Positions 1 to 64,000 of a stretch of DNA of 64,000 nucleotides are shown here, one piece after another. The notes under the pieces were generated by a model that had not been told where the DNA came from, did not search any database, and worked only from the letters and a program-made list of their open reading frames with translations. How positions within the stretch are numbered: position 1 is the first letter of the stretch; every line of letters begins with the position of its first letter. Made by a program: the position numbers and the translations under genes. The DNA comes from Heptranchias perlo (Eukaryota). Location of the stretch: positions 14,632,001-14,696,000 of the forward strand of contig NC_090348.1 in assembly GCF_035084215.1 (NCBI RefSeq). The letters are read 5' to 3'.

Positions 1-429
1 TGAACATGCAAAGGAATCAACGACAGTTTCAGTCAAGGGCCCTGGGACGCCTATTTTTTCTGCCTACATCAATCGGGCGGGTGGCGCACTTCTGGCTCGT
101 AATGAGTGTGCTTCCTGCCCACCATATTGGAGGTTTAAGCGCCCGTTTAATGCCCAAAAAACAGGCACAGCGCCATCGAATTTCTAGGCCGCTGACCCTT
201 GTTGGAAAGTGAATGGGTCTTGATGACTGCCCTGATTACTATGACATATGAGACCCAAACAACCCATCTGAGGTAGACAGGCTACTGCTGTTCATGTTTC
301 CACTGTCATCACTTCTCCTTCAGGCTTCTCACATGGGCAGACACTGCCATGTATCACTGCTTACCAACTCATATAATCAGTCCTGAAATTTTCCCAGCAA
401 TAAATATTGGCATTAATAATGTTGGCAAT

Positions 430-945
430 GTAGCTGATGACTGACTTATGAATAGGTAATGGTAATTTTTTTTGAAGCAGTAGGTTCAGGAAACATGCCA
501 CGTAAAGGTAGTCTGAAGGAACAGCAGAGGGATTACAGGATTAATGGGAAAATACAGACCAAGATGGATCAGGAAAAGGGTCCTGAGGTGATAATAAATA
601 TCAAGTCAATGTGTGGCTGCTGTCAGAAAAGCAACTGGGATGTTGGGTTGGATAGAAAGAGGGATGGAGTGTAGAGCAAAGGATGTAATTCTGTTATGAT
701 ATTGATCATTGATCAGGTCATTGGTCAGGTCACCCTGGAGGATTGTGTGCAGCTCCAGAACCCGTAATACAGAAGGGATGTGGTGATGGAAGCAGATCCA
801 ATAGTAACTTTCAAAAGGGAATTGGATAAATACTTGAAAGGAAAAAATTTACAGGGTTATGGGGAAAGAGCAGGGGAATGGGATTAATTGGATAGCTCCA
901 GCACAGGCATGATGGGCCGAATGGCCTCCTCCTGTGCTATAACTA
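430..945 (+). mobile_element. Degenerate CR1-clade LINE 3' fragment
   Basis: Typical CR1 3' end text (ttcaaaagggaattggataaatacttg...gggttatggggaaagagcaggg...gggccgaatggcctcctcctgtgc) preceded by eroded ORF2 remnants; start approximate. Confidence 0.7.
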
Positions 946-1299
946 CAACAATACTATTTTAAAAAATCACTGCAGCAAGATGTTGCAGCATAAGTGGGGA
1001 ACATTTCAAAAACATATAAACGATTGCTCATTCTCTATTGTGCTGGCCGTTTAAATTTAAAATTCTACCATGAAGCTATTTAGCAACATTGGATGCCAGG
1101 GACATGCCAGGTGATCAGTGTTGTAGGGCACAAATGATAGGAAATACATATTTCTCTCATTTGCATGTCATCATTATAAGCTTACCCATATGCAAACATG
1201 GACATTGTTTGACTACTCACACATTAGGCAGAAATATGGCAATAGGACTGGATCCATTATGAAATTCTACCTGTCTGCCCAGATAATGTCATTTTCTCA

Positions 1300-2030
1300 C
1301 TCCTTCAATTTCTAGGCTGTAGTCTTTGACTTCAGCCAGTATGTTGGGCCAGTTGTATTGCAATCTCTGACTTTGCACATGCACCATTCAATCCCAACAT
1401 GGTTGCAGTATCTTTTCTGCACCATCTCTACCCTCAGGTCTTCAGAGATGATGATCTCCTTTAAACAAGATGTCAACTTGAACAGACAGTTCATCTCAGA
1501 GGTGGTAATACTCTTTAATCTCACGAAGAACATCATTTTTGCATTTTGATCATCCAGTCAGAGCAGTGTGCTTAACATTTTATAGGGCTTCATCTTTCTG
1601 AGTTTTGAGCTGAATTTCAGGTAGAGCCTATTCTGAAAGAACAAGGCATTGGACCATGTTAATATTCTTGATCTCTTCAATAAATTCACCTTCGGCTTTA
1701 GTCAGGTATACTTCAAAATTAATATTTTTCCCTGGCTTTATCAGTCTAAAGAAGCACTTAAAGCATCATATTACTGTATTTCCTTGTTTGTGTTTCATTT
1801 TCAGAGTGTACTTCTGCAGATGCAATAGAATTCTTTGCAACTGCTTGGGTGCAGGTCGGAGAACTTTCTCAACAATACTCTCCAAGGGATTATGGTCAGT
1901 CTCAATTCCAACTCCTCTTCCGTACACATATTTCTGAAATCATTTTCACTCATACACCGTAGCAAGCAGTGCCAGCACAGCTTTAAGGGATACTTTCACC
2001 TAAATAAGATCATTGCCTACTGAAAAATCA
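1300..2030 (-). mobile_element. Decayed Gypsy/Ty3 LTR-retrotransposon pol (RNase H and integrase Zn-binding region)
   Basis: Manual minus-strand translation near 1800-1970 gives FQKYVYGRGVGIETDHNPLESIVEKVLRPAPKQLQRILLHLQKY (RNase H TDHxPL motif, with stops upstream); ORF 1312-1536 contains IIISEDLRVEMVQKRYCNHVGIE, resembling the integrase N-terminal region. Confidence 0.7.
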
Positions 2031-2034
2031 GTCC

Positions 2035-2271
2035 TGTCATCATGCCCCTCCCCCTTGGCTGTTGAATGTATCCGTGTGATTTATATCAATTAGTGTTAAT
2101 TGTATTCAGGTGGTGTGTATCAATTGTATCCTCTTGTATCCATATGTAAGAGAGCTTATCTAGGGTGTGGTGAGGGTGTAATGTGGATCTCTGTGAATAA
2201 AGGCTTGGAAGCAACTGAAGACCAGGCTCTAGTATTCTATCCTTCACCACCTGGCTATCCAGTTTATATCA
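2035..2271 (+). mobile_element. Possible short LTR
   Basis: Starts TG, ends CA, internal AATAAA, followed by ttggcaacc (PBS-like); no TSD found. Confidence 0.35.
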
Positions 2272-2559
2272 TTGGCAACCACATCAACTCATTTGCTGAC
2301 ATGTAGTTCTCCTCTACAGCAAAGTCTCCCATTTGGAAAATATTTTGCTATTCATTCTCACAAACATTCGCTCATATTGCTCGATATCAATCTGCACATA
2401 TTCTGACAATGACCAAAAAATCTTATTCCAAAAAAATGAGTGTCTTCTGACTGTTTTTAACCACCGTGCCGCTCCTTGGTGCTTATAATTGTGTAAACTT
2501 TGAGTCCTAGCCACCTATTCTCAATGCTTCCTCAGTGGCAGGAAGTTCGAAGATTGTGG

Positions 2560-3780
2560 GTTGGTGCTTTCCAGCACGTACCTTGGGGGACTGAAGTGGC
2601 CCTTTTCTCAGGACAACTTAGGTCTTAGAGGGACCTGCTGCAGGCTGGGTCTCCTGTGCTGTTGGTAGGTCTGCCTGGCCCTTGCTGCTTTATCCCATAT
2701 GTTTAGGCATCAGCATTGGTGGGAGGACACACTTGTAGCACTGTCTTGAAAGACAGCGTCATCATGCATGCACAGACCTGCCAAACCACCAGCACTGGAC
2801 TCTGGGTCTGGTTGGCCACTGATCAGCAAACAAGTATGGTACCAATCAAATCAATGAAGCACTCAGAGATAGCCCTGTCCAATCTGGTGCCCAAGGTATC
2901 TATGATAACAGTCGCCGCTGCCATGTCAGAACCTATGACTGTACTTAGATCCTCTGTTGGGAGATTGTGCGCTCCATGGCTAACTGCATGGCTTGCACAT
3001 CCATCATGGTGTCTCAGATGTGAGTGGTGAACTTCTCCAGCTGAGCCACCATTTGCAGCATATTCTGTGATATCATCTCCACTGCCTGTTTGATGCTCTG
3101 CAAGGATCCTTCTTTTAAATGCCAAACCACTGAGAACTGGGTCCTGAGTCTCCTCCTCTTCCACTCCAGCTCTTCCTGGACATTCATGATCTGGGTGTTA
3201 CCATGTAAAATCTTCTCAGTCTCACTAATTACCACCCCCACCCCCCACACTCTCCACACCCCAAGGGTAGTTCTGAGGGAGAGGTGTAATTACAGGGTTG
3301 ATGAAAAGGGACTGGGTGTTGTTGAAGGAGAAGGAAGAGGGTGTGAATAATCTTGTGGACATTTCAGCTAAGTAGTAGATGGCATTCAACACAGGGAGAA
3401 CAAGGTGGGTGGAAATGTGAAAGATGCTTTTCACATTTCATTGGTTCAAGTTGCCAGTGCCAAACTCATACCTTGGCTAACCTTTTTCCTGGCATTTGGT
3501 AGCTGTGTGGGGGATTACTGGAGGTAGCACATACTGCCAAGATTGCTTCCTTCCACTGTGCCTGCACTATGCCCTTCATGTGCATCCTTCCCTCTAAGCG
3601 AAACATCTGCTGCCTCCAATGCCAGATTTCAGACAATAACACCTCAGCTCTATGCACTGAAGCACTAGACTTAGACATCGCAACGCTGCTCCAAATTGTT
3701 GCTGGCATAAAATGGCTGCCTAAGCCATCAGCTGCTACAGCCATTTAAATGCTGCAGCAGTACTGGATTATCCCTTCGCT
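2560..3780 (-). mobile_element. PIF/Harbinger Myb/SANT-like accessory gene relic
   Basis: ORF 3466-3744 (AEVLLSEIWHWRQQMF...AQWKEAILAVCATSSNPPHSYQMPGKRL) has the spacing of the Myb/SANT DNA-binding domain of Harbinger accessory proteins; heavily degraded, limits approximate. Confidence 0.45.
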
Positions 3781-5109
3781 GTCTCTTTTTAATTACTGCT
3801 TAGTGAAAAACTAATAATGAAAAGTAATGGAACATTTCTTACTTTAGTTTTATGAAGAATTGGTGTGTAATGCTGTGTTATTACAAATGTGGAGATGCAG
3901 ACTCTATATAAAAGGGCAGTCTAACACATTCCTGCACATGTCCCATCGCAAAAAGATCAATGCAAATTGCCTTCGACAGGACAACATTCTCATCTGTACT
4001 GCATTTACATCGTTTGCAGTGAAAGATAAATTCCTCCTTTTCTTTCACTTCGCCTAATAAAATTCTATTTATTTTTATATAGACTACAACTAATTAAGTA
4101 TATTAATTTTACTCTGAGGAACAGAATGTGCTGTGAAAATATTATTCCATTCTATAGCTGACTCGTGACGATTGCAGAAAGATCTTAGCCCTAAACACAC
4201 AATCCACTAACTAGAAAGTTTACCCTACTAATGGGAAAGTATTCTATTGTCTCAAACCCCAACAATGTATTACAATACATAAAATGTGGTGACTGCACTT
4301 GGTTACAGATTCACTAGTTTGGTTTGGAAATTTACAAAGCAGGTTTGCTGATAGTGCATAGGCCACATCTTGAAGATTTTTACTGATGTAATCTTATCCT
4401 TCATATCCTAATCTAATTGTGCATTGCCCTAGAGGGAAAAAAGATACTGCAGACAAATGCCAAATTTTTGAACATGGTAAAAACATTGGCCTGGAAATTC
4501 TCCAGCCACTTTCAGCCCTTTATGTTGTTTCTCTGGGGCTTCTGCTGATCTCTGATTGAAGTTACAGCAAGTAATCGGAAGAACCCTTGCAGAATTTCAG
4601 GGCCTTTGTTTTAAAATGTATTTACCTCTTTCCCTACTAAGCAAACTGAACTCTATTGCCTATAAGTTACTGTGGTCAAAAGCCTAACATACTTACGTGA
4701 CATTCCAATGTTAAAGTAGGCATTAATCCTACTTATTTTAAATGGGTTAACATCTCCACTAAAATAATGAGCAGAGGAATGTCATACGAATGTCTTAAGT
4801 GTTCACCTGCTAGTAACACCAACAGTAATTACTGATATGATTAGCAAAGCAACTAAACTTGCTAACACTTCAATTTAGTTAGCTATTTAAAATTGAATTA
4901 ATCCAGATTTGTTTAACTTTATGGATTGCATTATCTACTAATGCAGTTTCACTCACAACTTTTTATGTCTGTTATTAGACTCCTCAAACAACACCCATGT
5001 CCACTGAGATTACTTTTAGTAAACAAATGCTTCAAATATTAAGGCACTTTATCACCATTCCTTCCTTTGTTGGTGCTTACTGGAATATTAAAAGCAGTAA
5101 ATCAAGACA

Positions 5110-5680
5110 GCTTTCTTTCACCTCCAAATTATTGCCTGCCTCTTCCGTACAGCTGCTGAAACCCTAATCCATGCCTTTATTATATCAATTTCACTAATGC
5201 TGTCCTTACTAACCTCCCTCTTTCCATCTTCCACAAACCACAACTCCAGAATGCAGTAGCTCACGTACTCACCTGGACCAATGCCAGCATCATCCTTGCC
5301 CTTGCCAAGCTCCATTGACTCCCCATACCCTAGCAAATTGACTCTAAGATCCTCATCCTCACCTTCAGAATCCCTACATCATCCCACCTCAGCGGTCTTC
5401 TCCAGCCATATATCCCCTCATGCACTCTCCAATCCTCCAACTCTGGTCTACTCTTTGTTCCCTGCTCTTTCAGCCACCCCCTGGAACTCCTACCCTCAAC
5501 ATCTCCACTTTATCACTTCCCTTCCTGCTTTCAAAAGCCTCTGAAAAATGCTTCTGTCCAATCGTGCTTCCACTTACCCATTCTGTGCTTCTCTTTTTTT
5601 CCTTCCTGCTTGGTGTCCACTGCTCTGTAAAGCTCTGAGACATCTCTCTATACACGAGGAGAGCCGCAGAAATTTAACTT
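5110..5680 (+). mobile_element. L2-clade LINE 3' remnant
   Basis: gctgctgaaaccctaatccatgccttt...ctccagaatgcagtagctcac...caagctccattgactcccc, followed by a tgtaaagctctgagacat tail; typical L2 ORF2 C-terminus and 3' end. Confidence 0.6.
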
Positions 5681-7914
5681 GGAAACTAATGTTTATTTGC
5701 CTTAGAAGATAACTTTCATCTCCTTACATTTCAAGTATGCACGTTTGTACACTTGGTTGCCAACTGTAATGTTTTGTTTTGCCTCCAAGTCACGTAGCAT
5801 TTCCAGAAATTGACAGTGAATGATTTGACCCTTTTAGTACCGTACACTGACACTAAAAGTGTTTCCAGTCTAAGTGCTGGAAATCGGTCTGTTGCTAATT
5901 TGGCTAAGCACTAATTTAAAATAAAACTAAGTGCCTTTCTGCAGATCAGTCAGAATTATGTCATATACATAGAGGCTACACAACAAGGTGGTGCTATGTA
6001 CATAGAGTTTACAGCAATATGTATTTTTATGGGGTAATTTGAATAAATTCTGCCATTTATTTGATTTTTATTTCTTGTCTTTGCACTCATGGTGCAATTC
6101 CTGCAATTGAGATGCCAGATGTACAACTTGTTCCTGTAGCCAGCCTTCAGAAGGTTACAGGCACTGCATAAATATGACAGTCCAATTGAAGATGTGACAA
6201 TTTCCTCCCTTGACACAACTCACTTAACTGAGCGGGACTCACATCTGTATCTGTTCCTGCTCCACGGCATTAAGCATTAGTATACCAATGCTCGGTGCTA
6301 CCTTGGCACCCAGTACATGATTCTTATAGAAGAAGTGAACCGAACTGCATCACCAATGAGTGATAATGGGTCATTATGGAATTGTAAAAGAGGCAGCAGT
6401 AAATGAATGTCGCAGGAGGGGAGGCGTTATAGACAGCTGAGTGTATGTGATACTTTACAGCAATTGGATCCAACTCCTCACCCTAGTATTGAAAGTAATC
6501 ATATTGGAAAACTCCATTCTGCAGCCATTGTGGAGGATATGGCTTCTGTAGGAAACTAGCGAAATATTTGAGAAAAAGCAAGGAAAGAAATTGTAGCAGA
6601 GAGAGATGTGGAGATTGACCTGATGGCAGATATAAATATGGATTTAATATTAAGTTAGATGCAATTTTTGTTTGGTGGTGATTTTATTTTTAGGGCTGAC
6701 TAATATTAGTATTTGAAGGATTGACACTGAGTGAGGACAGTATTGGCTGGAGGAAGGACCAGAATATTGTGGAGTAATAAATCCATTTCAGACTGATGGT
6801 CACCAATTGCATTTGTGGGTCTTGTACTTTTGCATCACTCAAAATAGAGTAAGTTAAAAATGTGCTATTGCTTCAAAAACCAGAATTTGCTGTCAAAATA
6901 ATGGTGAGGCTAACGATGCTCACTGTTATCTATGCGCAAATTGCACAGTAACTTCAAGTGAGGGCAGATGAGGGGTTCAAAACCCCTTTAACAAAAGACA
7001 TTTGAAGGAAAGGGTTAACTGTGCCCCTTTTAAACAAAGACATTTGAAAACCTACAAACACAGTAATGTAGTAAACTGTGTTCTTGCAAATCCTATTTTT
7101 CCTTCAATGACACTGGTGGTATTGGAAAAGTGTAGGTTTCGAGATTGAAGACATTATACTGCGGATAGATATCTAGATTATTAAATAAATAAGCTAGATG
7201 GATAATATTGAGCTCAATGGGTTGTCAGGTTTTTTAAACACATAGGCTTTTGAACAAATAAGCTTTTCAACACAGCAGGGGGTAATGTAAGAGAAGGCAA
7301 CAAGGGCACACATAAAGGCTTCGGTTCAGGAAAGCAATGATAGGCCCATGCCTTTTCAAATCTCTCATTCCTATCTGGTAATCTGTTCAAAGAACTGGAA
7401 TTTGTAAAACATCAAATAGTATTGCATCCAGCATATAGTCAAATGTCATAAGGAATGGATTTGAAACCATTGAAGCAATCAAAATTGGAGACATCGGGAC
7501 CATTAAGAATGTCTGTGTATAGAAATGGAAGGGGCTATCTCTTCGTGAAAGGCCATAAACAGAGATAGGAAAGGGGCCTTTTATATTCCATGGTTCCAGC
7601 ACATGCTCTTTTCTACTTCAAAGGGTCTCTATCCACATGATCAAAGCCTAAACTGTCAATCATTGAAGTATGTTAACAATCGAGGCATAGCAGCAGGGAG
7701 CGATTGGACAAAAAGAGTGACACTCCCCAATCCTACGTCCTGTTGGCTAGGGGCTGCAGAAAGTAACCTGAGCCCAGCTGCTGAAACACACAGGCAGGAA
7801 CGACTTTTGAACTGAAGTAACCTGAGTTCAGACACTGGCCTCAGCTGGCTGGAACCGGTTTGAATTAACTAAGTTTTGTGAAAGACAAAGGAAATGTGAT
7901 AAGACACAAGTCCT

Positions 7915-8439
7915 TATTTAGAAATGGAGTAATGAGGTAATGCTACCTACGTCCTTGGGACAGAGCCAATGAGGAGAAGACACAGGGTAACCGAGAAAGC
8001 CTAAACCAACGAAAGAGAAAGACAGCACAGCTTGAAGAGATAAGATTCGGAATAAGAATGAAGGATCTAGGGTGTGGAGCCAGAGCGGAGGCCAACCATC
8101 GCAGAAGTGGAAGACTCTACGTCAGAGACGTAGAGACGACGTCGAGAGCGAGAACGGAACGCCTGGCCTGCGTCAGCTCTCCTTTTTGGGTATTATCCTT
8201 TATATTCTGTGACCACTCAGGGAGTGTCAGAGAAACCTAGTGGGTGTGCGTTTAGATCCTAGTTTGGGTATAAAACTGTATAATCTGGTGTAAACTGCAT
8301 GTCTTTATCTAACCAGACGTATAAGCTATATGTATATGATCTAACGGCATGAATAAAGTGAATTGAGAGTTAAGAGATATTTGACTCTTCTCCTCTTTGT
8401 ACTAGGCCAGTAACCATAACCGGTGACTTCCGGTCAACA
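7915..8439 (+). mobile_element. Solo LTR (~525 bp), probably nested in a larger degenerate element (~6980-8910)
   Basis: 5-bp TSD GTCCT at 7910-7914 and 8440-8444; ends ...AACA and starts TATT (TGTT with one change); AATAAA near 8352. Confidence 0.55.
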
Positions 8440-9002
8440 GTCCTATTGGTAAAATCAATATTAAAAGAAGACTTTGAGAGAATAACAGTCTCTTCGCCAC
8501 ACAGCAGTCACAAGGAACGCACACTGCAATCAAACATCATGCAAGAAGAAGAGGACCTCGTGGACTGAAGAGCTGATCAACTTTCAGGCCTCAATGAGCA
8601 AACGCCTTGGTTTAAAGGTTGCATATGTATTAATGATTTGCCTGATGTGTGTATGAATTGTTAAGTCATTACATAATAACGTTGCGAATTATTAAATGTA
8701 TAACGGGGTTTTATAGAGGAAAGTCATATGTATGGTTTGATTTTGCTTCATGGATGCTTGTATGAATTATAACATCATTAAATAAGTACTTTTGATTAAC
8801 GAAACTACCATGAGTGAGGGTGACTTTCTTTTCTTGACTAATCATCCAATTCCAAGAATCACAGGAAATAAGGTATACCCTACACAGATGCAAGGTTAAA
8901 CACGATCATCTGGAACTTGCTGTCCGAGATGTGTCGCTCTGCAGTTAGTTTCTCAAAAACAGCATTTCGTTGTCTGACTTACCATTCAAATACACTGAAT
9001 GG

Positions 9003-9092
9003 CACACTTCAAAACTACTTAATTGGCTGTAAACCACTTTGGGATGTCCTGAGGTCATGAAAGGCGCTATAGAAATGATAGTCTTTCTTTCT
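9003..9092 (+). mobile_element. SINE/L2-type 3' tail fragment
   Basis: cacacttcaaaactacttaattggctgtaaaccactttgggatgtcctgaggtcatgaaaggcgctatagaaatg matches the tail of the full SINEs at 22.9 kb and 35.9 kb. Confidence 0.65.
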
Positions 9093-10981
9093 ACGACAAA
9101 CAATTGGTGCAATGCAGTAACAAGTTCAATTGTTGGTGCAATTACAAAAAATAAGCATTAATTCTATTATCAGTTTACAATAACTAAAAATTTGGTGAAT
9201 GGGGATTATAAATAATGCCAGCTATCTACAATGTGACAAGTCATGCACATCCATTCATTAGATTATTACACAAGGAAGTATACAGGTGAAATGCAAAGAG
9301 AATGGCGCAATACGCTTACAAAAGTACTTAGCAATATCCTTTGATATTCCTTCTGTAGCTACAGACTGGCCACCAGGGCTGACTATCTCCAATTTGATCA
9401 TATCCCAGAGAAACCATATTTTCAAGTATTAACCAAATATTAATCATGATTATTCCTCCTGATGACTTAGTGGGAGATGCACTCTGTAGTGTGGCACTGA
9501 GCCGCACAGACCAAGAGATTTTAGGATGCATTTGCAAATCATCCTTAATGTTGCTGTGAAGTGGCTGCAATTTGGCAATGATACCAAGCATGGTTTGTAA
9601 TCAAGGGCTGGCAGATCAATTCAATCACCAGGCCCGACTTCCTATCCCCACCACCTGCTAGCTTGAGGCTTGAACTGTAGATCCCGGAACTCAGTGCAAA
9701 CAAAATCTGCTGCAGTTTGGGTCAAGAAGAAAAAAAAATTAATTAATAAAAAAGACTCTCCAATTATTCATCCCTCCTGGACATAAAGAAACAAATAATT
9801 AAAAACCAAATAAAATGATCTTAAATGTTTGGTGTATGTGCTTCATGATATCACATCACAACCAAATGAATCCCTATGAGCTAAGTTTAGGTTTCAGAGA
9901 TGCCTGTGTGAATGAGGCCTCCAAACCCAAAGAAAGCTCAGGAGCGATTCACTCTGAATCCCATCAATGGAGTATAAATGCACTATTTGATATTAGATTA
10001 AGAAGGCTTCAGATATTAGATCCCTGCTGGTCCAAGGCAGCATTGAGGGACAACTACAATTGGGATCAAGGAGGGAAAAAAGCTCAGCCATGATTCCTGA
10101 TCACTATACAGTAACTGCTGCTGGGAAGTGTGCATGAATGGACACCAGGTGAAGACAAGATGAGGGGAGAGGGGGGCTCGGCTGCAATGACCCCATGGTG
10201 ACTAGCCTGATGATACTCACTGTCTAGGTTCATAAATGAAAAATGGCAACCTGATTGAGGTACTAGAGAATGGAATCACACCCCAGCAAGAGTAAGCACT
10301 GATCAGAGGCCAGGGGAGAGAAGAAAGGAAGACTAAGGGACAGAAATCTACATTTAAAAAGTGCATGTGTAAGAGATTAACGTAATATAAGTTTAGAGCT
10401 ATCAGCTCAATGGTTCTTTTATACTATTACTGTGCAACACCTTTTAATGTTCTGGTTAGGAGTGATAGCTTCAAAACCTGAACTAAGTTCTGCATCACAC
10501 AAGGTAAAGAACAATAATTCATACTGGTGACATAATGCTTTTTAATTTCATGCATACCACCTACTTGCATATAACTAGAATAGGATGCAGCTATAATAAT
10601 ATAGAATAAAACAGAAAAACTCACCCGTGATTGTAAAATATGATGTTCTTTCATTCATACAAAAGAGCATCAGAGCTTGCTTATGTCATAGGTCTTGCAC
10701 CATATTCAGCTGTCTTTGTTGAGCTATCCTGTAATTTTTTTTGGAAGGGATGACTTCCAGAGAACATATTATTTATACAGTATTTATTTTAATTAACTCA
10801 GATTTACAAGTCAAAGTCAGTAGAAATATGCACACAAAAACACACGGCCTTGATCCATATTGTTCATAAAATATAAAAAAATGTTAAATCTACCTCAGCT
10901 TCAAGAAAAAGTATCTCTCATTGATATGGATTTGAAGCAGCCTTAAAATTGAGTGGATACAAATGAATTTTGTTGTGAGCC

Positions 10982-11148
10982 AGATGATACATTACTGATG
11001 TATCCTGTACACTAATGATTTTAGATGATACATTACTGATGTATCCTGTACACTAATGATTTTAGATCATACATTATTGATATATCCTGTACACTAATGA
11101 TTTCAAATGATACATTACTGATATATCCTGTACACTAATGATTTCAGA
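10982..11148. repeat. 41-bp minisatellite, ~4 copies
   Basis: Unit agatgatacattactgatgtatcctgtacactaatgatttt starts at 10982, 11023, 11064 and 11105. Confidence 0.95.
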
Positions 11149-11389
11149 AGTTATATGAAAATAACCAGTCAGGACATAGCTGAATCAGAGCCTGGAAATT
11201 CATCTTTAATTTGTTATTAAGTAGAAGGGGAAGGGGAAGTGTTTGATACATTGAGCAGATTGCACAGGGCAAGAAACTATGCTTTTAAATAACAATATTT
11301 AATAAAAACAAATTATAGGCATGTTTATGACAGGTAAACAGGTAAAAGAATAAACAGATCAGAAGATTGAAACATTGTATGCCAATGAA

Positions 11390-11678
11390 TAGGGATGTCA
11401 CAATATGGGTTTTGATAGTACAATATTCATTTTAAAAATATATTTTGAATAAGGAAAATAGAATAATTCTGATCATTCCTACCATTTTTTTAGAATTATA
11501 ATCTGTCCAGGTTGCCTTAACTGTGTTTTGTTTCACTTCATTACAACATTTTGGTTTATCATGACCATGATTATCTTTATAGGAGAAAATAAATGACTGC
11601 ATTACGATTATGGGGGTGGGGAGGGGGGGTGTTATGTATCAAAATATGTTGGTATATCAAAGTATTATGACATCCCTA
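11390..11678. mobile_element. Non-autonomous DNA transposon (MITE) with terminal inverted repeats
   Basis: Left TAGGGATGTCACAATAT; right end reverse-complements to TAGGGATGTCATAATAC; no clean TSD. Confidence 0.6.
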
Positions 11679-12908
11679 AACAGGAAATGAACAAGCCTGT
11701 CAACACAGCTGTTTTCAAAATGATATCACTGATAAATGACAGTAGTAATACTATAGCCATTCAAACTTGAATGCCCTGGACCTGATAGTACACAGGCTGC
11801 AGAGCCCCTTTTCACTTTTATGATCAATACACCAGTTAAGGCAATTTGTGCTGAATTTAAAGTGCATTTTTATGCTTAATTAAAGTTAGGCTTGACATTA
11901 CTTAGGAATTAAGATTTGTTTTCTACTTCAGCAACCAATACTTTCATGTCAAACAAGTTGTTAACCAACAACGTGCACAGTCTCAAAAATGCCACCTCAA
12001 CCACATCAGAGACACCTTGACTTCATCAGCTGCCAATTCTACATTTTACACATTCAATGGAAGTGAATCAAAAACCTGAAATGAATAAATTATGGGATGT
12101 TTTTGCTACATCCTCATATCTACAAAGTATCAAACTAAGTCTGTGAGAATGTGTTTTACTTGTAATCCTAACCTCATTTAAAATTGAAGCTCTCTGTCAT
12201 TTATTGCTGAGCTGAATTGAAATGTGCTTATCAGCAATATGTTATGCGGCATCACAGGCACTATTTTTGTCTCCTATTCCCTCTTTATTTTGTTGTTTGA
12301 TTTCTAGACCAAATCAACCCAAATTCTACCTCAGGAACAAATGATAGAGAGATCCTCATTATAATGATATTGCTTTGATGTATATTACTCAGTGCAAACC
12401 ATTTTAAACTGGGCAAAGTCACTTTACAAAACATTACACCAAGACAGTCATTCTTGGTATATTGAATTGCTTCATTTTCACTACTATTATTAATGGTTCT
12501 ATTATTTAAAAAGAGGCTCTTTCATGACTCTGTTCACAGCCACCCATCTTGTGTACATTCAGGCCTATGTACAATACGTTTGCCAAGTTGGTCCAGGATT
12601 AAGAATATCTACCAAAACGGTATAACCAGAAAGACATGCCTATATTACATCAGATTTTCTCTCTATCCATATCCTGTACTCAGCTGTAATGATTACAAAT
12701 AAACATCACCAAACCCTAACCCATCCCACTGGTTTTCAGAACCTTCATTGTCAAAGAAACTGCATGCAGCACGCTTCTCAAGTCACATGCAGATAAACGT
12801 TAACCTAAGGAACAATTTCCCAAAAACTAGAAACTCAATTGCTAAAGTAAACATGAGCTGCCAGAAGCCACGTAGATTTTATCAAAGCAGTTCTGCAGCA
12901 TTGGATCA

Positions 12909-12924
12909 TTTATTGCTGTTTATT
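12909..12924 (-). terminator. Candidate polyadenylation signals for KCNA1 copy 1 (two AATAAA)
   Basis: TTTATT twice on + strand ~2.7 kb downstream of the stop; at least one retained in copy 2 (~26463) and both in copy 3 (~39443-39457); no transcript evidence. Confidence 0.3.
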
Positions 12925-15642
12925 GAGTGCAACATTCAAGTCATTTAACACAGGGGAAAATTTTCTCCTACCTCCAGGTTTATGTGATGTAGAAAGGTCA
13001 GGATAACCAGAGTATGGGTGGATTACATATTCTATTTGAAGAAGTTAATGCCCTGTTGCCAACAGCAAATGCAGTTCATCAAGTGTTTTTTCTAAAATCC
13101 TGCATGTAACTTTCATTTATACTCTCAGTTCAGTTGTATCAATTAATTCAGTCATGTAGTCTTGGAGTGGCTTCATTCTTTGTGAAATCTTTTTCTTTTG
13201 CATTCCTTAAATTTCAAAGAAAATACAATTTATAATCAAGTGCCATTATTCATTTTGGGATTTAATCATGTCTTGATCTCTCTGTAGCAGTCTGTACTTT
13301 TCGACGACGAAAACTGTTGCTTGCAATAAACACATCCATATCCAGGTAGAACCCTCTGTCTGAAGACTTGCATGAAGTTAATGACAAAAATGTAACTCCT
13401 GTTTCTCCAGGTCTTTGGGAAATTGCCATATAGTATTCCAAATATTGTTCTAATCGTCTCATGATGTCTTGAGAGCTTCTGGCCTTAAGTAGTATGTCGG
13501 AGTAAGCTGTGATAGGTTTCTGCGTAACAATTAGACCAAGGACAGTGATAGGCTAAACGATAGAAGTTGGCAACATATTATATGTAAGCATTGAAATTAA
13601 CTTGCAGGTGTGGCTCTAGAGAAGATAACAAGGGATATTGAGGAAGAACCTACACTTAAATAGCTGTTTATGTGAATTCAGAGTTACAAACAAAGAATCC
13701 CCTCAGCCTGGAGCCACGCAATGTAACTGTCCTTTTCATCAAGCTAAACTGAGGTAGTCTGCTGAGGAAACTGCATTTCCCTTTTTGGTACATTGGAGAT
13801 TATGCAGGTGAGCAGAAAGACTCGGAGTTAACAATTTTTTGTGTTTTTCAGTTCAACTGTTTAACAACTCATGTTGATGTCATTAAAATCTGTACAATTC
13901 CTTAGCAGGTTGTGAACGCTCATCTAAGTGTAGTTTTTGATAAAATCTAATTTGATGGGGACATCGAAGAAGTTCCAAGAAAGATAATTTATCAGGCAGC
14001 TCTTGCTCAGCTGCAATGTCCAGTTGCTAAGGTGTTCTGCATTTCCTCCGTATCTCTCACCATCTTCTGATCTGCTTTTTCCACTAACTTTTTGCCAAGA
14101 TAACTCCGTTTGTCCTCGCAATTAAAAATTTCCGCCCAGATTGTCGGACAGAAATGAGTTGGTACATTTTCACGGTGTTACAGATTGAGAGGATTTATGT
14201 GGATATCAGCGCATTCAACTTTTCTTTGCACATGGAGGCACTTCCAGCAGTCCGGGAGTGTAAGGATTTGAAAGGCACTAGCAACCAACTACGTAATTTA
14301 CTGAGTTTCTGCAGTAAGGTAGAGGGAAGCTCAAAAAATGTCTTATCTCAATCGGGATAGATTAAGAAACGAGTTGCAAGTTGGAGGCATCATTTACATA
14401 CATTTTACATTTACATTCTGCTAAAATGCACCAAAGGCATGCTTTCTTCTCAGTGTGATTAGTTCCATTTTAAATTAAAACGTATCATATAGAAATAAAT
14501 ACATTATGTAACCCGCTTTAATTTAGTTCAGAGATTTCCCAGAAGTAACTGGGCTCTTTTGCATCATATGTTGAGCGTTGTTACGACGCGAACCAACTGA
14601 TTTCCCTGAAATTCGACAAGAAAATCATCAGGTCCCTCAATGTCCTATCTTTACCGATTAAATCTCTTTTGTAATCTGACGTCATGCATTAGTTATAGTG
14701 GGTTACACATTTCCCTTCCCAAAAAGGCCATAATGTTAAGTAGTTAAACATGCTATGATTTAAAGTTACTCTGTCCCATGCGAGTTAACATTCAGGCAAT
14801 GAGTGTTCGAAGCAATAAATTAAATAATAAGCCATTGCACTTTTGGTGAAAGCAAATAAGATTTAACTCTCCAGAGATGTAATTTAAAAAGCAAACTTCA
14901 TTCCTGTTATTTGAGGTAATGTCCCAAGCATGCCAGGATAAAAGTGAATCTTCAATATCAAGGCATGCTATTTTAGGGATTTTCTTTTTGAACTATGTTT
15001 CTCGCATCAAATTGGGGACAGGGGAATTTTACGTTCAATCCTGGAAGCACATGAATTGCTGAAACTGCAAAATTGCAACACTGCAGTTGTTTTCAGCAGA
15101 TACGTTGTTACATCATAAAGTTCAGGCAAAAGCAGTAACTTGCTTTCTTTGATGAAGTATTTTTCAGCGGACCAAAACCGTCACATCACCTCTCGCAATG
15201 AAATACTCATCAGTAGTGCGAACACTGCAGACGCTTGCAAGTTTCACCAGAACGCAGTCATCTGAAGCATTTGGTTATTTGTTTGTTATTTGGATGCACG
15301 GTGCAGCTTGCAAAATTGCACCTTAACACATGCATTGGTATTTGTAAATGAACTGAGAAAAACGTCCATTCGAGTTTGGTGAACGGGTACAAGTCCAGGT
15401 TTATAAAAAGGTACCTACGGATGCTCACGAGAAGGGATCGGGAAATGTTTTCCCTCGTTACCCAGTTGGAGAAAGAAAGCCATTTAAAAATAAATGAAAA
15501 TATACCTTCCACGTAATTCTGAAAGCTTATTTTGCTGAGCATAACTGCAATGCCACAACTCATCAACGAGGTCAACAAAGCAATACATGGGTCAGTAACA
15601 GTGTCTGGGAAGCATGACTGCCGTCACTGAGCCCGTGGCTCT

Positions 15643-17115
15643 TTAAACGTCAGTCAGCAGTTTGCTCTTATTCACACAATTTTGGTTTGCTACAGTGCAG
15701 TTGCCAGTTCTGAGATTTGCTTCTCTAAAATTATCTATGCTGTTGTTCACGTCTTCCTCGATCTCCATATAGTCCGACTTGCTAATAGTGGAGGAGCTGC
15801 GGCTTCGTAAATCACTGTCCGAAGCAATGTTCGGGCAGCTAACGTGCAGGTACTGAGCCTGCTCCTCCCCTTCGGTCTCCCGGTGGTAGAAGTAGTTGAA
15901 GTTGGAGACGATGACGGGCACGGGCAGGGCGATGGTCAGGACCCCGGCGATGGCACACAAGGATCCCACAATCTTTCCTCCGATGGTGATGGGATGCATG
16001 TCTCCATAACCCACCGTAGTCATGGTGACCACTGCCCACCAGAAAGCTTCTGGGATGCTGGTGAAATAGGACAACCGGTCGTCAGCTTCCGCGAAGAACG
16101 CGGCACTGGAAAACAGAATGACTCCGATAAACAGAAAAAAGATAAGCAGTCCCAGCTCCCTCATACTGGCTTTAAGAGTCTGTCCCAAGATCTGGAGGCC
16201 TTTCGAGTGCCGGGACAACTTGAAAATCCGAAATACTCGAACCAAACGGATAACTCTGAGGATGGCCAGAGAAGTGGTCTGTTCCCCGCTCTTGTTGCCC
16301 TCGGCCTCCTCTGCCAATTCAGTGCCCAGGGTGATGAAATAGGGGATGATCGCCACTATGTCAATGAAATTCATGATGTTCTTGAAGAACTCCGCCTTGC
16401 TGGGACAGGCGAAGAATCTGACTGTCAGTTCGAAGGAGAACCAGATGATGCAGAGTGTCTCCACGATAAAGAAGGGGCCGGTGAGGATGCTGGCTTTGTA
16501 GGTGATGGTGGTGTTCCCGACTTCCATCGTCCGTTCCCTGTCGTCCTTCAGTTCAGGCAGGGTCTCCAGGCAGAAGATGACGATGGAGATTAAAATGACC
16601 ATCACGGAGATGATGGCAATTCCCCTGGCTGGCCCCGAGCTCTCCGGATGCTCGAACAGCAGCCATACCTGGCGCTGGTACTCGTTCTCAGGCAATGGGC
16701 GCTCCTCCTCCCTGATGAACCCTTCGTCCTCCCGGAATTTTTCCATCGCCTCCTCGCCCAGCTCGTAGAATTTAATCTCCTCCGAGAACATCTCCAGCGG
16801 CACATTGACGGGTCTGCGGAGCCGGCCCCCCGACTGGTAATAGTACAGGATGGCATCGAAACTGGGGCGATTCCGGTCGAAGAAATACTCGTTCCGCAAC
16901 GGGTCGAAGTAGCGCATCCTCTTCTTGGGGTTTCCCAGCAGGGTGTGGGGGAATTGGGCCAGGGTCTTGAGCTGGGTCTCGAACCTCAGCCCTGAGATGT
17001 TGATGACCACCCGCTCACAACACTCGTGGTCATCGTGGTCCGGCGGGTAGCTGTCCTGAGGGTGGCCGGGCAAAGCCGAGGCTTCGTCTATGTTGTCGCC
17101 GGCGAGAACCGTCAT
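15643..17115 (-). CDS. KCNA1: Voltage-gated potassium channel Kv1.1 (Shaker-related subfamily A member 1), copy 1, 490 aa
   Basis: Kv1.1-type N-terminus ([26 protein letters not shown]), T1 domain, S4 [20 protein letters not shown] filter, PVPVIV hinge, and Kv1.1-specific C-terminus [14 protein letters not shown]; uninterrupted CDS. Confidence 0.97.
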
Positions 17116-17535
17116 CCTGCCGGCCGACGGCGTTCAGTGGGGCGATTTGGCTGGGTCCGATTCACTGACTGCTACTCCCCCGCGATCGGACATTCGGAGG
17201 CAGCACTTTGGAGGGGGTGGGGAGGACGGTTGGGGCTCGAAGGGAGAACGGGTCTAACGGATCACTCTGGGTTTTCTGGCTGATTTAACCATTGTGGGAC
17301 TCAGCACTTCAAACGGATCCAAGTGATCTCAGCAGCTCAGCAAATTCCGTGGCGTTTCTTCCCCTCAGGACCAAAGTGCTGCGGAATACAAAAGGTTAGC
17401 ATAAAACAAAACTGAACTTAACATAAATGGGCAAATGTTGGACCCTATGTGAATGGAGCTCATGCACTGAAGAGTTTTCCAGCAGCCCGGACCTCGCGTT
17501 CTTACATCTTCGCAGAAGGCAGCGAATGGTTTTCG

Positions 17536-17645
17536 CTGGAAAAAAAACAGCTGCAGTATTAGGATAGGAGGGAGGAGGAGGAGGAGCAGGAGGAACTCTG
17601 CAACTGCAGGGTTCACTTGGAGCGAAGTGAAAAATAAACCCTTAC
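17536..17645 (-). other. Predicted 110-nt 5'UTR intron of KCNA1 copy 1
   Basis: Minus strand CAG|GTAAGG donor, C/T-rich tract, CTAAT branch-like site and TTTTTTTTCCAG acceptor; agrees with the two-exon KCNA1 layout known in mammals. Confidence 0.65.
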
Positions 17646-18464
17646 CTGATAAGTAAAGGAGGACAAAATGAACAGTGCAGGAATGCGACCCAGCCTCGGA
17701 GCAATGCAAAGCTTTCCTGCGTACTTCTACCTCGCTTTACTATGGATATCGGTTTACAGCTTTGTGTGTATGAGATCTGCTGAAATATTAATAGCCTATA
17801 TTATACTGTACTGACACCATTTACAAGTCATTTGTTCCTGACGTTGGTTGCAGCAAGCAGCGGTCTAGGTTAAGAATGAAAACTCGCCGGCGCTGTTTTA
17901 AAACACCACCAATTAAAGTGCAGAGAAAAAATACGTTAAACTGTGCACACGGACTTCATGGCAGGTTACGGAAAAAGATCTTCTGGTACAGCATCCTGGC
18001 CCCTTGTTGAAGGCTCATGTGGTGCAGTGTGGAAGACTGAATACATTAAAGCCAAGCGAGCTGGTCATCCCCTAGCATTGCAGTGTCAGCAAAAAATAAA
18101 TAAGAGCAGTGTTTTGTGGAGTGTAGACAGGGCACCGTTCTCCGGCCAGTAACCTCACAGCTCCAGCAAAGCAGGTCCCACATTACAGTGAGAACAGCCG
18201 CTTCCTAAAAAAAATCTCTACTATTTCTCACATACGAAAAATTGAGATATTTTAGACGCAGTGCAGACAACCCGGTAAAATCCTCAGTGCACACGACGCC
18301 GTGCACACTCGCAAAAAAAACGCACCATAAACATGAAAACTGCTGCATCATTTGGTTAGATTTTACGACAATGTTCCTTTGACTGCAGCTCACTGTAGCA
18401 AACCTTCGAACCCAATCACTGCAGCGCGAGTTCAGCCGGCAGGTACAATGTTACTGTACGGAGA

Positions 18465-18571
18465 TATATATGCAGCAAGCAGCCATACAACAGCCCACAT
18501 TAATTGTAAACAGTTACAGGGATGGACTGTCTTACAGTCTTTTCAATGTTTAATAGGCCAATGCCCCGCCC
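18465..18571 (-). promoter_or_regulatory. Putative core promoter of copy 1 (TATA-like, CCAAT, GC box)
   Basis: TATATAT at 18465-18471, CCAAT at 18558-18562 adjacent to GCCCCGCCC at 18563-18571, in a CpG-containing region upstream of the gene. Confidence 0.4.
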
Positions 18572-18831
18572 TTTATTTGCTCAAGATTAGCAAAACAGAT
18601 CAATTGTTCCCATCACACATAATTTTAAACTGTCAACAGAATATTAAGTGTTGGACATAATCTTGATAAGATTGCTAACACAGCGCGCTGATGATGTTTT
18701 AACTGAAGTATCGACAACTTGAGAAATACGATTTTGTTGGTGTATCTATAAAAAAATCTCATCCTCTCCCCGTTTATATTATATTCCCACAATTTTACTT
18801 AAACTTGAAAGAACAAACGCGCAGTCAGTTA

Positions 18832-20996
18832 CAGAATCAAAGAAAGGTTGTAACACGGAAGGAGGCCACTCGGCCCACCGAGTCCGCGCTGGCTCTGTGC
18901 AACACCAATCCAGCTCGTCCCACTCCCCCGCACTATCCCCATAACCCTGCATTTTTTTCCTTTCAAGTATTTATCCAGTTCCTTTTTGAAGGCCATGATT
19001 GAATCTCCACCACCCCCTCAGGCAGTGCATTCCAGATCCTGACCACACCCTGCCTGGAAAAGTTTGTCCTCATGTCACCTTTGGTTCTTTTGCCAATCAC
19101 CTTAAATCTATGTCCTCTGGTTCTTGACCCTTTCACCAATGGGAACAGTTTCTCTCTATCTACTCTGTCTAGACTCTTCATGATTGTGAATACCTCTATC
19201 AAATCTCCTCGCAACCATCTCTGTTCCATGGAGAACAATCCCAGCTTCTCCAGTTTATCCACGTAACTAAAATCCCTCATCCCTGTAATCATTCTGGTAA
19301 ATCTCTTCTGCACCCTCTCTAAGGCCTTCACATCTTTCCTAAAGTGCAGTGCCCAGGACTGGACACACTACTCCAGTTGTGGCCAAACCAGTGTTTTAGA
19401 AAGGTTCATCATGACTTCCATACTTTTGTACTCTATGCCTCTATTTATAAAGCCCAGGATCCCGTATGCTTTTTTAACCGCTTTCTCGACCTGCCCTACC
19501 ATCTTCAACGATTTGTGCACATAGACCCCCAGATCTCTCTGTTCCTGTACCCCTTTTAGAGTTGTGCTCTCCAGTTTATATTGCCTCTCCTCGTTCTTCC
19601 TACTGAAATGTATCACTTCACATTTTTCTGCGTTAAATTTCATCTGCTACGGTGTCCGCCCATGTCACCAGCCTGTCTATATCCTCTTGAAGTCTATCAC
19701 TATCCTCCTCACTGTTCGCTACACTTCCAAGTTTTGTGTCATCTGCAAATTTTTAAAATTGTGCCCCCTACACCCAAGTCCAAAGTCATTAATATATATC
19801 AAGAAAAGCAGTGGTCTCATCACCGAACCCTGGGGAACACCACTTGTACACCTCCCTCCAGACCAAAAAACAACCTTTCACCACCACTCTCTGTTTCCTG
19901 TCACTTAGCCAATTCTGTATCCATGTTGCTACTGCTCTCTTTATTCCATGGGCCGCAATCTTGATGATAAGCCTACCATGCGGCACTTTATCAAACGCTT
20001 TTTGAAAGTCCATATCAACTGCATTGCCCTCATCTACCCTCTCTGTTAACTCATCAAAAAACTCTATCAGGTCAGTTAAACATGATTTTCCTTTAACAAA
20101 TCCATGCTGGCTTTTCCTAATCAATCCAACTCATCCAAGTGACTGTTAATTCTGTCCCGGATTATCGTTTCTAAAAGTTTCCCCACCACTGAGGTTAAAC
20201 TGACTGATCTATTGTTGCTGGGTTTATCCTTACACCCTTTTTTGAAAAAGGGTGTCGCATTTACAATTCTCCAGTCCTCTGGCACCGCCCCCGTATCTAC
20301 GGATGTTTGGAAGATTATGGCCAGCATCTCCACAATTTCCACTCTTACTTCCCTCAGCAACCTAAAATGCATCCCATCCGAACCGGGTGATTTATCTACT
20401 TTAAGTACAGCTAGCCTTTTTAATACCTCTTCTTTATCAATTTTTAGCCCATCCAGTATCTCAACTACATCTTCCTTGACTGAGACTCTGGCAGCATCTT
20501 CTTCCTTGGTAAAGACAGTTGCAAAGTACTCATTTAGTACCTCAGCCATCCCCTCTGCCTCCATGAGTAGATCTCCTTTATGATCCCTAATCGGCCCCAC
20601 CCCTCCTCTTACTACCCATTTACTGTTTACATGCCTGTAGAAGGCTTTTGGATTCCCCTTATGTTGGCCATCAGTCTATTCTCATACTCTCTCTTTGCCC
20701 CTCTTATTTCCTTTTTCACTTCCCCTCTGAACTTTCTATATTCAGCCTGGTTCTCACTTGTGTTATCAACCTGACATCTGTCATACACCCCTTTTTTCCA
20801 TTTCATCTTACTCACTATCTCTTTTGTCATCCAGGGAGCTCTGGCTTTATTTGCCCTATCTTTCTGCCTCATGGGAATGTGCCTAAACTGTACCCGAACC
20901 ATCTCCTCCTGAAAGGACGCCCTCTGTTCAATTACGGTTTTGCCTGCTAAACTTTGATTCCAATTTACCTGGGCCAGATCTGTTCTCATCCCATTG
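18832..20996 (-). mobile_element. 5'-truncated CR1-clade LINE, specific to unit 1
   Basis: Broken ORF2 pieces (KSQHGFVKGKSCLTDLIEFF..DFQKAFDKVPH; KFNAEKCEVIHF; LERVQKRFTRMI); inserted into cagtta|aaaagaaaatgcgc, which is empty in units 2 and 3. Confidence 0.93.
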
Positions 20997-21555
20997 AAAA
21001 GAAAATGCGCTAAAAACGTAAACATGGGATTCCTGCGTTTTGTTGGCCTCCAATTTGAAAGCAGCAAAAACAGAGCATCTGCGTAAACCTCAAATGGTTC
21101 TGGAAATTGATCGAGCCTGACAATTAACAGAGAAAGGACCGTCACTGGACTCGGGAGTTAATGTTTCACCACTTATGTAATTTGACTGATGCCAATCCAC
21201 ATTACCAGAAGGCGCTGTTCACAGTTCCATTTGCCCTAATACTGAAGTTCGCAACCTCCTACACCACAACATGTGTATTTAATTAGAGCATTCTTAATTC
21301 AAGGCTGTTTACTGGCAAATTTATCCTCACTGTTGATAAAACTTAGAACATGAACTGTAGAGCAAAAAATTAGAATCAGCTGGTGCAACTCCTTGGTTGT
21401 GAATTTGATGGTCAGCCACCAGGTGTGTTTAGACAGTGAGTTTATCTGCCCAAATGCTCCCAACAGAAAAAGGACATAAACTGTAACATAACCAGGGCTG
21501 CATTAGTGCATATGAGACACATTCCTAGGTACTTCGGTCAAATATGGGGACCCCT

Positions 21556-21906
21556 TAGGGTTGCCAACCATCCAGGATTGTCCTGGAGTCTCCAGGAATT
21601 ATAGAATAAGTAGCCCAAGAGAGAAATCCTGGGGGTATTAAAAATATGCTTTTTTTTTCATTTTCTTTGAACACTTTTGTTTATTAGTTAGAAAAATATT
21701 GAAGGTGCCAAAAAAAGACTGTTTGACTGACAGTCAAGAATCATCCAATCGGGTAATGAAGTATCTGTTTGCTTTCCAATTATCATGGGAAGGTGGTCGG
21801 ACGTGTGGGATGACCAATGGCGGGAGCATTGGGGCGGGGCAGTTAGAAGCGGGAGGTCACGTGATGAAACCTCCAGGAATATGTCCAAGCAAAGTTGGCA
21901 ACCCTA
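21556..21906. mobile_element. hAT-type MITE (unit 1 copy)
   Basis: TIRs TAGGGTTGCCAAC...GTTGGCAACCCTA; degenerate 8-bp TSD ggacccct/gggccccc (ggaccccc in unit 2). Confidence 0.75.
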
Positions 21907-22916
21907 GGGCCCCCCCACTAGGGGCCCTATGATCGCAGCTCATCATAACCTTAAGCAGCGTTGCCTGCCGGTTGCATTAATTGAAATGCAGAGCTGGCAG
22001 TGACTGGAATTTGGGAGTGGTTGGGGGTGGGGTGTTAGTTACCTGACTGTGGTCGTGCTTGTGCCTTGTGTCCCAGACGTGGTGCCATGAGCTGGAAGAC
22101 GTGTTGGTGAGCAGATTGGGAAGACTGGAAGACCCCGTCATATCAGGGTGGGAAGATGTGGTGGAAGAATTTCTAGATGCTTCTGGAGCTCTTCTGGAGA
22201 TTGACTATGTAATCTTTAGATATTTTATTACATATTTGTGCTTTAATGGTTGGGGCGGCGGTGGGGGAATGTTCTTCATACCCAGGGCCCCAAGACTTCT
22301 TAATGCAGCCCTGGACATAATCCAAAAATTCTGCAGATGGTGGAGGCTTCAGAATCATTAGCACCAATTAGATATTTTGTACAATACATATAGGTTATCT
22401 ACATTGTCTTGTTCAACAACGTAACATGATAAATAAATCCAGAAATGAGGTGTCTCTCCCATTGGAGGACAAATTGTTAAGTGGGTTATGGTCAGATACA
22501 GAGCAAGAACAAGAGGCCTTACAACTGATGCATATCCTTAATAAGTGCAATGAATGGTCCTTAAGGCACATATCTGTGGGGAAACAAAACTCAACTCTTA
22601 GAAAATATATGTATGGAGACTTTGAGGTCACAGACCTTTTCTTTGTTCTCTCTCTCTCTTCTTGTTCCACCAATGAAGCAAAATAATTAGATATATGTTC
22701 CATCATATGAAGGTACCATGGGGGAGGGCAGGAGGAAGTTCTTGAATTGAAATGACTGTTCTTATTGGCAGCGCAATTAGCCATTCCATGACATGAAGAG
22801 CTGGGGGTGGGGCAAAGATTAAGCATTTGGCTCACAGTCTTTCTCTGGGTGAAAAAGTGAGTCTGTATTAGCTGGGTTGTGATATAAGTGTTAGGTTCCT
22901 TACCATCCTTACCATC

Positions 22917-23364
22917 AGCCGTGGCTCAGTAGCAGCTCTCTCGCGTCTGAGTCAGGTTGAGGGTTCAAGTCCCACGCCAGAGCTTTGAGCACAAAATCTT
23001 GGCTGACATTCCAGGGCAGTACTGAGGGAGTGCTGCACGGTAGGACATGCTGTCCTTCAGATGAGATAATAAATCGAAGACCCATCTGCTCTCTCAGTTG
23101 GACATAAAAGATGCAATGGCATTATTTCAAAGAAATTCTGCCCAGTGACCTGGCCAATATTTGTCCCAAAACCAACATCACAAATAAAGATTATCTGGTC
23201 ATTATCACATTGTTGTTTGTGGGACCTTGCTGTGTGCAAATTGGCTGCTGTATTTCCTACATTACAACAGTGACTACACTTCAGAAGTACTTGATTGGTT
23301 GTAAAGCGCTTTGGGGCATCCTGAAGTTGTGAAAGACACAATATAAATGCAAGTCTTTCTTTCA
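22917..23364 (+). mobile_element. tRNA-derived SINE, Deu-domain (SacSINE1-like)
   Basis: A box TGGCTCAGT, B box GGTTCAAGTCC, central gtactgagggagtgctgcac...cagatgaga domain, and tail gtaaagcgctttggggcatcctga...ataaatgcaagtctttcttt. Confidence 0.8.
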
Positions 23365-24386
23365 TTCTTTTAGAGAAGTTAAACTTCAACATAAGAAACA
23401 AAATGAATCACAGCAATACCCCAGTAATTTAAATAGAGGGAGATTCTCTAACACATTAGCATATTGACATCATCCCATCAAGGAAAACACCTGTGGGCAG
23501 TGTCCATTTAAGAAATTTGTACTCTGTTCAACAAGGTAAATTTTCTCCTATTTTGACACATTAAATGCTTAGTTCAAGATTTTGTCAAGTACTTTTACAG
23601 AAGGAGGCAGTATTAAGGCCCCATATAACAAGAGCACTGGAAGGTAATACAGTAGCACACTAGAGCAGCTTCTGACAGCACAAGGTCAGAAAGGGAACTG
23701 AGGGATAAGCTGTGAAGGGGTTTTGGTTCTGGAGGCTGAACTTCTTTCAAAAGCATGAGGAGGACAACAGTGTCAGGAGAAACTCAGAACTCCCTTCCTG
23801 AACCCTTAAGAACAGAATTCCATCCAAAACCTTTGGCTGCCAAAACATTATCTATCAACCTCTAAACTTATACTCTACTCCCATTGCCTCCCTCAGAAAT
23901 CTATTCCACACGTTCATCACTCTTTGCATGAAGAATTCATACCATGAGGGTAACTTAGTATTCTTCTTTGTTTGTTCAAAAAATGGAGTATACCAGATTA
24001 GTACAAAAAAAACTGATGGTACTTTAAGAATCTATATCTTCAGGCCACTTTGGAGCATGGCAATAAAAATGTTGCCTGTCTTGACTATCAAATCAAAAGA
24101 TTGTATACTGCTCCAAGTAGCTGCCTTACAGATTGTCTGAAGTGAATTCCCCTGCTCTTTGGCCTATAAAGTGGCTGCTGCACAAATAGAGTGAGCTTTA
24201 ATTTTTTTGCAGGGTCTTGTTCTTCAAGGAAGTAACACAAGAACAAAGTTCATTACCAGCTTTTCCAGTCTTTGTCAGCAACAAGTTTACCAAAAGTCTT
24301 GATTAATGCATCTTTTGATAATATGCATTAACTAAAGGAAGAAATATGAGGTGATAGATAAACTTTTGCACCATTCGACAAACAAA

Positions 24387-24602
24387 CAGTTCGAGCATTA
24401 CCCTATCCAAAGCCAGTTTAAGAACTACCCTATTGAAATCCAGCCTGAGAAACAACCTATTCAAAGTCAGCTTGAGAAGCACCCTATCAATAGCCAGCAT
24501 AAAATCCACCCCATCCAAAGGCAGCATTAGAACCACCCTATGAGTAGCCAGCTTGAGAAGTACCTTATCCAAAGCCAGCTTGAGAACCATCCAAATCACA
24601 TG
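24387..24602. repeat. Degenerate 27-bp tandem repeat, ~8 copies
   Basis: Consensus cagcttgagaaccaccctatccaaagc; gives the 9-aa periodic ORF 24303-24599. Confidence 0.85.
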
Positions 24603-27600
24603 CTAAACAGAGCAACTGAGCCTACCACTAAAACGTGCAGCTTACTAATTGTCTTTGGCAAGAAAAACAATAGTAAAGGAACAGCGCAGAGTGAAACAAA
24701 CTAAAGCTTACACAATTAGGCTTAAGTATTAGCTTGCTCAGATCCAAATTAGAGGCAATCTGAGCAACAAAGGGTCGCACTTTTCAAATATTCTTTATAA
24801 ATGAAGATATCCAAGGGAAAAGTGATTCTGCATTCCGGTTCTAGCCTCCATTAGTCCTTACAAGGTAGCATCTCTTGAATTCAACCAGTGAAATCATTAC
24901 CCACTGTGCATTTTGACCAAAATGAAGCATTTTTGTCGGTGATGGATTATGTTTTGGGTTTTTCATGGCTGGTCATGGTACACACATGGTTAGAGTCAGA
25001 TACTGTTAGAATAATTCTGATCAATTCTACCATTTTATTAGAAATATAATCTGTCCATTTAAAGTCTTTCACAGTTGCCTTAGCTGTGTTTTCTTTCACT
25101 TCATCACAATATTTTGGTTTATCGTGGCTACAATTATCTTCATAGAAGAAAATAAATGACTGCATTACGATTATGGGGGTGGGGGGGGGGGTTATGTATC
25201 ACAATATGTTGATATATCGAAGTATTAAGAGATCCTTAAACAGGAAATGAACAAGCCTGTCAACACAGCTGTTTTAAAATGATATCACTGATAAATGACA
25301 GTAGTAATACTATGGCTATTCCAACTTGAATGCCCTGGACCTGATGGTACACAGGCTGCAAAGCCTCATTTCACTTTTAAGATCAATATACCAGTTAAGG
25401 CAATTTGTGCTGAATTTTAAAGTGCATTTTTATGCTTAATTAACATTATATTTGACACTACTTAGGAATTAAGATTTTTTTTCTACTTCAGCAACCAATA
25501 CTTTCATGTCAAACAAGTTGTTAACCAACAATGTGCACAGCCTCAAAAATGCCACCTCAACCACACCAGAGACGCCTTGACTTCATCAGGTGCTAATTCT
25601 ACTTTTTACACATATGACTGAAGTGAATCAAAAATCTGAAATGAATAAATTATGGGATGTTTTTGCTACATCCACATATCTACAAAGTATCAGACTAAGA
25701 CAGTGAGATTAAGTTTTACTTGTAATCCTGACACATTTAAAATCGAAACACTGTCACTTATTGCGGGGCTGAATTGAAATGTGCTCATCAGTAATGTGTT
25801 GTGGGGCATCACGGGCACCATTTTGTCTCCTGTTCTCTCCTTTTTTTATTGTTCGTTTTCTAGACCAAAATCAACCCAAATTCTACCTCAGAAACAAATG
25901 AGAGAGATCCTCTTTAGAATGATATTGCTTTGATGAATATTATTCAGTGCAAACCACTTTAAACTGGGCAAAGTCACTTTACAAAACATTACACCAAGAC
26001 AGTCATTCTTGGTATATTGAATTGCTTCATTTTCACTACTGTTATTAATGGTTCTATTGTAAATAGAGAAGAGGCTCTTTCATTACTCTGTTCACAACCA
26101 GCCATCTTGTATACATTCAGGCCTATGTACAATACGTTTGCCAAGTTGGTCCAGGATTAAGAATATCTACCAAAACGGTATAACCAGAAAGACATCAGAT
26201 TTTCTCTCTATTCATATCTTGTACTCAGCTGTAATGATTACAAATAAACATCACCAAACCCTAACCCATCTCACTGGTTTTTCGAACCTTCATTGTCAAA
26301 GAAACTGCTGCAGCACGCTTCTCAAGTTACATGCAGATAAACGTGAACCTAAGGCGCAATTTCCCAAAAACCAGAAAATCAATTGCTAAAGTAAACATGA
26401 GCTGCCAGAAGCCACGTAGATTTTATCAAAGCAGTTCTGCAGCATTGGATCGTTTTACCCTGTTTATTGAGTGCAACATTCAAGTCATTTAACGCAGGGG
26501 AAAGTTTTCTCCTAGCTCACGGTTTATGTGATGTAGAAGGGTCAGAATAACCAGAGTATGGGTGGATTACATAATCTATTTGAGGAAGTTAATGCCCTGT
26601 TGCCAACAGCAAATGCAGTTCATCAAGAGTTTTTCTAAATTCCTGCGTGTAACTTTCATTTATACTCTCAGTTCAGTTGTATCAATTAATTCAGTCATGT
26701 AGTCTTGGAGTGACTTCATTCTTTGTGAAATATTTTTCTTTTGCATTCCTTAAATTTCAAAGTAAGTACAATTTATAATCAAGTGCCACAATTCCTTTTG
26801 GAATTTAATCATGTCTTGATCTATCTGTATCAGTCTGTATTATCCAACGACGACAAACTGTCGTTTGCAATAATCACATCAATATCCCAGGTAGATCCCT
26901 CTGTCCGAAAACAAGCATGATGTTAATTACAAAAATGCAATTCTTGATTCGCCAGGTCTTCGGAAATTGCCATATTGTTTTCCAAATATTGTTGTATTCA
27001 TCTCATGATCTCTTTGAGAAATTCTGGCTTGAAGTAGTATGTCAGAGCGAGCGAGTTGTGATAGGTTTCTGCATAACAGCTAAGGACGGTGATAGGCTAA
27101 ACGAGAGAAGTTGGCAACATTTTTTGTAAGCATTGAAACTAACTTGCAAGTGTTGCTCCAAAGAAGATAAAGGATATTGCAGAAGAACCTACACTTAATT
27201 AGCTGTATATGTGAATTCAGAGTTACCAGAAAAAGAATCCCCTCAGCCTGGAATCACGCAAGAAACTGTCCTGTTCATCAAGCTAAACTGAGGTAGTCTG
27301 CTGAGGAAACCGCATTTTCTTATTTGGAACATTGCAGATAATGAAGGTGAGCAGAAGGAGACGGAGTTAACATTCTTCTGTGTTTTTCAGTTTAGCACTT
27401 TAACACCTCATGTTGATGTCATTAAAATCTGTTCAATTCGTTAGCAGGTTGTGAACATTGATCTCAGTGTAGTTTTTTGTTAAAATCTAATTTGATAGGG
27501 ATATCAAAGAAGTTCCAAGTAAGATCATTCATCAGGAAGCTCTTGCACAGCTGCAATGCCCAGTTGCAAAGGTGTTCTGCATTTCCTCCGGATCTCTCAC

Positions 27601-29244
27601 CAGCTGGTTTAAATCTTGTCACCTTCAGAACTGTGTACAAACATCTGAGCTGCTTTTTCCACCAACTTTTTTGCCAAGATAACTTTCCGTTGGCCCTCGC
27701 AATTAAAGATTTCCCCTCAGACTGTCGGACAGAAATGAGGTGGTACATTTTCACGGTGTTACAGATTAAGATGATTTCTGTGGACGTCAGGTCATTCAAC
27801 TTTTCTTTGTACACGGAGGCACTTCCAACAGTCCGGGAGCGTGAGGATTTAAAAGGCACTAGCAACTAACTACCTCATTTACTGAGTTTCTGCAGTAAAG
27901 TAGAGGGAAACCAAAAAAAAAACAAATGTCTTATCTCAATCGGGATAGATTAGGAAATGAGTTGCAACTTGGAGGCATCATTTATATATATTTTACATTT
28001 ACATTCTGCTAAAATGCACAAAGGCATGCTTTCTTATCAGTGTGATTAGTTCCATTTTAAATTAAATCGTATCATATATAGATATACACATTATCTAACC
28101 TGCTTTCATTTGGTTCAGAGATTTCCCAGAAGTAAATGGGCTCTGTTGCATCATATTTTGAGCGTTGTTAGGACACGAACCAACTCATTTCCCTGAAATT
28201 CTACAGGAACATCATCAGGTCCCTCAATGTTCTACCTTTACTGATTAAATCTCTTTTGTAACCTGACGTCATGCATAAGTTATAGTGGGTTACATGTTAG
28301 CCTTCCCAAAGAGGCCATAATATTAAGTAGTTAAACATGCTATGAAAAGTTACTCTACCCCATACAAGTTAACATTCAGGCTATGAGTGCTTCGAAGTAA
28401 TACATTAAATAACAAGCCATTCATTGCACCTTTGGTGAAAGCAAATGAGAACTGACTCTCCAGAAATATAAATTAAAACGCAAACTTAATTCCTGTTATT
28501 TGAGGTAATGTCCCAGGCATGCCACGACAAAAGTCAATAATAAATATCAAGGCATGCTATTATTTATGGGATTTTCTTTTTGAATTACGTTTCTCGCATC
28601 AAATTGGGGACAGGGGAATTTTACTTTCAGTCCTGGAAGCACACGAATTGCACTATCTGCAAAATTGTAACACTGCAGATGTTTTCAGCAGATACGTTGT
28701 TACATCATAAAGTTCAGGCAAAAGCAGCCGCTTGTTTTATTTGATAAAGGACGGTGGTGTATTTTTCAGAGGAACTAAACCGTCACATCACCTCTCGCAA
28801 TGAAATACTCATCAGTAGTGCGAATACTGCAGACGCTTGCATGTTTCACCAGAACGCAGGAATATGAAGCATTTGGTTATTTGTTTGTTATTTGGATGCA
28901 CGGTGCAGCTTGCAAAATTGCACCTTAACACATGCATTGGTATTTGTAAATGAACTGAGAAAAACGTCCATTCGAGTTTGGTGAACGGGTACAAGTCCAG
29001 GTTTATAAAAAGGTACCTACGGATGCTCACGAGAAGGGATCGGGAAATGTTTTCCCTCGTTACCCAGTTGGAGAAAGAAAGCCATTTAAAAATAAATGAA
29101 AATATACCTTCCACGTAATTCTGAAAGCTTATTTTGCTGAGCATAACTGCAATGCCACAACTCATCAACGAGGTCAACAAAGCAATACATGGGTCAGTAA
29201 CAGTGTCTGGAAAGCATGACTGCCGTCACTGAGCCCGTGGCTCT

Positions 29245-30717
29245 TTAAACATCAGTCAGCAGTTTGCTCTTATTCACACAGTTTTGGTTTGCTACAGTGC
29301 AGTTGCCAGTTCTGAGATTTGCTTCTCTAAAATTATCTATGCTGTTGTTCACGTCTTCCTCGATCTCCATATAGTCCGACTTGCTAATAGTGGAGGAGCT
29401 GCGGCTTCGTAAATCACTGTCCGAAGCAATGTTCGGGCAGCTAACGTGCAGGTACTGAGCCTGCTCCTCCCCTTCGGTCTCCCGGTGGTAGAAGTAGTTG
29501 AAGTTGGAGACGATGACGGGCACGGGCAGGGCGATGGTCAGGACCCCGGCGATGGCACACAAGGATCCCACAATCTTTCCTCCGATGGTGATGGGATGCA
29601 TGTCTCCATAACCCACCGTAGTCATGGTGACCACTGCCCACCAGAAAGCTTCTGGGATGCTGGTGAAATAGGACAACCGGTCGTCAGCTTCCGCGAAGAA
29701 CGCGGCACTGGAAAACAGAATGACTCCGATAAACAGAAAAAAGATAAGCAGTCCCAGCTCCCTCATACTGGCTTTAAGAGTCTGTCCCAAGATCTGGAGG
29801 CCTTTCGAGTGCCGGGACAACTTGAAAATCCGAAATACTCGAACCAAACGGATAACTCTGAGGATGGCCAGAGAAGTGGTCTGTTCCCCGCTCTTGTTGC
29901 CCTCGGCCTCCTCTGCCAATTCAGTGCCCAGGGTGATGAAATAGGGGATGATCGCCACTATGTCAATGAAATTCATGATGTTCTTGAAGAACTCCGCCTT
30001 GCTGGGACAGGCGAAGAATCTGACTGTCAGTTCGAAGGAGAACCAGATGATGCAGAGTGTCTCCACGATAAAGAAGGGGCCGGTGAGGATGCTGGCTTTG
30101 TAGGTGATGGTGGTGTTCCCGACTTCCATCGTCCGTTCCCTGTCGTCCTTCAGTTCAGGCAGGGTCTCCAGGCAGAAGATGACGATGGAGATTAAAATGA
30201 CCATCACGGAGATGATGGCAATTCCCCTGGCTGGCCCCGAGCTCTCCGGATGCTCGAACAGCAGCCATACCTGGCGCTGGTACTCGTTCTCAGGCAATGG
30301 GCGCTCCTCCTCCCTGATGAACCCTTCGTCCTCCCGGAATTTTTCCATCGCCTCCTCGCCCAGCTCGTAGAATTTAATCTCCTCCGAGAACATCTCCAGC
30401 GGCACATTGACGGGTCTGCGGAGCCGGCCCCCCGACTGGTAATAGTACAGGATGGCATCGAAACTGGGGCGATTCCGGTCGAAGAAATACTCGTTCCGCA
30501 ACGGGTCGAAGTAGCGCATCCTCTTCTTGGGGTTTCCCAGCAGGGTGTGGGGGAATTGGGCCAGGGTCTTGAGCTGGGTCTCGAACCTCAGCCCTGAGAT
30601 GTTGATGACCACCCGCTCACAACACTCGTGGTCATCGTGGTCCGGCGGGTAGCTGTCCTGAGGGTGGCCGGGCAAAGCCGAGGCTTCGTCTATGTTGTCG
30701 CCGGCGAGAACCGTCAT
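29245..30717 (-). CDS. KCNA1: Kv1.1 copy 2, 490 aa, protein identical to copy 1
   Basis: ORF translation identical to copy 1; only two synonymous differences seen, both near the C-terminus (GAC/GAT, AAT/AAC). Confidence 0.97.
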
Positions 30718-31172
30718 CCTGCCGGCCGACGGCGTTCAGTGGGGCGATTTGGCTGGGTCCGATTCACTGACTGCTACTCCCCCGCGATCGGACATTCGGA
30801 GGCAGCACTTTGGAGGGGGTGGGGAGGATGGGTGGGGGCTCTAAGGGAGAACGGGTCTAACGGATCACTCTGGGTTTTCTGGCTGATTTAACCATTGTGG
30901 GACTCAGCACTTCAAACGGATCCAAGTGATCTCAGCAGCTCAGCAAATTCCGTGGCGCTTCTACCCCCCTCAGGACCAAAGTGCTGCGGAATACAAAAGG
31001 TTAGCATAAAACAAAACCGAGCTTGACATAAATGGGCAAATGTTGGACCTTATGTGAATGGAGCTCATGCACTGAAGAGTTTTCCAGCAGCCCGCACCTC
31101 GCGTTCTTACAACTTCGCAGAATTGTAAACAATTTTACAACACCAAGTTATAGTCCAGCAATTTTATTTTAA

Positions 31173-31213
31173 ATTCACAAGCTTTCGGAGATTTTCTCCT
31201 TCCTCAGGCAAAC
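31173..31213 (-). ncRNA. Minimal type I hammerhead ribozyme motif (left PLE arm)
   Basis: Minus strand GUUUGC-CUGAGGA-A-GGAG-AAAAU-CUCC-GAAA-GCUU-GUGAAU: conserved core, stem II, palindromic AAGCUU stem III and a 6-bp stem I with G-U pairs. Confidence 0.7.
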
Positions 31214-31838
31214 GTTTCAAGAGCTCCTTGATGCCTACGCATTTATACATATTGAACAATACATGGTGTTTACAGACTGCCCCTGCAACTGCCCGTTGCC
31301 AAGGCAATCACCGTGTTCAGACAGAGAGGTGTCACCTGCAGAACCCCCGAATACACATTCAACAAAAAAACAAACAGGGAAAAAAAACAGAGAAAAAAAA
31401 AACACAGAGAGAGGCAGAAACATCCGGAAGGCAGAGAGAGCCAGCAAATGACCCATTATATTAAAAACAGATAACATTTGTTCGCTGGTGGGGTAACGTG
31501 TAGCGTGACATGAACCCAAGATCCCAGTTGAGGCCGTCCTCATGGGTGCGGAACTTGGCTATCAATTTCTGCTCGACGATTTTGCGTTGTCGTGTGTCTC
31601 GAAGGCCGCCTTGGAGTACGCTTACCCGAAGGTCGGTGGATGAATGTCCATGACTGCTGAAGTGTTCCCCGACTGGGAGGGAACCCTCCTGTTTGGCGAT
31701 TGTTGTGCGGTGTCCGTTCATCCGTTGTCGCAGCGTCTGCATGGTCTCGCCAATGTACCATGCTCTGGGGCATCCTTTCCTGCAACGTATGAGGTAGACA
31801 ACGTTGGCCGAGTCACAGGACTATGAACCACCCACCTG

Positions 31839-32216
31839 GTGCATGGTTCATACTCCTGTGACTCGGCCAACGTTGTCTACCTCATACGTTGCAGGAAAGG
31901 ATGCCCCAGAGCATGGTACATTGGCGAGACCATGCAGACGCTGCGACAACGGATGAACGGACACCGCGCAACAATCGCCAAACAGGAGGGTTCCCTCCCA
32001 GTCGGGGAACACTTCAGCAGTCATGGACATTCATCCACCGACCTTCGGGTAAGCGTACTCCAAGGCGGCCTTCGAGACACACGACAACGCAAAATCGTCG
32101 AGCAGAAATTGATAGCCAAGTTCCGCACCCATGAGGACGGCCTCAACCGGGATCTTGGGTTCATGTCACGCTACACGTTACCCCACCAGCGAAAAATTTA
32201 TCTGTTTTTAATATAA
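31839..32216 (+). pseudogene. Truncated PLE ORF, GIY-YIG endonuclease domain only (mirror copy at 31461-31830 on minus strand)
   Basis: VVYLIRC..C...YIGET motif with downstream R, H, E and GLN residues; no RT domain present. Confidence 0.85.
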
Positions 32217-32458
32217 TGGGTCATTTGCTGGCTCTCTCTGCCTTCCGGATGTTTCTGCCTCTCTCTGTGTTTTTTTTTTCTCTGTTTTTTTTCCCTGTTT
32301 GTTTTTTTGTTGAATGTGTATTCGGGGGTTCTGCAGGTGACACCTCTCTGTCTGAACACGGTGATTGCCTTGGCAACGGGCAGTTGCAGGGGCAGTCTGT
32401 AAACACCATGTATTGTTCAATATGTATAAATGCGTAGGCTTCAAGGAGCTCTTGAAAC

Positions 32459-32499
32459 ATTTGCCTGAGGAAGGAGAAAATCTCCGAAAGCTTGTGAAT
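32459..32499 (+). ncRNA. Minimal type I hammerhead ribozyme motif (right PLE arm)
   Basis: AUUUGC-CUGAGGA(32465-32471)-A-GGAG-AAAAU-CUCC-GAAA(32486-32489)-GCUU-GUGAAU, followed by AATAAA at 32504-32509. Confidence 0.7.
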
Positions 32500-32617
32500 T
32501 TAAAATAAAATTGCTGGACTATAACTTGGTGTTGTAAAATTGTTTACAATTGTCAACCCCAGTCCATCACCGGCATCTCCACATCACATCTTCGCAGAAG
32601 GCAGCGAATGCTTTTCG

Positions 32618-32727
32618 CTGGAAAAAAAACAGCTGCAGTATTAGGATAGGAGGGAGGAGGAGGAGGAGCAGGAGGAACTCTGCAACTGCAGGGTTCACTT
32701 GGAGCGAAGTGAAAAATAAACCCTTAC
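32618..32727 (-). other. Predicted 110-nt 5'UTR intron of KCNA1 copy 2
   Basis: Same donor, branch and acceptor signals as copy 1. Confidence 0.65.
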
Positions 32728-33547
32728 CTGATAAGTAAAGGAGGACAAAATGAACAGTGCAGGAATGCGACCCAGCCTCGGAGCAATGCAAAGCTTTCCT
32801 GCGTACTTCTACCTCGCTTTACTATGGATATCGGTTTACAGCTTTGTGTGTATGAGATCTGCTGAAATATTAATAGCCTATATTATACTGTACTGACACC
32901 ATTTACAAGTCATTTGTTCCTGACGTTGGTTGCAGCAAGCAGCGGTCTAGGTTAAGAATGAAAACTCGCCGGCGCTGTTTTAAAACACCACCAATTAAAG
33001 TGCAGAGAAAAAATACGTTAAACTGTGCACACGGACTTCATGGCAGGTTACGGAAAAAGATCTTCTGGTACAGCATCCTGGCCCCTTGTTGAAGGCTCAT
33101 GTGGTGCAGTGTGGAAGACTGAATACATTAAAGCCAAGCGAGCTGGTCATCCCCTAGCATTGCAGTATCAGCAAAAAATAAATAAGAGCAGTGTTTTGTG
33201 GAGTGTAGACAGGGCACCGTTCTCCGGCCAGTAACCTCACAGCTCCAGCAAAGCAGGTCCCACATTACAGTGAGAACAGCCGCTTCCTAAAAAAAATCTC
33301 TACTATTTCTCACATACGAAAAATTGAGATATTTTAGACGCAGTGCAGACAACCCGGTAAAATCCTCAGTGCACACGACGCCGTGCACACTCGCAAAAAA
33401 AAACGCACCATAAACATGAAAACTGCTGCATCATTTGGTTAGATTTTACGACAATGTTCCTTTGACTGCAGCTCACTGTAGCAAACCTTCGAACCCAATC
33501 ACTGCAGCGCGAGTTCAGCCGGCAGGTACAGTGTTACTGTACGGAGA

Positions 33548-33654
33548 TATATATGCAGCAAGCAGCCATACAACAGCCCACATTAATTGTAAACAGTTAC
33601 AGGGATGGACTGTCTTACAGTCTTTTCAATGTTTAATAGGCCAATGCCCCGCCC
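33548..33654 (-). promoter_or_regulatory. Putative core promoter of copy 2
   Basis: TATATAT 33548-33554, CCAAT 33641-33645, GC box 33646-33654. Confidence 0.4.
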
Positions 33655-34445
33655 TTTATTTGCTCAAGATTAGCAAAACAGATCAATTGTTCCCATCACA
33701 TAATATTCTGTTGACAGTTTACAATTAAGTGTTGGACATAATCTGATGATGTTTTAACTGAAGTATCGGCAACTTGAGAAATACGATTTTGTTGGTGTAT
33801 CTATAAAAAACTCTCATCCTCTCCCCGTTTATATTATATTCCCACAATTTTAACTAAACTTGAAAGAACAAACGCGCAGTCAGTTAAAAAGAAAATGCGC
33901 TAAAAACGTAACCAGGACATTCTTGCGTTTTGATGGCCTTCAATTTGAAAACAGCGAAAACAGAGCATCTGCGTGAACTTCAAATGGTTCTGGAAATCGA
34001 TCGAGCCTGACAATTAACAGAGAAAGGGCCGTCACTGGACTCGGGAGTTAATGTTTCACCAGTTATGTAATTTGACTGATGCCAATCCACGTTACCAGAA
34101 GGCGCTGTTCACAGTCCCATTTGGGGTTCGCAACCTCCGACACCACAACACGTATATTTTATTTGAGAATTCTTAATTCAAGGCTGTTTACTGGCGAATT
34201 CTTCCTCACTGTTGGTAAAAGCTTAGAATGTGAAGTAGAGAAAGAAATGATTACCAGCTGCTGCAACTCCTTGTTTGTGAATTTGATGGTTAGCCATTAG
34301 GTCTGTTTCTACAGTGAGTTTATATGACCACAGTGTGTTAACTCTAAATGCTCCGAACAGAAATAAACTATATAAACTGTAACATAACCAGAGACGTATA
34401 AATGCACGGGAATACACGGCCTATGCCTCGGAAACTCGGCCTCTT

Positions 34446-34899
34446 TGGGTTGCCAATTATCCAGGGTTGTCCTGGAGTCTCCAAGAGTTCACCATCACCT
34501 TCTCAAGGGCAATTAGGGATGGGCAATAAATGCTGGCCTCAATCTGCTCACAGCCACGCCCAAATCCCATGAACGAACAAAACAAAATATCCAGGATACT
34601 ACTATAAGCAGGCCAAGGGAGAAACCCTGCCGGTATTAAAAACGTTTTTTTTTCATATTCGTTGAACACTTTTGTTTATTAGTTAGGAAAATATTGAAGG
34701 TGCCAAAAATAGGCTGTTTGACTGACAGTCAAGAATCATCCAATCGGGTAATGAAGTCTGCTTGCTTTCCAATTATCATAGGAAGGAGGTCCTACATGTG
34801 GGATGACCAATGGCGAGAGCATGGGGGTGGGGCGGTTAGAAGCGGGAGGTCACGTGATGAAACCTCCAGGAATATGTCCAAGCAAAGTTGGCAACCCTA
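34446..34899. mobile_element. hAT-type MITE (unit 2 copy) with a nested LINE 3' tip at ~34490-34585
   Basis: gggttgccaa...gttggcaacccta termini; internal caccatcaccttctcaagggcaattagggatgggcaataaatgctggcc is absent from unit 1 and matches the element at 61.9 kb. Confidence 0.7.
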
Positions 34900-35928
34900 G
34901 GACCCCCATTTGGGGCCCCATGATCGCAGCTTATCATAACCTTAAACAAGGTTGCCTGCCGGCTGTATTAATTGGCATGCACCGACAGAAGTGACTGGAA
35001 TTTGGGTGTTGGGGGCGTTGGGGGGGCAGGGGAAGACATGGGAGGTTAGTTACCTGACTGTGGTTGCGCTTGTGCCTTGTGCCCCAGACATGGTGCCATG
35101 ACCTGGAAGACGCAGTTGAAGAAACCTGTGAGCAGATTAGGAAGACTAGAAGACCCCATCCAATCGGGGGGGGGGGGGGGGCAGAGATGGTGGAAGAATT
35201 TTTAGATGCTTCTGGAGCTCTTCTGGAGATTGAATATTTAATCTTTTTAAGACATTTTATCACATGTTTGTACTTAAATGGATGGGTGGGGGTGGGGAAA
35301 TGTTCTTCATACCCAGGACCCCAACAGTTCTTGATGTAGTCCTGGACATAATCCAAAAATTCTGCAGATGGTGGAGGTTTCAGAATCATTAGCACCAATT
35401 TGATATTTTATACAATACATATAGGCTATCTGCATTGTCTTGTTCAACAATGTAACATGATAAATAAATCCAGAAATGAGGTGTCTCTCCCATTAAATGA
35501 CAAATCATTAAGTGGGTTGTGGTCAGACACAGATCAAGAACAAGAGGCCTTGCAACTGATGCGTATCCTTAATAAGTGCAATGGACGCTCCTTAAGGCAC
35601 ATATCTGTGGGGAAACAAAACTCAACTCTTAGAAAATATATGTATGAAGACTTTGAGGTCACAGACCTTTTTTTGTTCTCTGTCTCTTTTTGCTCCAACC
35701 AATGAAGCAAAATAATTTTATATATGTTCCATCGGGGAGGGCAGGAGGAAGTGCCTGAATTGAGGTGGCTGTTCTTTTTTGCAGTGCAATTAGCCAATCA
35801 GTGACAAACAGCTGGTGGTGGGGCAAAGATTAAGTAGTTGGCTCACTGCCTTTATCTGGGTGAAAAATGTGAGTCTGTAGTAGCTGTGTTCTGATATAAA
35901 TGTTAGGTTCCCTACCATCCTTACAGTC

Positions 35929-36380
35929 AGCCGTGGCCCAGTGGCAGCTCTCTCTTGCCTCTGAGTCAGGTTGTGGGTTCAAGCCCCACGCCAGAGCTTT
36001 GAGCACAAAATCTAGGCTGACATTCCAGTGCAGCACTGAGGGAGTGCTGCACGGTAGGACATGCTGTCTTTCAGATGAGACATGAAACCAAAACCCCATC
36101 TGCTCTCAGGTGGATGTAAAAAATCCCATGCCACTATTTCGAAGAGGAGCAGGGAAATTCTGCCCAGTGTCCTGGCCAATATTTGTCCCAAAACCATCAC
36201 AAAAAAAAATCTGGTCATTTTCACATTGTTGTTTGTGGGACTTTGCTGAGTGCAAGTTGGCTGTTGCATTTCTTACATTATAACAATGACTACACTTCAA
36301 AAGTACTTGATTGGTTGTAAAGCGCTTTGGGGCATCCTGAAGTTGTGAAAGACGCACTATAAATGCAAGTCTTTCTTTCA
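35929..36380 (+). mobile_element. tRNA-derived Deu-type SINE, paralogous to 22917-23364
   Basis: Same flanks and structure as the SINE in the first spacer. Confidence 0.8.
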
Positions 36381-39300
36381 TTCTTTTAGAGAAGTTAAAC
36401 TTCAACATAAAAAACCAAATGATTCACAGCAATACCCCAGTAATTTATATAGAGGGAGATTCTCTTTCACCATAGTGTTCCCACATAGAATATTGACATC
36501 ATCCCATTAAGGAAAACACCTGTGGATAGTGTCCATTTAAGAAATTTGTACCCTGTTTAACAAGGTACATTTTCTCCTATTTTGACATATTAAATGCTTA
36601 GTTCAAGATTTTGTCAAGTGCTTTTACAGAAGGAGGCAGTATTAAGGCCCCATATAACAAGAGCACTGAAAGGTAATAAAGTAGCTCACTAGAGCAGCTT
36701 CTGAGTGCACAAGGTCAGAAAGGGAATTGAGGGTGTATGATGGGAAGGGATTTTGGTTCTGGAGGCTGAACTTCTTTTAAAAACATGAGGAAGACAACAA
36801 TGTCAGGAAAAACTCAGAAATCCCTTCCTGACCCTCAAGGAAATTAAGCCAGTTGCATAGTTTCCCATGATACATCAGTAGATGTTTCTAGGAACATAAG
36901 ATTAGAAGGCCAGAAAAGACAATTTCCATCCATTGAGATATAGAAACCCTTCAATAGCCCTGGCTGCCAAAACACTATCCATCACCCACTAAATGTATAA
37001 CCTACTCTATTCCCACTGCTGCCCTCAGAAATCTAGTCCACATATTCACCACTCTTTGCATGAAGAATTTATAACAAGAGGGTAACGTAGTATTCTTCTT
37101 TGTTTGTTCCAAAAAATGGAGTTTTTCAGAGTAGTACAAAAAAAAACTGATATTACTTTAAGAATCTACATCTTCAGGCCAGCTTGGAGCATGGCAGCAA
37201 AAATGTTGTCTAACCTGACTGTCAAATCAAAAGATTGTATATTGCTCTAAGTAGCTGCCTTGCAGATTGTCTGAAGTGAATTCCCCTGCTCTATGCCCCA
37301 TAAAGTGGCTGCTGCACAAATAGAGTGAGCTCTAATTTTTTGCAGGGTCTTGTTCTTCCAGGAAGTGACACAAGAACAAAGTCCATTACCAGTTTTTCCA
37401 GTCTTTGTCAGTAACAGGTTTACCAAAAGACTTGATTAATAAATCCATTTATTCTATTTATATAAAAGGATAATGCTTTATACGCATTAACTAAAAGAAG
37501 AAATATGAGGTGATAGATAAAATTTTGCACCATTCAACACACAACCAGCTTGAGAACTACCCTATGAGTAGTCAACTGAGCCTACCACTAAAGCGTGCAG
37601 CTTACTAATTGTCCTTGGCAAGAAAAACAACAGTAAAATAACAGCGCAGAGTGAAACAAACTAAAGTTTGCACAATTAGGCTTAAGCATTAGCTTGCTCA
37701 GAACCAAATCAGAGGCAACCTGAGCAACAAAGGGTCGCACTTTTTAGATATTCTTTATAAATGAAGATATCCAAGGGAAAAGTGATTCTGCAAAAGCTCG
37801 GTACATCATTCCGGTTTTTGCTTCCATCAGTCCTTACAAAGTATCACCTCTTGAATTCAACCAGTGAAGTCATTACCCACTGTGCATTTTGTCCAAAATG
37901 AAGCATTTTTGTCTGTGATGGATTATGTTTTGGGTTTTTCCTGGCTGGTCACAATACACACATGGTTAGAGTCAGATACTTTTGGAATAATTCTGATCAA
38001 TTCTACCATTTTATTAGAAATATAATCTGTCCATGTAAAGTCTTTCACAGTTGCCTTAACTGAGTTTTCTTTCACTACATTACAATATTTTGGTTTATCG
38101 TGGCTACAATCATCTTCATAGAAGGAAATAAATGACTGCATTACGATTATGATTATGGGGAGTTTATGTATCACAGTATGTTGGCATATCAAACTATTAA
38201 GAGATCCCTAAACAGGAAATGAACAAGCCTGTCAACACAGCTGTTTTCAAAATGATATCCCTGATAAATGACAGTAGTAATACTATAGCCATTCAAACTT
38301 GAATGCCCTGGACCTGATGGTACACAGGCTGCAGAGCCTCTTTTCACTTTTATGATCAATACACCAGTTAAGGCAATTTGTGCTGAATTTAAAGTGCATT
38401 TTTATGCTTAATTAAAGTTAGGCTTGACACTACTTAGGAATTAAGATTTTTTTTCTACTTCAGCAACCAATACTTTCATGTCAAACAAGTTGTTAACCAA
38501 CAATGTGCACAGTCTCAAAAATGCCACCTCAACCACATCAGAGATGCCTTGACTTCATCAGCTGCCAATTCTACTTTTTACACATTCAACGGAAGTGATT
38601 CAAAAACCTAAAATGAATAAATTATGGGATGTTTTTGCTACATCCTCATATCTACAAAGTATCAGACTAAGACTGTGAGAATATGTTTTACTTGTGATCC
38701 TGACACATTTAAAATCGAAGCTCCCTGTCACTTATTGCTGAGCTGAATTGAAATGTGCTCATCAGCAATATGTTATGCTACATCACGGGCACCATTTTGT
38801 CTCCTATTCTCTCCTTTTTTTATTGTTTGATTTCTAGATCAAATCAACCCAAATTCTACCTCAGAAACAAATGATAGAGACATCTTCATTATAATGATAT
38901 TGCATTGATGAATATTATTCAGTGCAAACCACTTTAAACTGGGCAAAGTTACTTTACAAAACATTACACCAAGACAGTTATTCTTGGAATATTGAATTGC
39001 TTCAATTTCACGACTATTATTAATGGTTCTATTTTTTAAAAAAAGAGGCTCTTTCATGACTCTGTTCACAGCCACCCATCTTGTGTACATTCAGGCCTAT
39101 GTACAATATGTTTGCCAAGTTGGTCCAGGATTAAGAATATCTACCAAAACGGTATAACCAGAAAGACATGCCTATATTATATCAGATTTTCTCTCTATCC
39201 ATTTCCTGTACTCAGCTGTAATGATTACAAATAAACATCACCAAACCCTAACCCATCCCACTGGTTTTCAGAACCTTCATTGTCAAAGAAACTGCATGCA

Positions 39301-42189
39301 GCACGCTTCTCAAGTCACATGCAGATAAACGTTAACCTAAGGAACAATTTCCCCAAAACTAGAAACTCAATTGCTAAAGTAAACATGAGCTGCCAGAAGC
39401 CACGTAGAATTTTATCAAAGCAGTTCTGCAGCATTGGATCATTTATTGCTGTTTATTGAATACAATATTCAAGTCATTTAACACAGGGGAAAGTTTTCTC
39501 CTACCTCCAGGTTTATGTGATGTAGAAGGGTCAGAATAACCAGAGTATGGGTGGATTACATAATCTACATGGAGTTCATCAACAGTTTTGCTAAATTCCT
39601 CCATGTAACTTTCATTTATACTCTCAGTTCAGTTGTATCAATTAATTCAGTCATATATTCTTGGAGTGACTTCATTCTTTGTGAAATCTTTTCCTTTTGC
39701 ATTCTTTAAATTTCAAAGTAAGTACAATTTATAATCAAGTGCCACCATTCCTTTTGGGATCTAATCATGTCTTGATCTATCTGCATCAGTCTGGATTATC
39801 CAACGACGACAAACTGTCTCTTGCAATAAACAAATCAATATCCAGGTAGACCCCTCTGTCCGAAAACAAGCATGATGTTAATTAAAAAATGCATCTCGTG
39901 TTTCGCCAGGTTTTTGGGAAATTGCCATATAGTATTCCAAATATTTTTGTACTCATCTAATGATCTCTGAAAGCTTCTGGCTTTAAGTAGTATGCCGGAG
40001 TAAGATGTGACATATTTCTGCAAAACAATTAAGCTAAGGACAGTGATAGGGTAAACGAGAGAAGTTGGCAACATAGGGAGCATTGAAACTAACTTGCAGA
40101 TGTTGCTCCAGAGAAGAACATAAAGGATATTGCAGAAGAACCTACACTTAATTAGCTGTATATGTGAATTCAGAGTTTCCAGAAAAAGAATCCCCTCAGC
40201 CTGGAATCACACAATGAAACTGTCCTTTTCAACAAGCTAAACTGAGGTAGTCTGCTGAGGAAACGACATTTTCCTTTTTGGTGCATTGCAGATTATGCAG
40301 TTGGGCAGAAAGAGACGAAGTTCTGCGTTTTAAAGTTCAATAGCATAACAATTCATATTGATGTCATTAAAATCTGTTCAATTCGTTAGCAGGTTGTGAA
40401 CATTGATCTCAGTGTAGTTTTTTGTTAAAATCTAATTTGATAGGGATATCAAAGAAGTTCCAAGTAAGATCATTCATCAGGAAGCTCTTGCACAGCTGCA
40501 ATGCCCAGTTGCAAAGGTGTTCTGCATTTCCTCCGGATCTCTCACCAGCTGGTTTAAATCTTGTCACCTTCAGAACTGTGTACAAACATCTGAGCTGCTT
40601 TTTCCACCAACTTTTTTGCCAAGATAACTTTCCGTTGGCCCTCGCAATTAAAGATTTCCCCTCAGACTGTCGGACAGAAATGAGGTGGTACATTTTCACG
40701 GTGTTACAGATTAAGATGATTTCTGTGGACGTCAGGTCATTCAACTTTTCTTTGTACACGGAGGCACTTCCAACAGTCCGGGAGCGTGAGGATTTAAAAG
40801 GCACTAGCAACTAACTACCTCATTTACTGAGTTTCTGCAGTAAAGTAGAGGGAAACCAAAAAAAAAACAAATGTCTTATCTCAATCGGGATAGATTAGGA
40901 AATGAGTTGCAACTTGGAGGCATCATTTATATATATTTTACATTTACATTCTGCTAAAATGCACAAAGGCATGCTTTCTTATCAGTGTGATTAGTTCCAT
41001 TTTAAATTAAATCGTATCATATATAGATATACACATTATCTAACCTGCTTTCATTTGGTTCAGAGATTTCCCAGAAGTAAATGGGCTCTGTTGCATCATA
41101 TTTTGAGCGTTGTTAGGACACGAACCAACTCATTTCCCTGAAATTCTACAGGAACATCATCAGGTCCCTCAATGTTCTACCTTTACTGATTAAATCTCTT
41201 TTGTAACCTGACGTCATGCATAAGTTATAGTGGGTTACATGTTAGCCTTCCCAAAGAGGCCATAATATTAAGTAGTTAAACATGCTATGAAAAGTTACTC
41301 TACCCCATACAAGTTAACATTCAGGCTATGAGTGCTTCGAAGTAATACATTAAATAACAAGCCATTCATTGCACCTTTGGTGAAAGCAAATGAGAACTGA
41401 CTCTCCAGAAATATAAATTAAAACGCAAACTTAATTCCTGTTATTTGAGGTAATGTCCCAGGCATGCCACGACAAAAGTCAATAATAAATATCAAGGCAT
41501 GCTATTATTTATGGGATTTTCTTTTTGAATTACGTTTCTCGCATCAAATTGGGGACAGGGGAATTTTACTTTCAGTCCTGGAAGCACACGAATTGCACTA
41601 TCTGCAAAATTGTAACACTGCAGATGTTTTCAGCAGATACGTTGTTACATCATAAAGTTCAGGCAAAAGCAGCCGCTTGTTTTATTTGATAAAGGACGGT
41701 GGTGTATTTTTCAGAGGAACTAAACCGTCACATCACCTCTCGCAATGAAATACTCATCAGTAGTGCGAATACTGCAGACGCTTGCATGTTTCACCAGAAC
41801 GCAGGAATATGAAGCATTTGGTTATTTGTTTGTTATTTGGATGCACGGTGCAGCTTGCAAAATTGCACCTTAACACATGCATTGGTATTTGTAAATGAAC
41901 TGAGAAAAACGTCCATTCGAGTTTGGTGAACGGGTACAAGTCCGGGTTTATAAAAAGGTACCTACGGATGCTCACGAGAAGGGATCGGGAAATGTTTTCC
42001 CTCGTTACCCAGTTGGAGAAAGAAAGCCATTTAAAAATAAATGAAAATATACCTTCCACGTAATTCTGAAAGCTTATTTTGCTGAGCATAACTGCAATGC
42101 CACAACTCATCAACGAGGTCAACAAAGCAATACATGGGTCAGTAACAGTGTCTGGGAAGCATGACTGCCGTCACTGAGCCCGTGGCTCT

Positions 42190-43662
42190 TTAAACATCAG
42201 TCAGCAGTTTGCTCTTATTCACACAGTTTTGGTTTGCTACAGTGCAGTTGCCAGTTCTGAGATTTGCTTCTCTAAAATTATCTATGCTGTTGTTCACGTC
42301 TTCCTCGATCTCCATATAGTCCGACTTGCTAATAGTGGAGGAGCTGCGGCTTCGTAAATCACTGTCCGAAGCAATGTTCGGGCAGCTAACGTGCAGGTAC
42401 TGAGCCTGCTCCTCCCCTTCGGTCTCCCGGTGGTAGAAGTAGTTGAAGTTGGAGACGATGACGGGCACGGGCAGGGCGATGGTCAGGACCCCGGCGATGG
42501 CACACAAGGATCCCACAATCTTTCCTCCGATGGTGATGGGATGCATGTCTCCATAACCCACCGTAGTCATGGTGACCACTGCCCACCAGAAACCCTCTGG
42601 GATGCTGGTGAAATAGGACGTCCGGTCGTCAGCTTCCGCGAAGAACGCGGCACTGGAAAACAGAATGACTCCGATAAACAGAAAAAAGATAAGCAGTCCC
42701 AGCTCCCTCATACTGGCTTTAAGAGTCTGTCCCAAGATCTGGAGGCCTTTCGAGTGCCGGGACAACTTGAAAATCCGAAATACTCGAACCAAACGGATAA
42801 CTCTGAGGATGGCCAGAGAAGTGGTCTGTTCCCCGCTCTTGTTGCCCTCGGCCTCCTCTGCCAATTCAGTGCCCAGGGTGATGAAATAGGGGATGATCGC
42901 CACTATGTCAATGAAATTCATGATGTTCTTGAAGAACTCCGCCTTGCTGGGACAGGCGAAGAATCTGACTGTCAGTTCGAAGGAGAACCAGATGATGCAG
43001 AGTGTCTCCACGATAAAGAAGGGGCCGGTGAGGATGCTGGCTTTGTAGGTGATGGTGGTGTTCCCGACTTCCATCGTCCGTTCCCTGTCGTCCTTCAGTT
43101 CAGGCAGGGTCTCCAGGCAGAAGATGACGATGGAGATTAAAATGACCATCACGGAGATGATGGCAATTCCCCTGGCTGGCCCCGAGCTCTCCGGATGCTC
43201 GAACAGCAGCCATACCTGGCGCTGGTACTCGTTCTCAGGCAATGGGCGCTCCTCCTCCCTGATGAACCCTTCGTCCTCCCGGAATTTTTCCATCGCCTCC
43301 TCGCCCAGCTCGTAGAATTTAATCTCCTCCGAGAACATCTCCAGCGGCACATTGACGGGTCTGCGGAGCCGGCCCCCCGACTGGTAATAGTACAGGATGG
43401 CATCGAAACTGGGGCGATTCCGGTCGAAGAAATACTCGTTCCGCAACGGGTCGAAGTAGCGCATCCTCTTCTTGGGGTTTCCCAGCAGGGTGTGGGGGAA
43501 TTGGGCCAGGGTCTTGAGCTGGGTCTCGAACCTCAGCCCTGAGATGTTGATGACCACCCGCTCACAACACTCGTGGTCATCGTGGTCCGGCGGGTAGCTG
43601 TCCTGAGGGTGGCCGGGCAAAGCCGAGGCTTCGTCTATGTTGTCGCCGGCGAGAACCGTCAT
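42190..43662 (-). CDS. KCNA1: Kv1.1 copy 3, 490 aa, differing by L348T and A357G
   Basis: Translation as copies 1/2 except [18 protein letters not shown] versus [18 protein letters not shown]. Confidence 0.97.
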
Positions 43663-44085
43663 CCTGCCGGCCGACGGCGTTCAGTGGGGCGATTTGGCTG
43701 GGTCCGATTCACTGACTGCTACTCCCCCGCGATCGGACATTCGGAGGCAGCACTTTGGAGGGGGTGGGGAGGATGGGTGGGGGCTCTAAGGGAGAACGGG
43801 TCTAACGGATCACTCTGGGTTTTCTGGCTGATTTAACCATTGTGGGACTCAGCACTTCAAACGGATCCAAGTGATCTCAGCAGCTCAGCAAATTCCGTGG
43901 CGCTTCTACCCCCCTCAGGACCAAAGTGCTGCGGAATACAAAAGGTTAGCATAAAACAAAACCGAGCTTGACATAAATGGGCAAATGTTGGACCCTATGT
44001 GAATGGAGCTCATGCACTGAAGAGTTTTCCAGCAGCCCGCACCTCGCGTTCTTACATCTTCGCAGAAGGCAGCGAATGCTTTTCG

Positions 44086-44195
44086 CTGGAAAAAAAACAG
44101 CTGCAGTATTAGGATAGGAGGGAGGAGGAGGAGGAGCAGGAGGAACTCTGCAACTGCAGGGTTCACTTGGAGCGAAGTGAAAAATAAACCCTTAC
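44086..44195 (-). other. Predicted 110-nt 5'UTR intron of KCNA1 copy 3
   Basis: Same splice signals as copies 1 and 2. Confidence 0.65.
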
Positions 44196-45014
44196 CTGAT
44201 AAGTAAAGGAGGACAAAATGAACAGTGCAGGAATGCGACCCAGCCTCGGAGCAATGCAAAGCTTTCCTGCGTACTTCTACCTCGCTTTACTATGGATATC
44301 GGTTTACAGCTTTGTGTGTATGAGATCTGCTGAAATATTAATAGCCTATATTATACTGTACTGACACCATTTACAAGTCATTTGTTCCTGACGTTGGTTG
44401 CAGCAAGCAGCGGTCTAGGTTAAGAATGAAAACTCGCCGGCGCTGTTTTAAAACACCACCAATTAAAGTGCAGAGAAAAAATACGTTAAACTGTGCACAC
44501 GGACTTCATGGCAGGTTACGGAAAAAGATCTTCTGGTACAGCATCCTGGCCCCTTGTTGAAGGCTCATGTGGTGCAGTGTGGAAGACTGAATACATTAAA
44601 GCCAAGCGAGCTGGTCATCCCCTAGCATTGCAGTATCAGCAAAAAATAAATAAGAGCAGTGTTTTGTGGAGTGTAGACAGGGCACCGTTCTCCGGCCAGT
44701 AACCTCACAGCTCCAGCAAAGCAGGTCCCACATTACAGTGAGAACAGCCGCTTCCTAAAAAAAATCTCTACTATTTCTCACATACGAAAAATTGAGATAT
44801 TTTAGACGCAGTGCAGACAACCCGGTAAAATCCTCAGTGCACACGACGCCGTGCACACTCGCAAAAAAAACGCACCATAAACATGAAAACTGCTGCATCA
44901 TTTGGTTAGATTTTACGACAATGTTCCTTTGACTGCAGCTCACTGTAGCAAACCTTCGAACCCAATCACTGCAGCGCGAGTTCAGCCGGCAGGTACAGTG
45001 TTACTGTACGGAGA

Positions 45015-45121
45015 TATATATGCAGCAAGCAGCCATACAACAGCCCACATTAATTGTAAACAGTTACAGGGATGGACTGTCTTACAGTCTTTTCAATGTT
45101 TAATAGGCCAATGCCCCGCCC
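45015..45121 (-). promoter_or_regulatory. Putative core promoter of copy 3
   Basis: TATATAT 45015-45021, CCAAT 45108-45112, GC box 45113-45121. Confidence 0.4.
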
Positions 45122-45905
45122 TTTATTTGCTCAAGATTAGCAAAACAGATCAATTGTTCCCATCACATAATATTCTGTTGACAGTTTACAATTAAGTGTT
45201 GGACATAATCTGATGATGTTTTAACTGAATTATCGGCAACTTGAGAAATACGATTTTGTTGGTGTATCTATAAAAAACTCTCATCCTCTCCCCGTTTATA
45301 TTATATTCCCACAATTTTAACTAAACTTGAAAGAACAAACGCGCAGTCAGTTAAAAAGAAAATGCGCTAAAAACGTAACCAGGACATTCTTGCGTTTTGA
45401 TGGCCTTCAATTTGAAAACAGCGAAAACAGAGCATCTGCGTGAACTTCAAATGGTTCTGGAAATCGATCGAGCCTGACAATTAACAGAGAAAGGGCCGTC
45501 ACTGGACTCGGGAGTTAATGTTTCACCAGTTATGTAATTTGACTGATGCCAATCCACGTTACCAGAAGGCGCTGTTCACAGTCCCATTTGGGGTTCGCAA
45601 CCTCCGACACCACAACACGTATATTTAATTAGAGCATTCTTAATTGAAGGCTGTTTACTGGCAAATTCTTCCTGTTGATAAAAGCTTAGAATGTGAAGTA
45701 GAGAAAGAAATGAGCAACTCTTTGGTTATGAATTTGATGGTCAGCCATTAGGTGTGTTTTTACAGTGAGTTTATATGGCCATAGTATGTTAACTCCGAAT
45801 GCTCCCAACAGAAAAGGCCATAAACTGTAACATAACCAGGGACGCCTTAATGCACAGGCCTACGGGACCTACGCCTAGGGACTTCGGTCAAATATGGAGA
45901 CCCCT

Positions 45906-46003
45906 TAGAAAAAAAGCTGACTGACATGACGAGAGCGTAGGGCTTGGAGGCAGGAGATCATGTGATGAAAACTCCAGAAATATGTCCAGAGTTGGCAACT
46001 TTG
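45906..46003. mobile_element. Internally deleted remnant of the hAT MITE (unit 3 copy)
   Basis: Same flanks (gacccct|tag ... gttggcaact|..ggaacccc) with only ~100 bp retained. Confidence 0.55.
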
Positions 46004-47039
46004 GAACCCCTGCCAGGGGCTCCATGATCGCAGCTCATCATAAACTTAAACAGCGTTGCCTGCCAGTTGCGTTAATTCTCATGCACAGCAGGCAGTGACT
46101 GGAATTTGGTCCCGGGGTGGGTTAGTTATCTGACTGCGGTCGCATTGTCGCCTTGTGTCCCACAGTTTGCGCCTTGTGTGGAAGATACGGTTGAAAAAGC
46201 CTGTGAGCAACTTTGCCAATAAGAACAGTCACCTCAACTGATGAACTTCTCCCCCCTCCCCCAACCATGGCACCTACATTATCTGTTCAACTAAGACTCC
46301 TGTATTAAAATTTATGAAACCGTTCCAACATTTTATCCAATTCCCCTCTGGAATGCACTAATGAACCCCATTGTCTCAAACGGCTACAGTATGCGAGAAA
46401 CACACTCTGTTAGCTACTTTGTCTGTTCCCAACTAATGGATCTAATACACATTCTAGATTGCTGGTGCGTTGCTGGCACATATCCCCCTGTAGGCCAAAT
46501 TTACCTTAATAGCAATATCACAATATAAACGAACCCAAAATTCCTCCTAGGCCAAATAGGCAAAGATCTTAAAACCTGGCAGGCAAGCACCTCATTGGTT
46601 CTTTTGCCCATCACTGCAAGCAATAGGTAGTCCTTGGGGTACAGTTTAGCTTATGTACACAGCACTTGAGTCAGTGTGCCTTTACCCCTCTCTACCAGCC
46701 TGTTAATCTGAGGGTGGTTCAACGCAATTTTATCAGAAAATATTGCTACAAGTGTGTAATTGGCTGAGACATAAAACTAGCCTCCTGCTCAGACAGAATG
46801 TCTTCTGGAAATGCAACCCAAGTAAACATTTCTAACGACACATCCATGTCCATTAACACAAGTACAGTGTCCAGATACCTGGATGTGTAATCTACCATGG
46901 TCAATATGTTCTATTTCCCCAAATTACTTCTGAAAGGCATGGGGACGAAGATTCCTTATCCTCCTTCTTAAAAGATGGTGTTTTGTTGTGATCCCCAGCT
47001 TATGATATTCTGGCATTAATCACGTCCTACAAAATTTGT

Positions 47040-48070
47040 CTTTGTCTTCCTCCTGAGGTGGTTTTGAGGGTTGCTCCCTTTGCAGGATGAAGTTATTGAC
47101 TATGCAGCATTCTACAACGAATCTGGAGACGTTCTTGGGACTGTACTGAAGGATGCCTCCAGACATATCTAGGCAGTGGAACCTTTGTTTTAGAATACCA
47201 ATAGTTGGCTGAATCAGAGCTCCTTTGAGGCATGACTTTGATTGTAGTGCTCCTCAGCATCTGTGCTCGGGTTCCTGACAGGACTCATGAGCCAGTTGGT
47301 CAGGGGAGATCCAGTGTTCCAAAGCAGCCAACCTAACACCCAATGGCCTGGGTGGAAAAGAGAGGCAATTGACGACTAGCACAGGATAATGGCATCGTGA
47401 CTACTGCCAGAAATTGGGCACAGACCAGCATGATCCACTGCCTGTCGTCACACACTAGCTGGACGTTCAAGGAGTGGAAGCCCTTTCTGTTAATGGAGAT
47501 GCTGGGTTCTTCACATGGAGCAAGCAAGTCTATGTTGCCATGCACCTGTGGAAAGCCTGCAACTCTGGTGAAGCCCAGAGCTTACTCTTCTTGTTTTGCC
47601 GGCTCCATTGGGAAGATGATAAATTGGTTGTGCTTAATGAAGAGAGCATCTGTAACATGCCTGATGCAACATTCAACTGCAAATTCTCTTATGTTATATG
47701 TCACCTGTTGTAGCCTGAAATGACACTAAGGTGTAGAAATTCAGGGCCAAAGTGACCATAACAGCCACAGGCAGCAATGTGTATGCCCTGGTTCTGGGTT
47801 GCAATTGATGCTGCTGCAGGTGATATACGTCTGTCACAGCCTCCCTTGTCAGCTGCCAGACACACTGTTCCTCAGTTAAGTTGAGATAAGATGCTCTATT
47901 CCGGAACACTCGCGTGGTGCAAGTCCTCCTGCCACTCCCCTCCTTCTCCTGCTCTGCATCCTCCAGCCTCAATGGCAGACTGGGCAACATGCCCATAATG
48001 TCACCCATAATTAGCTGAGGCCTGTGTGCACAGATAGAGCTAAAATTCCAAAATGTCACTGTCCACATGT
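47040..48070 (-). mobile_element. Harbinger (HARBI1-like DDE) transposase pseudogene
   Basis: ORF with INRKGFHSLNVQLVCD; upstream LPVAVMVTLALNFY..SFQATTGDI; downstream GWLL..G.PL..WLM.P motif; frameshifted. Confidence 0.85.
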
Positions 48071-48504
48071 TTTGAACACTGCTGTAGCAGTCAAGACAGC
48101 CAAAAAGGCCTACAACCCAATAGCAGCCTAGAAAGACTAAGCAGAGGCAGCCTACTTCCTGACTGCTGGCACAAAGAATTACTGCGTGGGCTTCAGAATC
48201 AGTGAATCAGGCACGCCCAGTTTATTTTGGGAAAAGGGTCTTTCAACAGGCAAAGGGCCATCACTTTAACATTTTAATGAAGTCCCCATTACATTCAGGT
48301 GGCCACCCCAGACAACTAAAAGTTGACCAATCCAATATGGCAGCTGGCGCACTTCCGGGGGAGATCGGACGCAGGTGATCATGACCCAAACTTTTTGCCC
48401 TATCAACAACAACAACAACTTGCATGTATATAGCGCCTTTAATGTAGTAAAATGTCCCAAGGTGCATCAGAGGAACGTTATCAAACAAAATTTGGCACAG
48501 AGCC

Positions 48505-51160
48505 ACATAAGAAGATACTACATAAGAAATTGGAGCAGGAGTAGGCCATATGGCCCCTACTCCTGCTTTATCATTCAAGAAGATCATGGCTGATCTTCAA
48601 CCTCAACTCAACTTTCCCGCCCTATCCCCACATCCCCTGATTCTCTTCGTGTCCAAATATCCATCGATCTCAGTCTTGAATATACTCAATGACTGAGCAT
48701 TCACAGCCCTCTGGGGTAGAGAATTCCAAAGATTCACAACCCTCTGAGTGAAGAAATCTTTCCTCATCTCAGCCTTAAATTGCCAATCCCTTATCTTGAG
48801 ACTGTGACCCGTAGGGCTAGACACTCCAGCCAGGGGAAACAGCCTCTCAGCATCTACCCGGTCAAGCCCTCTAAGAATTTTATACATTTCAATGAGGTCA
48901 CCTCTCATTCTTCTAACTCCAGACAATATAGGCCCATTGTACTCAATCCCTCCTCGTAGGACAGCCCTCTCATTCCAGGAATCAATCTAGTGAACCTTTG
49001 TTGCACCGTCTCTAAGGCAAGTGTATCCTTCCTTACGTAAGGAGATCAAAACTATACACTACTCCAGGTGTGGCCTCACCAGAGCCCTATATAATTGCAG
49101 GAAGTCTTTACTCTTATACTCCAGCCCCCTTGCAATAAAGGCTAACATATCATTTGTTTTCCTAATTGCTTGCTGTACCTGCATGTTAACTTTCTGTGAT
49201 TCATGTACAAGGACACTCAAAACCCTTCTCACTACCCACATTTCTTAGTCTCTCACCTTTTAAAAAATATTCTGCTTTTCTGTTCTTTCTACCAAAGTGG
49301 ATAATTTCACATTTCGCCACATTATACTCCATCTGCCATCTTCTCACCCACTCTCTTAACCTGTCCATATCCCTTTGCAGTCTCTTGGCATCCACCTCAC
49401 AGCTTACTTTCCCACCTAGCTTTGTATCATCAGCAAACGTGGATACATTACACTCGGTCCCTTCATCTAAGTCATTAAACTATATTGTAAACAGCTGAGG
49501 CCCAAACACTGATCCTTGCGGCATCCCACTAATTACAACCTGCCAACCCAAAAATGACCCGTTTATTCCTACTCTGTGTTTTATTTAACCAATCCTCAAT
49601 CCATGTTAATATATTACCCCCTTTTCGCATCCATTAACCAATCCTTAATCCATGTTAATATATTACCTCCAATTCACATCCATTAACCAATCCTTAATCC
49701 ATGTTGATATATTACCCCCAATCTCATGAGCCCTAATCATTTGTAACAATTATTTATGTATCGATTACCTTTTGAAAATCCAAATATACTACATTCACTA
49801 GTTCCCCCTTATCCACTCTGCTAGTTACACCCTCAAAAAAATTCTAATAGAGTCATCTAACAAAATTTCCCTTTCAGAAAACCATATTGTCTCTGCCTAG
49901 TCATATTATGATTTTCTAAGTGCCCTGGTACTATGCCCTGAATAATAGATTCTAGCATTTTCCCTACTACTGATGTCAGGCTAACTGGCCTAAAGTTCCC
50001 TATTTTCTCTCGCCCTCCTTTCTTGAATAGCAGAGTTACATTTGCTACCTTCCAATCCACAGGGACCATTCTAAAATCTAGGGAATTCTGGAAGATCAAA
50101 ACCAATGCATCCACTATCTCTGCAGCCACCTTAGGATGTAGGCCATCAGGTCCAGGGGATTTGTCAGCTTTTAGTCCCATTAATTTCTCCAGTACTTTTT
50201 CTTTAGTAATCTTTAAGTTCCTCACTCTCATTAGACTGTTGGTTCCCCACTATTACTGTTGTTTTTTTTTGTTGTCTTCTGTTAAGACAGATACAAAATA
50301 TTTGTTTAACATCTCTGCCATTTCCTTATTCCCCATTATTTTTTCTCCTGTCTCTGCCTCTAAGGAACACACGTTTACTTTCGCTAATCTCTTCCTTTTT
50401 ACATACTTGTAGAAGCTCTTATGATCTGTTTTTATATTTCTTGCTAATTTACTCATTCAATTTTCTCCCTCTATCAAATTCTTAGTCATCCTTTGCTGAT
50501 TTCGAAAACCCTTCCAATCCTCAGGCATACTACTCTTTTTGGCAACATTGTAAGCATCTTTTTTTAATCTAATACTATCCTTAACTTCTCGAGTTAGCCA
50601 TAGTTGGATCATTTTCCCTGTGGAGTTTTATTCCTCAAGGGACTATGTATTCTTTGAGAATTATGAATTTTAAAAAAAAGTTCACCATTGCTTATCTACC
50701 ATCATATCTTTTAATCTAATTTCCCAATCTATCTTAGCCAACTTGCCCCTCATACCTATGTAATTGACTTTGTTTAAAATTAAGCCCCTAGTTTTGGACT
50801 TAACATCATCATTCTTAAATTCAATATGAAATTCTATCATATTATGATCACTCTACCCAGAAGGATCCTTAACTATAAGATTACTAATTAACCCTATGTC
50901 ATTACACAATACTAGATCTAAAATAGTCTGTTCCCTCGTTGGTGCCTCCATATATTGTTCTAGAAAACTGTCTCGAATGCATTCCATGAACTCGTCATTC
51001 AAACTGTTTTTGCTAATTTGGTTTGCCCACTCTATATGAAGGTTAAAGGCCCCACGATTATTGCATTACCCTTGTTACATGCTCCTCTAGTTTCCTGATT
51101 TATACTCTGTCCAACATTATAACTGTTGCTAGGGGGCCTATAAACTACTCTCACCAGTGT
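48505..51160 (-). mobile_element. Degenerate CR1-clade LINE
   Basis: 3' end cataagaaattggagcaggagtaggcc; ORF2 fragments (KSPGPDGLHP, WQMEYNVAKCEIIHFG, RRMRGDLIEMYK). Confidence 0.9.
49585..49720. repeat. 49-bp tandem triplication inside the CR1
   Basis: ttaaccaatcct(c/t)aatccatgtt(a/g)atatattacc at 49585, 49634 and 49683. Confidence 0.85.
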
Positions 51161-51164
51161 TTCC

Positions 51165-52650
51165 ACTTTCCAGCACTTGGTCCGTAGCCTTGTAGATCAC
51201 AGCACTTCAGATGCACATCCAGATACTTCTTAAATGAGTTGAGAGTTTCTGCCTCTACCACCCTTTCAGGCAGTGAGTTCCAGAACCCGGCCACCCTTTG
51301 GGTGAAAAAAATCTTTTCTCACTCCCCTCTAATTCTTCTACCAATCACTTTAAATCTATGCCCTTTGGTTATTGACCTCTCTGCTAAGGGAAATAGGTCC
51401 TTCCTATCCACACTATCTATGCCCATCATAATTTTGTACACCTCAATTAAATCACCCCTCAGCCTTCTCTGTTCCAAAGAAAACAACCCCAGCCTATCCA
51501 ATCTTTCCTCATAGCTAAAATTCTCCAGTCCTGGCAACATCCTCGTAAATCTCCTCTGTACTCTCTCTAGTTCAATTACATTCTTCCTGCAATGTGGTGA
51601 CCAGAACTTTACACAGTACTCAAGCTGAGGCCTAACCAGTGCTTTATACAGTTCCAGCATAACCTCCCTGCTCTTATGTTCTATGCCTCGGCTAATAAAG
51701 GAAAGTATCCCATGTGCCTTCTTAAGCCCTTTATCTATCTGTCCTGCTACCTTCAGGGATCTGTGGACATGCACTCCAAGGTCCCTTACTTCCTCTACAT
51801 TTTTTAGTATCCTCCCATCTGTTGTATATTCCCTTGCCTTGTTTGCCCTCCCCAAATGCATTAACTCAAACTTATCCAGATTGAATTCCATTTGCCACTT
51901 TTCTGCCCATCTGACCAGTCCATTGATATCTTCCTGCAATCTACAGCTTTCCTCCACACTATCAACCACACAGCCAATTTTTGTATCATCTGCAAACTTC
52001 TTAATCATGCCCCCTATATTTAAGTCCAAATCATTAATATATTTCACAAAAAGCAAAGGACCTCATACTGAGCCCTGTGGAACCCCACTGGAAACAGCCT
52101 TCCAGTCACAAAAACATCCATCAACCATTACCCTTTGCTTCCTGCCACTGAGCCAATTTTGGATCCAACTTGCCACTCTCCCTTGGATCCCATGGGCTTG
52201 TATTTTTTTGACCAGTCTGCCAAATGGGACCTTGTCAAAAGCCTTGCTAAAATCCATGTAGACTACATCAAATTACCCTCATCGACCCTCCCCGTTACCT
52301 CCTCAAAAAATTCAATCAAGTTAGTCAGACACAACCTTCCCTTAACAAATCCATGCTGACTGTCCTTGATTACTCTGTGTCTTTCTAAGTGACGGTTTAT
52401 CTTGTCCCTCAGAATTGATTCCAATAATTTGCCCAGCACAGAGGTTAGACTGACTGGCCATAATTACTTGGTCTATCCCTCGCTCCCTTTTTACACAATG
52501 GTACAACATTAGCAGTCCTCCAATCTTCCGACACCACAGCTGTATCCAGTGAGGATTGGAAAATGATGCTATTTCGTCCCTTGCTTCTTTTAACAGCCTG
52601 GGATACATTTCATCCAGCCTGATGATTCATCTACTTTCAAAGATGCTAAT
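51165..52650 (-). mobile_element. Second CR1-clade LINE fragment (RT domain)
   Basis: DFSKAFDKVP, SGVPQGSV, YINDL..KFADDTK, LERVQRRFTRML in ORFs 51319-52257. Confidence 0.92.
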
Positions 52651-53977
52651 TTTCTGTCCCTTGTTATTTCTTAGCTCCACCTATATTAGGAAAGGTGACC
52701 AAACACTTGGTCAAAGAGGTAGATATAATTTTTTCATTTTATTCCCTGAAAATGGGCAAAACAAATTTGAATTTCTCCCTCAAAATGCCTAACCCTAATG
52801 TAACATTAACATTACTGAGATTTTACTGCTGAATTGGACACTCTTAGCAATAGCATCACAGTAGGTCTTGACCTGCAAAGGTGGGTAAGATACCAACTCT
52901 CCCACTGTCCTTCTAAAATAAATTAGAGACAGATGGAGGAGCAATAACTCAAGTGCTGGAGTGTGATAAACTTGGTGAAGAACCTTAGATCAGCCCACTC
53001 ACAAAAAGTGCTCAGTGACTACGTTATGTGAATCCAATACAAGAGGGGTAATTATGCAATCCTACCCTCACAGTGGGGAACTGTGCTCACATGGAGCATG
53101 GGTTTAAAATAAGGCTACTTCTGCGACGCCCAACTCTGAGCGCAACTTTCTGCTGAGATTGCAAAATTGCTCCATCAGGCCCTGATTTGTTTACTTTATC
53201 CAGAACATATCGTTTATGACAATATCTTCTGAAAACATTGTAAATATGGAAGGGTTGATATTAATTATCCAACATACCCTTCAGAAATAGAAAATAAAGG
53301 AAACAGCAGAAAAAGACTCCCAGCCACAACAAATCATCCCTTTTTGGTAGATCTGAACCTCGCCATCCTTCTTTCTCACCAGTGTGAACAATTTGCCAAT
53401 ACCTATTTTATCAAAACATGCAGACAGGGATTAGTAAGGAAACTGTAGGCGAGTTAGTCTTACTTCAATTGTCGGTAAGCTACTGAAGTTTCTAATACAG
53501 GATGGAATTACCAAGCACTCGGAGAAAACCAAGTTAATCAGGGCCAGTCAGCAATGATTTCTAAAAGGCATGTCATTCTTTGAAGACATAACAGAGGGGA
53601 AAGTAACAGAAATGCAGTAACTGTGGTTTATGTGAATTTTCAAAAAACGTTTCATGAGATCATGTTAGCGGATTTCTCTCATTACTGTCGCAGCTATAGA
53701 TTGTTAATCCATCAATAACAACTTCCGCTTGATTCTAGCCCAAGTGGTTATAAAATAGCAAGTTTAATAGAATGACTTATAACAGAGTTGCACTGCAGCT
53801 GTCTTCAACATTACATTCAACAGTACTATAGTTATAATACAACTGTCTACAGCTTACATTAATGAAAAGCAACCAATACAACCTGACCTGTCCACAAATC
53901 CAGGTGGATCAGACCTGACCTTTGCAGACTGCCTGTGGCAATGGACTTCCGACCGGCCTCTCGAGAGCTCTAACTTT

Positions 53978-55450
53978 TCATACAATCATAGAATGGTTAC
54001 AGCACAGGAGGCCGCCTATTGGCCCATCGAGCCTTTGCCGGCTCTTCGTAAGAGCAATCCAGTTAGCCCCATTTGCCTGCTCTTTCCCTGTAGCCCTGCC
54101 ATTTTTTTTCCTTCACATATTTATCCAATTCCTTTTTTAAAGCTATGATTGAATCTGCTTCCACCACCCTTTCAGGCAGCACATTCCAGATCATAACTAC
54201 TCGCTGTGTAAAAATTTTTTCCTCACATCGCATTTGGTTCTTTTGCCAATCACCTTAAATCTGTGTCCTCTGGTTCTCGATCCGCCAATGGGAACAGTTT
54301 CTCTTTATTTACTTTATCTAAACCAGTCATGATTTTTGAACACTTAGAAGTAAGAAACATAAGAAATAGGAGCAGGAGTAGGCCATCAGCCCCTCGAGCC
54401 TGCTCCGCCATTCAATAAGATCATGGCTGATCTGATCCTAACCTCAAATCTAAATTCATGTCTAAATTCATGTCCAATTTCCTGCCCGCTCCCCGTAACC
54501 CCTAATTCCCTTTACTTCTAGGAAACTGTCTATTTCTGTTTGAATTTATTTAATGATGTAGCTTCCACAGCTTCCTGGGGCAGCAAATTCCACAGACCTA
54601 CCACCCTGAGTGAAGAAGTTTCTCCTCATCTCAGTTTTGAAAGAGCAGCCCCTTATTCTAAGATTATGCCCCCTCGTTCTAGTTTCACCCATCCTTGGGA
54701 ACATCCTTACCACATCCACCCGATCAAGCCCCTTCACAATCTTATATGTTTCAATAAGATCGCCTCTCATTCTTCTGAACTCCAATGAGTAGAGTCCCAA
54801 TCTACTCAACCTCTCCTCATATGTCCGCCCCCTCATCCCCGGGATTAACCGAGTGAACCTTCTTTGTACTGCCTCGAGAGCAAGTATGTCTTTTCTTAAG
54901 TGTGGACACCAAAACTGTATGCAGTATTCCAGGTGCGGTCTCACCAATACCTTATATAACTGCAGCAATACCTCCCTGTTTTTATATTCTATCCCCCTAG
55001 CAATAAACGCCTTCTTGATCACCTGCTGCACCTGCATACTAACTTTTTGATTTTCTTGCACTAGGACCCCCAGATCCCTTTGTACTGCAGTACTTTCCAG
55101 TTTCTCGCCATTAAGATAATAACTTGCTCTCCGATTTTTCCTGCCAAAGTGCATAACCTCACATTTTCCAATATTGTATTGCACCTGCCAAATCTCCGCC
55201 CACTCACCCAGCCTGTCTATATCCCCTTGATATCAAATCTCCTCTCAACCATCTCTGCCCTAAGAACAACCCCAGCTTCTCCAGTCTACCCATGTAACTG
55301 AAGTCCCTCGTCCCTGGAACCATTCTAGTAAATCTTTTCTGCACCCTATCTAAGGCCTTCATGACCTTCCTAAAGTGCGGTGCCCAGAATTGGACACAAT
55401 ACTCCAGTTGTGGCTGAACCAGTGCTTTATAAAGGTTCAACATAACTTCC
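53978..55450 (-). mobile_element. CR1 3' fragment interrupted by a younger CR1 (~54344-55229)
   Basis: Outer element breaks at gatttttgaacac and resumes at atatcaaatctcctctcaacc; inner element has its own 3' end gaaacataagaaataggagcagg and ORF 54546-55184. Confidence 0.85.
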
Positions 55451-55869
55451 TTCTGGGAGGGAGCATGCCCTATCTTTATACTATTTGGCTGTGTTGTTCT
55501 ATGTGTTAGCACCACTGGTCTTATCTCATGGTCATAAATCATCCCATTGTGCTGACTCTCCAAAAACTACCAAGGATTGTCTTAGTGTTTACATAGCCTT
55601 TCCCCGTTATCAGGTCTTAGTATGTTTATATTAGGTTAGGACAAGCTGTCTCTTGAATCTTACTGTTTTTCACTATTCTAATGCCTCAGCACTCTTTCAA
55701 TGACCTCTTGGGTTTCTGTAAGTTATTTTCCTCACAGTGATGCTGACCTTTGCCCTCCTACGTACACCTGCCCTCTTGCTAAGATGCAAGACACTAAGCG
55801 AACCAATATTTTCTATGCTTATTTTAAACCATCTTCTTACATATAAGAGTCTTATGGCAAAAGTAATGG

Positions 55870-56880
55870 CACATGGAAATAAGGGAAATGTTAAATGAAA
55901 AAGACGGTTGAAGATTTTAAAGCAAAGGGCAAATGTAAAATGAAGTTGTGGTGAGTGGTGTTCTAAGTGATCTATGTTGGGGCTGCTTTTATTCACCATA
56001 TACATAAATGATCTGGATTTAGGAATTGAGGGAAAATATTAAAATTTGGTGATGTTACCAAGATGGGGGAGGGTAAATATGGTAACATTTCAATAAAGAT
56101 TATGAAAGACTGCAGGAGGATATGAATAGGCTAGCAGGATAGGTAATTGGTGGTAGATACAGCTCAATGTAGAAAAATATAAGTAAATGCACCTAGGGAC
56201 GTTTTTTCAAATTAAAAGCTGCTACATAAATGCAAGTTCTTGCTGTAATTGTAAGGGTAAGGAAATGTGTTTAAATGGTAAGATTTTAAAACGACAGAGG
56301 AACAAAGGGACTTTGGTGAGCAGGTGCACAGGTCAATTAAAATGGCAACACAAGTAGAAAAGGCCACTTCACTTCAAAAGTACCTCAGTGGCTATAAAGC
56401 GTTTTGGATGTCCTTAGGTCATGAAAGGCGCTATATAAATACAAGTACTTTCTTTCTCTTTTTCAAAGGGAATCCTTGATTTCTATCTGGATGCATGGAA
56501 TACAAAAACATGAAAGTAATGTTGACTTGTGCAGGACATTAGTTAGGATGAAATTGGAGTATTGTGTACTGTTTGCACACCCTATTATAGTAAAGATATA
56601 AAGGCAATGAAAAAGGTGCAGCATAGATTGACTGGAATATCATCAGGGATGAGGAGTTACAGTTATGAAGAGAGATTTGAGAAGTCAGGGCCTTTTTTCT
56701 AAAGCTGATAAGATTAAGGGATGTCTTGCTAGAAGTCTTCAAGATTATTAAGGGCTATGATAGGGTAAAAAGAGGTATGGGAGTGAGATTTGACTAGATG
56801 GCGCAAGTGGAGGCAAACACCAATGCAGACTTGTTGGGATGAATGACCAGTTTCTGCGCTGTAACATTTTATGATTCAAT
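55870..56880 (+). mobile_element. Old CR1 remnant with a SINE tail inserted at ~56366-56460
   Basis: Eroded tacataaatgatctgga, gactgcagggagatat, gattaagggatgtcttgctagaagtcttcaagatt motifs. Confidence 0.6.
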
Positions 56881-56929
56881 CAATCTTCTAATAATTTTGC
56901 CCTACTCCATATTTCTAACTCCAAAGAGA

Positions 56930-59900
56930 TAAGGGGGAGGTTGTCTACTTGGGCACTAAACAGGTGCAATATTGGTGGTGTGTTCACAGAGCCCGCCCAA
57001 TGTGGCAATCAGGAGACCCAAACCGTTTTCAGGTTTGAGCTTCATTAACATTTATTTTCGGTGAGCTGCAGGTGCCAAATGGACGCTCTTCTGCAGTTCA
57101 CCAGTTTCCTCTGGCGGAACATTGACCAACTATAGGTAAGTCCTGTTGGGGGTGGGGGTGGGGGTGGGGGGTGGGATGGGGTAGCTCGGATGCCGGATTG
57201 GAGGTAACAGGAATGGGTCAACAGCGGGCCAGAAGGTGTTTTTGAGGCCTGGAGGAGATAAAGAACAGAAATCTTTAAGAAGCTGGCACACAATCAGCAC
57301 GGAAGGAGGCCACGACACATTGCAACCACTCACCCTCTGGAAGAAGGTGCCATTAACATTATAGGAAGATGGACAGCAGTCAACATCGCAGATAGTGAGA
57401 CAGGGGGCCTGGCACAGCATAGTTTGTTGACAGCTTCCTTTCTTCTTGCTTTCCTACTTAACTCTTTCAGTCATGCACTAACTAACTTCCTGAACATGAC
57501 ACGAGGTGTGGCACTGCACTGCCATTGATTTGCTATTGCTTTTCCTCACATTTACATCCTAACCCTTGTTCCTCTCTCCTTTTTCTAGGTTAACCAATAG
57601 TGCCAGATAGACTGATGAAAATTCTGATAATAGTGCACACAGTCACTCACTCTTACCTTGCTGAGCAGCAGCACAGAAATCAGTATTCTGCGTGATTTAG
57701 ATAATGAGTTATTGGGGATTGCACCAGGGGGAATTCACCAGCATAAGTGAGCAGGAGCAAGAGCAGGAGTAGGTGGAGGTGATAAGGAAGGCCAATGAAC
57801 AAGCTAACCAGAGAGTCAGCTCATGTCCTACCTCTGCTGATGAGGATAGAGATGCAGATTTCAGGGGCCCAGCATTTAAAAGCTGATTTCTGTGCACCAA
57901 CAATTGCCGAATGCATTGGCAATACTTGCCTGCCAGTAAAATGTGTTACAGTGGAGCTAACTACCCAATTGTGAGATTTCTCACACGTGGCATGCACATT
58001 TTGTAGTCAACCATGGATCAAGTAGTCACCACAATGGCTGTTCCAGGTGAGCCATCCCTGCAGGAGTTTGTAACCCCGGTAATAGCATCTCTCCGAGGCC
58101 ATGTAGGCTTTGGGCTCAACCATCTTCTCTGCCTTGGACATACTGGGCAACTAAGTGATAGAGGCTTCACTCAGATTACTGCTGTCCTAGACTGTGCTCT
58201 CCCATGGATCAGTAGGAGTGCTGAGCCACAACCCAGTAGAAGGGGCAGTCATGTAATGGGAATGGAACAGGATGCCGTTTCTTATGATGACAATAATTCT
58301 GTCGCCTGTAAGATTCTAAAAATTCGCAGATCCCCCAAAACTTGGAGAAAAACCCTAAAAAAAACCTGAGTATGGAAAACTTTGGCCATTGACCAAAATC
58401 CTAAGATGGAAGGATAGGTGAGAGGTCACCAGACGAAATCAACAACACACAGTGGAATGTGGGAGAATTACTGCTTCAGACATGTCTCTGTTTTAATGCA
58501 AAACCGACAGCAGGTGGTCGACACTCACTGCCATTGAAAGAGGCAACTGCTCCAGACGTGGTGGGGCCATGTCTTTGTTTTAAAGCAAAACCGATCAACA
58601 CCTAGGATGTTGGATACAAAAGGAAGCCTGCATACTAGGTGATCAGCAAATCAGAATCAAAACAATGACCCATTGGGAGAAGCAATTGCAACATGATGAG
58701 GGACCATCAAAAAGACATCAAAGATTCTTAAGGACTTTGTAAGAACTGTTTAAACAGACATGAAGTGTTTTTTTTAAAAAGTGACGAAGACCATTGTAAG
58801 GGAGGGATATAGAAGTGGAAACTCGAAACCTCTCTCTCTCTGGATCTTGCTGGCGCTTGTGTGCTGCTTGTCCTTTTCTGCCTGTCTCTGGAAGGAAGAG
58901 CAGTTTTCCAGCGAAACCAACGAACCCTACGTGAGAGAACTGGTCAACCAGACCTACAAGGGCAAAGGATTGTTCAACAGCTGGGCAACAGGGAAGGTCA
59001 GCAGCTTTAGAAGCAGGCCGACACATGAGAAGAAACCAGAGCAACAGCCCCAGTGACCATCAGACACCTCGCGGCAACAAGGGCCTTACGAAACAACCAA
59101 CCGAATATTGCCACCAACCAATCGGGTAATATTGGGCCACCAAAGAAAACCAACTCGGGAGAAAACCGAAGATCCGCAAAGTTTCCACTCTACAATCTAT
59201 TTCTGACTTACCTCTGGGTGAATTACTGTCAAGGATTCGTTTGGTGAGCATTATCTCTGGCCCTTTAGAGTCCAACTTAGCTAGTACAGTGGGATTGGGA
59301 GGGGTGAGGTATCTTTCTACTGTAATTTCCCTCGTGTGTACCGAAGTGTTCCCCATTTTATTAGAGTGTTAAGATTGTTGTGTTGTATTTTCTCTCTTGA
59401 ATAAAGGTCAAAGTTTCTTGCACCAAAACCAGTTGTCTGCTGCACTTTGTCACAACCCACAAATAAGTCCAAGGTCTAGAACCCAGGGAATGGGAGCGAT
59501 TCGAACCGCTCAGAAGTCAGAGGTGAAGCTGACACACACCACCACCCCCTACAGCCTTGTGATCCCCTGAACCAATGTTCGCCTGGTGCCAGAAAGCAAG
59601 CTGGGCAAGACTGCCATGGCAGTTGCTGAGTTTTTGTAGTCTGCAGCCAGGCTCTATCTGGCCTTAGTTCCTAGAGGTTATGAGCCCTTGAATGAGCCAT
59701 AGTAGTCTCCCTCTTCCCATATTGCAGTCACTGGAGGAACAACATGTGGAAGCACTGGTGTAGGTAAAAGGGCATTTCAGACAGGCACTAAGGGCTCACA
59801 CTGGGGTGAGAATTAATTTGTAGGCTTTAATATAAGCCAGTAAAACTACAATGCTGTTTCAAATCTTTATGTGCAGAGATTGTTCCTGTAGTACGTGGTG

Positions 59901-61470
59901 ATCTTTCAATGTTAGATGATACAAATATCAATTTGGGTATTTGGACAGATGTTGTTGATTGTAGGATGGAAGAATTGGGATATATGTTGGACCTGACTGT
60001 TAATTGCAGGGGAGGATGGATTATTCAGCTGAAGTTCTCTTCAATGAGCGGCTGTTGATCAGATTTGGCTGCAGGCAACTGTTGGCTCCTCCCTGCATCC
60101 TTGTCATCGGTGTTCTTTTCCTTATCATGCTGAAGGTCCTCCACCAATGGTGGCTCCAAGTTTTGTCCCTGTTATAAAGCAAAATTATGCAGCATATAGC
60201 AAACCACAATCATACAGATCACTTTTTCTAGGCTGTGCTGCAGAAAGCTACCAGACCAGTCCAGGCACTGAATCATTGTATGAGGACTTCAATGGTCTGT
60301 TGATGAGGGCTCCAGTTGACCCAGGGATCTGATTGTAGAAGAGTTCTGCAGCTGAGCGTGGATTTTTAAGAGGAGTGATAAGCCAAATGTGAAGGGGATA
60401 ACCCTTCTCTCCAATCAGCCAGCCTTTAACTTGCTGTGCAGGGGCAAAGAGTGGGGCAACAAATGGCTAACACAATCTAGAAGGATCAAGGCAGCTGTTG
60501 TGCAAAGGAACCCACAGGGTGGTGTAGGTGCAGTCAATGATGCCCTGGACTTGTGGGAATCCTGCAATCTGTACGAACCCCAGACCACTCTCCTACTGCT
60601 TCCAAATATCCTTAGGGATGGTGATGAATGTGTTCGTTTCAGCAAATATGGCTTTAGTCATCAGTTTAATATAAGCATAGACTGCAGACTGATTGATGTT
60701 GCTGATATCTCCTTTGGTAGCTGGAGGCAAAGAAGTTCAGGGCTGCAGTGACCAGGACTGCAGCAAGCAATTAGCTGTAGCAGTTGGCTGCATGTCTTTT
60801 TGCAGGATGTCACTCAACTCTGACACTAACTTCCAAGAGAACTGAAGCCTTCTTGAGCAATGTTCCTCTGAGAACTGCAGGTATGTTCTTCTGGACCTGT
60901 AAACTCTGTTGGGAGAGTATGGATCTCTCCAAGAACACTTCCTTTTACTGCTCTGTAGCTGCAACTCCATCTGTTCCTTCCTGTTCCTCCCAAAATAGGA
61001 TGCCTTGAAGGAACCCTATCAAGAAATGCCTGAAGCCCTTTAAAAGCTCAGAACCTACAATAGCAACTAGAAGCACTTACAAATCTGTTAAGGTCAAAAA
61101 GCCCACAAGCTACTGCAAGAAATATCTCCAAAAGCATCATACAGCTTTGCCTGAGAGCAGCTAAAGATCCTTTTTAATAGCTTTTGAAATGGCCGCCTCA
61201 TGGCATGTACCGCCCACGATTGGCAGACGAGCAGGAACTAGTGTTAGTCAGAAAATATTGCCGGCATTGTAATTATGTCACCTGATCCCAATTTGAAATT
61301 ATTGATGAGGTTCCAGCCTGATTTAGCAGGAAACTCTGGCTTCCAGGAATTATGACTCGAAGAAAATCAGGGGCATTACCAAAATTAGTGATAACCACAT
61401 AGGAGGAACAGGCACTTTATTTTCTGCCCGCTACTGCTCCATTTGCATTCAAAATCGGGGCATTCAGGAG
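56930..61470. mobile_element. Decayed two-gene PIF/Harbinger element (possible Myb-like relic on +, transposase on - at ~59990-61010)
   Basis: Minus-strand QIAGFPQVQGIIDCT and WLIGEKGYP transposase motifs; + strand relic near 57200-57420 resembling the Myb accessory gene; outer limits approximate. Confidence 0.6.
58307..59553 (+). mobile_element. Solo LTR (~1.25 kb) nested in the Harbinger relic
   Basis: TGTAA...CTACA termini, short flanking duplication gcc(t), AATAAA at ~59400. Confidence 0.55.
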
Positions 61471-61919
61471 ACCAACATCACACCCATCACACGCTATCAG
61501 TCCAATACAAGATTCTGACTGAATTATCACCACTGGAGTCGTTAGTGCTCAAGCCAGACCTCTATGTTTTTGCTACAAATTCAAGAGGTGCTGCAGCTAC
61601 ACCTCAGCATTCTATAACAGTCCAAAGGGCACACACAATATGCCAGCAATGAAGCCTGACACATCACCTCCCTGTGGAACCCGCCCATTGTGTCATTATC
61701 TAGAGCTCTATAACTTGAACACAGCATTACTTCTTCAAACAAGAGGGCCAATTTTAATTTTAGGCGTGCAATGGGTGGTCAGTGGGCCAGGCCGCAGTCA
61801 GCGGGTGAGGCGCAGTAGACGGGTGAAGCGCGCCTGCTGCCCACCTGTTGGGGCAGATTTTGTGCCTGCTCCTGGCATAAATGGGGCAGAAATGGCCTGA
61901 AAATGGCGCGGATCACTTT

Positions 61920-62165
61920 TTTAAAAATTCGTTCATGGGATGTGGGCATTGCTGGCAAAGCCAGCACTTATTGCCCATTCCTAATTGCCCTTGAGAAGGT
62001 GGTGATGAGCCGCCTTCTTGAACCGCTGCAGTCCGTGTAGTGAAGGTTCTCCCACAGTGCTGTTAGGTAGGGAGTTCCAGGATTTTGACCCAGTGACGAT
62101 GAAGGAACGGCGATATATTTCCAAGTCGGGATGGCGTGTGACTTGGCAGGTGGTGTTGTTTCCAT
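61920..62165 (-). mobile_element. LINE 3' end fragment
   Basis: Minus strand encodes SFIVTGSKSWNSLPNSTVG...LQRFKKAAHHHLLKGN (ORF2 C-terminus) followed by a short 3'UTR; same family as the tip at ~34490. Confidence 0.7.
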
Positions 62166-64000
62166 GTTACCACCCCATTAATGCTGGCGCTCAACTGTGG
62201 CATCTTCGGTATTGCTCTGAGAAGGGCAGTCAAAGTGCGCACCTTTTTCAGGTGGGAGGCCAATTTTAATATGCAAACCATGGCCCTATGATGCATACAG
62301 GACCCCAATTGCAATTTTGAGGTACAAATGGGCACAGCTGATGCTCCACCCATTTGTACAGGTGTTGAGTGGCCTAACCAACGGTCCTTAAAGGGACCGC
62401 TGGAGGCCACCCAAAGAACAGCAGACGATACCGGCCCGTTTACACCAGGCAAAAGCAGGGTTTTTGGAATACAGCAGATACATAACTTCCCAATTGGTGC
62501 TCTTGTGGCTTTCTGTGCTCCGATCAATTACCAGCCAACCAACACAATATGTATCCTTACTGTAGCTGTCTCCAGATACATCCTGTTGTTTTGCCAGCTG
62601 ATGTACCAATATGTGAGATAAAAGCCATCAGGTGCTTTTGCTATTGACTACATCCCTTCTGCAAAAGGGTCAAAAGGTTTATGCAGAAAATGTGTTGATT
62701 TGTGCAGAACATCGGAGAATAGATGAGCTATTCTTCAACTAGGGGCAGTCTGCTGTACATGCTTTCTGTAATTCCTGATTATACTTAGCTGGGGAAGGTG
62801 AAGAACCTGTTACTCCCAAGTGGCCACATATCAGGCAGCATTTCCAACCTTTCTAATTCATTAGAATTGACTGTCACAAAGTGACATGCACAAGGCTTCC
62901 TCTAATCAATGAGCATTGCTACAGGAAAATCCATTAAGAGATACTGAATGACATAATCCCTCTGCTCCATAAAATCATCAGAATGTATCAATTGATCAAT
63001 GTATTAACTCATTTGGAATCTACCAGTAAAGTACTCATTTTTTACTCACGTTATTACTGAACAATAATTGTATTATAGTGCTGTCTATTTGATGTAAGTA
63101 GATTAACAGCAGGAATTTGTCTCATTTGAAATTTCCCAGTCGGTATCACCAAAATCCAGTAAGAAATGTTTATGTTCAGGGTGCATCTGTCAATGTAACC
63201 GGTCAGTGAATTTCATCAATACAAACAGGCTTAGAGTCAAACTTCCATTACAATAAATTCAATCACTACTTCCTGCTGAGCTGCCATTTAAGTCTAGAGT
63301 TCAAACTGGGATTTAAGAAAAAACATTACTGATTAAAGGTCTGTATGTTTAGTTTGGTGAAGGGCCTACACCCAAAATGACAAATCTTCTTTTCCTTTTA
63401 CAGATGCTGGTACGCCTGCTGTGTCTTTTCTACTTTTTTTGCTTTTATTTGAAACAAACTGTCTAACAAATCAAGAAACACTTTTTAAAGCACATTTCCA
63501 TCTTATTTATGCAAAAATCCAGTTCATCTGAACTGTCAGCATACACCAGCAATCGTATCTAATCTGGTAAAATTTCTGTTTGCGTACTCCTGGTGTGTAG
63601 CCTTGTAATGGCTAAAAAAAAATCATGCGCCACGTACATGATTTCCACATTTGTGCTACCAATGGGCGAGGCTTTCCACTGGGAGTGCACATGCTGAAAA
63701 ATTTACCTTAAAATGTAGTGGAGGCTTTGGATATTATAATAACATAAATGTTACGAGGCCAATCATACCCCTTACATATAGCCAGCACATAATTGGAAAA
63801 TTGTGGGCAGAGCGCTCAGGATTTCTTGAGGTTGAAATTCTGCGCGAATTCTCCCAATTGTTCACCATAACTTCGGCGGAAGACCCATGTAAACCCCAGG
63901 CAAATGACAAACATCCATGGTCACAGACTCCTTCCTCCACACTGAGGGGCTTCCCTCACCAGCGTGCCCACACCCCTCCCGCTTTAATATATACCAGGCC

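Follow-up and report, generated by a model that had tools for sequence, protein, structure and literature searches.

A tandem array of three KCNA1 genes in Heptranchias perlo with homogenised gene bodies and a remodelled outer pore

Three intact KCNA1 genes lie head-to-tail

The DNA analysed here (the window) is a stretch of 64,000 nucleotides from Heptranchias perlo (contig NC_090348.1, positions 14,632,001 to 14,696,000), and self-BLAST of the window delimited a tandem array of three KCNA1 units on the minus strand (11459..46209), with unit offsets of ~13.5 and ~13.0 kb. Every unit contains an uninterrupted minus-strand coding sequence (CDS) for a channel of 490 aa, the length also of whale shark and skate KCNA1: copy 1 (15643..17115) has L348 and A357, copy 2 (29245..30717) encodes the same protein as copy 1, and copy 3 (42190..43662) has T348 and G357. 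The three intact, head-to-tail Kv1.1 reading frames of 490 codons claimed in a preliminary description of this DNA were thus borne out. The T1 domain, the six-transmembrane ion-transport domain and the TVGYG filter are present in all copies, a Pfam run on copy 3 returned the full architecture (BTB_2 and Ion_trans), and the potassium-channel RNA-editing signal RF00485 was found at 112.9 bits in 3/3 copies (15901..16014, 29503..29616 and 42448..42561, all on the minus strand). No fourth copy, fragment, pseudogene or other KCNA gene was detected within the window by tblastn with four queries, a tRNA scan of the window returned none, and antisense open reading frames of 199 aa were dismissed as shadows of the KCNA1 CDS.

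Each copy had also been credited with a predicted promoter, 5'UTR intron and 3'UTR of its own. Splice-donor-like CAG|GTAAGG and acceptor-like CCGCAG| motifs are indeed seen upstream of each ATG, and AATAAA sites lie at matching distances downstream of each copy; the promoters and introns themselves stand as predictions. The predicted minus-strand introns of copy 1 (17379..17645) and copy 3 (43929..44195) are 267 nt long and defined by splice-like motifs only, and that of copy 2 (30984..32727) extends to 1744 nt and contains a 1477-bp insertion described below.

The Kv1.1 identity of the copies held in a 29-row tree, in which all of them fall inside the KCNA1 clade (support 100/100; chondrichthyan KCNA1, 98/93) as KCNA1 orthologues, not split among KCNA2, KCNA3, KCNA5 and KCNA6, and the KCNA1 clade was kept at 100/99 after removal of the three outer loops. 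In the full tree the window copies were placed outside skate and two sharks (100/95), but this placement was lost once the three outer loops were removed, and we therefore do not read the copies as hidden paralogues. Residues I376 and D448 are common to the window gene and the two sharks only, a hint of shark affinity, and the overall branch length is ordinary (0.048 versus 0.056 for skate from the same node).

Diverged spacers surround homogenised gene bodies

Between units, the 3' spacers have diverged by 8.1-8.9% and the two junction blocks by 10.9%; most of the block between units 1 and 2 (21591..25007) matches neither outer edge of the array, and the block between units 2 and 3 (34590..37985) is ~11% diverged from the first. 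Unit 2 carries a private palindromic insertion of 1477 bp (31110..32586) with arms of 372 nt at 97% and 359 nt at 99%, flanked by a short target-site duplication; in units 1 and 3 the corresponding site is clean and empty. It contains two inverted GIY-YIG-like fragments (Pfam E=2.5e-4; 21.7 bits, just below the 22.6 cut-off) and no reverse transcriptase part, and is a candidate Penelope-like element. A second insertion, of 2165 bp and private to unit 1 (18832..20994), resembles a decayed, presumably CR1-type LINE at 51253-52568 whose open reading frame at 51319-52008 has a weak Pfam match to RVT_1 (E=0.0024).

By contrast with these flanks, the gene bodies are far more similar, in tracts with sharp borders, and within these old units the coding regions differ pairwise at just 2-6 of 1473 nt. 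The longest tract unites unit 2 (27413..34159) with unit 3 (~40358-45626); over ~5270 aligned bp the two are separated by eight substitutions, a single 1-bp indel and the transposon insertion. A shorter tract joins unit 1 (15265..18617) to units 2 and 3, with differences of 0.1-0.4% in the CDS, 2.2-2.5% in the 5'UTR and intron and 0.2% in the upstream exon region. Copies 1 and 2 differ at 0/209 four-fold sites, where the flanks predict 15-19 (P ~4e-7 to 7e-9), and the longest identical runs (1547, 1152 and 1519 columns) exceed the maxima from 2000 shuffles (238, 263 and 426). One island interrupts the homogeneity: 29 bp of copy 3 (42593..42621, minus strand; copy-2 partner 29648-29676) hold all four coding differences from copy 2 and span codons 348-357, i.e. 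the turret and the start of the pore helix. The sole two amino-acid differences among the copies (348 and 357) accordingly fall in the turret region of the pore loop. The chance that at least two of six events would fall in the 111-bp pore loop is small (p=0.006), although as a bare cluster, with adjacent changes merged, the island is not significant (p=0.15).

Could the array be an assembly artefact, with haplotypes falsely duplicated, or with gene bodies homogenised, or two copies inflated to three, by collapse or polishing? The complete identity of units 2 and 3 over runs of >1.5 kb, non-coding DNA included, would fit such an origin. However, all three spacer pairs are 8-9% apart with mosaic site patterns, variants private to each copy occur within the homogenised tracts, and the unit-2 insertion has its target-site duplication, while the corresponding sites in the two remaining units are cleanly empty. 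Moreover, nucleotide diversity in the epaulette shark is reported as 0.002 (PMC10587355), and the flank divergence of 8-11% is ~40-55 times as high, a gap that disfavours haplotype duplication. We consider an artefact unlikely, indeed very much so, and the sequence favours the real amplification that had been proposed on account of spacers with many differences and unit-specific transposable elements, both of which we recovered. In all probability, a single KCNA1 unit underwent an old duplication and became three through unequal exchange that copied the junction, and repeated non-allelic conversion then homogenised the gene bodies as the spacers drifted. Whichever functional reading holds, the array clearly illustrates how conversion tracts can enclose an island that is protected.

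Window-specific substitutions concentrate at the outer pore

The window protein was compared with four chondrichthyan KCNA1 orthologues (Mustelus, Rhincodon, Amblyraja and Callorhinchus), the topology being taken from motifs and from alignment to the solved Kv1.2. With region borders chosen after viewing the alignment and three region tests made, the pore loop of 37 residues holds 7/19 window-specific residues versus 3/50 in the comparison fishes (Fisher p=0.003), and the cytoplasmic tails take 1/19 versus 24/50 (p=0.0007). Among 20000 draws weighted by site variability in 43 bony-vertebrate KCNA1s none reached 7/19, and copy 1 alone, with 6/18 changes in the pore loop, gave p=0.0004 in the same draws; pooled bony lineages place 37/489 of their lineage-specific changes there.

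These pore changes include the equivalents of A352, E353, H355, D361, S369 and Y379 of mouse Kv1.1. The window protein has R347, L/T348 and H374 at mouse positions 352, 353 and 379, such that the canonical toxin-sensitive A352/E353/Y379 pore is absent; Y350 stands at the H355 position, and the derived changes include D361E, S369T and Y379H (mouse numbering). Position 352 is Pro in all four other chondrichthyans and Arg in the window, His at 379 occurs in 0/47 other KCNA1s, and the turret charge is -3 versus -5 in 4/4 other chondrichthyans. The combination R352, L/T353, E361, T369 and H379 was seen in no other fetched protein. Away from the pore-blocker site, the S1-S2 and S3-S4 loops together take a further 8/19 changes; the former is also more negative, with a charge of -1 versus +2 in three elasmobranchs. 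Two changes outside the pore, D213G and A280T, affect sites conserved in 42/43 and 43/43 bony KCNA1s, respectively. The fish turret is itself widely variable, with K352 in 16/43, G353 in 9/43 and V379 in 14/43. The preliminary description overlooked both the concerted evolution among the copies and the remodelling of the outer pore, which change the likeliest role of the array.

Toxin resistance or a retuned channel

Kv1 channels are heavily targeted by venomous marine animals. The outer-mouth change in this triplicated KCNA1 may represent toxin resistance or a retuned channel, and our tentative preference, held with somewhat less than even confidence, is target-site resistance to peptide toxins that was spread across the copies by conversion, with the extra copies supplying dosage. 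Selection on the extracellular mouth of Kv1.1 would have weakened the binding of pore-blocking peptides made by venomous prey or competitors in the sea: an Arg gained at the A352 position, the acid lost at E353, and the changes D361E and Y379H would remove or change toxin contacts and lower the negative charge of each turret by two, and conversion would then carry the pore changes into all copies. Any loss of current could be offset by S369T, which would improve delivery to the surface, and by the additional gene copies. Copy 3 would retain its distinct turret (T348, G357) despite conversion, and cells could therefore form mixed tetramers of two turret variants. The window substitutions do concentrate at known toxin-contact residues (the equivalents of A352, E353, H355, D361 and Y379). 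With the triple mutation A352P/E353S/Y379H, Kv1.1 is blocked by the anemone toxin APEKTx1 at an IC50 of 10.8 uM instead of 0.9 nM, and the IC50 of DTX-K shifts tenfold (PMC3721222), a simulated Kv1.1-ShK complex has contacts at E353, D361 and Y379 (PMC3705375), and Shaker F425, which corresponds to H355, influences scorpion-toxin binding (PMC9539455). Against this reading count the small effects of turret swaps, including E353T, on the spider toxin HWTX-XI (PMC13030696), the binding of ShK by Kv1.3 via F27-H404 in the same simulation despite a His at the 379 equivalent (PMC3705375), the variable turrets of fish, the changes outside the pore and the ordinary branch length.

A close rival to toxin resistance, to which we give only slightly lower odds, is selection to increase the Kv1.1 current or to change its gating, as might be useful in electroreceptors or fast axons. 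Three copies would raise dosage, in keeping with their homogenised state; S369T and the change at 379 would relieve ER retention, and His379 together with the S1-S2 and S3-S4 loop changes would alter inactivation or activation. Residue position alone cannot tell the two readings apart because the same residues govern ER retention and inactivation. S369T, also present in the window, strongly increases plasma-membrane Kv1.1, and S369T/Y379K does so still more, but Pro352, which favours surface expression in the same work (PMC10383195), is found in all four other chondrichthyans and was lost in the window. Residue 379 is central to C-type inactivation, and Kv1.3, the most inactivation-prone Kv1, has His there, although S371T/V381T alone leaves Kv1.2 inactivation near wild type (PMC9539455). 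D213G and A280T, at near-invariant sites beyond the pore, fit retuning; the changes at 353, 355 and 361 and the turret island of copy 3 are left unexplained by it. Skate and catshark ampullae contain Kv1.1 transcripts, but in catshark only kcnab3 is both specific and strong. KCNA1 is dosage-sensitive in neurons. In PMC7215408, a term search for haploinsufficiency or duplication returned 0 matches and only a passage on 'low functional reserve'.

Neutral amplification under relaxed constraint, with extra copies tolerated and substitutions fixed by drift, appears improbable. Tandem arrays form readily in repeat-rich genomes, turret residues are variable by nature and the total branch length is unremarkable, but three open reading frames are still intact after 8-11% flank divergence, and the cytoplasmic tails, the most variable part in other lineages, take just 1/19 changes. 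As conversion exposes every change in all copies, redundancy would shelter little. It is more doubtful still that another KCNA paralogue, of the KCNA3 type, supplied the pore loop by ectopic conversion and that this loop then spread through the array. T364, H374 and the T348 of copy 3 are Kv1.3 residues, and GC3 is 0.57-0.63 over codons 281-385 versus 0.77-0.91 upstream. Conversely, R347, L348, Y350, E356, A339 and G357 differ from Kv1.3, none of 291 fetched pore-motif proteins from outside the window exceeds 4/7 diagnostic positions, and among the 120 matches listed, those from outside the window reach at most 88% identity over residues 335-385. Donation from KCNA2 was rejected for the three elasmobranch KCNA2-like proteins compared, whose pores do not match.

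Taken further, toxin resistance would make the locus a case of natural venom-peptide resistance in a vertebrate Kv1, in which an old triplication, a resistant pore spread by conversion and two selected turret variants yield mixed tetramers that resist more than one toxin class; we regard this fuller version as possible, with the odds against it. Two variants of the channel occur naturally at this locus and can be compared directly with a closely related channel of ancestral type (94% identity), and if retuned gating were the true explanation it would constitute a natural experiment on the trafficking and inactivation code of Kv1.1, relevant to episodic ataxia and epilepsy.

Comparison with known systems

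In tetrapods KCNA1 is a single copy in the KCNA6-KCNA1-KCNA5 cluster. Apart from whole-genome duplications, the gene has been described as present in one copy, which makes three maintained copies unexpected, and the literature searched held no report of this array. The window genes resemble vertebrate KCNA1 (PMC1978502) in orthology, single-exon CDS, conserved filter, S4 and RNA-editing signal, and differ in number, with three copies in place of the one in that cluster. A tandem duplication of a fish Kv1 gene, part identical and part diverged, is known for KCNA7a of the weakly electric mormyrid Campylomormyrus compressirostris (PMC10029256), a parallel that favours the current-based reading; it concerns another paralogue and lineage, comprises two copies and is linked to the electric organ discharge. 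The engineered Kv1.1 A352P/E353S/Y379H is altered at three positions also changed in the window and shares Y379H exactly, but the window has Arg and Leu/Thr at 352 and 353, and the Pro352 of the engineered channel (PMC3721222) is already native to other chondrichthyans. Among the matches listed, the toxin-resistance literature concerns sodium channels, the sodium pump and ligand-gated receptors. ATP1A1 of Leptodactylus frogs (bioRxiv 10.1101/2020.08.04.234435) offers a parallel: this ion-transport gene was likewise duplicated in tandem long ago, non-allelic conversion has homogenised the duplicates, and amino-acid differences persist at the extracellular toxin-binding site. The frogs have one resistant and one ancestral copy, with resistance measured, whereas the window carries most derived residues in all three copies and has two residues that separate them.

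A tandem array of three KCNA1 genes

As proposed in the preliminary description, the window holds three complete Kv1.1 genes: intact KCNA1 ORFs of 490 codons were found at 15643-17115 (c1), 29245-30717 (c2) and 42190-43662 (c3), all read from the minus strand, in an array extending from 11459 to 46209 with repeat units (units 1, 2 and 3, carrying c1, c2 and c3) of ~13-13.5 kb. Among the best 120 of 3393 matches, the closest named full-length relatives are chondrichthyan KCNA1 proteins (Mustelus and Rhincodon, 94%; Amblyraja, 93%; Callorhinchus, 90%), and both protein variants of the window were found in the searched protein database, sited on a chromosome-scale contig. The KCNA1 identity also held against the other Kv1 paralogues: in a 29-row tree c1-c3 fall inside KCNA1 (100/100) and join the elasmobranchs (95/88), their placement among elasmobranchs being no longer resolved when the outer loops are left out. 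All three copies carry splice-like sites for the predicted 5'UTR intron and the RNA-editing signal RF00485, which at 42448-42561 and in its partners in c1 and c2 is intact and spans the H374 codon; I395 is a candidate editing site, equivalent to the I400V site of Kv1.1.

That the array is an assembly artefact is highly improbable. The 3' spacers diverge by 8.9% (units 1/2), 8.1% (units 1/3) and 8.2% (units 2/3), and the two junction blocks (the DNA between units 1/2 and between units 2/3) are 10.9% apart; as nucleotide diversity in the epaulette shark is 0.002 (PMC10587355), allelic variation cannot account for divergence of 8-11%. Moreover, two insertions are confined to single units: a 1477-bp palindrome in unit 2, which contains GIY-YIG-like remnants, is flanked by a short target-site duplication and is matched by an empty site in units 1 and 3; and a LINE-like insertion of 2165 bp in unit 1. 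All of this supports the earlier claim of a real amplification rather than a false duplication. Most of the junction block is present between units 1/2 and again between units 2/3, yet is missing from the outer edges of the array, an arrangement that fits a single duplication followed by unequal exchange. If the rate per generation is 7e-10, with an interval of 1.4-14.1e-10 (PMC10587355), a corrected distance of 0.085 would make the array at least about 30 million generations old, a rough figure since the rate is that of another species. Being old, the array should be common to related species.

The near-perfect palindrome at 31110-32586 (0.7-kb arms) lies inside the predicted 5'UTR intron of c2; it would yield long double-stranded RNA and could alter c2 splicing, editing or expression. 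Minisatellites occur at the unit 1/2 junction (24400-24589, 27/54-bp units), the 27-mer of which is almost missing at the unit 2/3 junction, and just beyond the 3' edge of the array (10981-11148, 41-bp units). Decayed LINE fragments cluster at 48395-56700, upstream of c3, where similarity to the other units stops.

Gene conversion between the copies

The coding sequences differ at 2 (c1/c2), 6 (c1/c3) and 4 (c2/c3) of 1473 nt, and c1 and c2 show no difference at 209 four-fold sites, versus 15-19 expected from the flanks. Identity shifts sharply along the units: the near-identical tract of units 2/3 (~5270 bp) carries 8 substitutions, and unit 1 matches it over only ~3.3 kb around the gene, the remaining 3' region being 9.6% divergent. 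For every unit pair the longest identical run exceeds those of all 2000 shuffles, and spacer site patterns alternate between unit groupings, as expected from older conversion tracts. As judged from sequence comparison, these patterns show an old triplication with gene conversion between copies.

Changes on the outer face of Kv1.1

Relative to the four chondrichthyan orthologues, 19 residues are unique to the window. The turret/pore loop (37 residues) holds 7 of them, the S1-S2 loop 6, the S3-S4 loop 2, the membrane segments 3 and the cytoplasmic tails 1. With only four orthologues, and region borders picked after the alignment was inspected, the pore loop takes 7/19 changes versus 3/50 in the four other lineages pooled (Fisher p=0.003), and the tails 1/19 versus 24/50 (p=0.0007). 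The pore-loop excess persists after weighting by site variability (0/20000 draws; copy 1 alone, p=0.0004), taken from 43 named bony-vertebrate KCNA1s among the 120 matches listed, in which the nearest pore-loop counts are 5/44 (lungfish) and 4/22 (rattlesnake). The aligned residues thus show changes concentrated on the outer face.

In mouse numbering the pore-loop changes are A352 to R, E353 to L or T, H355 to Y, D361 to E, A362 to A or G, S369 to T and Y379 to H; H379 occurs in 0/47 other KCNA1s, T369 in 1/47 and E361 in 4/47. Among the best 120 of 1604 matches, no other protein exceeds 88% identity to residues 335-385. In amino acids the copies differ only at L/T348 and A/G357 (window numbering; mouse 353 and 362), both in this stretch, where 29 bp hold 4/8 substitutions of the unit 2/3 tract; counted as single changes this island gives p=5e-5. 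Once the changes are merged into events, the clustering by itself loses significance (p=0.15), but the location in the pore loop keeps it (p=0.006). Turret charge per subunit goes from -5 to -3, and the S1-S2 loop carries more negative charge than its counterpart in three elasmobranchs.

At codons 27, 188 and 357 the window has H, E and A, as do Callorhinchus and bony vertebrates, the skate and both sharks sharing N, Q and S, possibly through reversal, convergence or an early-branching lineage. D213G and A280T, at the ends of the S1-S2 and S3-S4 loops, alter residues conserved in 42/43 and 43/43 bony-vertebrate KCNA1s from the matches listed. The pore loop of a Callorhinchus milii KCNA2-like protein (P0141; on a long branch of the 29-row tree, 0.39) differs from that of three elasmobranch KCNA2-like proteins in parallel with window Kv1.1 (a basic residue at 352 and a hydrophobic one at 353, D361E, S369T), a possible case of convergence involving another Kv1 gene of chondrichthyans. 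In Crotalus adamanteus KCNA1 (P0057), 4/22 lineage-unique residues, D361E among them, lie in the pore loop, and might reflect self-resistance to its own venom.

Toxin resistance and its alternatives

Several of these positions have known roles. The dendrotoxin site consists of A352, E353 and Y379, and in the triple mutant A352P/E353S/Y379H the IC50 of the anemone toxin APEKTx1 rises from 0.9 nM to 10.8 uM (PMC3721222); ShK contacts E353, D361 and Y379 in a simulated complex (PMC3705375); and HWTX-XI has Y379 as main contact, turret swaps being of little effect (PMC13030696). For channels other than this one, a repulsion of toxins by basic residues of the turret has support in general terms only (PMC6600638). 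We tentatively place toxin resistance first as the cause, because 5/7 pore-loop changes affect residues for which toxin effects or contacts have been published, because the surface-favouring Pro is lost, and because copy divergence persists nowhere but in the turret, much as the Leptodactylus ATP1A1 copies stay different at the extracellular toxin-binding site (bioRxiv 10.1101/2020.08.04.234435).

Selection for more or retuned Kv1.1 current, which takes in the dosage and electroreceptor ideas of the preliminary description, is a close second, if rather doubtful. Kv1.1 transcripts are present in skate ampullae (bioRxiv 10.1101/274449), and kcna1 is transcribed in catshark ampullae, yet was not picked out as specific (PMC11979771). 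The pore-loop region also governs trafficking, surface Kv1.1 being raised by A352P, S369T and S369T/Y379K (PMC10383195), and position 379 controls C-type inactivation, but S371T/V381T alone hardly altered Kv1.2 (PMC9032944, PMC9539455). Toxin resistance and current selection are compatible and can act together. We consider it unlikely that the changes arose by drift, and more unlikely still that they came by ectopic conversion from a Kv1.3-type gene.

In the literature covered, which took in few subscription journals, we found among the papers listed no description of this array or of Kv1 toxin resistance in a shark. Dataset S10 of PMC11979771 may bear on catshark KCNA copy number. Tetrapod KCNA1 is one member of a three-gene cluster (PMC1978502), and a partial elephant shark genome has six KCNA genes (PMC3141671). 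The nearest precedent in the family for tandem Kv1 duplication is the KCNA7a pair of a mormyrid (PMC10029256).

What the first reader, a model, noticed from the sequence alone, without database searches (positions are those of the whole stretch)
31161..31213. Hammerhead ribozyme and poly(A) signal placed in sense within the Kv1.1 copy 2 leader
Seen: the minus (mRNA) strand reads GUUUGC CUGAGGA A GGAG AAAAU CUCC GAAA GCUU GUGAAU, followed by AAUAAA (+ strand ttttatt at ~31162-31168). Established: PLE terminal repeats carry minimal hammerheads with a very short palindromic stem III that cleave mainly as dimers. Inference: self-cleavage at CUU or premature polyadenylation ~450 nt upstream of the ATG would separate cap from CDS. 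Pairing with the antisense right arm would mask the motif, giving a possible conformational switch.
Basis: partly seen in the sequence, partly recalled or inferred. Interest (0 to 1): 0.7.

Follow-up and report, generated by a model that had tools for sequence, protein, structure and literature searches.

The report
Transposon hammerhead upstream of Kv1.1 copy
The hammerhead-ribozyme motif and poly(A) signal upstream of one of three tandem Kv1 potassium-channel genes are the standard end of a young Penelope-like retrotransposon that carries this motif in over 60,000 places in the genome, and here they are predicted to be buried in a 700-base-pair hairpin, so they are likely an inert passenger and not a switch.

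Summary
The motif is real: a minimal type-I hammerhead (31213-31173, minus strand) followed by AAUAAA, 461 and 446 nt upstream of the copy-2 ATG. It is not special to this gene. It is the 3' end of a young, intact-family Penelope-like element (PLE) inserted as a 1,477-bp tail-out palindrome with a 14-bp target duplication; copies 1 and 3 are empty. The motif has 63,700 exact genomic matches (0 for the control). The extra A is a described PLE-hammerhead trait, not a defect. The switch reading is weak: the antisense arm is transcribed first, pairing costs about 71 kcal/mol to undo, there is no second sense hammerhead to dimerise with, and published PLE hammerheads are inactive alone. The insert likely lies in a 5'-UTR intron, but an alternative acceptor would make it exonic; the RNA contigs did not decide this. 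Any effect on copy 2 more likely comes from the long duplex itself. The scan noted the same kind of element earlier in two other genomes. New member of a known kind; interest 0.2.

The parts
31173..31213 (-). Minimal type-I hammerhead motif of the left PLE arm, sense to the Kv1 copy-2 transcript; predicted cut 31179/31178
31163..31168 (-). AAUAAA of the element, invariant in 23 of 23 aligned copies; GU-rich stretch follows at about 31145-31125
31121..31830 (-). Left arm: 5'-truncated PLE 3' end (GIY-YIG C-terminal part, pseudo-LTR), without the tail
31827..32585 (+). Right arm: the same PLE 3' end with the ~35-nt tail; antisense on the Kv1 transcript and transcribed first; 99.3% identical to an intact unit
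31827..31830 (.). 4-nt microhomology joining the two arms head to head
31839..32207 (+). Open 123-aa C-terminal part of the PLE endonuclease (Pfam GIY-YIG E 2e-4, 21.9 bits, just under the 22.6 cut-off)
32459..32499 (+). Mirror hammerhead of the right arm (family allele); its complement pairs with the sense motif in the Kv1 transcript
31109..31122 (+). Left copy of the 14-bp target-site duplication (13 of 14 identical; last 2 nt shared with the arm end)
32586..32599 (+). Right copy of the target-site duplication; present once in the empty copies 1 and 3
32723..32731 (-). Predicted splice donor CAG|GUAAGG (intron would begin at about 32728), 143 nt before the insert
   Evidence: prediction only
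32618..32650 (-). Predicted acceptor A (U-tract + CAG ending 32618); if used, the insert is exonic
   Evidence: prediction only
30985..31020 (-). Predicted acceptor B (branch-like GCUAAC, pyrimidine tract, CAG ending 30985); if used, the insert is intronic
   Evidence: prediction only
29245..30717 (-). Kv1-family (Kv1.1-like) channel ORF, copy 2 of 3, 490 aa, intact

Best explanation
The motif is the hammerhead and poly(A) signal in the terminal repeat of a young Penelope-like retrotransposon that inserted upstream of Kv1 copy 2 as a tail-out palindrome, and it is likely an inert passenger because it is predicted to pair with the antisense arm as soon as it is transcribed. Shown: the insert, its target duplication, the empty sister genes, the parent element and the family-wide motif. 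Inferred: both nicked target strands primed reverse transcription near the element's 3' end (one with, one without the tail) and the two copies joined at a 4-nt microhomology. Inferred: in the Kv1 pre-mRNA the right arm comes first, the duplex zips up from the centre for about 620 bp before the hammerhead emerges, and neither ribozyme nor AAUAAA is single-stranded. Inferred (about 70%): the hairpin lies in a 5'-UTR intron and is spliced out.
For: Insert of 1,477 bp only in copy 2, with a 14-bp duplication. Arms 99.3% identical to intact 3,081-bp tandem units with a 902-aa ORF that hits RVT_1 at E 3e-10. 63,700 exact matches of the family pattern, 7,100 of the right-arm 38-mer, 381 of the left-arm 38-mer, controls 0. 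Among 99 neighbouring pairs in the first 100 listed matches, 42 lie within 6.2 kb and 26 of these are tail-out like this one. Folding: hammerhead alone -7.6 kcal/mol, duplex with the arm -74.4, 709 arm-arm pairs, all six AAUAAA bases paired; forcing the hammerhead costs 70.8 kcal/mol, and in 5 of 5 growing-transcript snapshots 40-41 of the newest 41 nt pair with the arm. Without the arm, stem I probability is 0.00-0.01 in 3 of 3 contexts with flanks. Literature: single min-HHR showed no detectable cleavage, dimers low (PMC4209133); Anolis PLE HHR cut only with the element's protein, was dispensable for insertion, and left no RNA-seq ends at the site (PMC11167929); slow intronic ribozymes did not affect splicing (as cited in PMC10919898). 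Genomic copies do not pile up at the cut site: 166 of 44,320 depart from the family there, against 234 and 221 at two neighbouring positions. Inverted truncated copy, one-sided tail and TSD are described PLE traits.
Against: No cleavage, splicing or 3'-end data for this locus. Folding is equilibrium modelling; helicases, ADAR editing or proteins could open the duplex in a cell. The catalytic core is intact and the stems covary across the family (4 of 11 pairs changed on both sides, 2 of 500 shuffles), so the family motif is under selection for something, and the isolated 41-mer does fold as a hammerhead (stem I 0.66-0.93). The parent family looks active, so helper protein and partner ribozymes may exist in trans. 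Acceptor A is also a good match, so the intronic placement is uncertain.
Confidence: 0.8

Rival explanations
1. The long duplex, not the ribozyme, lowers copy-2 output: acceptor A is used or splicing is disturbed, so a 709-bp hairpin with 31 ATGs stays in the leader and would block scanning or draw editing, retention or small-RNA silencing. Compatible with an inert hammerhead.
For: Acceptor A has an 8-U tract and lies 111 nt from the donor in the empty copy; the 111-nt stretch has 68% pyrimidine and no ATG. The insert has 31 ATGs on the mRNA strand. The insert sits only 143 nt from the donor and 124 nt from acceptor B.
Against: Acceptor B has a better branch-point match and is identical in all three copies; the stretch between A and B has 4 ATGs in 157 nt. 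The copy-2 ORF is intact, though the insert is young.
Confidence: 0.3
2. The element's AAUAAA with its GU-rich downstream stretch ends some copy-2 transcripts early, as a constant leak and not a switch.
For: AAUAAA invariant in 23 of 23 copies; the only AAUAAA between donor and acceptor B, absent from the empty copy; 1,560 nt from the donor.
Against: All six bases and the downstream stretch lie in the paired arm. Suppression of intronic poly(A) sites by U1 near a donor is recalled knowledge (only search listings seen).
Confidence: 0.1
3. One reading: the hammerhead cuts the leader when the antisense arm is unavailable, with a partner ribozyme or PLE protein supplied in trans, so PLE activity would turn copy 2 down.
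For: Intact core, sense orientation, palindromic AGCU able to pair in trans; protein-assisted cleavage shown for an Anolis PLE hammerhead; intact ORFs of the family in the genome.
Against: 70.8 kcal/mol penalty and order of synthesis; no second sense copy in the window; the left-arm stem I has one more G-U pair than the parent; present in 1 of 3 paralogues and about 1% diverged, so no sign of co-option.
Confidence: 0.04
4. The palindrome is an assembly fold-back artefact.
For: Arms are 97-99% complementary with almost no loop; such structures trouble assemblers.
Against: A target duplication, a tail on one arm only, arm-specific differences, a 4-nt microhomology joint and many like palindromes elsewhere.
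Confidence: 0.03

Closest known systems
Minimal hammerheads (min-HHR) of metazoan Penelope-like elements (Cervera and de la Pena 2014, PMC4209133; parts 1-2 of 4 read)
   Same: Type-I core, extra nucleotide between 9 and 10.1, G10.1-C11.1, palindromic 15-16 region without stem III, location in the PLE terminal repeat, mostly in truncated copies.
   Different: Copy number is far higher (63,700 exact matches of one pattern against about 4,000 and 9,000 reported for coelacanth and Xenopus, by another search method); stem II is 5 bp, shorter than the 7-8 bp of Schistosoma; the cut triplet is CUU.
PAc (Poseidon PLE of Anolis; PMC11167929; passages and second half of main text read)
   Same: RT plus C-terminal GIY-YIG ORF in tandem units, hammerhead in the pLTR, two kinds of 3' end (with and without the tail), no trace of cut-site ends.
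   Different: In PAc the ORF starts inside the hammerhead; here the ORF's first ATG follows the tail, over 100 nt downstream of it. The clade of this element was not determined.
PLE insertions with an inverted 5'-truncated copy, one-sided tail and TSD (PMC8557442, PMC3846280; passages read)
   Same: Head-to-head inverted arms, tail at one end, short target duplication, microhomology at the joint.
   Different: Both arms are equally truncated (about 710-760 bp) and the insert sits in the 5' region of one of three channel-gene copies.
Ribozymes that act on host mRNA: CPEB3 intronic HDV-like ribozyme (PMC10919898, passages), Clec2 and amniote intronic hammerheads (PMC6765202, passage)
   Same: A self-cleaving motif in sense within a host transcript, close to splice sites.
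   Different: Those are conserved single-locus ribozymes, and CPEB3 cuts alone with a 2-3 min half-life; this one is a recent insert in one paralogue, needs a partner and is covered by its own complement.

Membership tests
PLE minimal hammerhead | Catalytic core CUGANGA, GAAA, UH | tested here: met
   core letters invariant in 23 of 23 aligned copies apart from N7 and one G8 change; copies were picked by likeness to this motif
PLE minimal hammerhead | Extra nucleotide between 9 and 10.1; G10.1-C11.1 pair | tested here: met
   A in 48 of 49 parsed copies; G-C in 23 of 23
PLE minimal hammerhead | Palindromic positions 15-16 with no stable stem III | tested here: met
   AGCU here and in 23 of 23 aligned copies
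PLE minimal hammerhead | Stems I and II with compensatory change | tested here: met
   90.4% of cells paired, 4 of 11 pairs changed on both sides, 2 of 500 shuffles; slid controls 22-50%. Related copies inflate this; two outer pairs are broken in 11 of 23 rows
PLE minimal hammerhead | Self-cleavage as a dimer or with protein help | not testable with these tools
   Needs an in vitro assay; genomic 5' ends show no excess at the cut
Rfam hammerhead families | Match to a curated covariance model | tested here: not met
   No hammerhead hit at E<=10; the motif lacks stem III
Penelope-like element (EN+) | One ORF with RT and C-terminal GIY-YIG, in tandem units | tested here: met
   902-aa ORF in 3,081-bp tandem units (L031), RVT_1 E 3e-10; GIY-YIG E 2e-4 on the window fragment, slightly under Pfam's cut-off and not reported on the full protein
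Penelope-like element (EN+) | Inverted truncated copy, optional 30-40-nt tail at one end, TSD | tested here: met
   tail in 13 of 30 sampled copies
Non-LTR retrozyme | Non-coding direct tandem repeats, each with a hammerhead | tested here: not met
   Arms are inverted and carry endonuclease-coding sequence
Host-regulatory ribozyme (CPEB3, Clec2 type) | Conserved at the locus | tested here: not met
   Absent from copies 1 and 3; 99.3% identical to a mobile parent. Other species could not be examined
Host-regulatory ribozyme (CPEB3, Clec2 type) | Folds and cuts in its own transcript | tested here: inconclusive
   Predicted not to fold; no bench data
5'-UTR exon (leader) location | Retained in the mature mRNA | tested here: inconclusive
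   Two candidate acceptors; contigs gave no joint

The most novel reading that the evidence does not exclude
Active PLE RNA or protein supplied in trans unmasks and completes the hammerhead in host pre-mRNAs, so that retrotransposon activity cuts Kv1 copy-2 transcripts, and those of the many other genes holding a sense copy among 60,000-plus motifs, and tunes channel-paralogue dosage.
Probability: 0.04. Interest if true: 0.75.

Novelty: new member of a known kind. Interest (0 to 1): 0.2.

Why it matters
As it stands it is an ordinary retrotransposon insertion carrying a described ribozyme motif. Its use is as a natural experiment: three near-identical channel genes, one with a 709-bp hairpin in its 5' region, let the effect of a PLE palindrome on splicing, editing and output be measured against built-in controls. 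The parent family has intact ORFs in tandem and would suit work on what PLE hammerheads do, which is still open. If the trans-cleavage case were true, it would link transposon activity directly to host mRNA turnover.

Tried and rejected
Rfam, whole window and local: no hammerhead. Sequencing runs: no holder on record as RNA; 10 listed, RNA only guessed. Contigs of four runs of one sample laid on 30718-31335: one 877-nt contig covers 30718-30801, the bins from 30802 to 31116 have no cover, no joint is listed, none of the 32 listed pieces bridges the insert border, and no poly(A)-like loose end is among the 24 rows shown of 151; the element part is covered by thousands of short contigs that may come from any copy. 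This decides neither splicing nor expression. No read data were obtained for the donor, the coding region or copy-specific expression. Mammalian KCNA1 gene structure: three searches and one paper gave nothing usable; a 5'-UTR intron in mammals is my recall only. Lunse et al. 2017 is not held; known only through a review passage. PMC3365414 held only a reference. The idea that the extra A or the G-U pairs in stem I are private defects was rejected: the extra A is family-wide, two of the three G-U pairs are in the intact parent, and only the outermost is particular to the left arm. The idea that ribozyme cutting sets the 5' ends of genomic copies was tested and not supported; 26 of 30 sampled departures at the cut are truncations, 4 point changes. 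A homodimer could not be modelled properly in ViennaRNA. A search for further copies of the Kv1 5' region found only the three in the window and one 41-nt match. No supplements were read; those of PMC4209133 list more min-HHRs and may include this family.

Full report
Observation. The minus strand at 31213-31173 reads as reported and is followed by AAUAAA at 31168-31163. It parses as a type-I hammerhead without a stable stem III: a 6-pair stem I with three G-U pairs, the CUGAGGA core, one extra A, a 5-pair stem II, GAAA, the palindrome AGCU, and a predicted cut after CUU at 31179/31178. The cut is 461 nt and the signal 446 nt upstream of the ATG at 30717. Rfam has no hammerhead match at E<=10.

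Setting. The window is part of a 3.25-Gb genome; a cartilaginous fish is my inference and was not tested. It holds three tandem minus-strand ORFs of 490 aa, Kv1-family by PDB search and by the Rfam K-channel editing element; the Kv1.1 label rests on recall of the termini, as the best full-length PDB hit is Kv1.2. Only copy 2 has a 1,477-bp insert, 31109-32585. It is two 5'-truncated 3' ends of one element, head to head, joined at a 4-nt microhomology (31827-31830) and flanked by a 14-bp duplication with one mismatch. Each arm encodes the C-terminal part of a GIY-YIG-type endonuclease; only the right arm carries the ~35-nt tail.

Parent element. Motif matches spaced 3,081 bp apart led to intact tandem units with a 902-aa ORF (RVT_1, E 3e-10), to which the right arm is 99.3% identical. 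The inverted truncated copy, one-sided tail and short duplication are described PLE traits (PMC8557442 and PMC3846280, passages), and the two kinds of 3' end match the two reverse-transcription start sites found in vitro for the Anolis element (PMC11167929). In 30 sampled copies 13 have the tail and 17 do not. The insert is therefore a recent, genuine transposition product; arm-specific differences argue against an assembly fold-back.

The motif is a family property. A pattern for it has 63,700 exact matches and 0 for the reversed control; the right-arm 38-mer has 7,100 and the left-arm 38-mer 381. The extra A is in 48 of 49 parsed copies, and Cervera and de la Pena list it among the conserved traits of PLE hammerheads (PMC4209133, parts 1-2 of 4). 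Two of the three G-U pairs are in the intact parent; only the outermost is particular to the left arm. In 23 aligned copies (chosen from the 30 loci, mirror duplicates and copies without a motif left out) 90.4% of stem cells pair and 4 of 11 pairs change on both sides, so the family keeps the fold. AAUAAA is invariant in those 23. The sense orientation needs no explanation: a tail-out palindrome shows one copy in sense on either strand, and 26 of the 42 close pairs among the first 100 listed matches have this layout.

Can it act on the Kv1 transcript? The minus-strand transcript makes the antisense right arm first. Folding gives 709 arm-arm pairs that cover the hammerhead and all of AAUAAA; the motif alone folds at -7.6 kcal/mol and its duplex at -74.4. 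Forcing the hammerhead costs 70.8 kcal/mol, and in five snapshots of the growing RNA 40-41 of the newest 41 nt pair with the arm. That is a lock, not a switch. Even without the arm, stem I has probability 0.00-0.01 once flanks are included, though 0.66-0.93 in the bare 41-mer. No second sense hammerhead is in the window. Published PLE hammerheads showed no cleavage singly and little as dimers, or cut only with the element's protein and left no ends in RNA-seq. In this genome, copies do not start preferentially at the cut: 166 depart from the family there beside 44,154 that continue, against 234 and 221 at neighbouring positions. These are models and priors; cell factors could open the duplex.

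Leader or intron? A donor CAG|GUAAGG lies at 32728. Two acceptors fit: A at 32618, which would put the insert in the exon, and B at 30985, with a branch-point match, which would put it in an intron of about 270 nt in the empty copies. I favour B at about 70%, partly from recall that mammalian KCNA1 has a 5'-UTR intron, which my searches did not confirm. The contigs laid did not decide it. If intronic, a slow ribozyme should not disturb splicing (Fong et al. 2009 as cited in PMC10919898). If exonic, a 709-bp hairpin with 31 ATGs would matter far more than the ribozyme.

Verdict. Observation confirmed; interpretation partly supported. It is a new member of a known kind, a PLE minimal hammerhead in a young palindromic insertion, most likely inert at this locus (0.8). 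Two earlier notes of this scan describe the same kind of element in other genomes; none covers this place. I did not search for a paper on this particular locus, so no claim is made that it is unreported. The boldest reading not excluded is cleavage of host pre-mRNA helped in trans by PLE RNA or protein (0.04; interest 0.75 if true). Overall interest 0.2.

Noticed in passing
window 15643-17115, 29245-30717, 42190-43662 (minus): Three tandem, intact, nearly identical Kv1.1-like genes in 12-13-kb units that differ by 5-14% outside the gene but hardly at all in coding and promoter regions. Copy 3 differs from copies 1 and 2 at two residues near the pore (L348T, A357G); copy 2 is a mosaic, like copy 1 there and like copy 3 in its flanks, which suggests gene conversion. 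No further copy of the 5' region in the assembly.
   Followed up: partly
window 15901-16014, 29503-29616, 42448-42561 (minus): Each copy keeps the Rfam potassium-channel RNA-editing element (RF00485, 112.9 bits). In copy 2 a 709-bp duplex lies 1.5 kb upstream in the same pre-mRNA and might alter editing there.
   Followed up: no
G000:C1:8284478-8284553, C2:142181297-142181372 and others: Many tiny tail-out palindromes turn exactly at the 5' strand of hammerhead stem I (adjacent matches). Up to 16 of 24 sampled copies with a core seem to begin within 20 nt upstream of it (a rough count, at least three continue as another subfamily). The 5' ends favour the ribozyme's upstream edge, not its cut site.
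   Followed up: partly
L031-L034 (G000:C1:3.12, 4.43-4.47, 4.91 Mb): Intact PLE units in direct and inverted tandem, 99.9-100% identical, inserted in simple tandem repeats; the family looks currently active.
   Followed up: partly
window about 33640-33655: CCAAT and GC-box-like motifs upstream of the predicted first exon, the same in all three copies; a likely promoter.
   Followed up: no
window 18835-20319, 48520-49377, 51253-52568, 53984-55450: Fragments of another repeat family with short RT-like ORFs at 51319-52008 and 54546-55154, CR1/L2-like by recall.
   Followed up: no

Follow-up and report, generated by a model that had tools for sequence, protein, structure and literature searches.

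A Penelope-like fold-back insert in the 5′ region of one of three tandem KCNA1 copies of the shark Heptranchias perlo

Results

The window, that is, the whole stretch of 64,000 nucleotides analysed here (Heptranchias perlo, contig NC_090348.1, positions 14,632,001 to 14,696,000), contains three units in tandem (11459-45855), which are about 13 kb long and each have an intact open reading frame of 490 amino acids on the minus strand (Table 1). The encoded protein carries the domains BTB_2 and Ion_trans, and over the first 391 residues it shares 91-93% identity with KCNA1-named proteins of four other cartilaginous fishes. For copy 2 a perfect reading frame had been claimed in the first-pass annotation, and its coding sequence is indeed intact. 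All copies differ at 11 residues at which the four other cartilaginous fishes agree. Six of these are located around the pore, namely 339, 347, 348, 356, 364, and 374 (about 29596-29703 in copy 2). Residues 347, 348, and 374 align to the mammalian residues A352, E353, and Y379, which the available part of PMC3721222 names as the binding site of a peptide blocker. Judged from the alignment, these outer-pore changes would suggest an altered blocker sensitivity or gating. The protein of copy 3 differs from that of copies 1 and 2 only at L348T and A357G, which amounts to four nucleotide changes in two codons (42593-42621) within a nearly identical tract of 5.3 kb; diversifying selection on the outer pore of copy 3 is possible. 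KCNA1 is expressed in the electroreceptors of shark and skate, as stated in the available parts of two reports (PMC11979771; 10.1101/274449). Among titles and the beginnings of abstracts, with most of the subscription literature outside this search, we found no publication on such a KCNA1 triplet. To us the triplet with its altered outer pore looks more interesting than the insert to which we now turn.

Table 1. Features of the KCNA1 triplet and of the insert upstream of copy 2 (window coordinates)
Feature	Coordinates	Strand	Remarks
KCNA1 copy 1 CDS	15643-17115	-	empty site 17504-17517
KCNA1 (Kv1.1) copy 2 CDS	29245-30717	-	intact, 490 aa; protein identical to that of copy 1
KCNA1 copy 3 CDS	42190-43662	-	empty site 44054-44067
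Homogenised tract of copies 2 and 3	27413-34159		5270 nt without insert, 10 differences
Candidate acceptor B, near-perfect branch point	30984-31007	-	first exon base 30983, downstream of insert; prediction
Left TSD	31109-31122	+	mismatch to empty site at 31112
Inverted arm, 710 nt, tail-less	31121-31830	-	element-sense on KCNA1 (-) strand
Mirror hammerhead-like core	31179-31207	-	sole core in sense on KCNA1 strand
Turn: 4-nt inverted match (31827-31830 / 31844-31847) around 13-nt spacer	31827-31847		native element coding sequence
C-terminal GIY-YIG endonuclease remnant, 129 aa, no RT	31827-32216	+	Pfam and relatives
Donor-like site in hairpin loop, 8/9	31830-31838	-	first intron base 31835; prediction
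Direct arm, 708 nt: end of endonuclease ORF and 3′ pLTR region	31844-32551	+	
Minimal type-I hammerhead-like core	32465-32493	+	pattern match, direct arm
One-sided tail, 34 nt	32552-32585	+	3′ side of stem-loop in element RNA
Right TSD	32586-32599	+	on the minus strand ends on GT of the empty allele's weak donor-like site
Candidate acceptor A	32618-32645	-	first exon base 32617; prediction
Candidate 5′UTR donor, 8/9 consensus	32722-32730	-	first intron base 32727; prediction

The insert upstream of copy 2 has a total length of 1463 nt. With self-BLAST the stretch 31121-32551 matches its own reverse complement over 1433 columns at 98.7% identity, and the alignment of the two arms contains 5 substitutions and two single-base indels. 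Both analyses reproduce what had been noticed beforehand, two long arms with a 13-nt spacer and few mismatches. The right-hand extension of 34 nt was located as well, and the TSD of 14 bp was found with one mismatch (13/14 identical). Inverted arm and left TSD overlap by 2 nt. In KCNA1 copies 1 and 3 the paralogous target site is single and empty. No other inverted pair in the window exceeds 117 nt at 80% identity. The stem-loop which includes the tail (32500-32585) folds with a z-score of -2.85, and none of 200 shuffles folds equally well.

The insert is a dead, 5′-truncated Penelope-like element, which is joined head to head to an inverted copy and has a one-sided tail. Its endonuclease remnant matches PF01541 of Pfam (E = 2.5e-4; 21.7 bits, just below the curated cut-off of 22.6). 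Over 90% of the query it shares 92% identity with residues 504-642, the C-terminus, of P0001, a protein with RT and endonuclease. The search for protein relatives of the remnant gave 49 matches among 1929 candidates. The close relatives P0001 and P0010 carry the RT domain PF00078 ahead of the endonuclease, and the nearest named relatives are from Heptranchias perlo itself (P0004, 99% over 78% of the query). In the window, tblastn detected no RT part of the element, and no second copy of the element was found there. The insert thus lacks the region with RT and linker by which the Penelope/Poseidon clade, which has no Zn-finger-like linker motif, is told apart from Neptune and Nematis. Many annotated shark isoforms are chimeras of host and Penelope sequence, which enter the element near the same endonuclease motif and leave it near the same point; this suggests recurrent exonisation or annotation artefacts.

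The GIY-YIG match, the relative with RT and endonuclease and the published architecture agree with the first assignment as a Penelope insertion with an inverted 5′-truncated segment. In the EN+ Penelope-like insertions described in the available parts of PMC8557442 and PMC3846280 (Pen2a_Av in the latter), an inverted 5′-truncated copy likewise typically adjoins the 5′ end, and one end bears a tail of 30-40 bp, which measures 34 nt here and is present at the right end only. A small palindrome at the junction, a short TSD, and a GIY-YIG domain at the C-terminus are also common to these cases and the present one. Unlike in these cases, however, the arms of our insert are truncated at the same point, which yields a near-perfect palindrome of 710 bp without RT, and the insertion hit a channel gene in its 5′ region. 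The TSD has 14 bp here versus 8-10 bp in the rotifer examples. The element Poseidon of Anolis carolinensis (PAc), as far as described in the available part of PMC11167929, is similar in that a hammerhead motif is found near the element end, where our insert has a hammerhead-like core, and the tail lies in an AC-rich stem-loop; the likeness is one of described features, and the present copy encodes no functional protein. The architecture of the insert is already published and the insert itself is ordinary. A metagenome scan gave two loci (L001 and L002) from 156 candidates. The marine contig L001 contains at 523-1000 the endonuclease end of a distant Penelope element, which has a comparable hammerhead-like motif and tail and is flanked by different AT-rich sequence. 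Neither locus is informative for the DNA of the present family.

Helices I and II of the hammerhead-like core fold, with an energy no better than that of shuffles, and helix III is short and palindromic as described in the available part of PMC4209133. Rfam gave no hammerhead match at E values up to 5 between 30700 and 33900. Three matches to miRNA-type hairpins in this region are all below the gathering scores and are a mere effect of the fold. Cleavage of the KCNA1 RNA by a ribozyme is unlikely, with one motif in sense which would be paired inside the hairpin. According to the same source, as far as available, a single minimal hammerhead motif gave no cleavage (PMC4209133).

The KCNA1 gene of vertebrates has an intron in the 5′UTR. 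We scored splice sites on the minus strand by consensus patterns. Acceptor A meets the rule with 11 pyrimidines out of 12. Acceptor B has a near-perfect branch point 18 nt upstream and is present in all three KCNA1 copies (30983, 43928, and 17378). When the 393-nt leader was shuffled 3000 times, the strict pattern of acceptor B arose once, and the 128 kb of both strands contain it at one other site, but this pattern was chosen only after the motif was seen. The loose acceptor rule is matched in 249 of 3000 shuffles and 46 times in the window, including two matches within each intronless CDS. Thus, motif scans alone cannot settle whether the insert is exonic. An exonic position had been proposed in the first-pass annotation, and two elements of this proposal stand, the acceptor-like end at 32618 and the ATG at 30717, which is 391 nt from the left TSD. 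The exonic position as such is a prediction, with the competing acceptor 30983 downstream of the insert.

The donor-like site at the insertion point scores 6/9, a score shared by 850 of 6835 GT sites (at least 6 in 1102), and would define an exon of 30 nt. The insertion leaves two weaker versions of this split site, both below 6. Inside the insert there are donor-like sites of 7-8/9 at 32042, 31835, 31625, 31335, and 31311, and the loop donor 31835 belongs to the 37 of 6835 GT sites with a score of at least 8. Counted from 32900, the leader would contain 2 AUGs on the predicted route to acceptor B and also 2 on the predicted route via the 30-nt exon and the donor of the upstream TSD, 20 on the predicted loop-donor route, and 37 if the insert is retained; the same model predicts 6 in an empty copy. 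According to these models, the insert-retained route alone places the hairpin in the mature mRNA. The putative second intron shows no significant excess of AUGs (p = 0.07), and AUG density does not separate the splice models. By title and beginning of the abstract, no publication on the 5′UTR structure of KCNA1 was on point. A scan for bacterial promoters gave no match and is irrelevant to this DNA.

The flanks within the triplet are diverged by about 2-14% per 500-nt bin, and the genes are homogenised. Copy 2 is marked by a 3′UTR variant at 29211, and copy 1 by a diverged 3′UTR. A tract with sharp boundaries is common to copies 2 and 3, and outside of it the duplicates are 6-9% diverged. Copy 1, which is free of the insert, is nearly identical to the other copies in the CDS as well as upstream of it, and its divergence peaks at the insertion site, with 10 substitutions in 310 nt versus 2 in about 920 nt upstream. 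The arms of the insert are more diverged than the tract (5/708 versus 5/3797, p = 0.012; p = 0.27 for non-CpG changes only), and two of the three substitutions derived in copy 2 are less than 100 nt away from an insert junction (p = 0.008, post hoc). The counts are small, and they hint at an insert which is older than the last homogenisation and which shields its flank. Part of the homogenisation may be due to assembly polishing. In the 5′ non-coding region of copy 1, two homogenised stretches enclose an island of divergence of 300 nt (17227-17529); the branch point and the acceptor within this island are unchanged.

Discussion

The turn of the palindrome is informative on its formation. For the first codon of the spacer, Thr is found in 16 of 17 motif-bearing relatives, the Val of the spacer is found in 17 of 17, and the codon before this Thr is Asp or Asn in all 17 and a stop in the window. 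Since the relatives continue through the spacer in frame, the spacer is native and not foreign, and the stop in place of Asp or Asn means that the collinearity with the element ends at 31827. The four nucleotides 31827-31830 are common to the native element sequence and the inverted arm, which is the signature expected if the 3′ end of a cDNA folds back. As a DNA hairpin the turn would have 8 pairs and -4.4 kcal/mol. As 44 of 200 shuffles do as well, such a hairpin is possible but not special.

We suggest that the insertion could have occurred as follows. The endonuclease would have made a cut at the target with a stagger of 14 nt. Reverse transcription would have started at the end of the tail and halted after 759 nt. 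The 3′ end of the cDNA could then have folded back on the 4-nt inverted match and copied itself up to the boundary of the tail, and finally the self-copied end would have been joined to the other target end via the 2-nt overlap. Fold-back priming would fit both the native spacer and the 4-nt match at the turn. Self-priming has also been inferred from palindromes at inverted junctions (PMC3846280, available part).

Alternatively, two reverse transcriptions might have been primed from both nicks on two RNAs, one tailed and one tail-less, with the cDNAs joined head to head via the 4-nt match. We consider this unlikely. It would account for a tail on one side only, and in the available part of PMC11167929 the Poseidon protein of the anole cleaves both strands and extends them, starts at two sites which bound the tail, and is a predicted dimer. 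The tail maps there between the two RT start sites inside a stem-loop rich in AC. Independent cDNAs, however, need not match in length, and here the 13-nt loop is the only difference between the arms, as fold-back directly predicts. We therefore favour fold-back priming for the equal lengths of the arms. The final sequence is the same under both routes and cannot separate them. The centre of the spacer (31833-31841) is a 4-bp palindrome around one base and encodes Leu in the window versus Gln in the four H. perlo relatives which cover the site; either a point change or a strand flip at the centre of the loop may account for this difference.

The best explanation overall, and on balance a probable one, is that a Penelope-like fold-back insert, located upstream of the coding sequence of KCNA1 copy 2, is spliced out. 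In most transcripts of copy 2, acceptor B (30983) would be joined to the donor 32727 or to that of the upstream TSD copy. The hairpin of 710 bp would be confined to the pre-mRNA and would possibly be edited there, the mature leader would match that of the other copies, and the insert would be near neutral. The presence of acceptor B in all three copies and the rarity of its strict pattern in shuffles argue for this splicing, as do the leaders to B with their 2 AUGs versus 6 under the acceptor-A model in an empty copy, and the intact CDS of copy 2. Against it, acceptor A is equally textbook and closer to the donor, the strict pattern is post hoc and its loose form common in shuffles, and the donor at the insertion site reaches merely 6/9, with its TSD-derived versions below 6. 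The CDS could also be kept by gene conversion, so that its intactness says little on expression. By our judgement of the predicted sites, removal of the insert is somewhat favoured, the full hairpin in the mRNA is improbable, exonisation of one arm more so, and any other outcome the least expected. The effect of the insert on copy 2 is probably small.

It is rather unlikely that acceptor A is the last acceptor used. The whole insert would then be part of the 5′UTR, and the hairpin together with 37 leader AUGs might block translation, attract ADAR or Dicer, and silence copy 2. Acceptor A and its pyrimidines do fit the rule, the retained insert would fold with 97% of its bases paired in an AUG-laden leader, and a loss of copy 2 could be buffered by the two other copies. 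However, acceptor B and several good donor-like sites in the insert must all be ignored, and a leader with 6 AUGs is implied for the empty copies. Silencing requires that the insert is kept in the mature mRNA, and acceptor B and the internal donors, which the first-pass annotation overlooked, would offer routes by which all or half of the hairpin is removed.

Less likely again is a mixed route which uses acceptor A and then splices to acceptor B from a donor that lies either within the arm transcribed first or in the loop (31835). One arm would be exonised without any hairpin, and the next donor would be weakened by the insertion. With up to 20 AUGs in the leader, copy 2 would be down-tuned by splicing and not by double-stranded RNA. 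The loop donor with its score of 8/9 is located right at the hairpin turn, the TSD terminates on the GT of a donor-like site, and the annotated shark proteins P0004, P0025, P0039, and P0046 join host exons to the element family at recurring points. These chimeras are in element-sense orientation, however, whereas the first-transcribed arm is antisense; moreover the chimeric proteins are annotation models and the splice sites are predictions. The route would also need an internal exon of 782 nt. Internal exons of this size are unusual.

Three near-identical KCNA1 copies, one of which has a 710-bp hairpin in its 5′ region, are a natural experiment on whether Penelope palindromes alter how a host gene is spliced, edited or translated. 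Should copy 2 be silenced or re-edited by the hairpin, this would clearly exemplify a Penelope insertion which sets the dosage of an ion channel after duplication. If the insert is spliced out as we suggest, it would be one of many such stubs in shark genomes.

By analogy, the hairpin might be a copy-specific regulator in the triplet, which switches 5′UTR splicing at the split donor or recruits ADAR2 for Ile-to-Val recoding and also acts as a local conversion barrier; we hold this for very improbable. If ADAR2 were recruited, copies 1 and 2 would yield different channels from an identical coding potential. As with inverted Alu pairs and editing inducers, the structure would be long and double-stranded in the pre-mRNA, and the pre-mRNA of the mammalian orthologue holds an ADAR2 recoding site which can be boosted by an added stem (PMC4053975, PMC5654063; available parts). 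In the portions at hand, recoding of mammalian Kv1.1 can rise when a stem is added in cis (PMC5654063), and the enrichment of editing sites around edited Alus extends to 1-2 kb (PMC4053975). The Ile is kept at the codon equivalent to the mammalian editing site. The hairpin is 1586 nt away from this codon, however, whereas the natural inducers of these two sources are at 32-230 nt. In two other sharks Kv1.1 editing was not detected, according to the available part of PMC8659423.

The proposal that the palindrome acts as a cruciform or break hotspot and drives conversion between the copies fares slightly worse still and is hardly tenable. Long palindromes are fragile, and the insert does lie inside the tract of copies 2 and 3, at 3696 and 1560 nt from its ends. 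But copy 1 is homogenised without an insert, and least so at the insertion site. Repair of a break with an empty paralogue as template would remove the insert, yet it persists within the tract. The substitutions near the junctions and the divergence of the arms fit a conversion barrier better than a hotspot.

The two arms decayed independently. In the left arm there is a Trp at a position which is Arg in 14 of 18 relatives, and a stop within the Ser-Tyr-Ser motif; the right arm has lost two bases compared with both relatives which share the same ending. Three of the five substitutions between the arms are CpG transitions (p = 0.007), as expected when methylated DNA decays. An artefact of assembly or of fold-back reads is therefore extremely improbable, since unique flank returns on either side with TSD and one-sided tail, and each arm has private changes relative to the element family, with CpG transitions prominent among the substitutions. 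Between and beyond the KCNA1 units, at 18835-21157 and 48603-55566, there are decayed RT-like ORF fragments, which by eye we take to be LINEs of the CR1/L2 type.

Follow-up and report, generated by a model that had tools for sequence, protein, structure and literature searches.

Three tandem Kv1.1 (KCNA1) genes in Heptranchias perlo with a derived outer pore and a short divergent patch in one copy

The window analyzed here, a stretch of 64,000 nucleotides from Heptranchias perlo, contains three near-identical KCNA1 (Kv1.1) genes, all intronless, 490 codons long and situated on the minus strand, with spacings of 13.6 and 12.9 kb (Table 1). The locus is real and unusual: all three copies have a derived outer pore, and copy 3 is further set apart by four bases within 29 bp. 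The reading that we prefer, at a little short of an even chance, is that the three genes have been homogenised by repeated gene conversion, and that selection on the outer pore mouth has kept the patch in copy 3 distinct.

Table 1. Coordinates of the features discussed in the text, given as positions in the window.
Feature	Position	Strand	Description
KCNA1 (Kv1.1) copy 1	15643..17115	-	intronless, 490 aa, L348/A357; 94% to KCNA1 of other sharks
KCNA1 copy 2	29245..30717	-	same protein as copy 1
KCNA1 copy 3	42190..43662	-	T348/G357
Patch	42593..42621	-	four copy-3-specific bases; codons 348-357, turret and pore helix start
Codon 347	42622..42624	-	R in all copies; P or Q in other cartilaginous fish; Kv1.1 A352
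Codon 374	42541..42543	-	H in all copies; Y in 17/17 other chondrichthyan KCNA1; Kv1.1 Y379
Inferred conversion tract	42424..42606	-	codons 353-413 (pore helix, filter, S6); same in all copies
Tract homogenised among all three copies	41810..43773 (copy 3 coordinates)	.	CDS, about 380 bp 3' and 110 bp 5'
Longer tract homogenised, copies 2 and 3	40358..44067	.	8/3,710 differ, against 191/2,345 beyond
Private 1.43-kb palindromic insertion, young dispersed repeat	31121..32551	.	about 400 bp upstream of the copy 2 start codon; none in copies 1 and 3

Locus and gene identity

The triplicated genes are orthologues of KCNA1 by similarity as well as by gene order. They are 92-95% identical to elasmobranch KCNA1, 85-86% to mammalian KCNA1 and about 81% to rat Kv1.2, and on the contig they are flanked by a KCNA6-position gene and KCNA5. 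These flanking names were given from position and similarity, the upstream gene being called KCNA6 by position only; records label it 'member 3-like' or 'member 1-like'. The order KCNA6-KCNA1-KCNA5 was described earlier for the vertebrate cluster in passages of PMC1978502, and the shark contig has the same order, strand and intronless genes. It differs from the cluster described there in the triplication of KCNA1 and in a second, inverted copy of the KCNA6-position gene at a distance of 180 kb (G000:C27:14987089-14988489 on the plus strand and 14806362-14807762 on the minus strand); the words 'conversion' and 'concerted' are absent from the main text of that paper. The two KCNA6-position duplicates share a 5.3-kb tract at 98% identity, with more distant flanks at 77-97%.

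Alignment to mouse Kv1.1 gives an offset of +5, i.e. 347 corresponds to A352, 348 to E353, 350 to H355, 356 to D361, 357 to A362 and 374 to Y379, and D361 is what we take to be the equivalent of Shaker D431. The initial annotation had placed residue 348 at E353 and residue 357 next to D361, and the alignment agrees with this.

The insertion upstream of copy 2 is a near-perfect palindrome edged by a short near-duplication of its target site, and could affect copy 2 expression. One arm has 98-99% identity to at least 10 other places, among the 40 scored of 1,394 candidates. Repeats that are old and diverged and whose open frames resemble reverse transcriptase, probably LINE fragments, are found at 18835-20319, 48520-49377, 51253-52568 and 53984-55450.

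Gene conversion among the three copies

Between copies, the coding regions diverge by 0.15-0.36%, against 8-9% in the flanks. Outside the converted tracts the pairwise values are 8.1% (191/2,345), 8.7% (327/3,739) and 9.3% (348/3,762). Within the 1,964 bp that are homogenised among all three genes, copy 1 has 3 differences to copy 2 and 7 to copy 3. The tract common to copies 2 and 3 measures 3.7 kb, which is shorter than the nearly identical surroundings of about 5 kb that had been proposed at the outset. Silent sites are homogenised, the tract edges are sharp, and the likeness goes beyond the age of the duplication, as is characteristic of concerted evolution. Since silent sites are homogenised as well, purifying selection alone is insufficient as an explanation, and the near-identical coding regions within diverged flanks are likely to result from repeated gene conversion. 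The initial annotation's view of ongoing conversion is thereby borne out. The private insertion of copy 2 moreover identifies the copies as distinct loci.

The patch in copy 3

In the single assembled haplotype, copies 2 and 3 differ in 4 of 1,473 coding bases, and all four are found inside the 29 bp, exactly as claimed beforehand. Bases 42621 and 42620 turn TTG in copy 2 into ACG in copy 3 (L348T), base 42593 turns GCT into GGT (A357G), and base 42595 (GAA in copy 2, GAG in copy 3) is silent at E356. Copy 1, with the protein of copy 2, differs from both other copies at two silent sites, in codons 479 and 489; the claim that the patch holds the only coding differences among copies consequently stands for amino acids and fails for bases.

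Position 357 is A, S or G in 276, 32 and 111, respectively, of 419 Kv1 pore segments. Glycine occurs here in only one of 264 segments outside KCNA10 and is the usual state within KCNA10, so G at 357 is tolerated. At codon 348, 4-5 base changes are needed from any D or E codon to yield both ACG and TTG. Going by the letters, R347-T348 could also have arisen from a P-D codon pair through a one-base slip that was later compensated. In one window the patch seemed to alter mRNA folding around the codon that corresponds to the Kv1.1 I400V editing site; this was rejected, as the effect was unstable over 24 settings of window, span and temperature, and a structure prediction from a 20-sequence alignment was set aside (mean pLDDT 33).

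As a single haplotype underlies the observation, the copy 3 bases might segregate as an allele, stem from a mosaic of haplotypes or be an error of assembly, and so not be a fixed difference between paralogues. We regard this as improbable, since four substitutions that keep the frame and come with no indel do not look like typical long-read errors, one of them equals the natural codon of a neighboring gene, and the copies occupy separate loci, as their diverged flanks and the private insertion show. Four DNA runs from one sample contained 0.94-0.95 of the sampled words, a figure that does not resolve the patch itself; runs from a second organism contained about 0.3 and carry no weight as evidence, and no RNA run was among those listed. 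The derived pore, being common to all three copies, stands regardless of the status of the patch.

A derived outer pore common to all copies

The pore was compared with that of 17 other chondrichthyan KCNA1 (16 elasmobranch and one chimaera; a 17-member cluster supplied the 15 members that were listed, less one partial sequence). Against these, all three copies are derived at positions 339, 347, 348, 350, 356, 364 and 374. Among the shared outer-pore states are R347, L/T348, E356 and H374, equivalent to Kv1.1 352, 353, 361 and 379. The net turret charge is -3 in the shark copies versus -5 in 17/17 of the comparison set, and the acid at 348, lost in both shark variants, is retained in all 17. 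Pore-loop residues that are private among chondrichthyan KCNA1 number 7-8 here, 0 for the 16 elasmobranchs and 2 for the chimaera, a count that is inflated here as the set holds no close relative of this lineage. As all copies carry the derived pore, the patch divides two derived versions. Outside the pore, the extracellular loops S1-S2 and S3-S4 (codons 188-282) have also changed in the same way in all copies, for example by N209S, D213G and A280T at sites that are invariant across 18 other sequences; the C-terminal tail has hardly changed at all.

Part of this pore resembles the KCNA6-position gene. Codons 353-413 differ from it in 4/183 nt, against 48/177 for codons 286-344. Codons 382-413 are also near KCNA5 (2/96 differ), with the unlinked KCNA4, KCNA7 and KCNA10 differing at 14-15/96. 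In other elasmobranchs, T364, H374 and A357 are common in the KCNA6-position gene, where KCNA1 has S, Y and S, so that the direction was likely from KCNA6 to KCNA1, with the KCNA6-position gene as the likely donor of H374. Should Hexanchiformes be sister to the remaining elasmobranchs, one of two results given in 10.64898/2026.02.13.705779, then A357 would simply be ancestral; under this topology 10/21 changes are located in codons 339-378. The KCNA6-position genes of whale and zebra shark (P0241 and P0138) have KCNA1-like pore residues, which suggests conversion in the reverse direction. Since exchange between KCNA1 and KCNA6 recurs in other sharks, it is not necessarily adaptive. Scyliorhinus torazame has two KCNA10-like proteins (P0266 and P0398) on contigs of equal length, suggesting KCNA duplications in other sharks too.

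The patch straddles the 5' edge of the KCNA6-like tract at codon 353, and its silent GAG at codon 356 matches the codon of one KCNA6-position copy; this base may therefore have been imported, rather than being an old site that hitch-hiked. The same match is what could be cited for an origin of the whole patch in one ectopic conversion out of another Kv1 paralogue. Such an origin is largely refuted, barring a donor that was lost or is missing from the assembly, and in our estimate extremely improbable: compared with the seven other Kv1 genes one by one, codons 347-357 of copy 3 have 8-13 mismatches in 33 nt, and the 36-nt patch pattern, with up to 2 mismatches allowed, has a single genomic occurrence. 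An exact paralogue match had been named in the initial annotation as grounds for abandoning its proposal, and in this genome no Kv1 paralogue qualifies as donor of the whole patch. The G at 357 to which it had pointed in Kv1.8 is indeed usual in KCNA10 generally, but KCNA10 in this genome has A.

Chance, selection and rates

A clustering test had been proposed along with the selection claim. Under uniform placement, the probability that four of eight differences lie within 29 bp is 9e-5, which rises to 0.006 when they are counted as three events and to 0.21 as two. This test was dropped, uniform placement being the wrong null under conversion. Two other nulls were used, each with 12 settings. 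In a steady-state simulation of conversion among three copies, with assumed tract lengths, constraint and multi-base mutation rates, neutral pairs with 4-9 differences had four of them within 29 bp in 0.1-1.6% of cases and at least three replacements in at most 0.6%, and such a cluster was inside the turret in 0 of about 1,100-2,200 pairs per setting. In the leftover-island null, where an old island is spared at random by a single recent conversion round, the four differences cluster in 8-83%, so that clustering alone is weak evidence under conversion. The full pattern, i.e. at least three replacements out of four and all in the turret, occurs in 0.2-2.9% in this post hoc test; with a relaxed turret, at least three replacements are obtained in 17-30%.

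These figures bear directly on a neutral origin, in which long recent conversions spared 29 bp by chance, or repair was error-prone at the edge of the KCNA6 tract, the changes then surviving because no part of the channel is more tolerant than the turret and constraint is relaxed by the extra copies. Repair at conversion tracts is mutagenic, and the patch spans just such an edge, with a GAG codon that one KCNA6-position copy shares. The ready clustering of leftover islands, the replacements expected in a relaxed turret and the two-event count are all as a neutral origin would have it, and so is the ratio of replacement to silent differences in the KCNA6-position pair (see below). It fits less well with the turret location of three replacements out of four, given how seldom the null yields it, or with codon 348 having been hit at least four times where all 17 other sequences kept the acid. 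On balance, we consider a neutral leftover somewhat unlikely.

Selection on the patch comes close to even probability. The idea of an island kept by selection, as first put forward, gains from nulls that make the full pattern uncommon and loses from a turret that is tolerant in all lineages and a site chosen afterwards. Parallel outer-pore changes in the KCNA6-position pair and KCNA10 were counted for selection; counted against it were the presence of one linked silent site only and the position of the patch at the edge of the putatively KCNA6-derived tract.

Branch comparisons gave no outer-pore excess: the outer-pore share of KCNA1 change is 8/23 here versus 15/46 on other elasmobranch branches (p = 0.53), and none was found in the KCNA6-position gene, KCNA10 or KCNA7 (p = 0.28, 0.33 and 0.88, respectively). 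Compared with KCNA7, KCNA1 has changed more on this branch, both overall (21:33 vs 20:72, p = 0.022) and in the pore (8:12 vs 1:12, p = 0.047). The excess over the rate of the KCNA6-position gene is not significant (p = 0.12-0.14), nor is any of 16 relative-rate tests with the chimaera as outgroup.

Under the preferred reading of conversion combined with selection, an old duplication of Kv1.1 would have come first, followed by conversion from the KCNA6-position gene that imported T364 and H374. Point changes would then have taken away the acidic residue of codon 348 and introduced R347, with conversion carrying both to every copy. Codon 348 would have continued to change, with at least four base changes leading from D/E to ACG and TTG, and the two versions would now resist homogenisation.

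Other Kv1 genes in the genome

The KCNA6-position pair differs in 11 coding bases, nine replacement and two silent, and three of the eight differing residues are in the turret. This 9:2 ratio fits neutrality (p = 0.51) and does not fit a dN/dS of 0.1 (p = 1e-4). In KCNA10 the D361 site is occupied by H and the M378 site by V, each seen in one of 419 segments. This gene (G000:C1166:154331-155512) also has a genomic V at the equivalent of the Kv1.1 I400V editing site, where 14/14 others have I. A KCNA2-like gene (G000:C1166:26594-28182) is broken by an in-frame stop and frameshifts, and its codons 286-352, from S4 to the pore, are identical in DNA to KCNA10; its S3-S4 linker contains a 24-bp unit in about six repeats. 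KCNA3 was not found in protein searches of the assembly. A distance of 26 kb separates the KCNA2-like gene from the start of its contig, which is small and unplaced, and KCNA3 may therefore be missing from the assembly. The pore of KCNA7 is ordinary. These comparisons indicate that in sharks the DNA coding for the pore is exchanged among KCNA1, KCNA6 and KCNA5, as it also is between KCNA2 and KCNA10.

The state of these genes touches on the triplication itself. Extra Kv1.1 might offset a loss of Kv1.2, and perhaps Kv1.3, with the pore drifting towards theirs; this would account for the triplication only and is compatible with the other readings. The broken KCNA2-like gene and the KCNA3 search result are in line with it, as are R347, a Kv1.2 state, and T348, T364 and H374, which are Kv1.3 states. 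With KCNA3 perhaps absent from the assembly only, given how near the start of a small contig the KCNA2-like gene is, we think such compensation unlikely. A wider proposition is that in this lineage the outer mouth was remodelled throughout the Kv1 set against a peptide blocker, which would link the imported pore, the three-fold KCNA1, the two turret versions and the alterations of KCNA6 and KCNA10 at the same sites; we find this decidedly doubtful.

Pore blockers and physiology

Passages of several papers describe peptide block of mammalian Kv1.1 as governed by residues 352, 353 and 379 (PMC3721222, PMC11355921, PMC13030696, PMC3820677). According to these passages, the triple mutant A352P/E353S/Y379H shifts the IC50 of the anemone peptide APEKTx1 from 0.9 nM to 10.8 uM (PMC3721222), Y379H lowers the affinity of BgK (PMC11355921), and in simulations ShK touches E353, D361 and Y379 (PMC3820677). 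For a Kunitz peptide, the effect of E353T is modest (IC50 3.06 uM vs about 1 uM), and residue 379 outweighs the turret at least 90-fold (PMC13030696). The toxin-contact location claimed for the patch stands for 348, which is at a recognised blocker position; 357 is missing among the contacts named in these passages.

The three positions of the engineered mutant are altered in all shark copies, with Y379H as the identical substitution. The first two positions are R and L/T in the shark, with P-D/E as the ancestral state, so the effect size is not transferable. By analogy, all copies are predicted to be less sensitive than the Kv1.1 of other sharks to basic pore-blocking peptides. Both variant proteins are predicted to conduct; their N-terminal assembly domains are identical, and they would accordingly be predicted to co-assemble if co-expressed. 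Since residue 374 is the same in every copy, the two variants are predicted to differ only modestly.

The initial annotation had likened the copies to the toxin-resistant and toxin-sensitive ATP1A1 duplicates (R/S) of Leptodactylus. According to passages of 10.1101/2020.08.04.234435, those are likewise tandem duplicates in the same orientation under non-allelic gene conversion, with residual differences at an extracellular toxin-contact region and a closely linked silent site. In Leptodactylus, however, there is an ancestral sensitive copy, 12 substitutions are common to five species, and a dietary toxin and assays are at hand, whereas the shark has three copies that are all derived, two differing residues in one haplotype and a third-party donor gene, all read from sequence alone. 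For a resistant/sensitive pair speak the tandem arrangement in one orientation, the concerted evolution and a difference at the E353 position, where E353T cut Kunitz-peptide affinity in a passage of PMC13030696. Nevertheless, neither variant is ancestral: all copies are derived at 347, 348, 356 and 374, and both variants are without the acid at 348 and have H374. The dominant residue in the same passage is 379, which corresponds to the invariant 374. The recorded diet (bony fish, squid and elasmobranchs, in passages of one diet study, PMC8471685, with parasites and minor prey outside its scope) offers no evident toxin source. With no copy retaining the ancestral pore, this is not a pair of the Leptodactylus type, and a resistant/sensitive pair seems very improbable. 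Red/green opsin and RHD/RHCE, as cited in the available passages of 10.1101/2020.08.04.234435, similarly have a short divergent patch within converted duplicates. Those cases have population support, and the opsins functional support as well, while the shark patch is known from one haplotype.

A physiological role is also to be considered. Residue 379 influences TEA block and slow inactivation. Furthermore, Kv1.1 is expressed in electroreceptor tissue of skate and catshark, in passages of 10.1101/274449 and PMC11979771, and together these make physiological tuning at least as likely as a toxin. If a property was selected, it was somewhat more probably gating or inactivation at the outer mouth, with block by an external peptide at rather less than even probability; a toxin as the cause of the patch is quite unlikely.

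Implications for the Kv1 family

Kv1.1, which ranks with the most conserved proteins that cartilaginous fish have, is here amplified and altered at the three classical peptide-blocker positions. No earlier description of a shark with amplified KCNA1 or with pore conversion was found among listings and abstracts of the open-access literature. If the selection reading is true, the locus would be a natural experiment on Kv1 outer-pore function, in which conversion between ancient paralogues supplies an adaptive residue. If instead the whole Kv1 set was rebuilt, it would represent target-site resistance that a family of vertebrate potassium channels had acquired by way of paralogue exchange. Even if the patch is neutral, exchange of pores between paralogues would mislead gene trees and gene names, as with the labels of the KCNA6-position genes.
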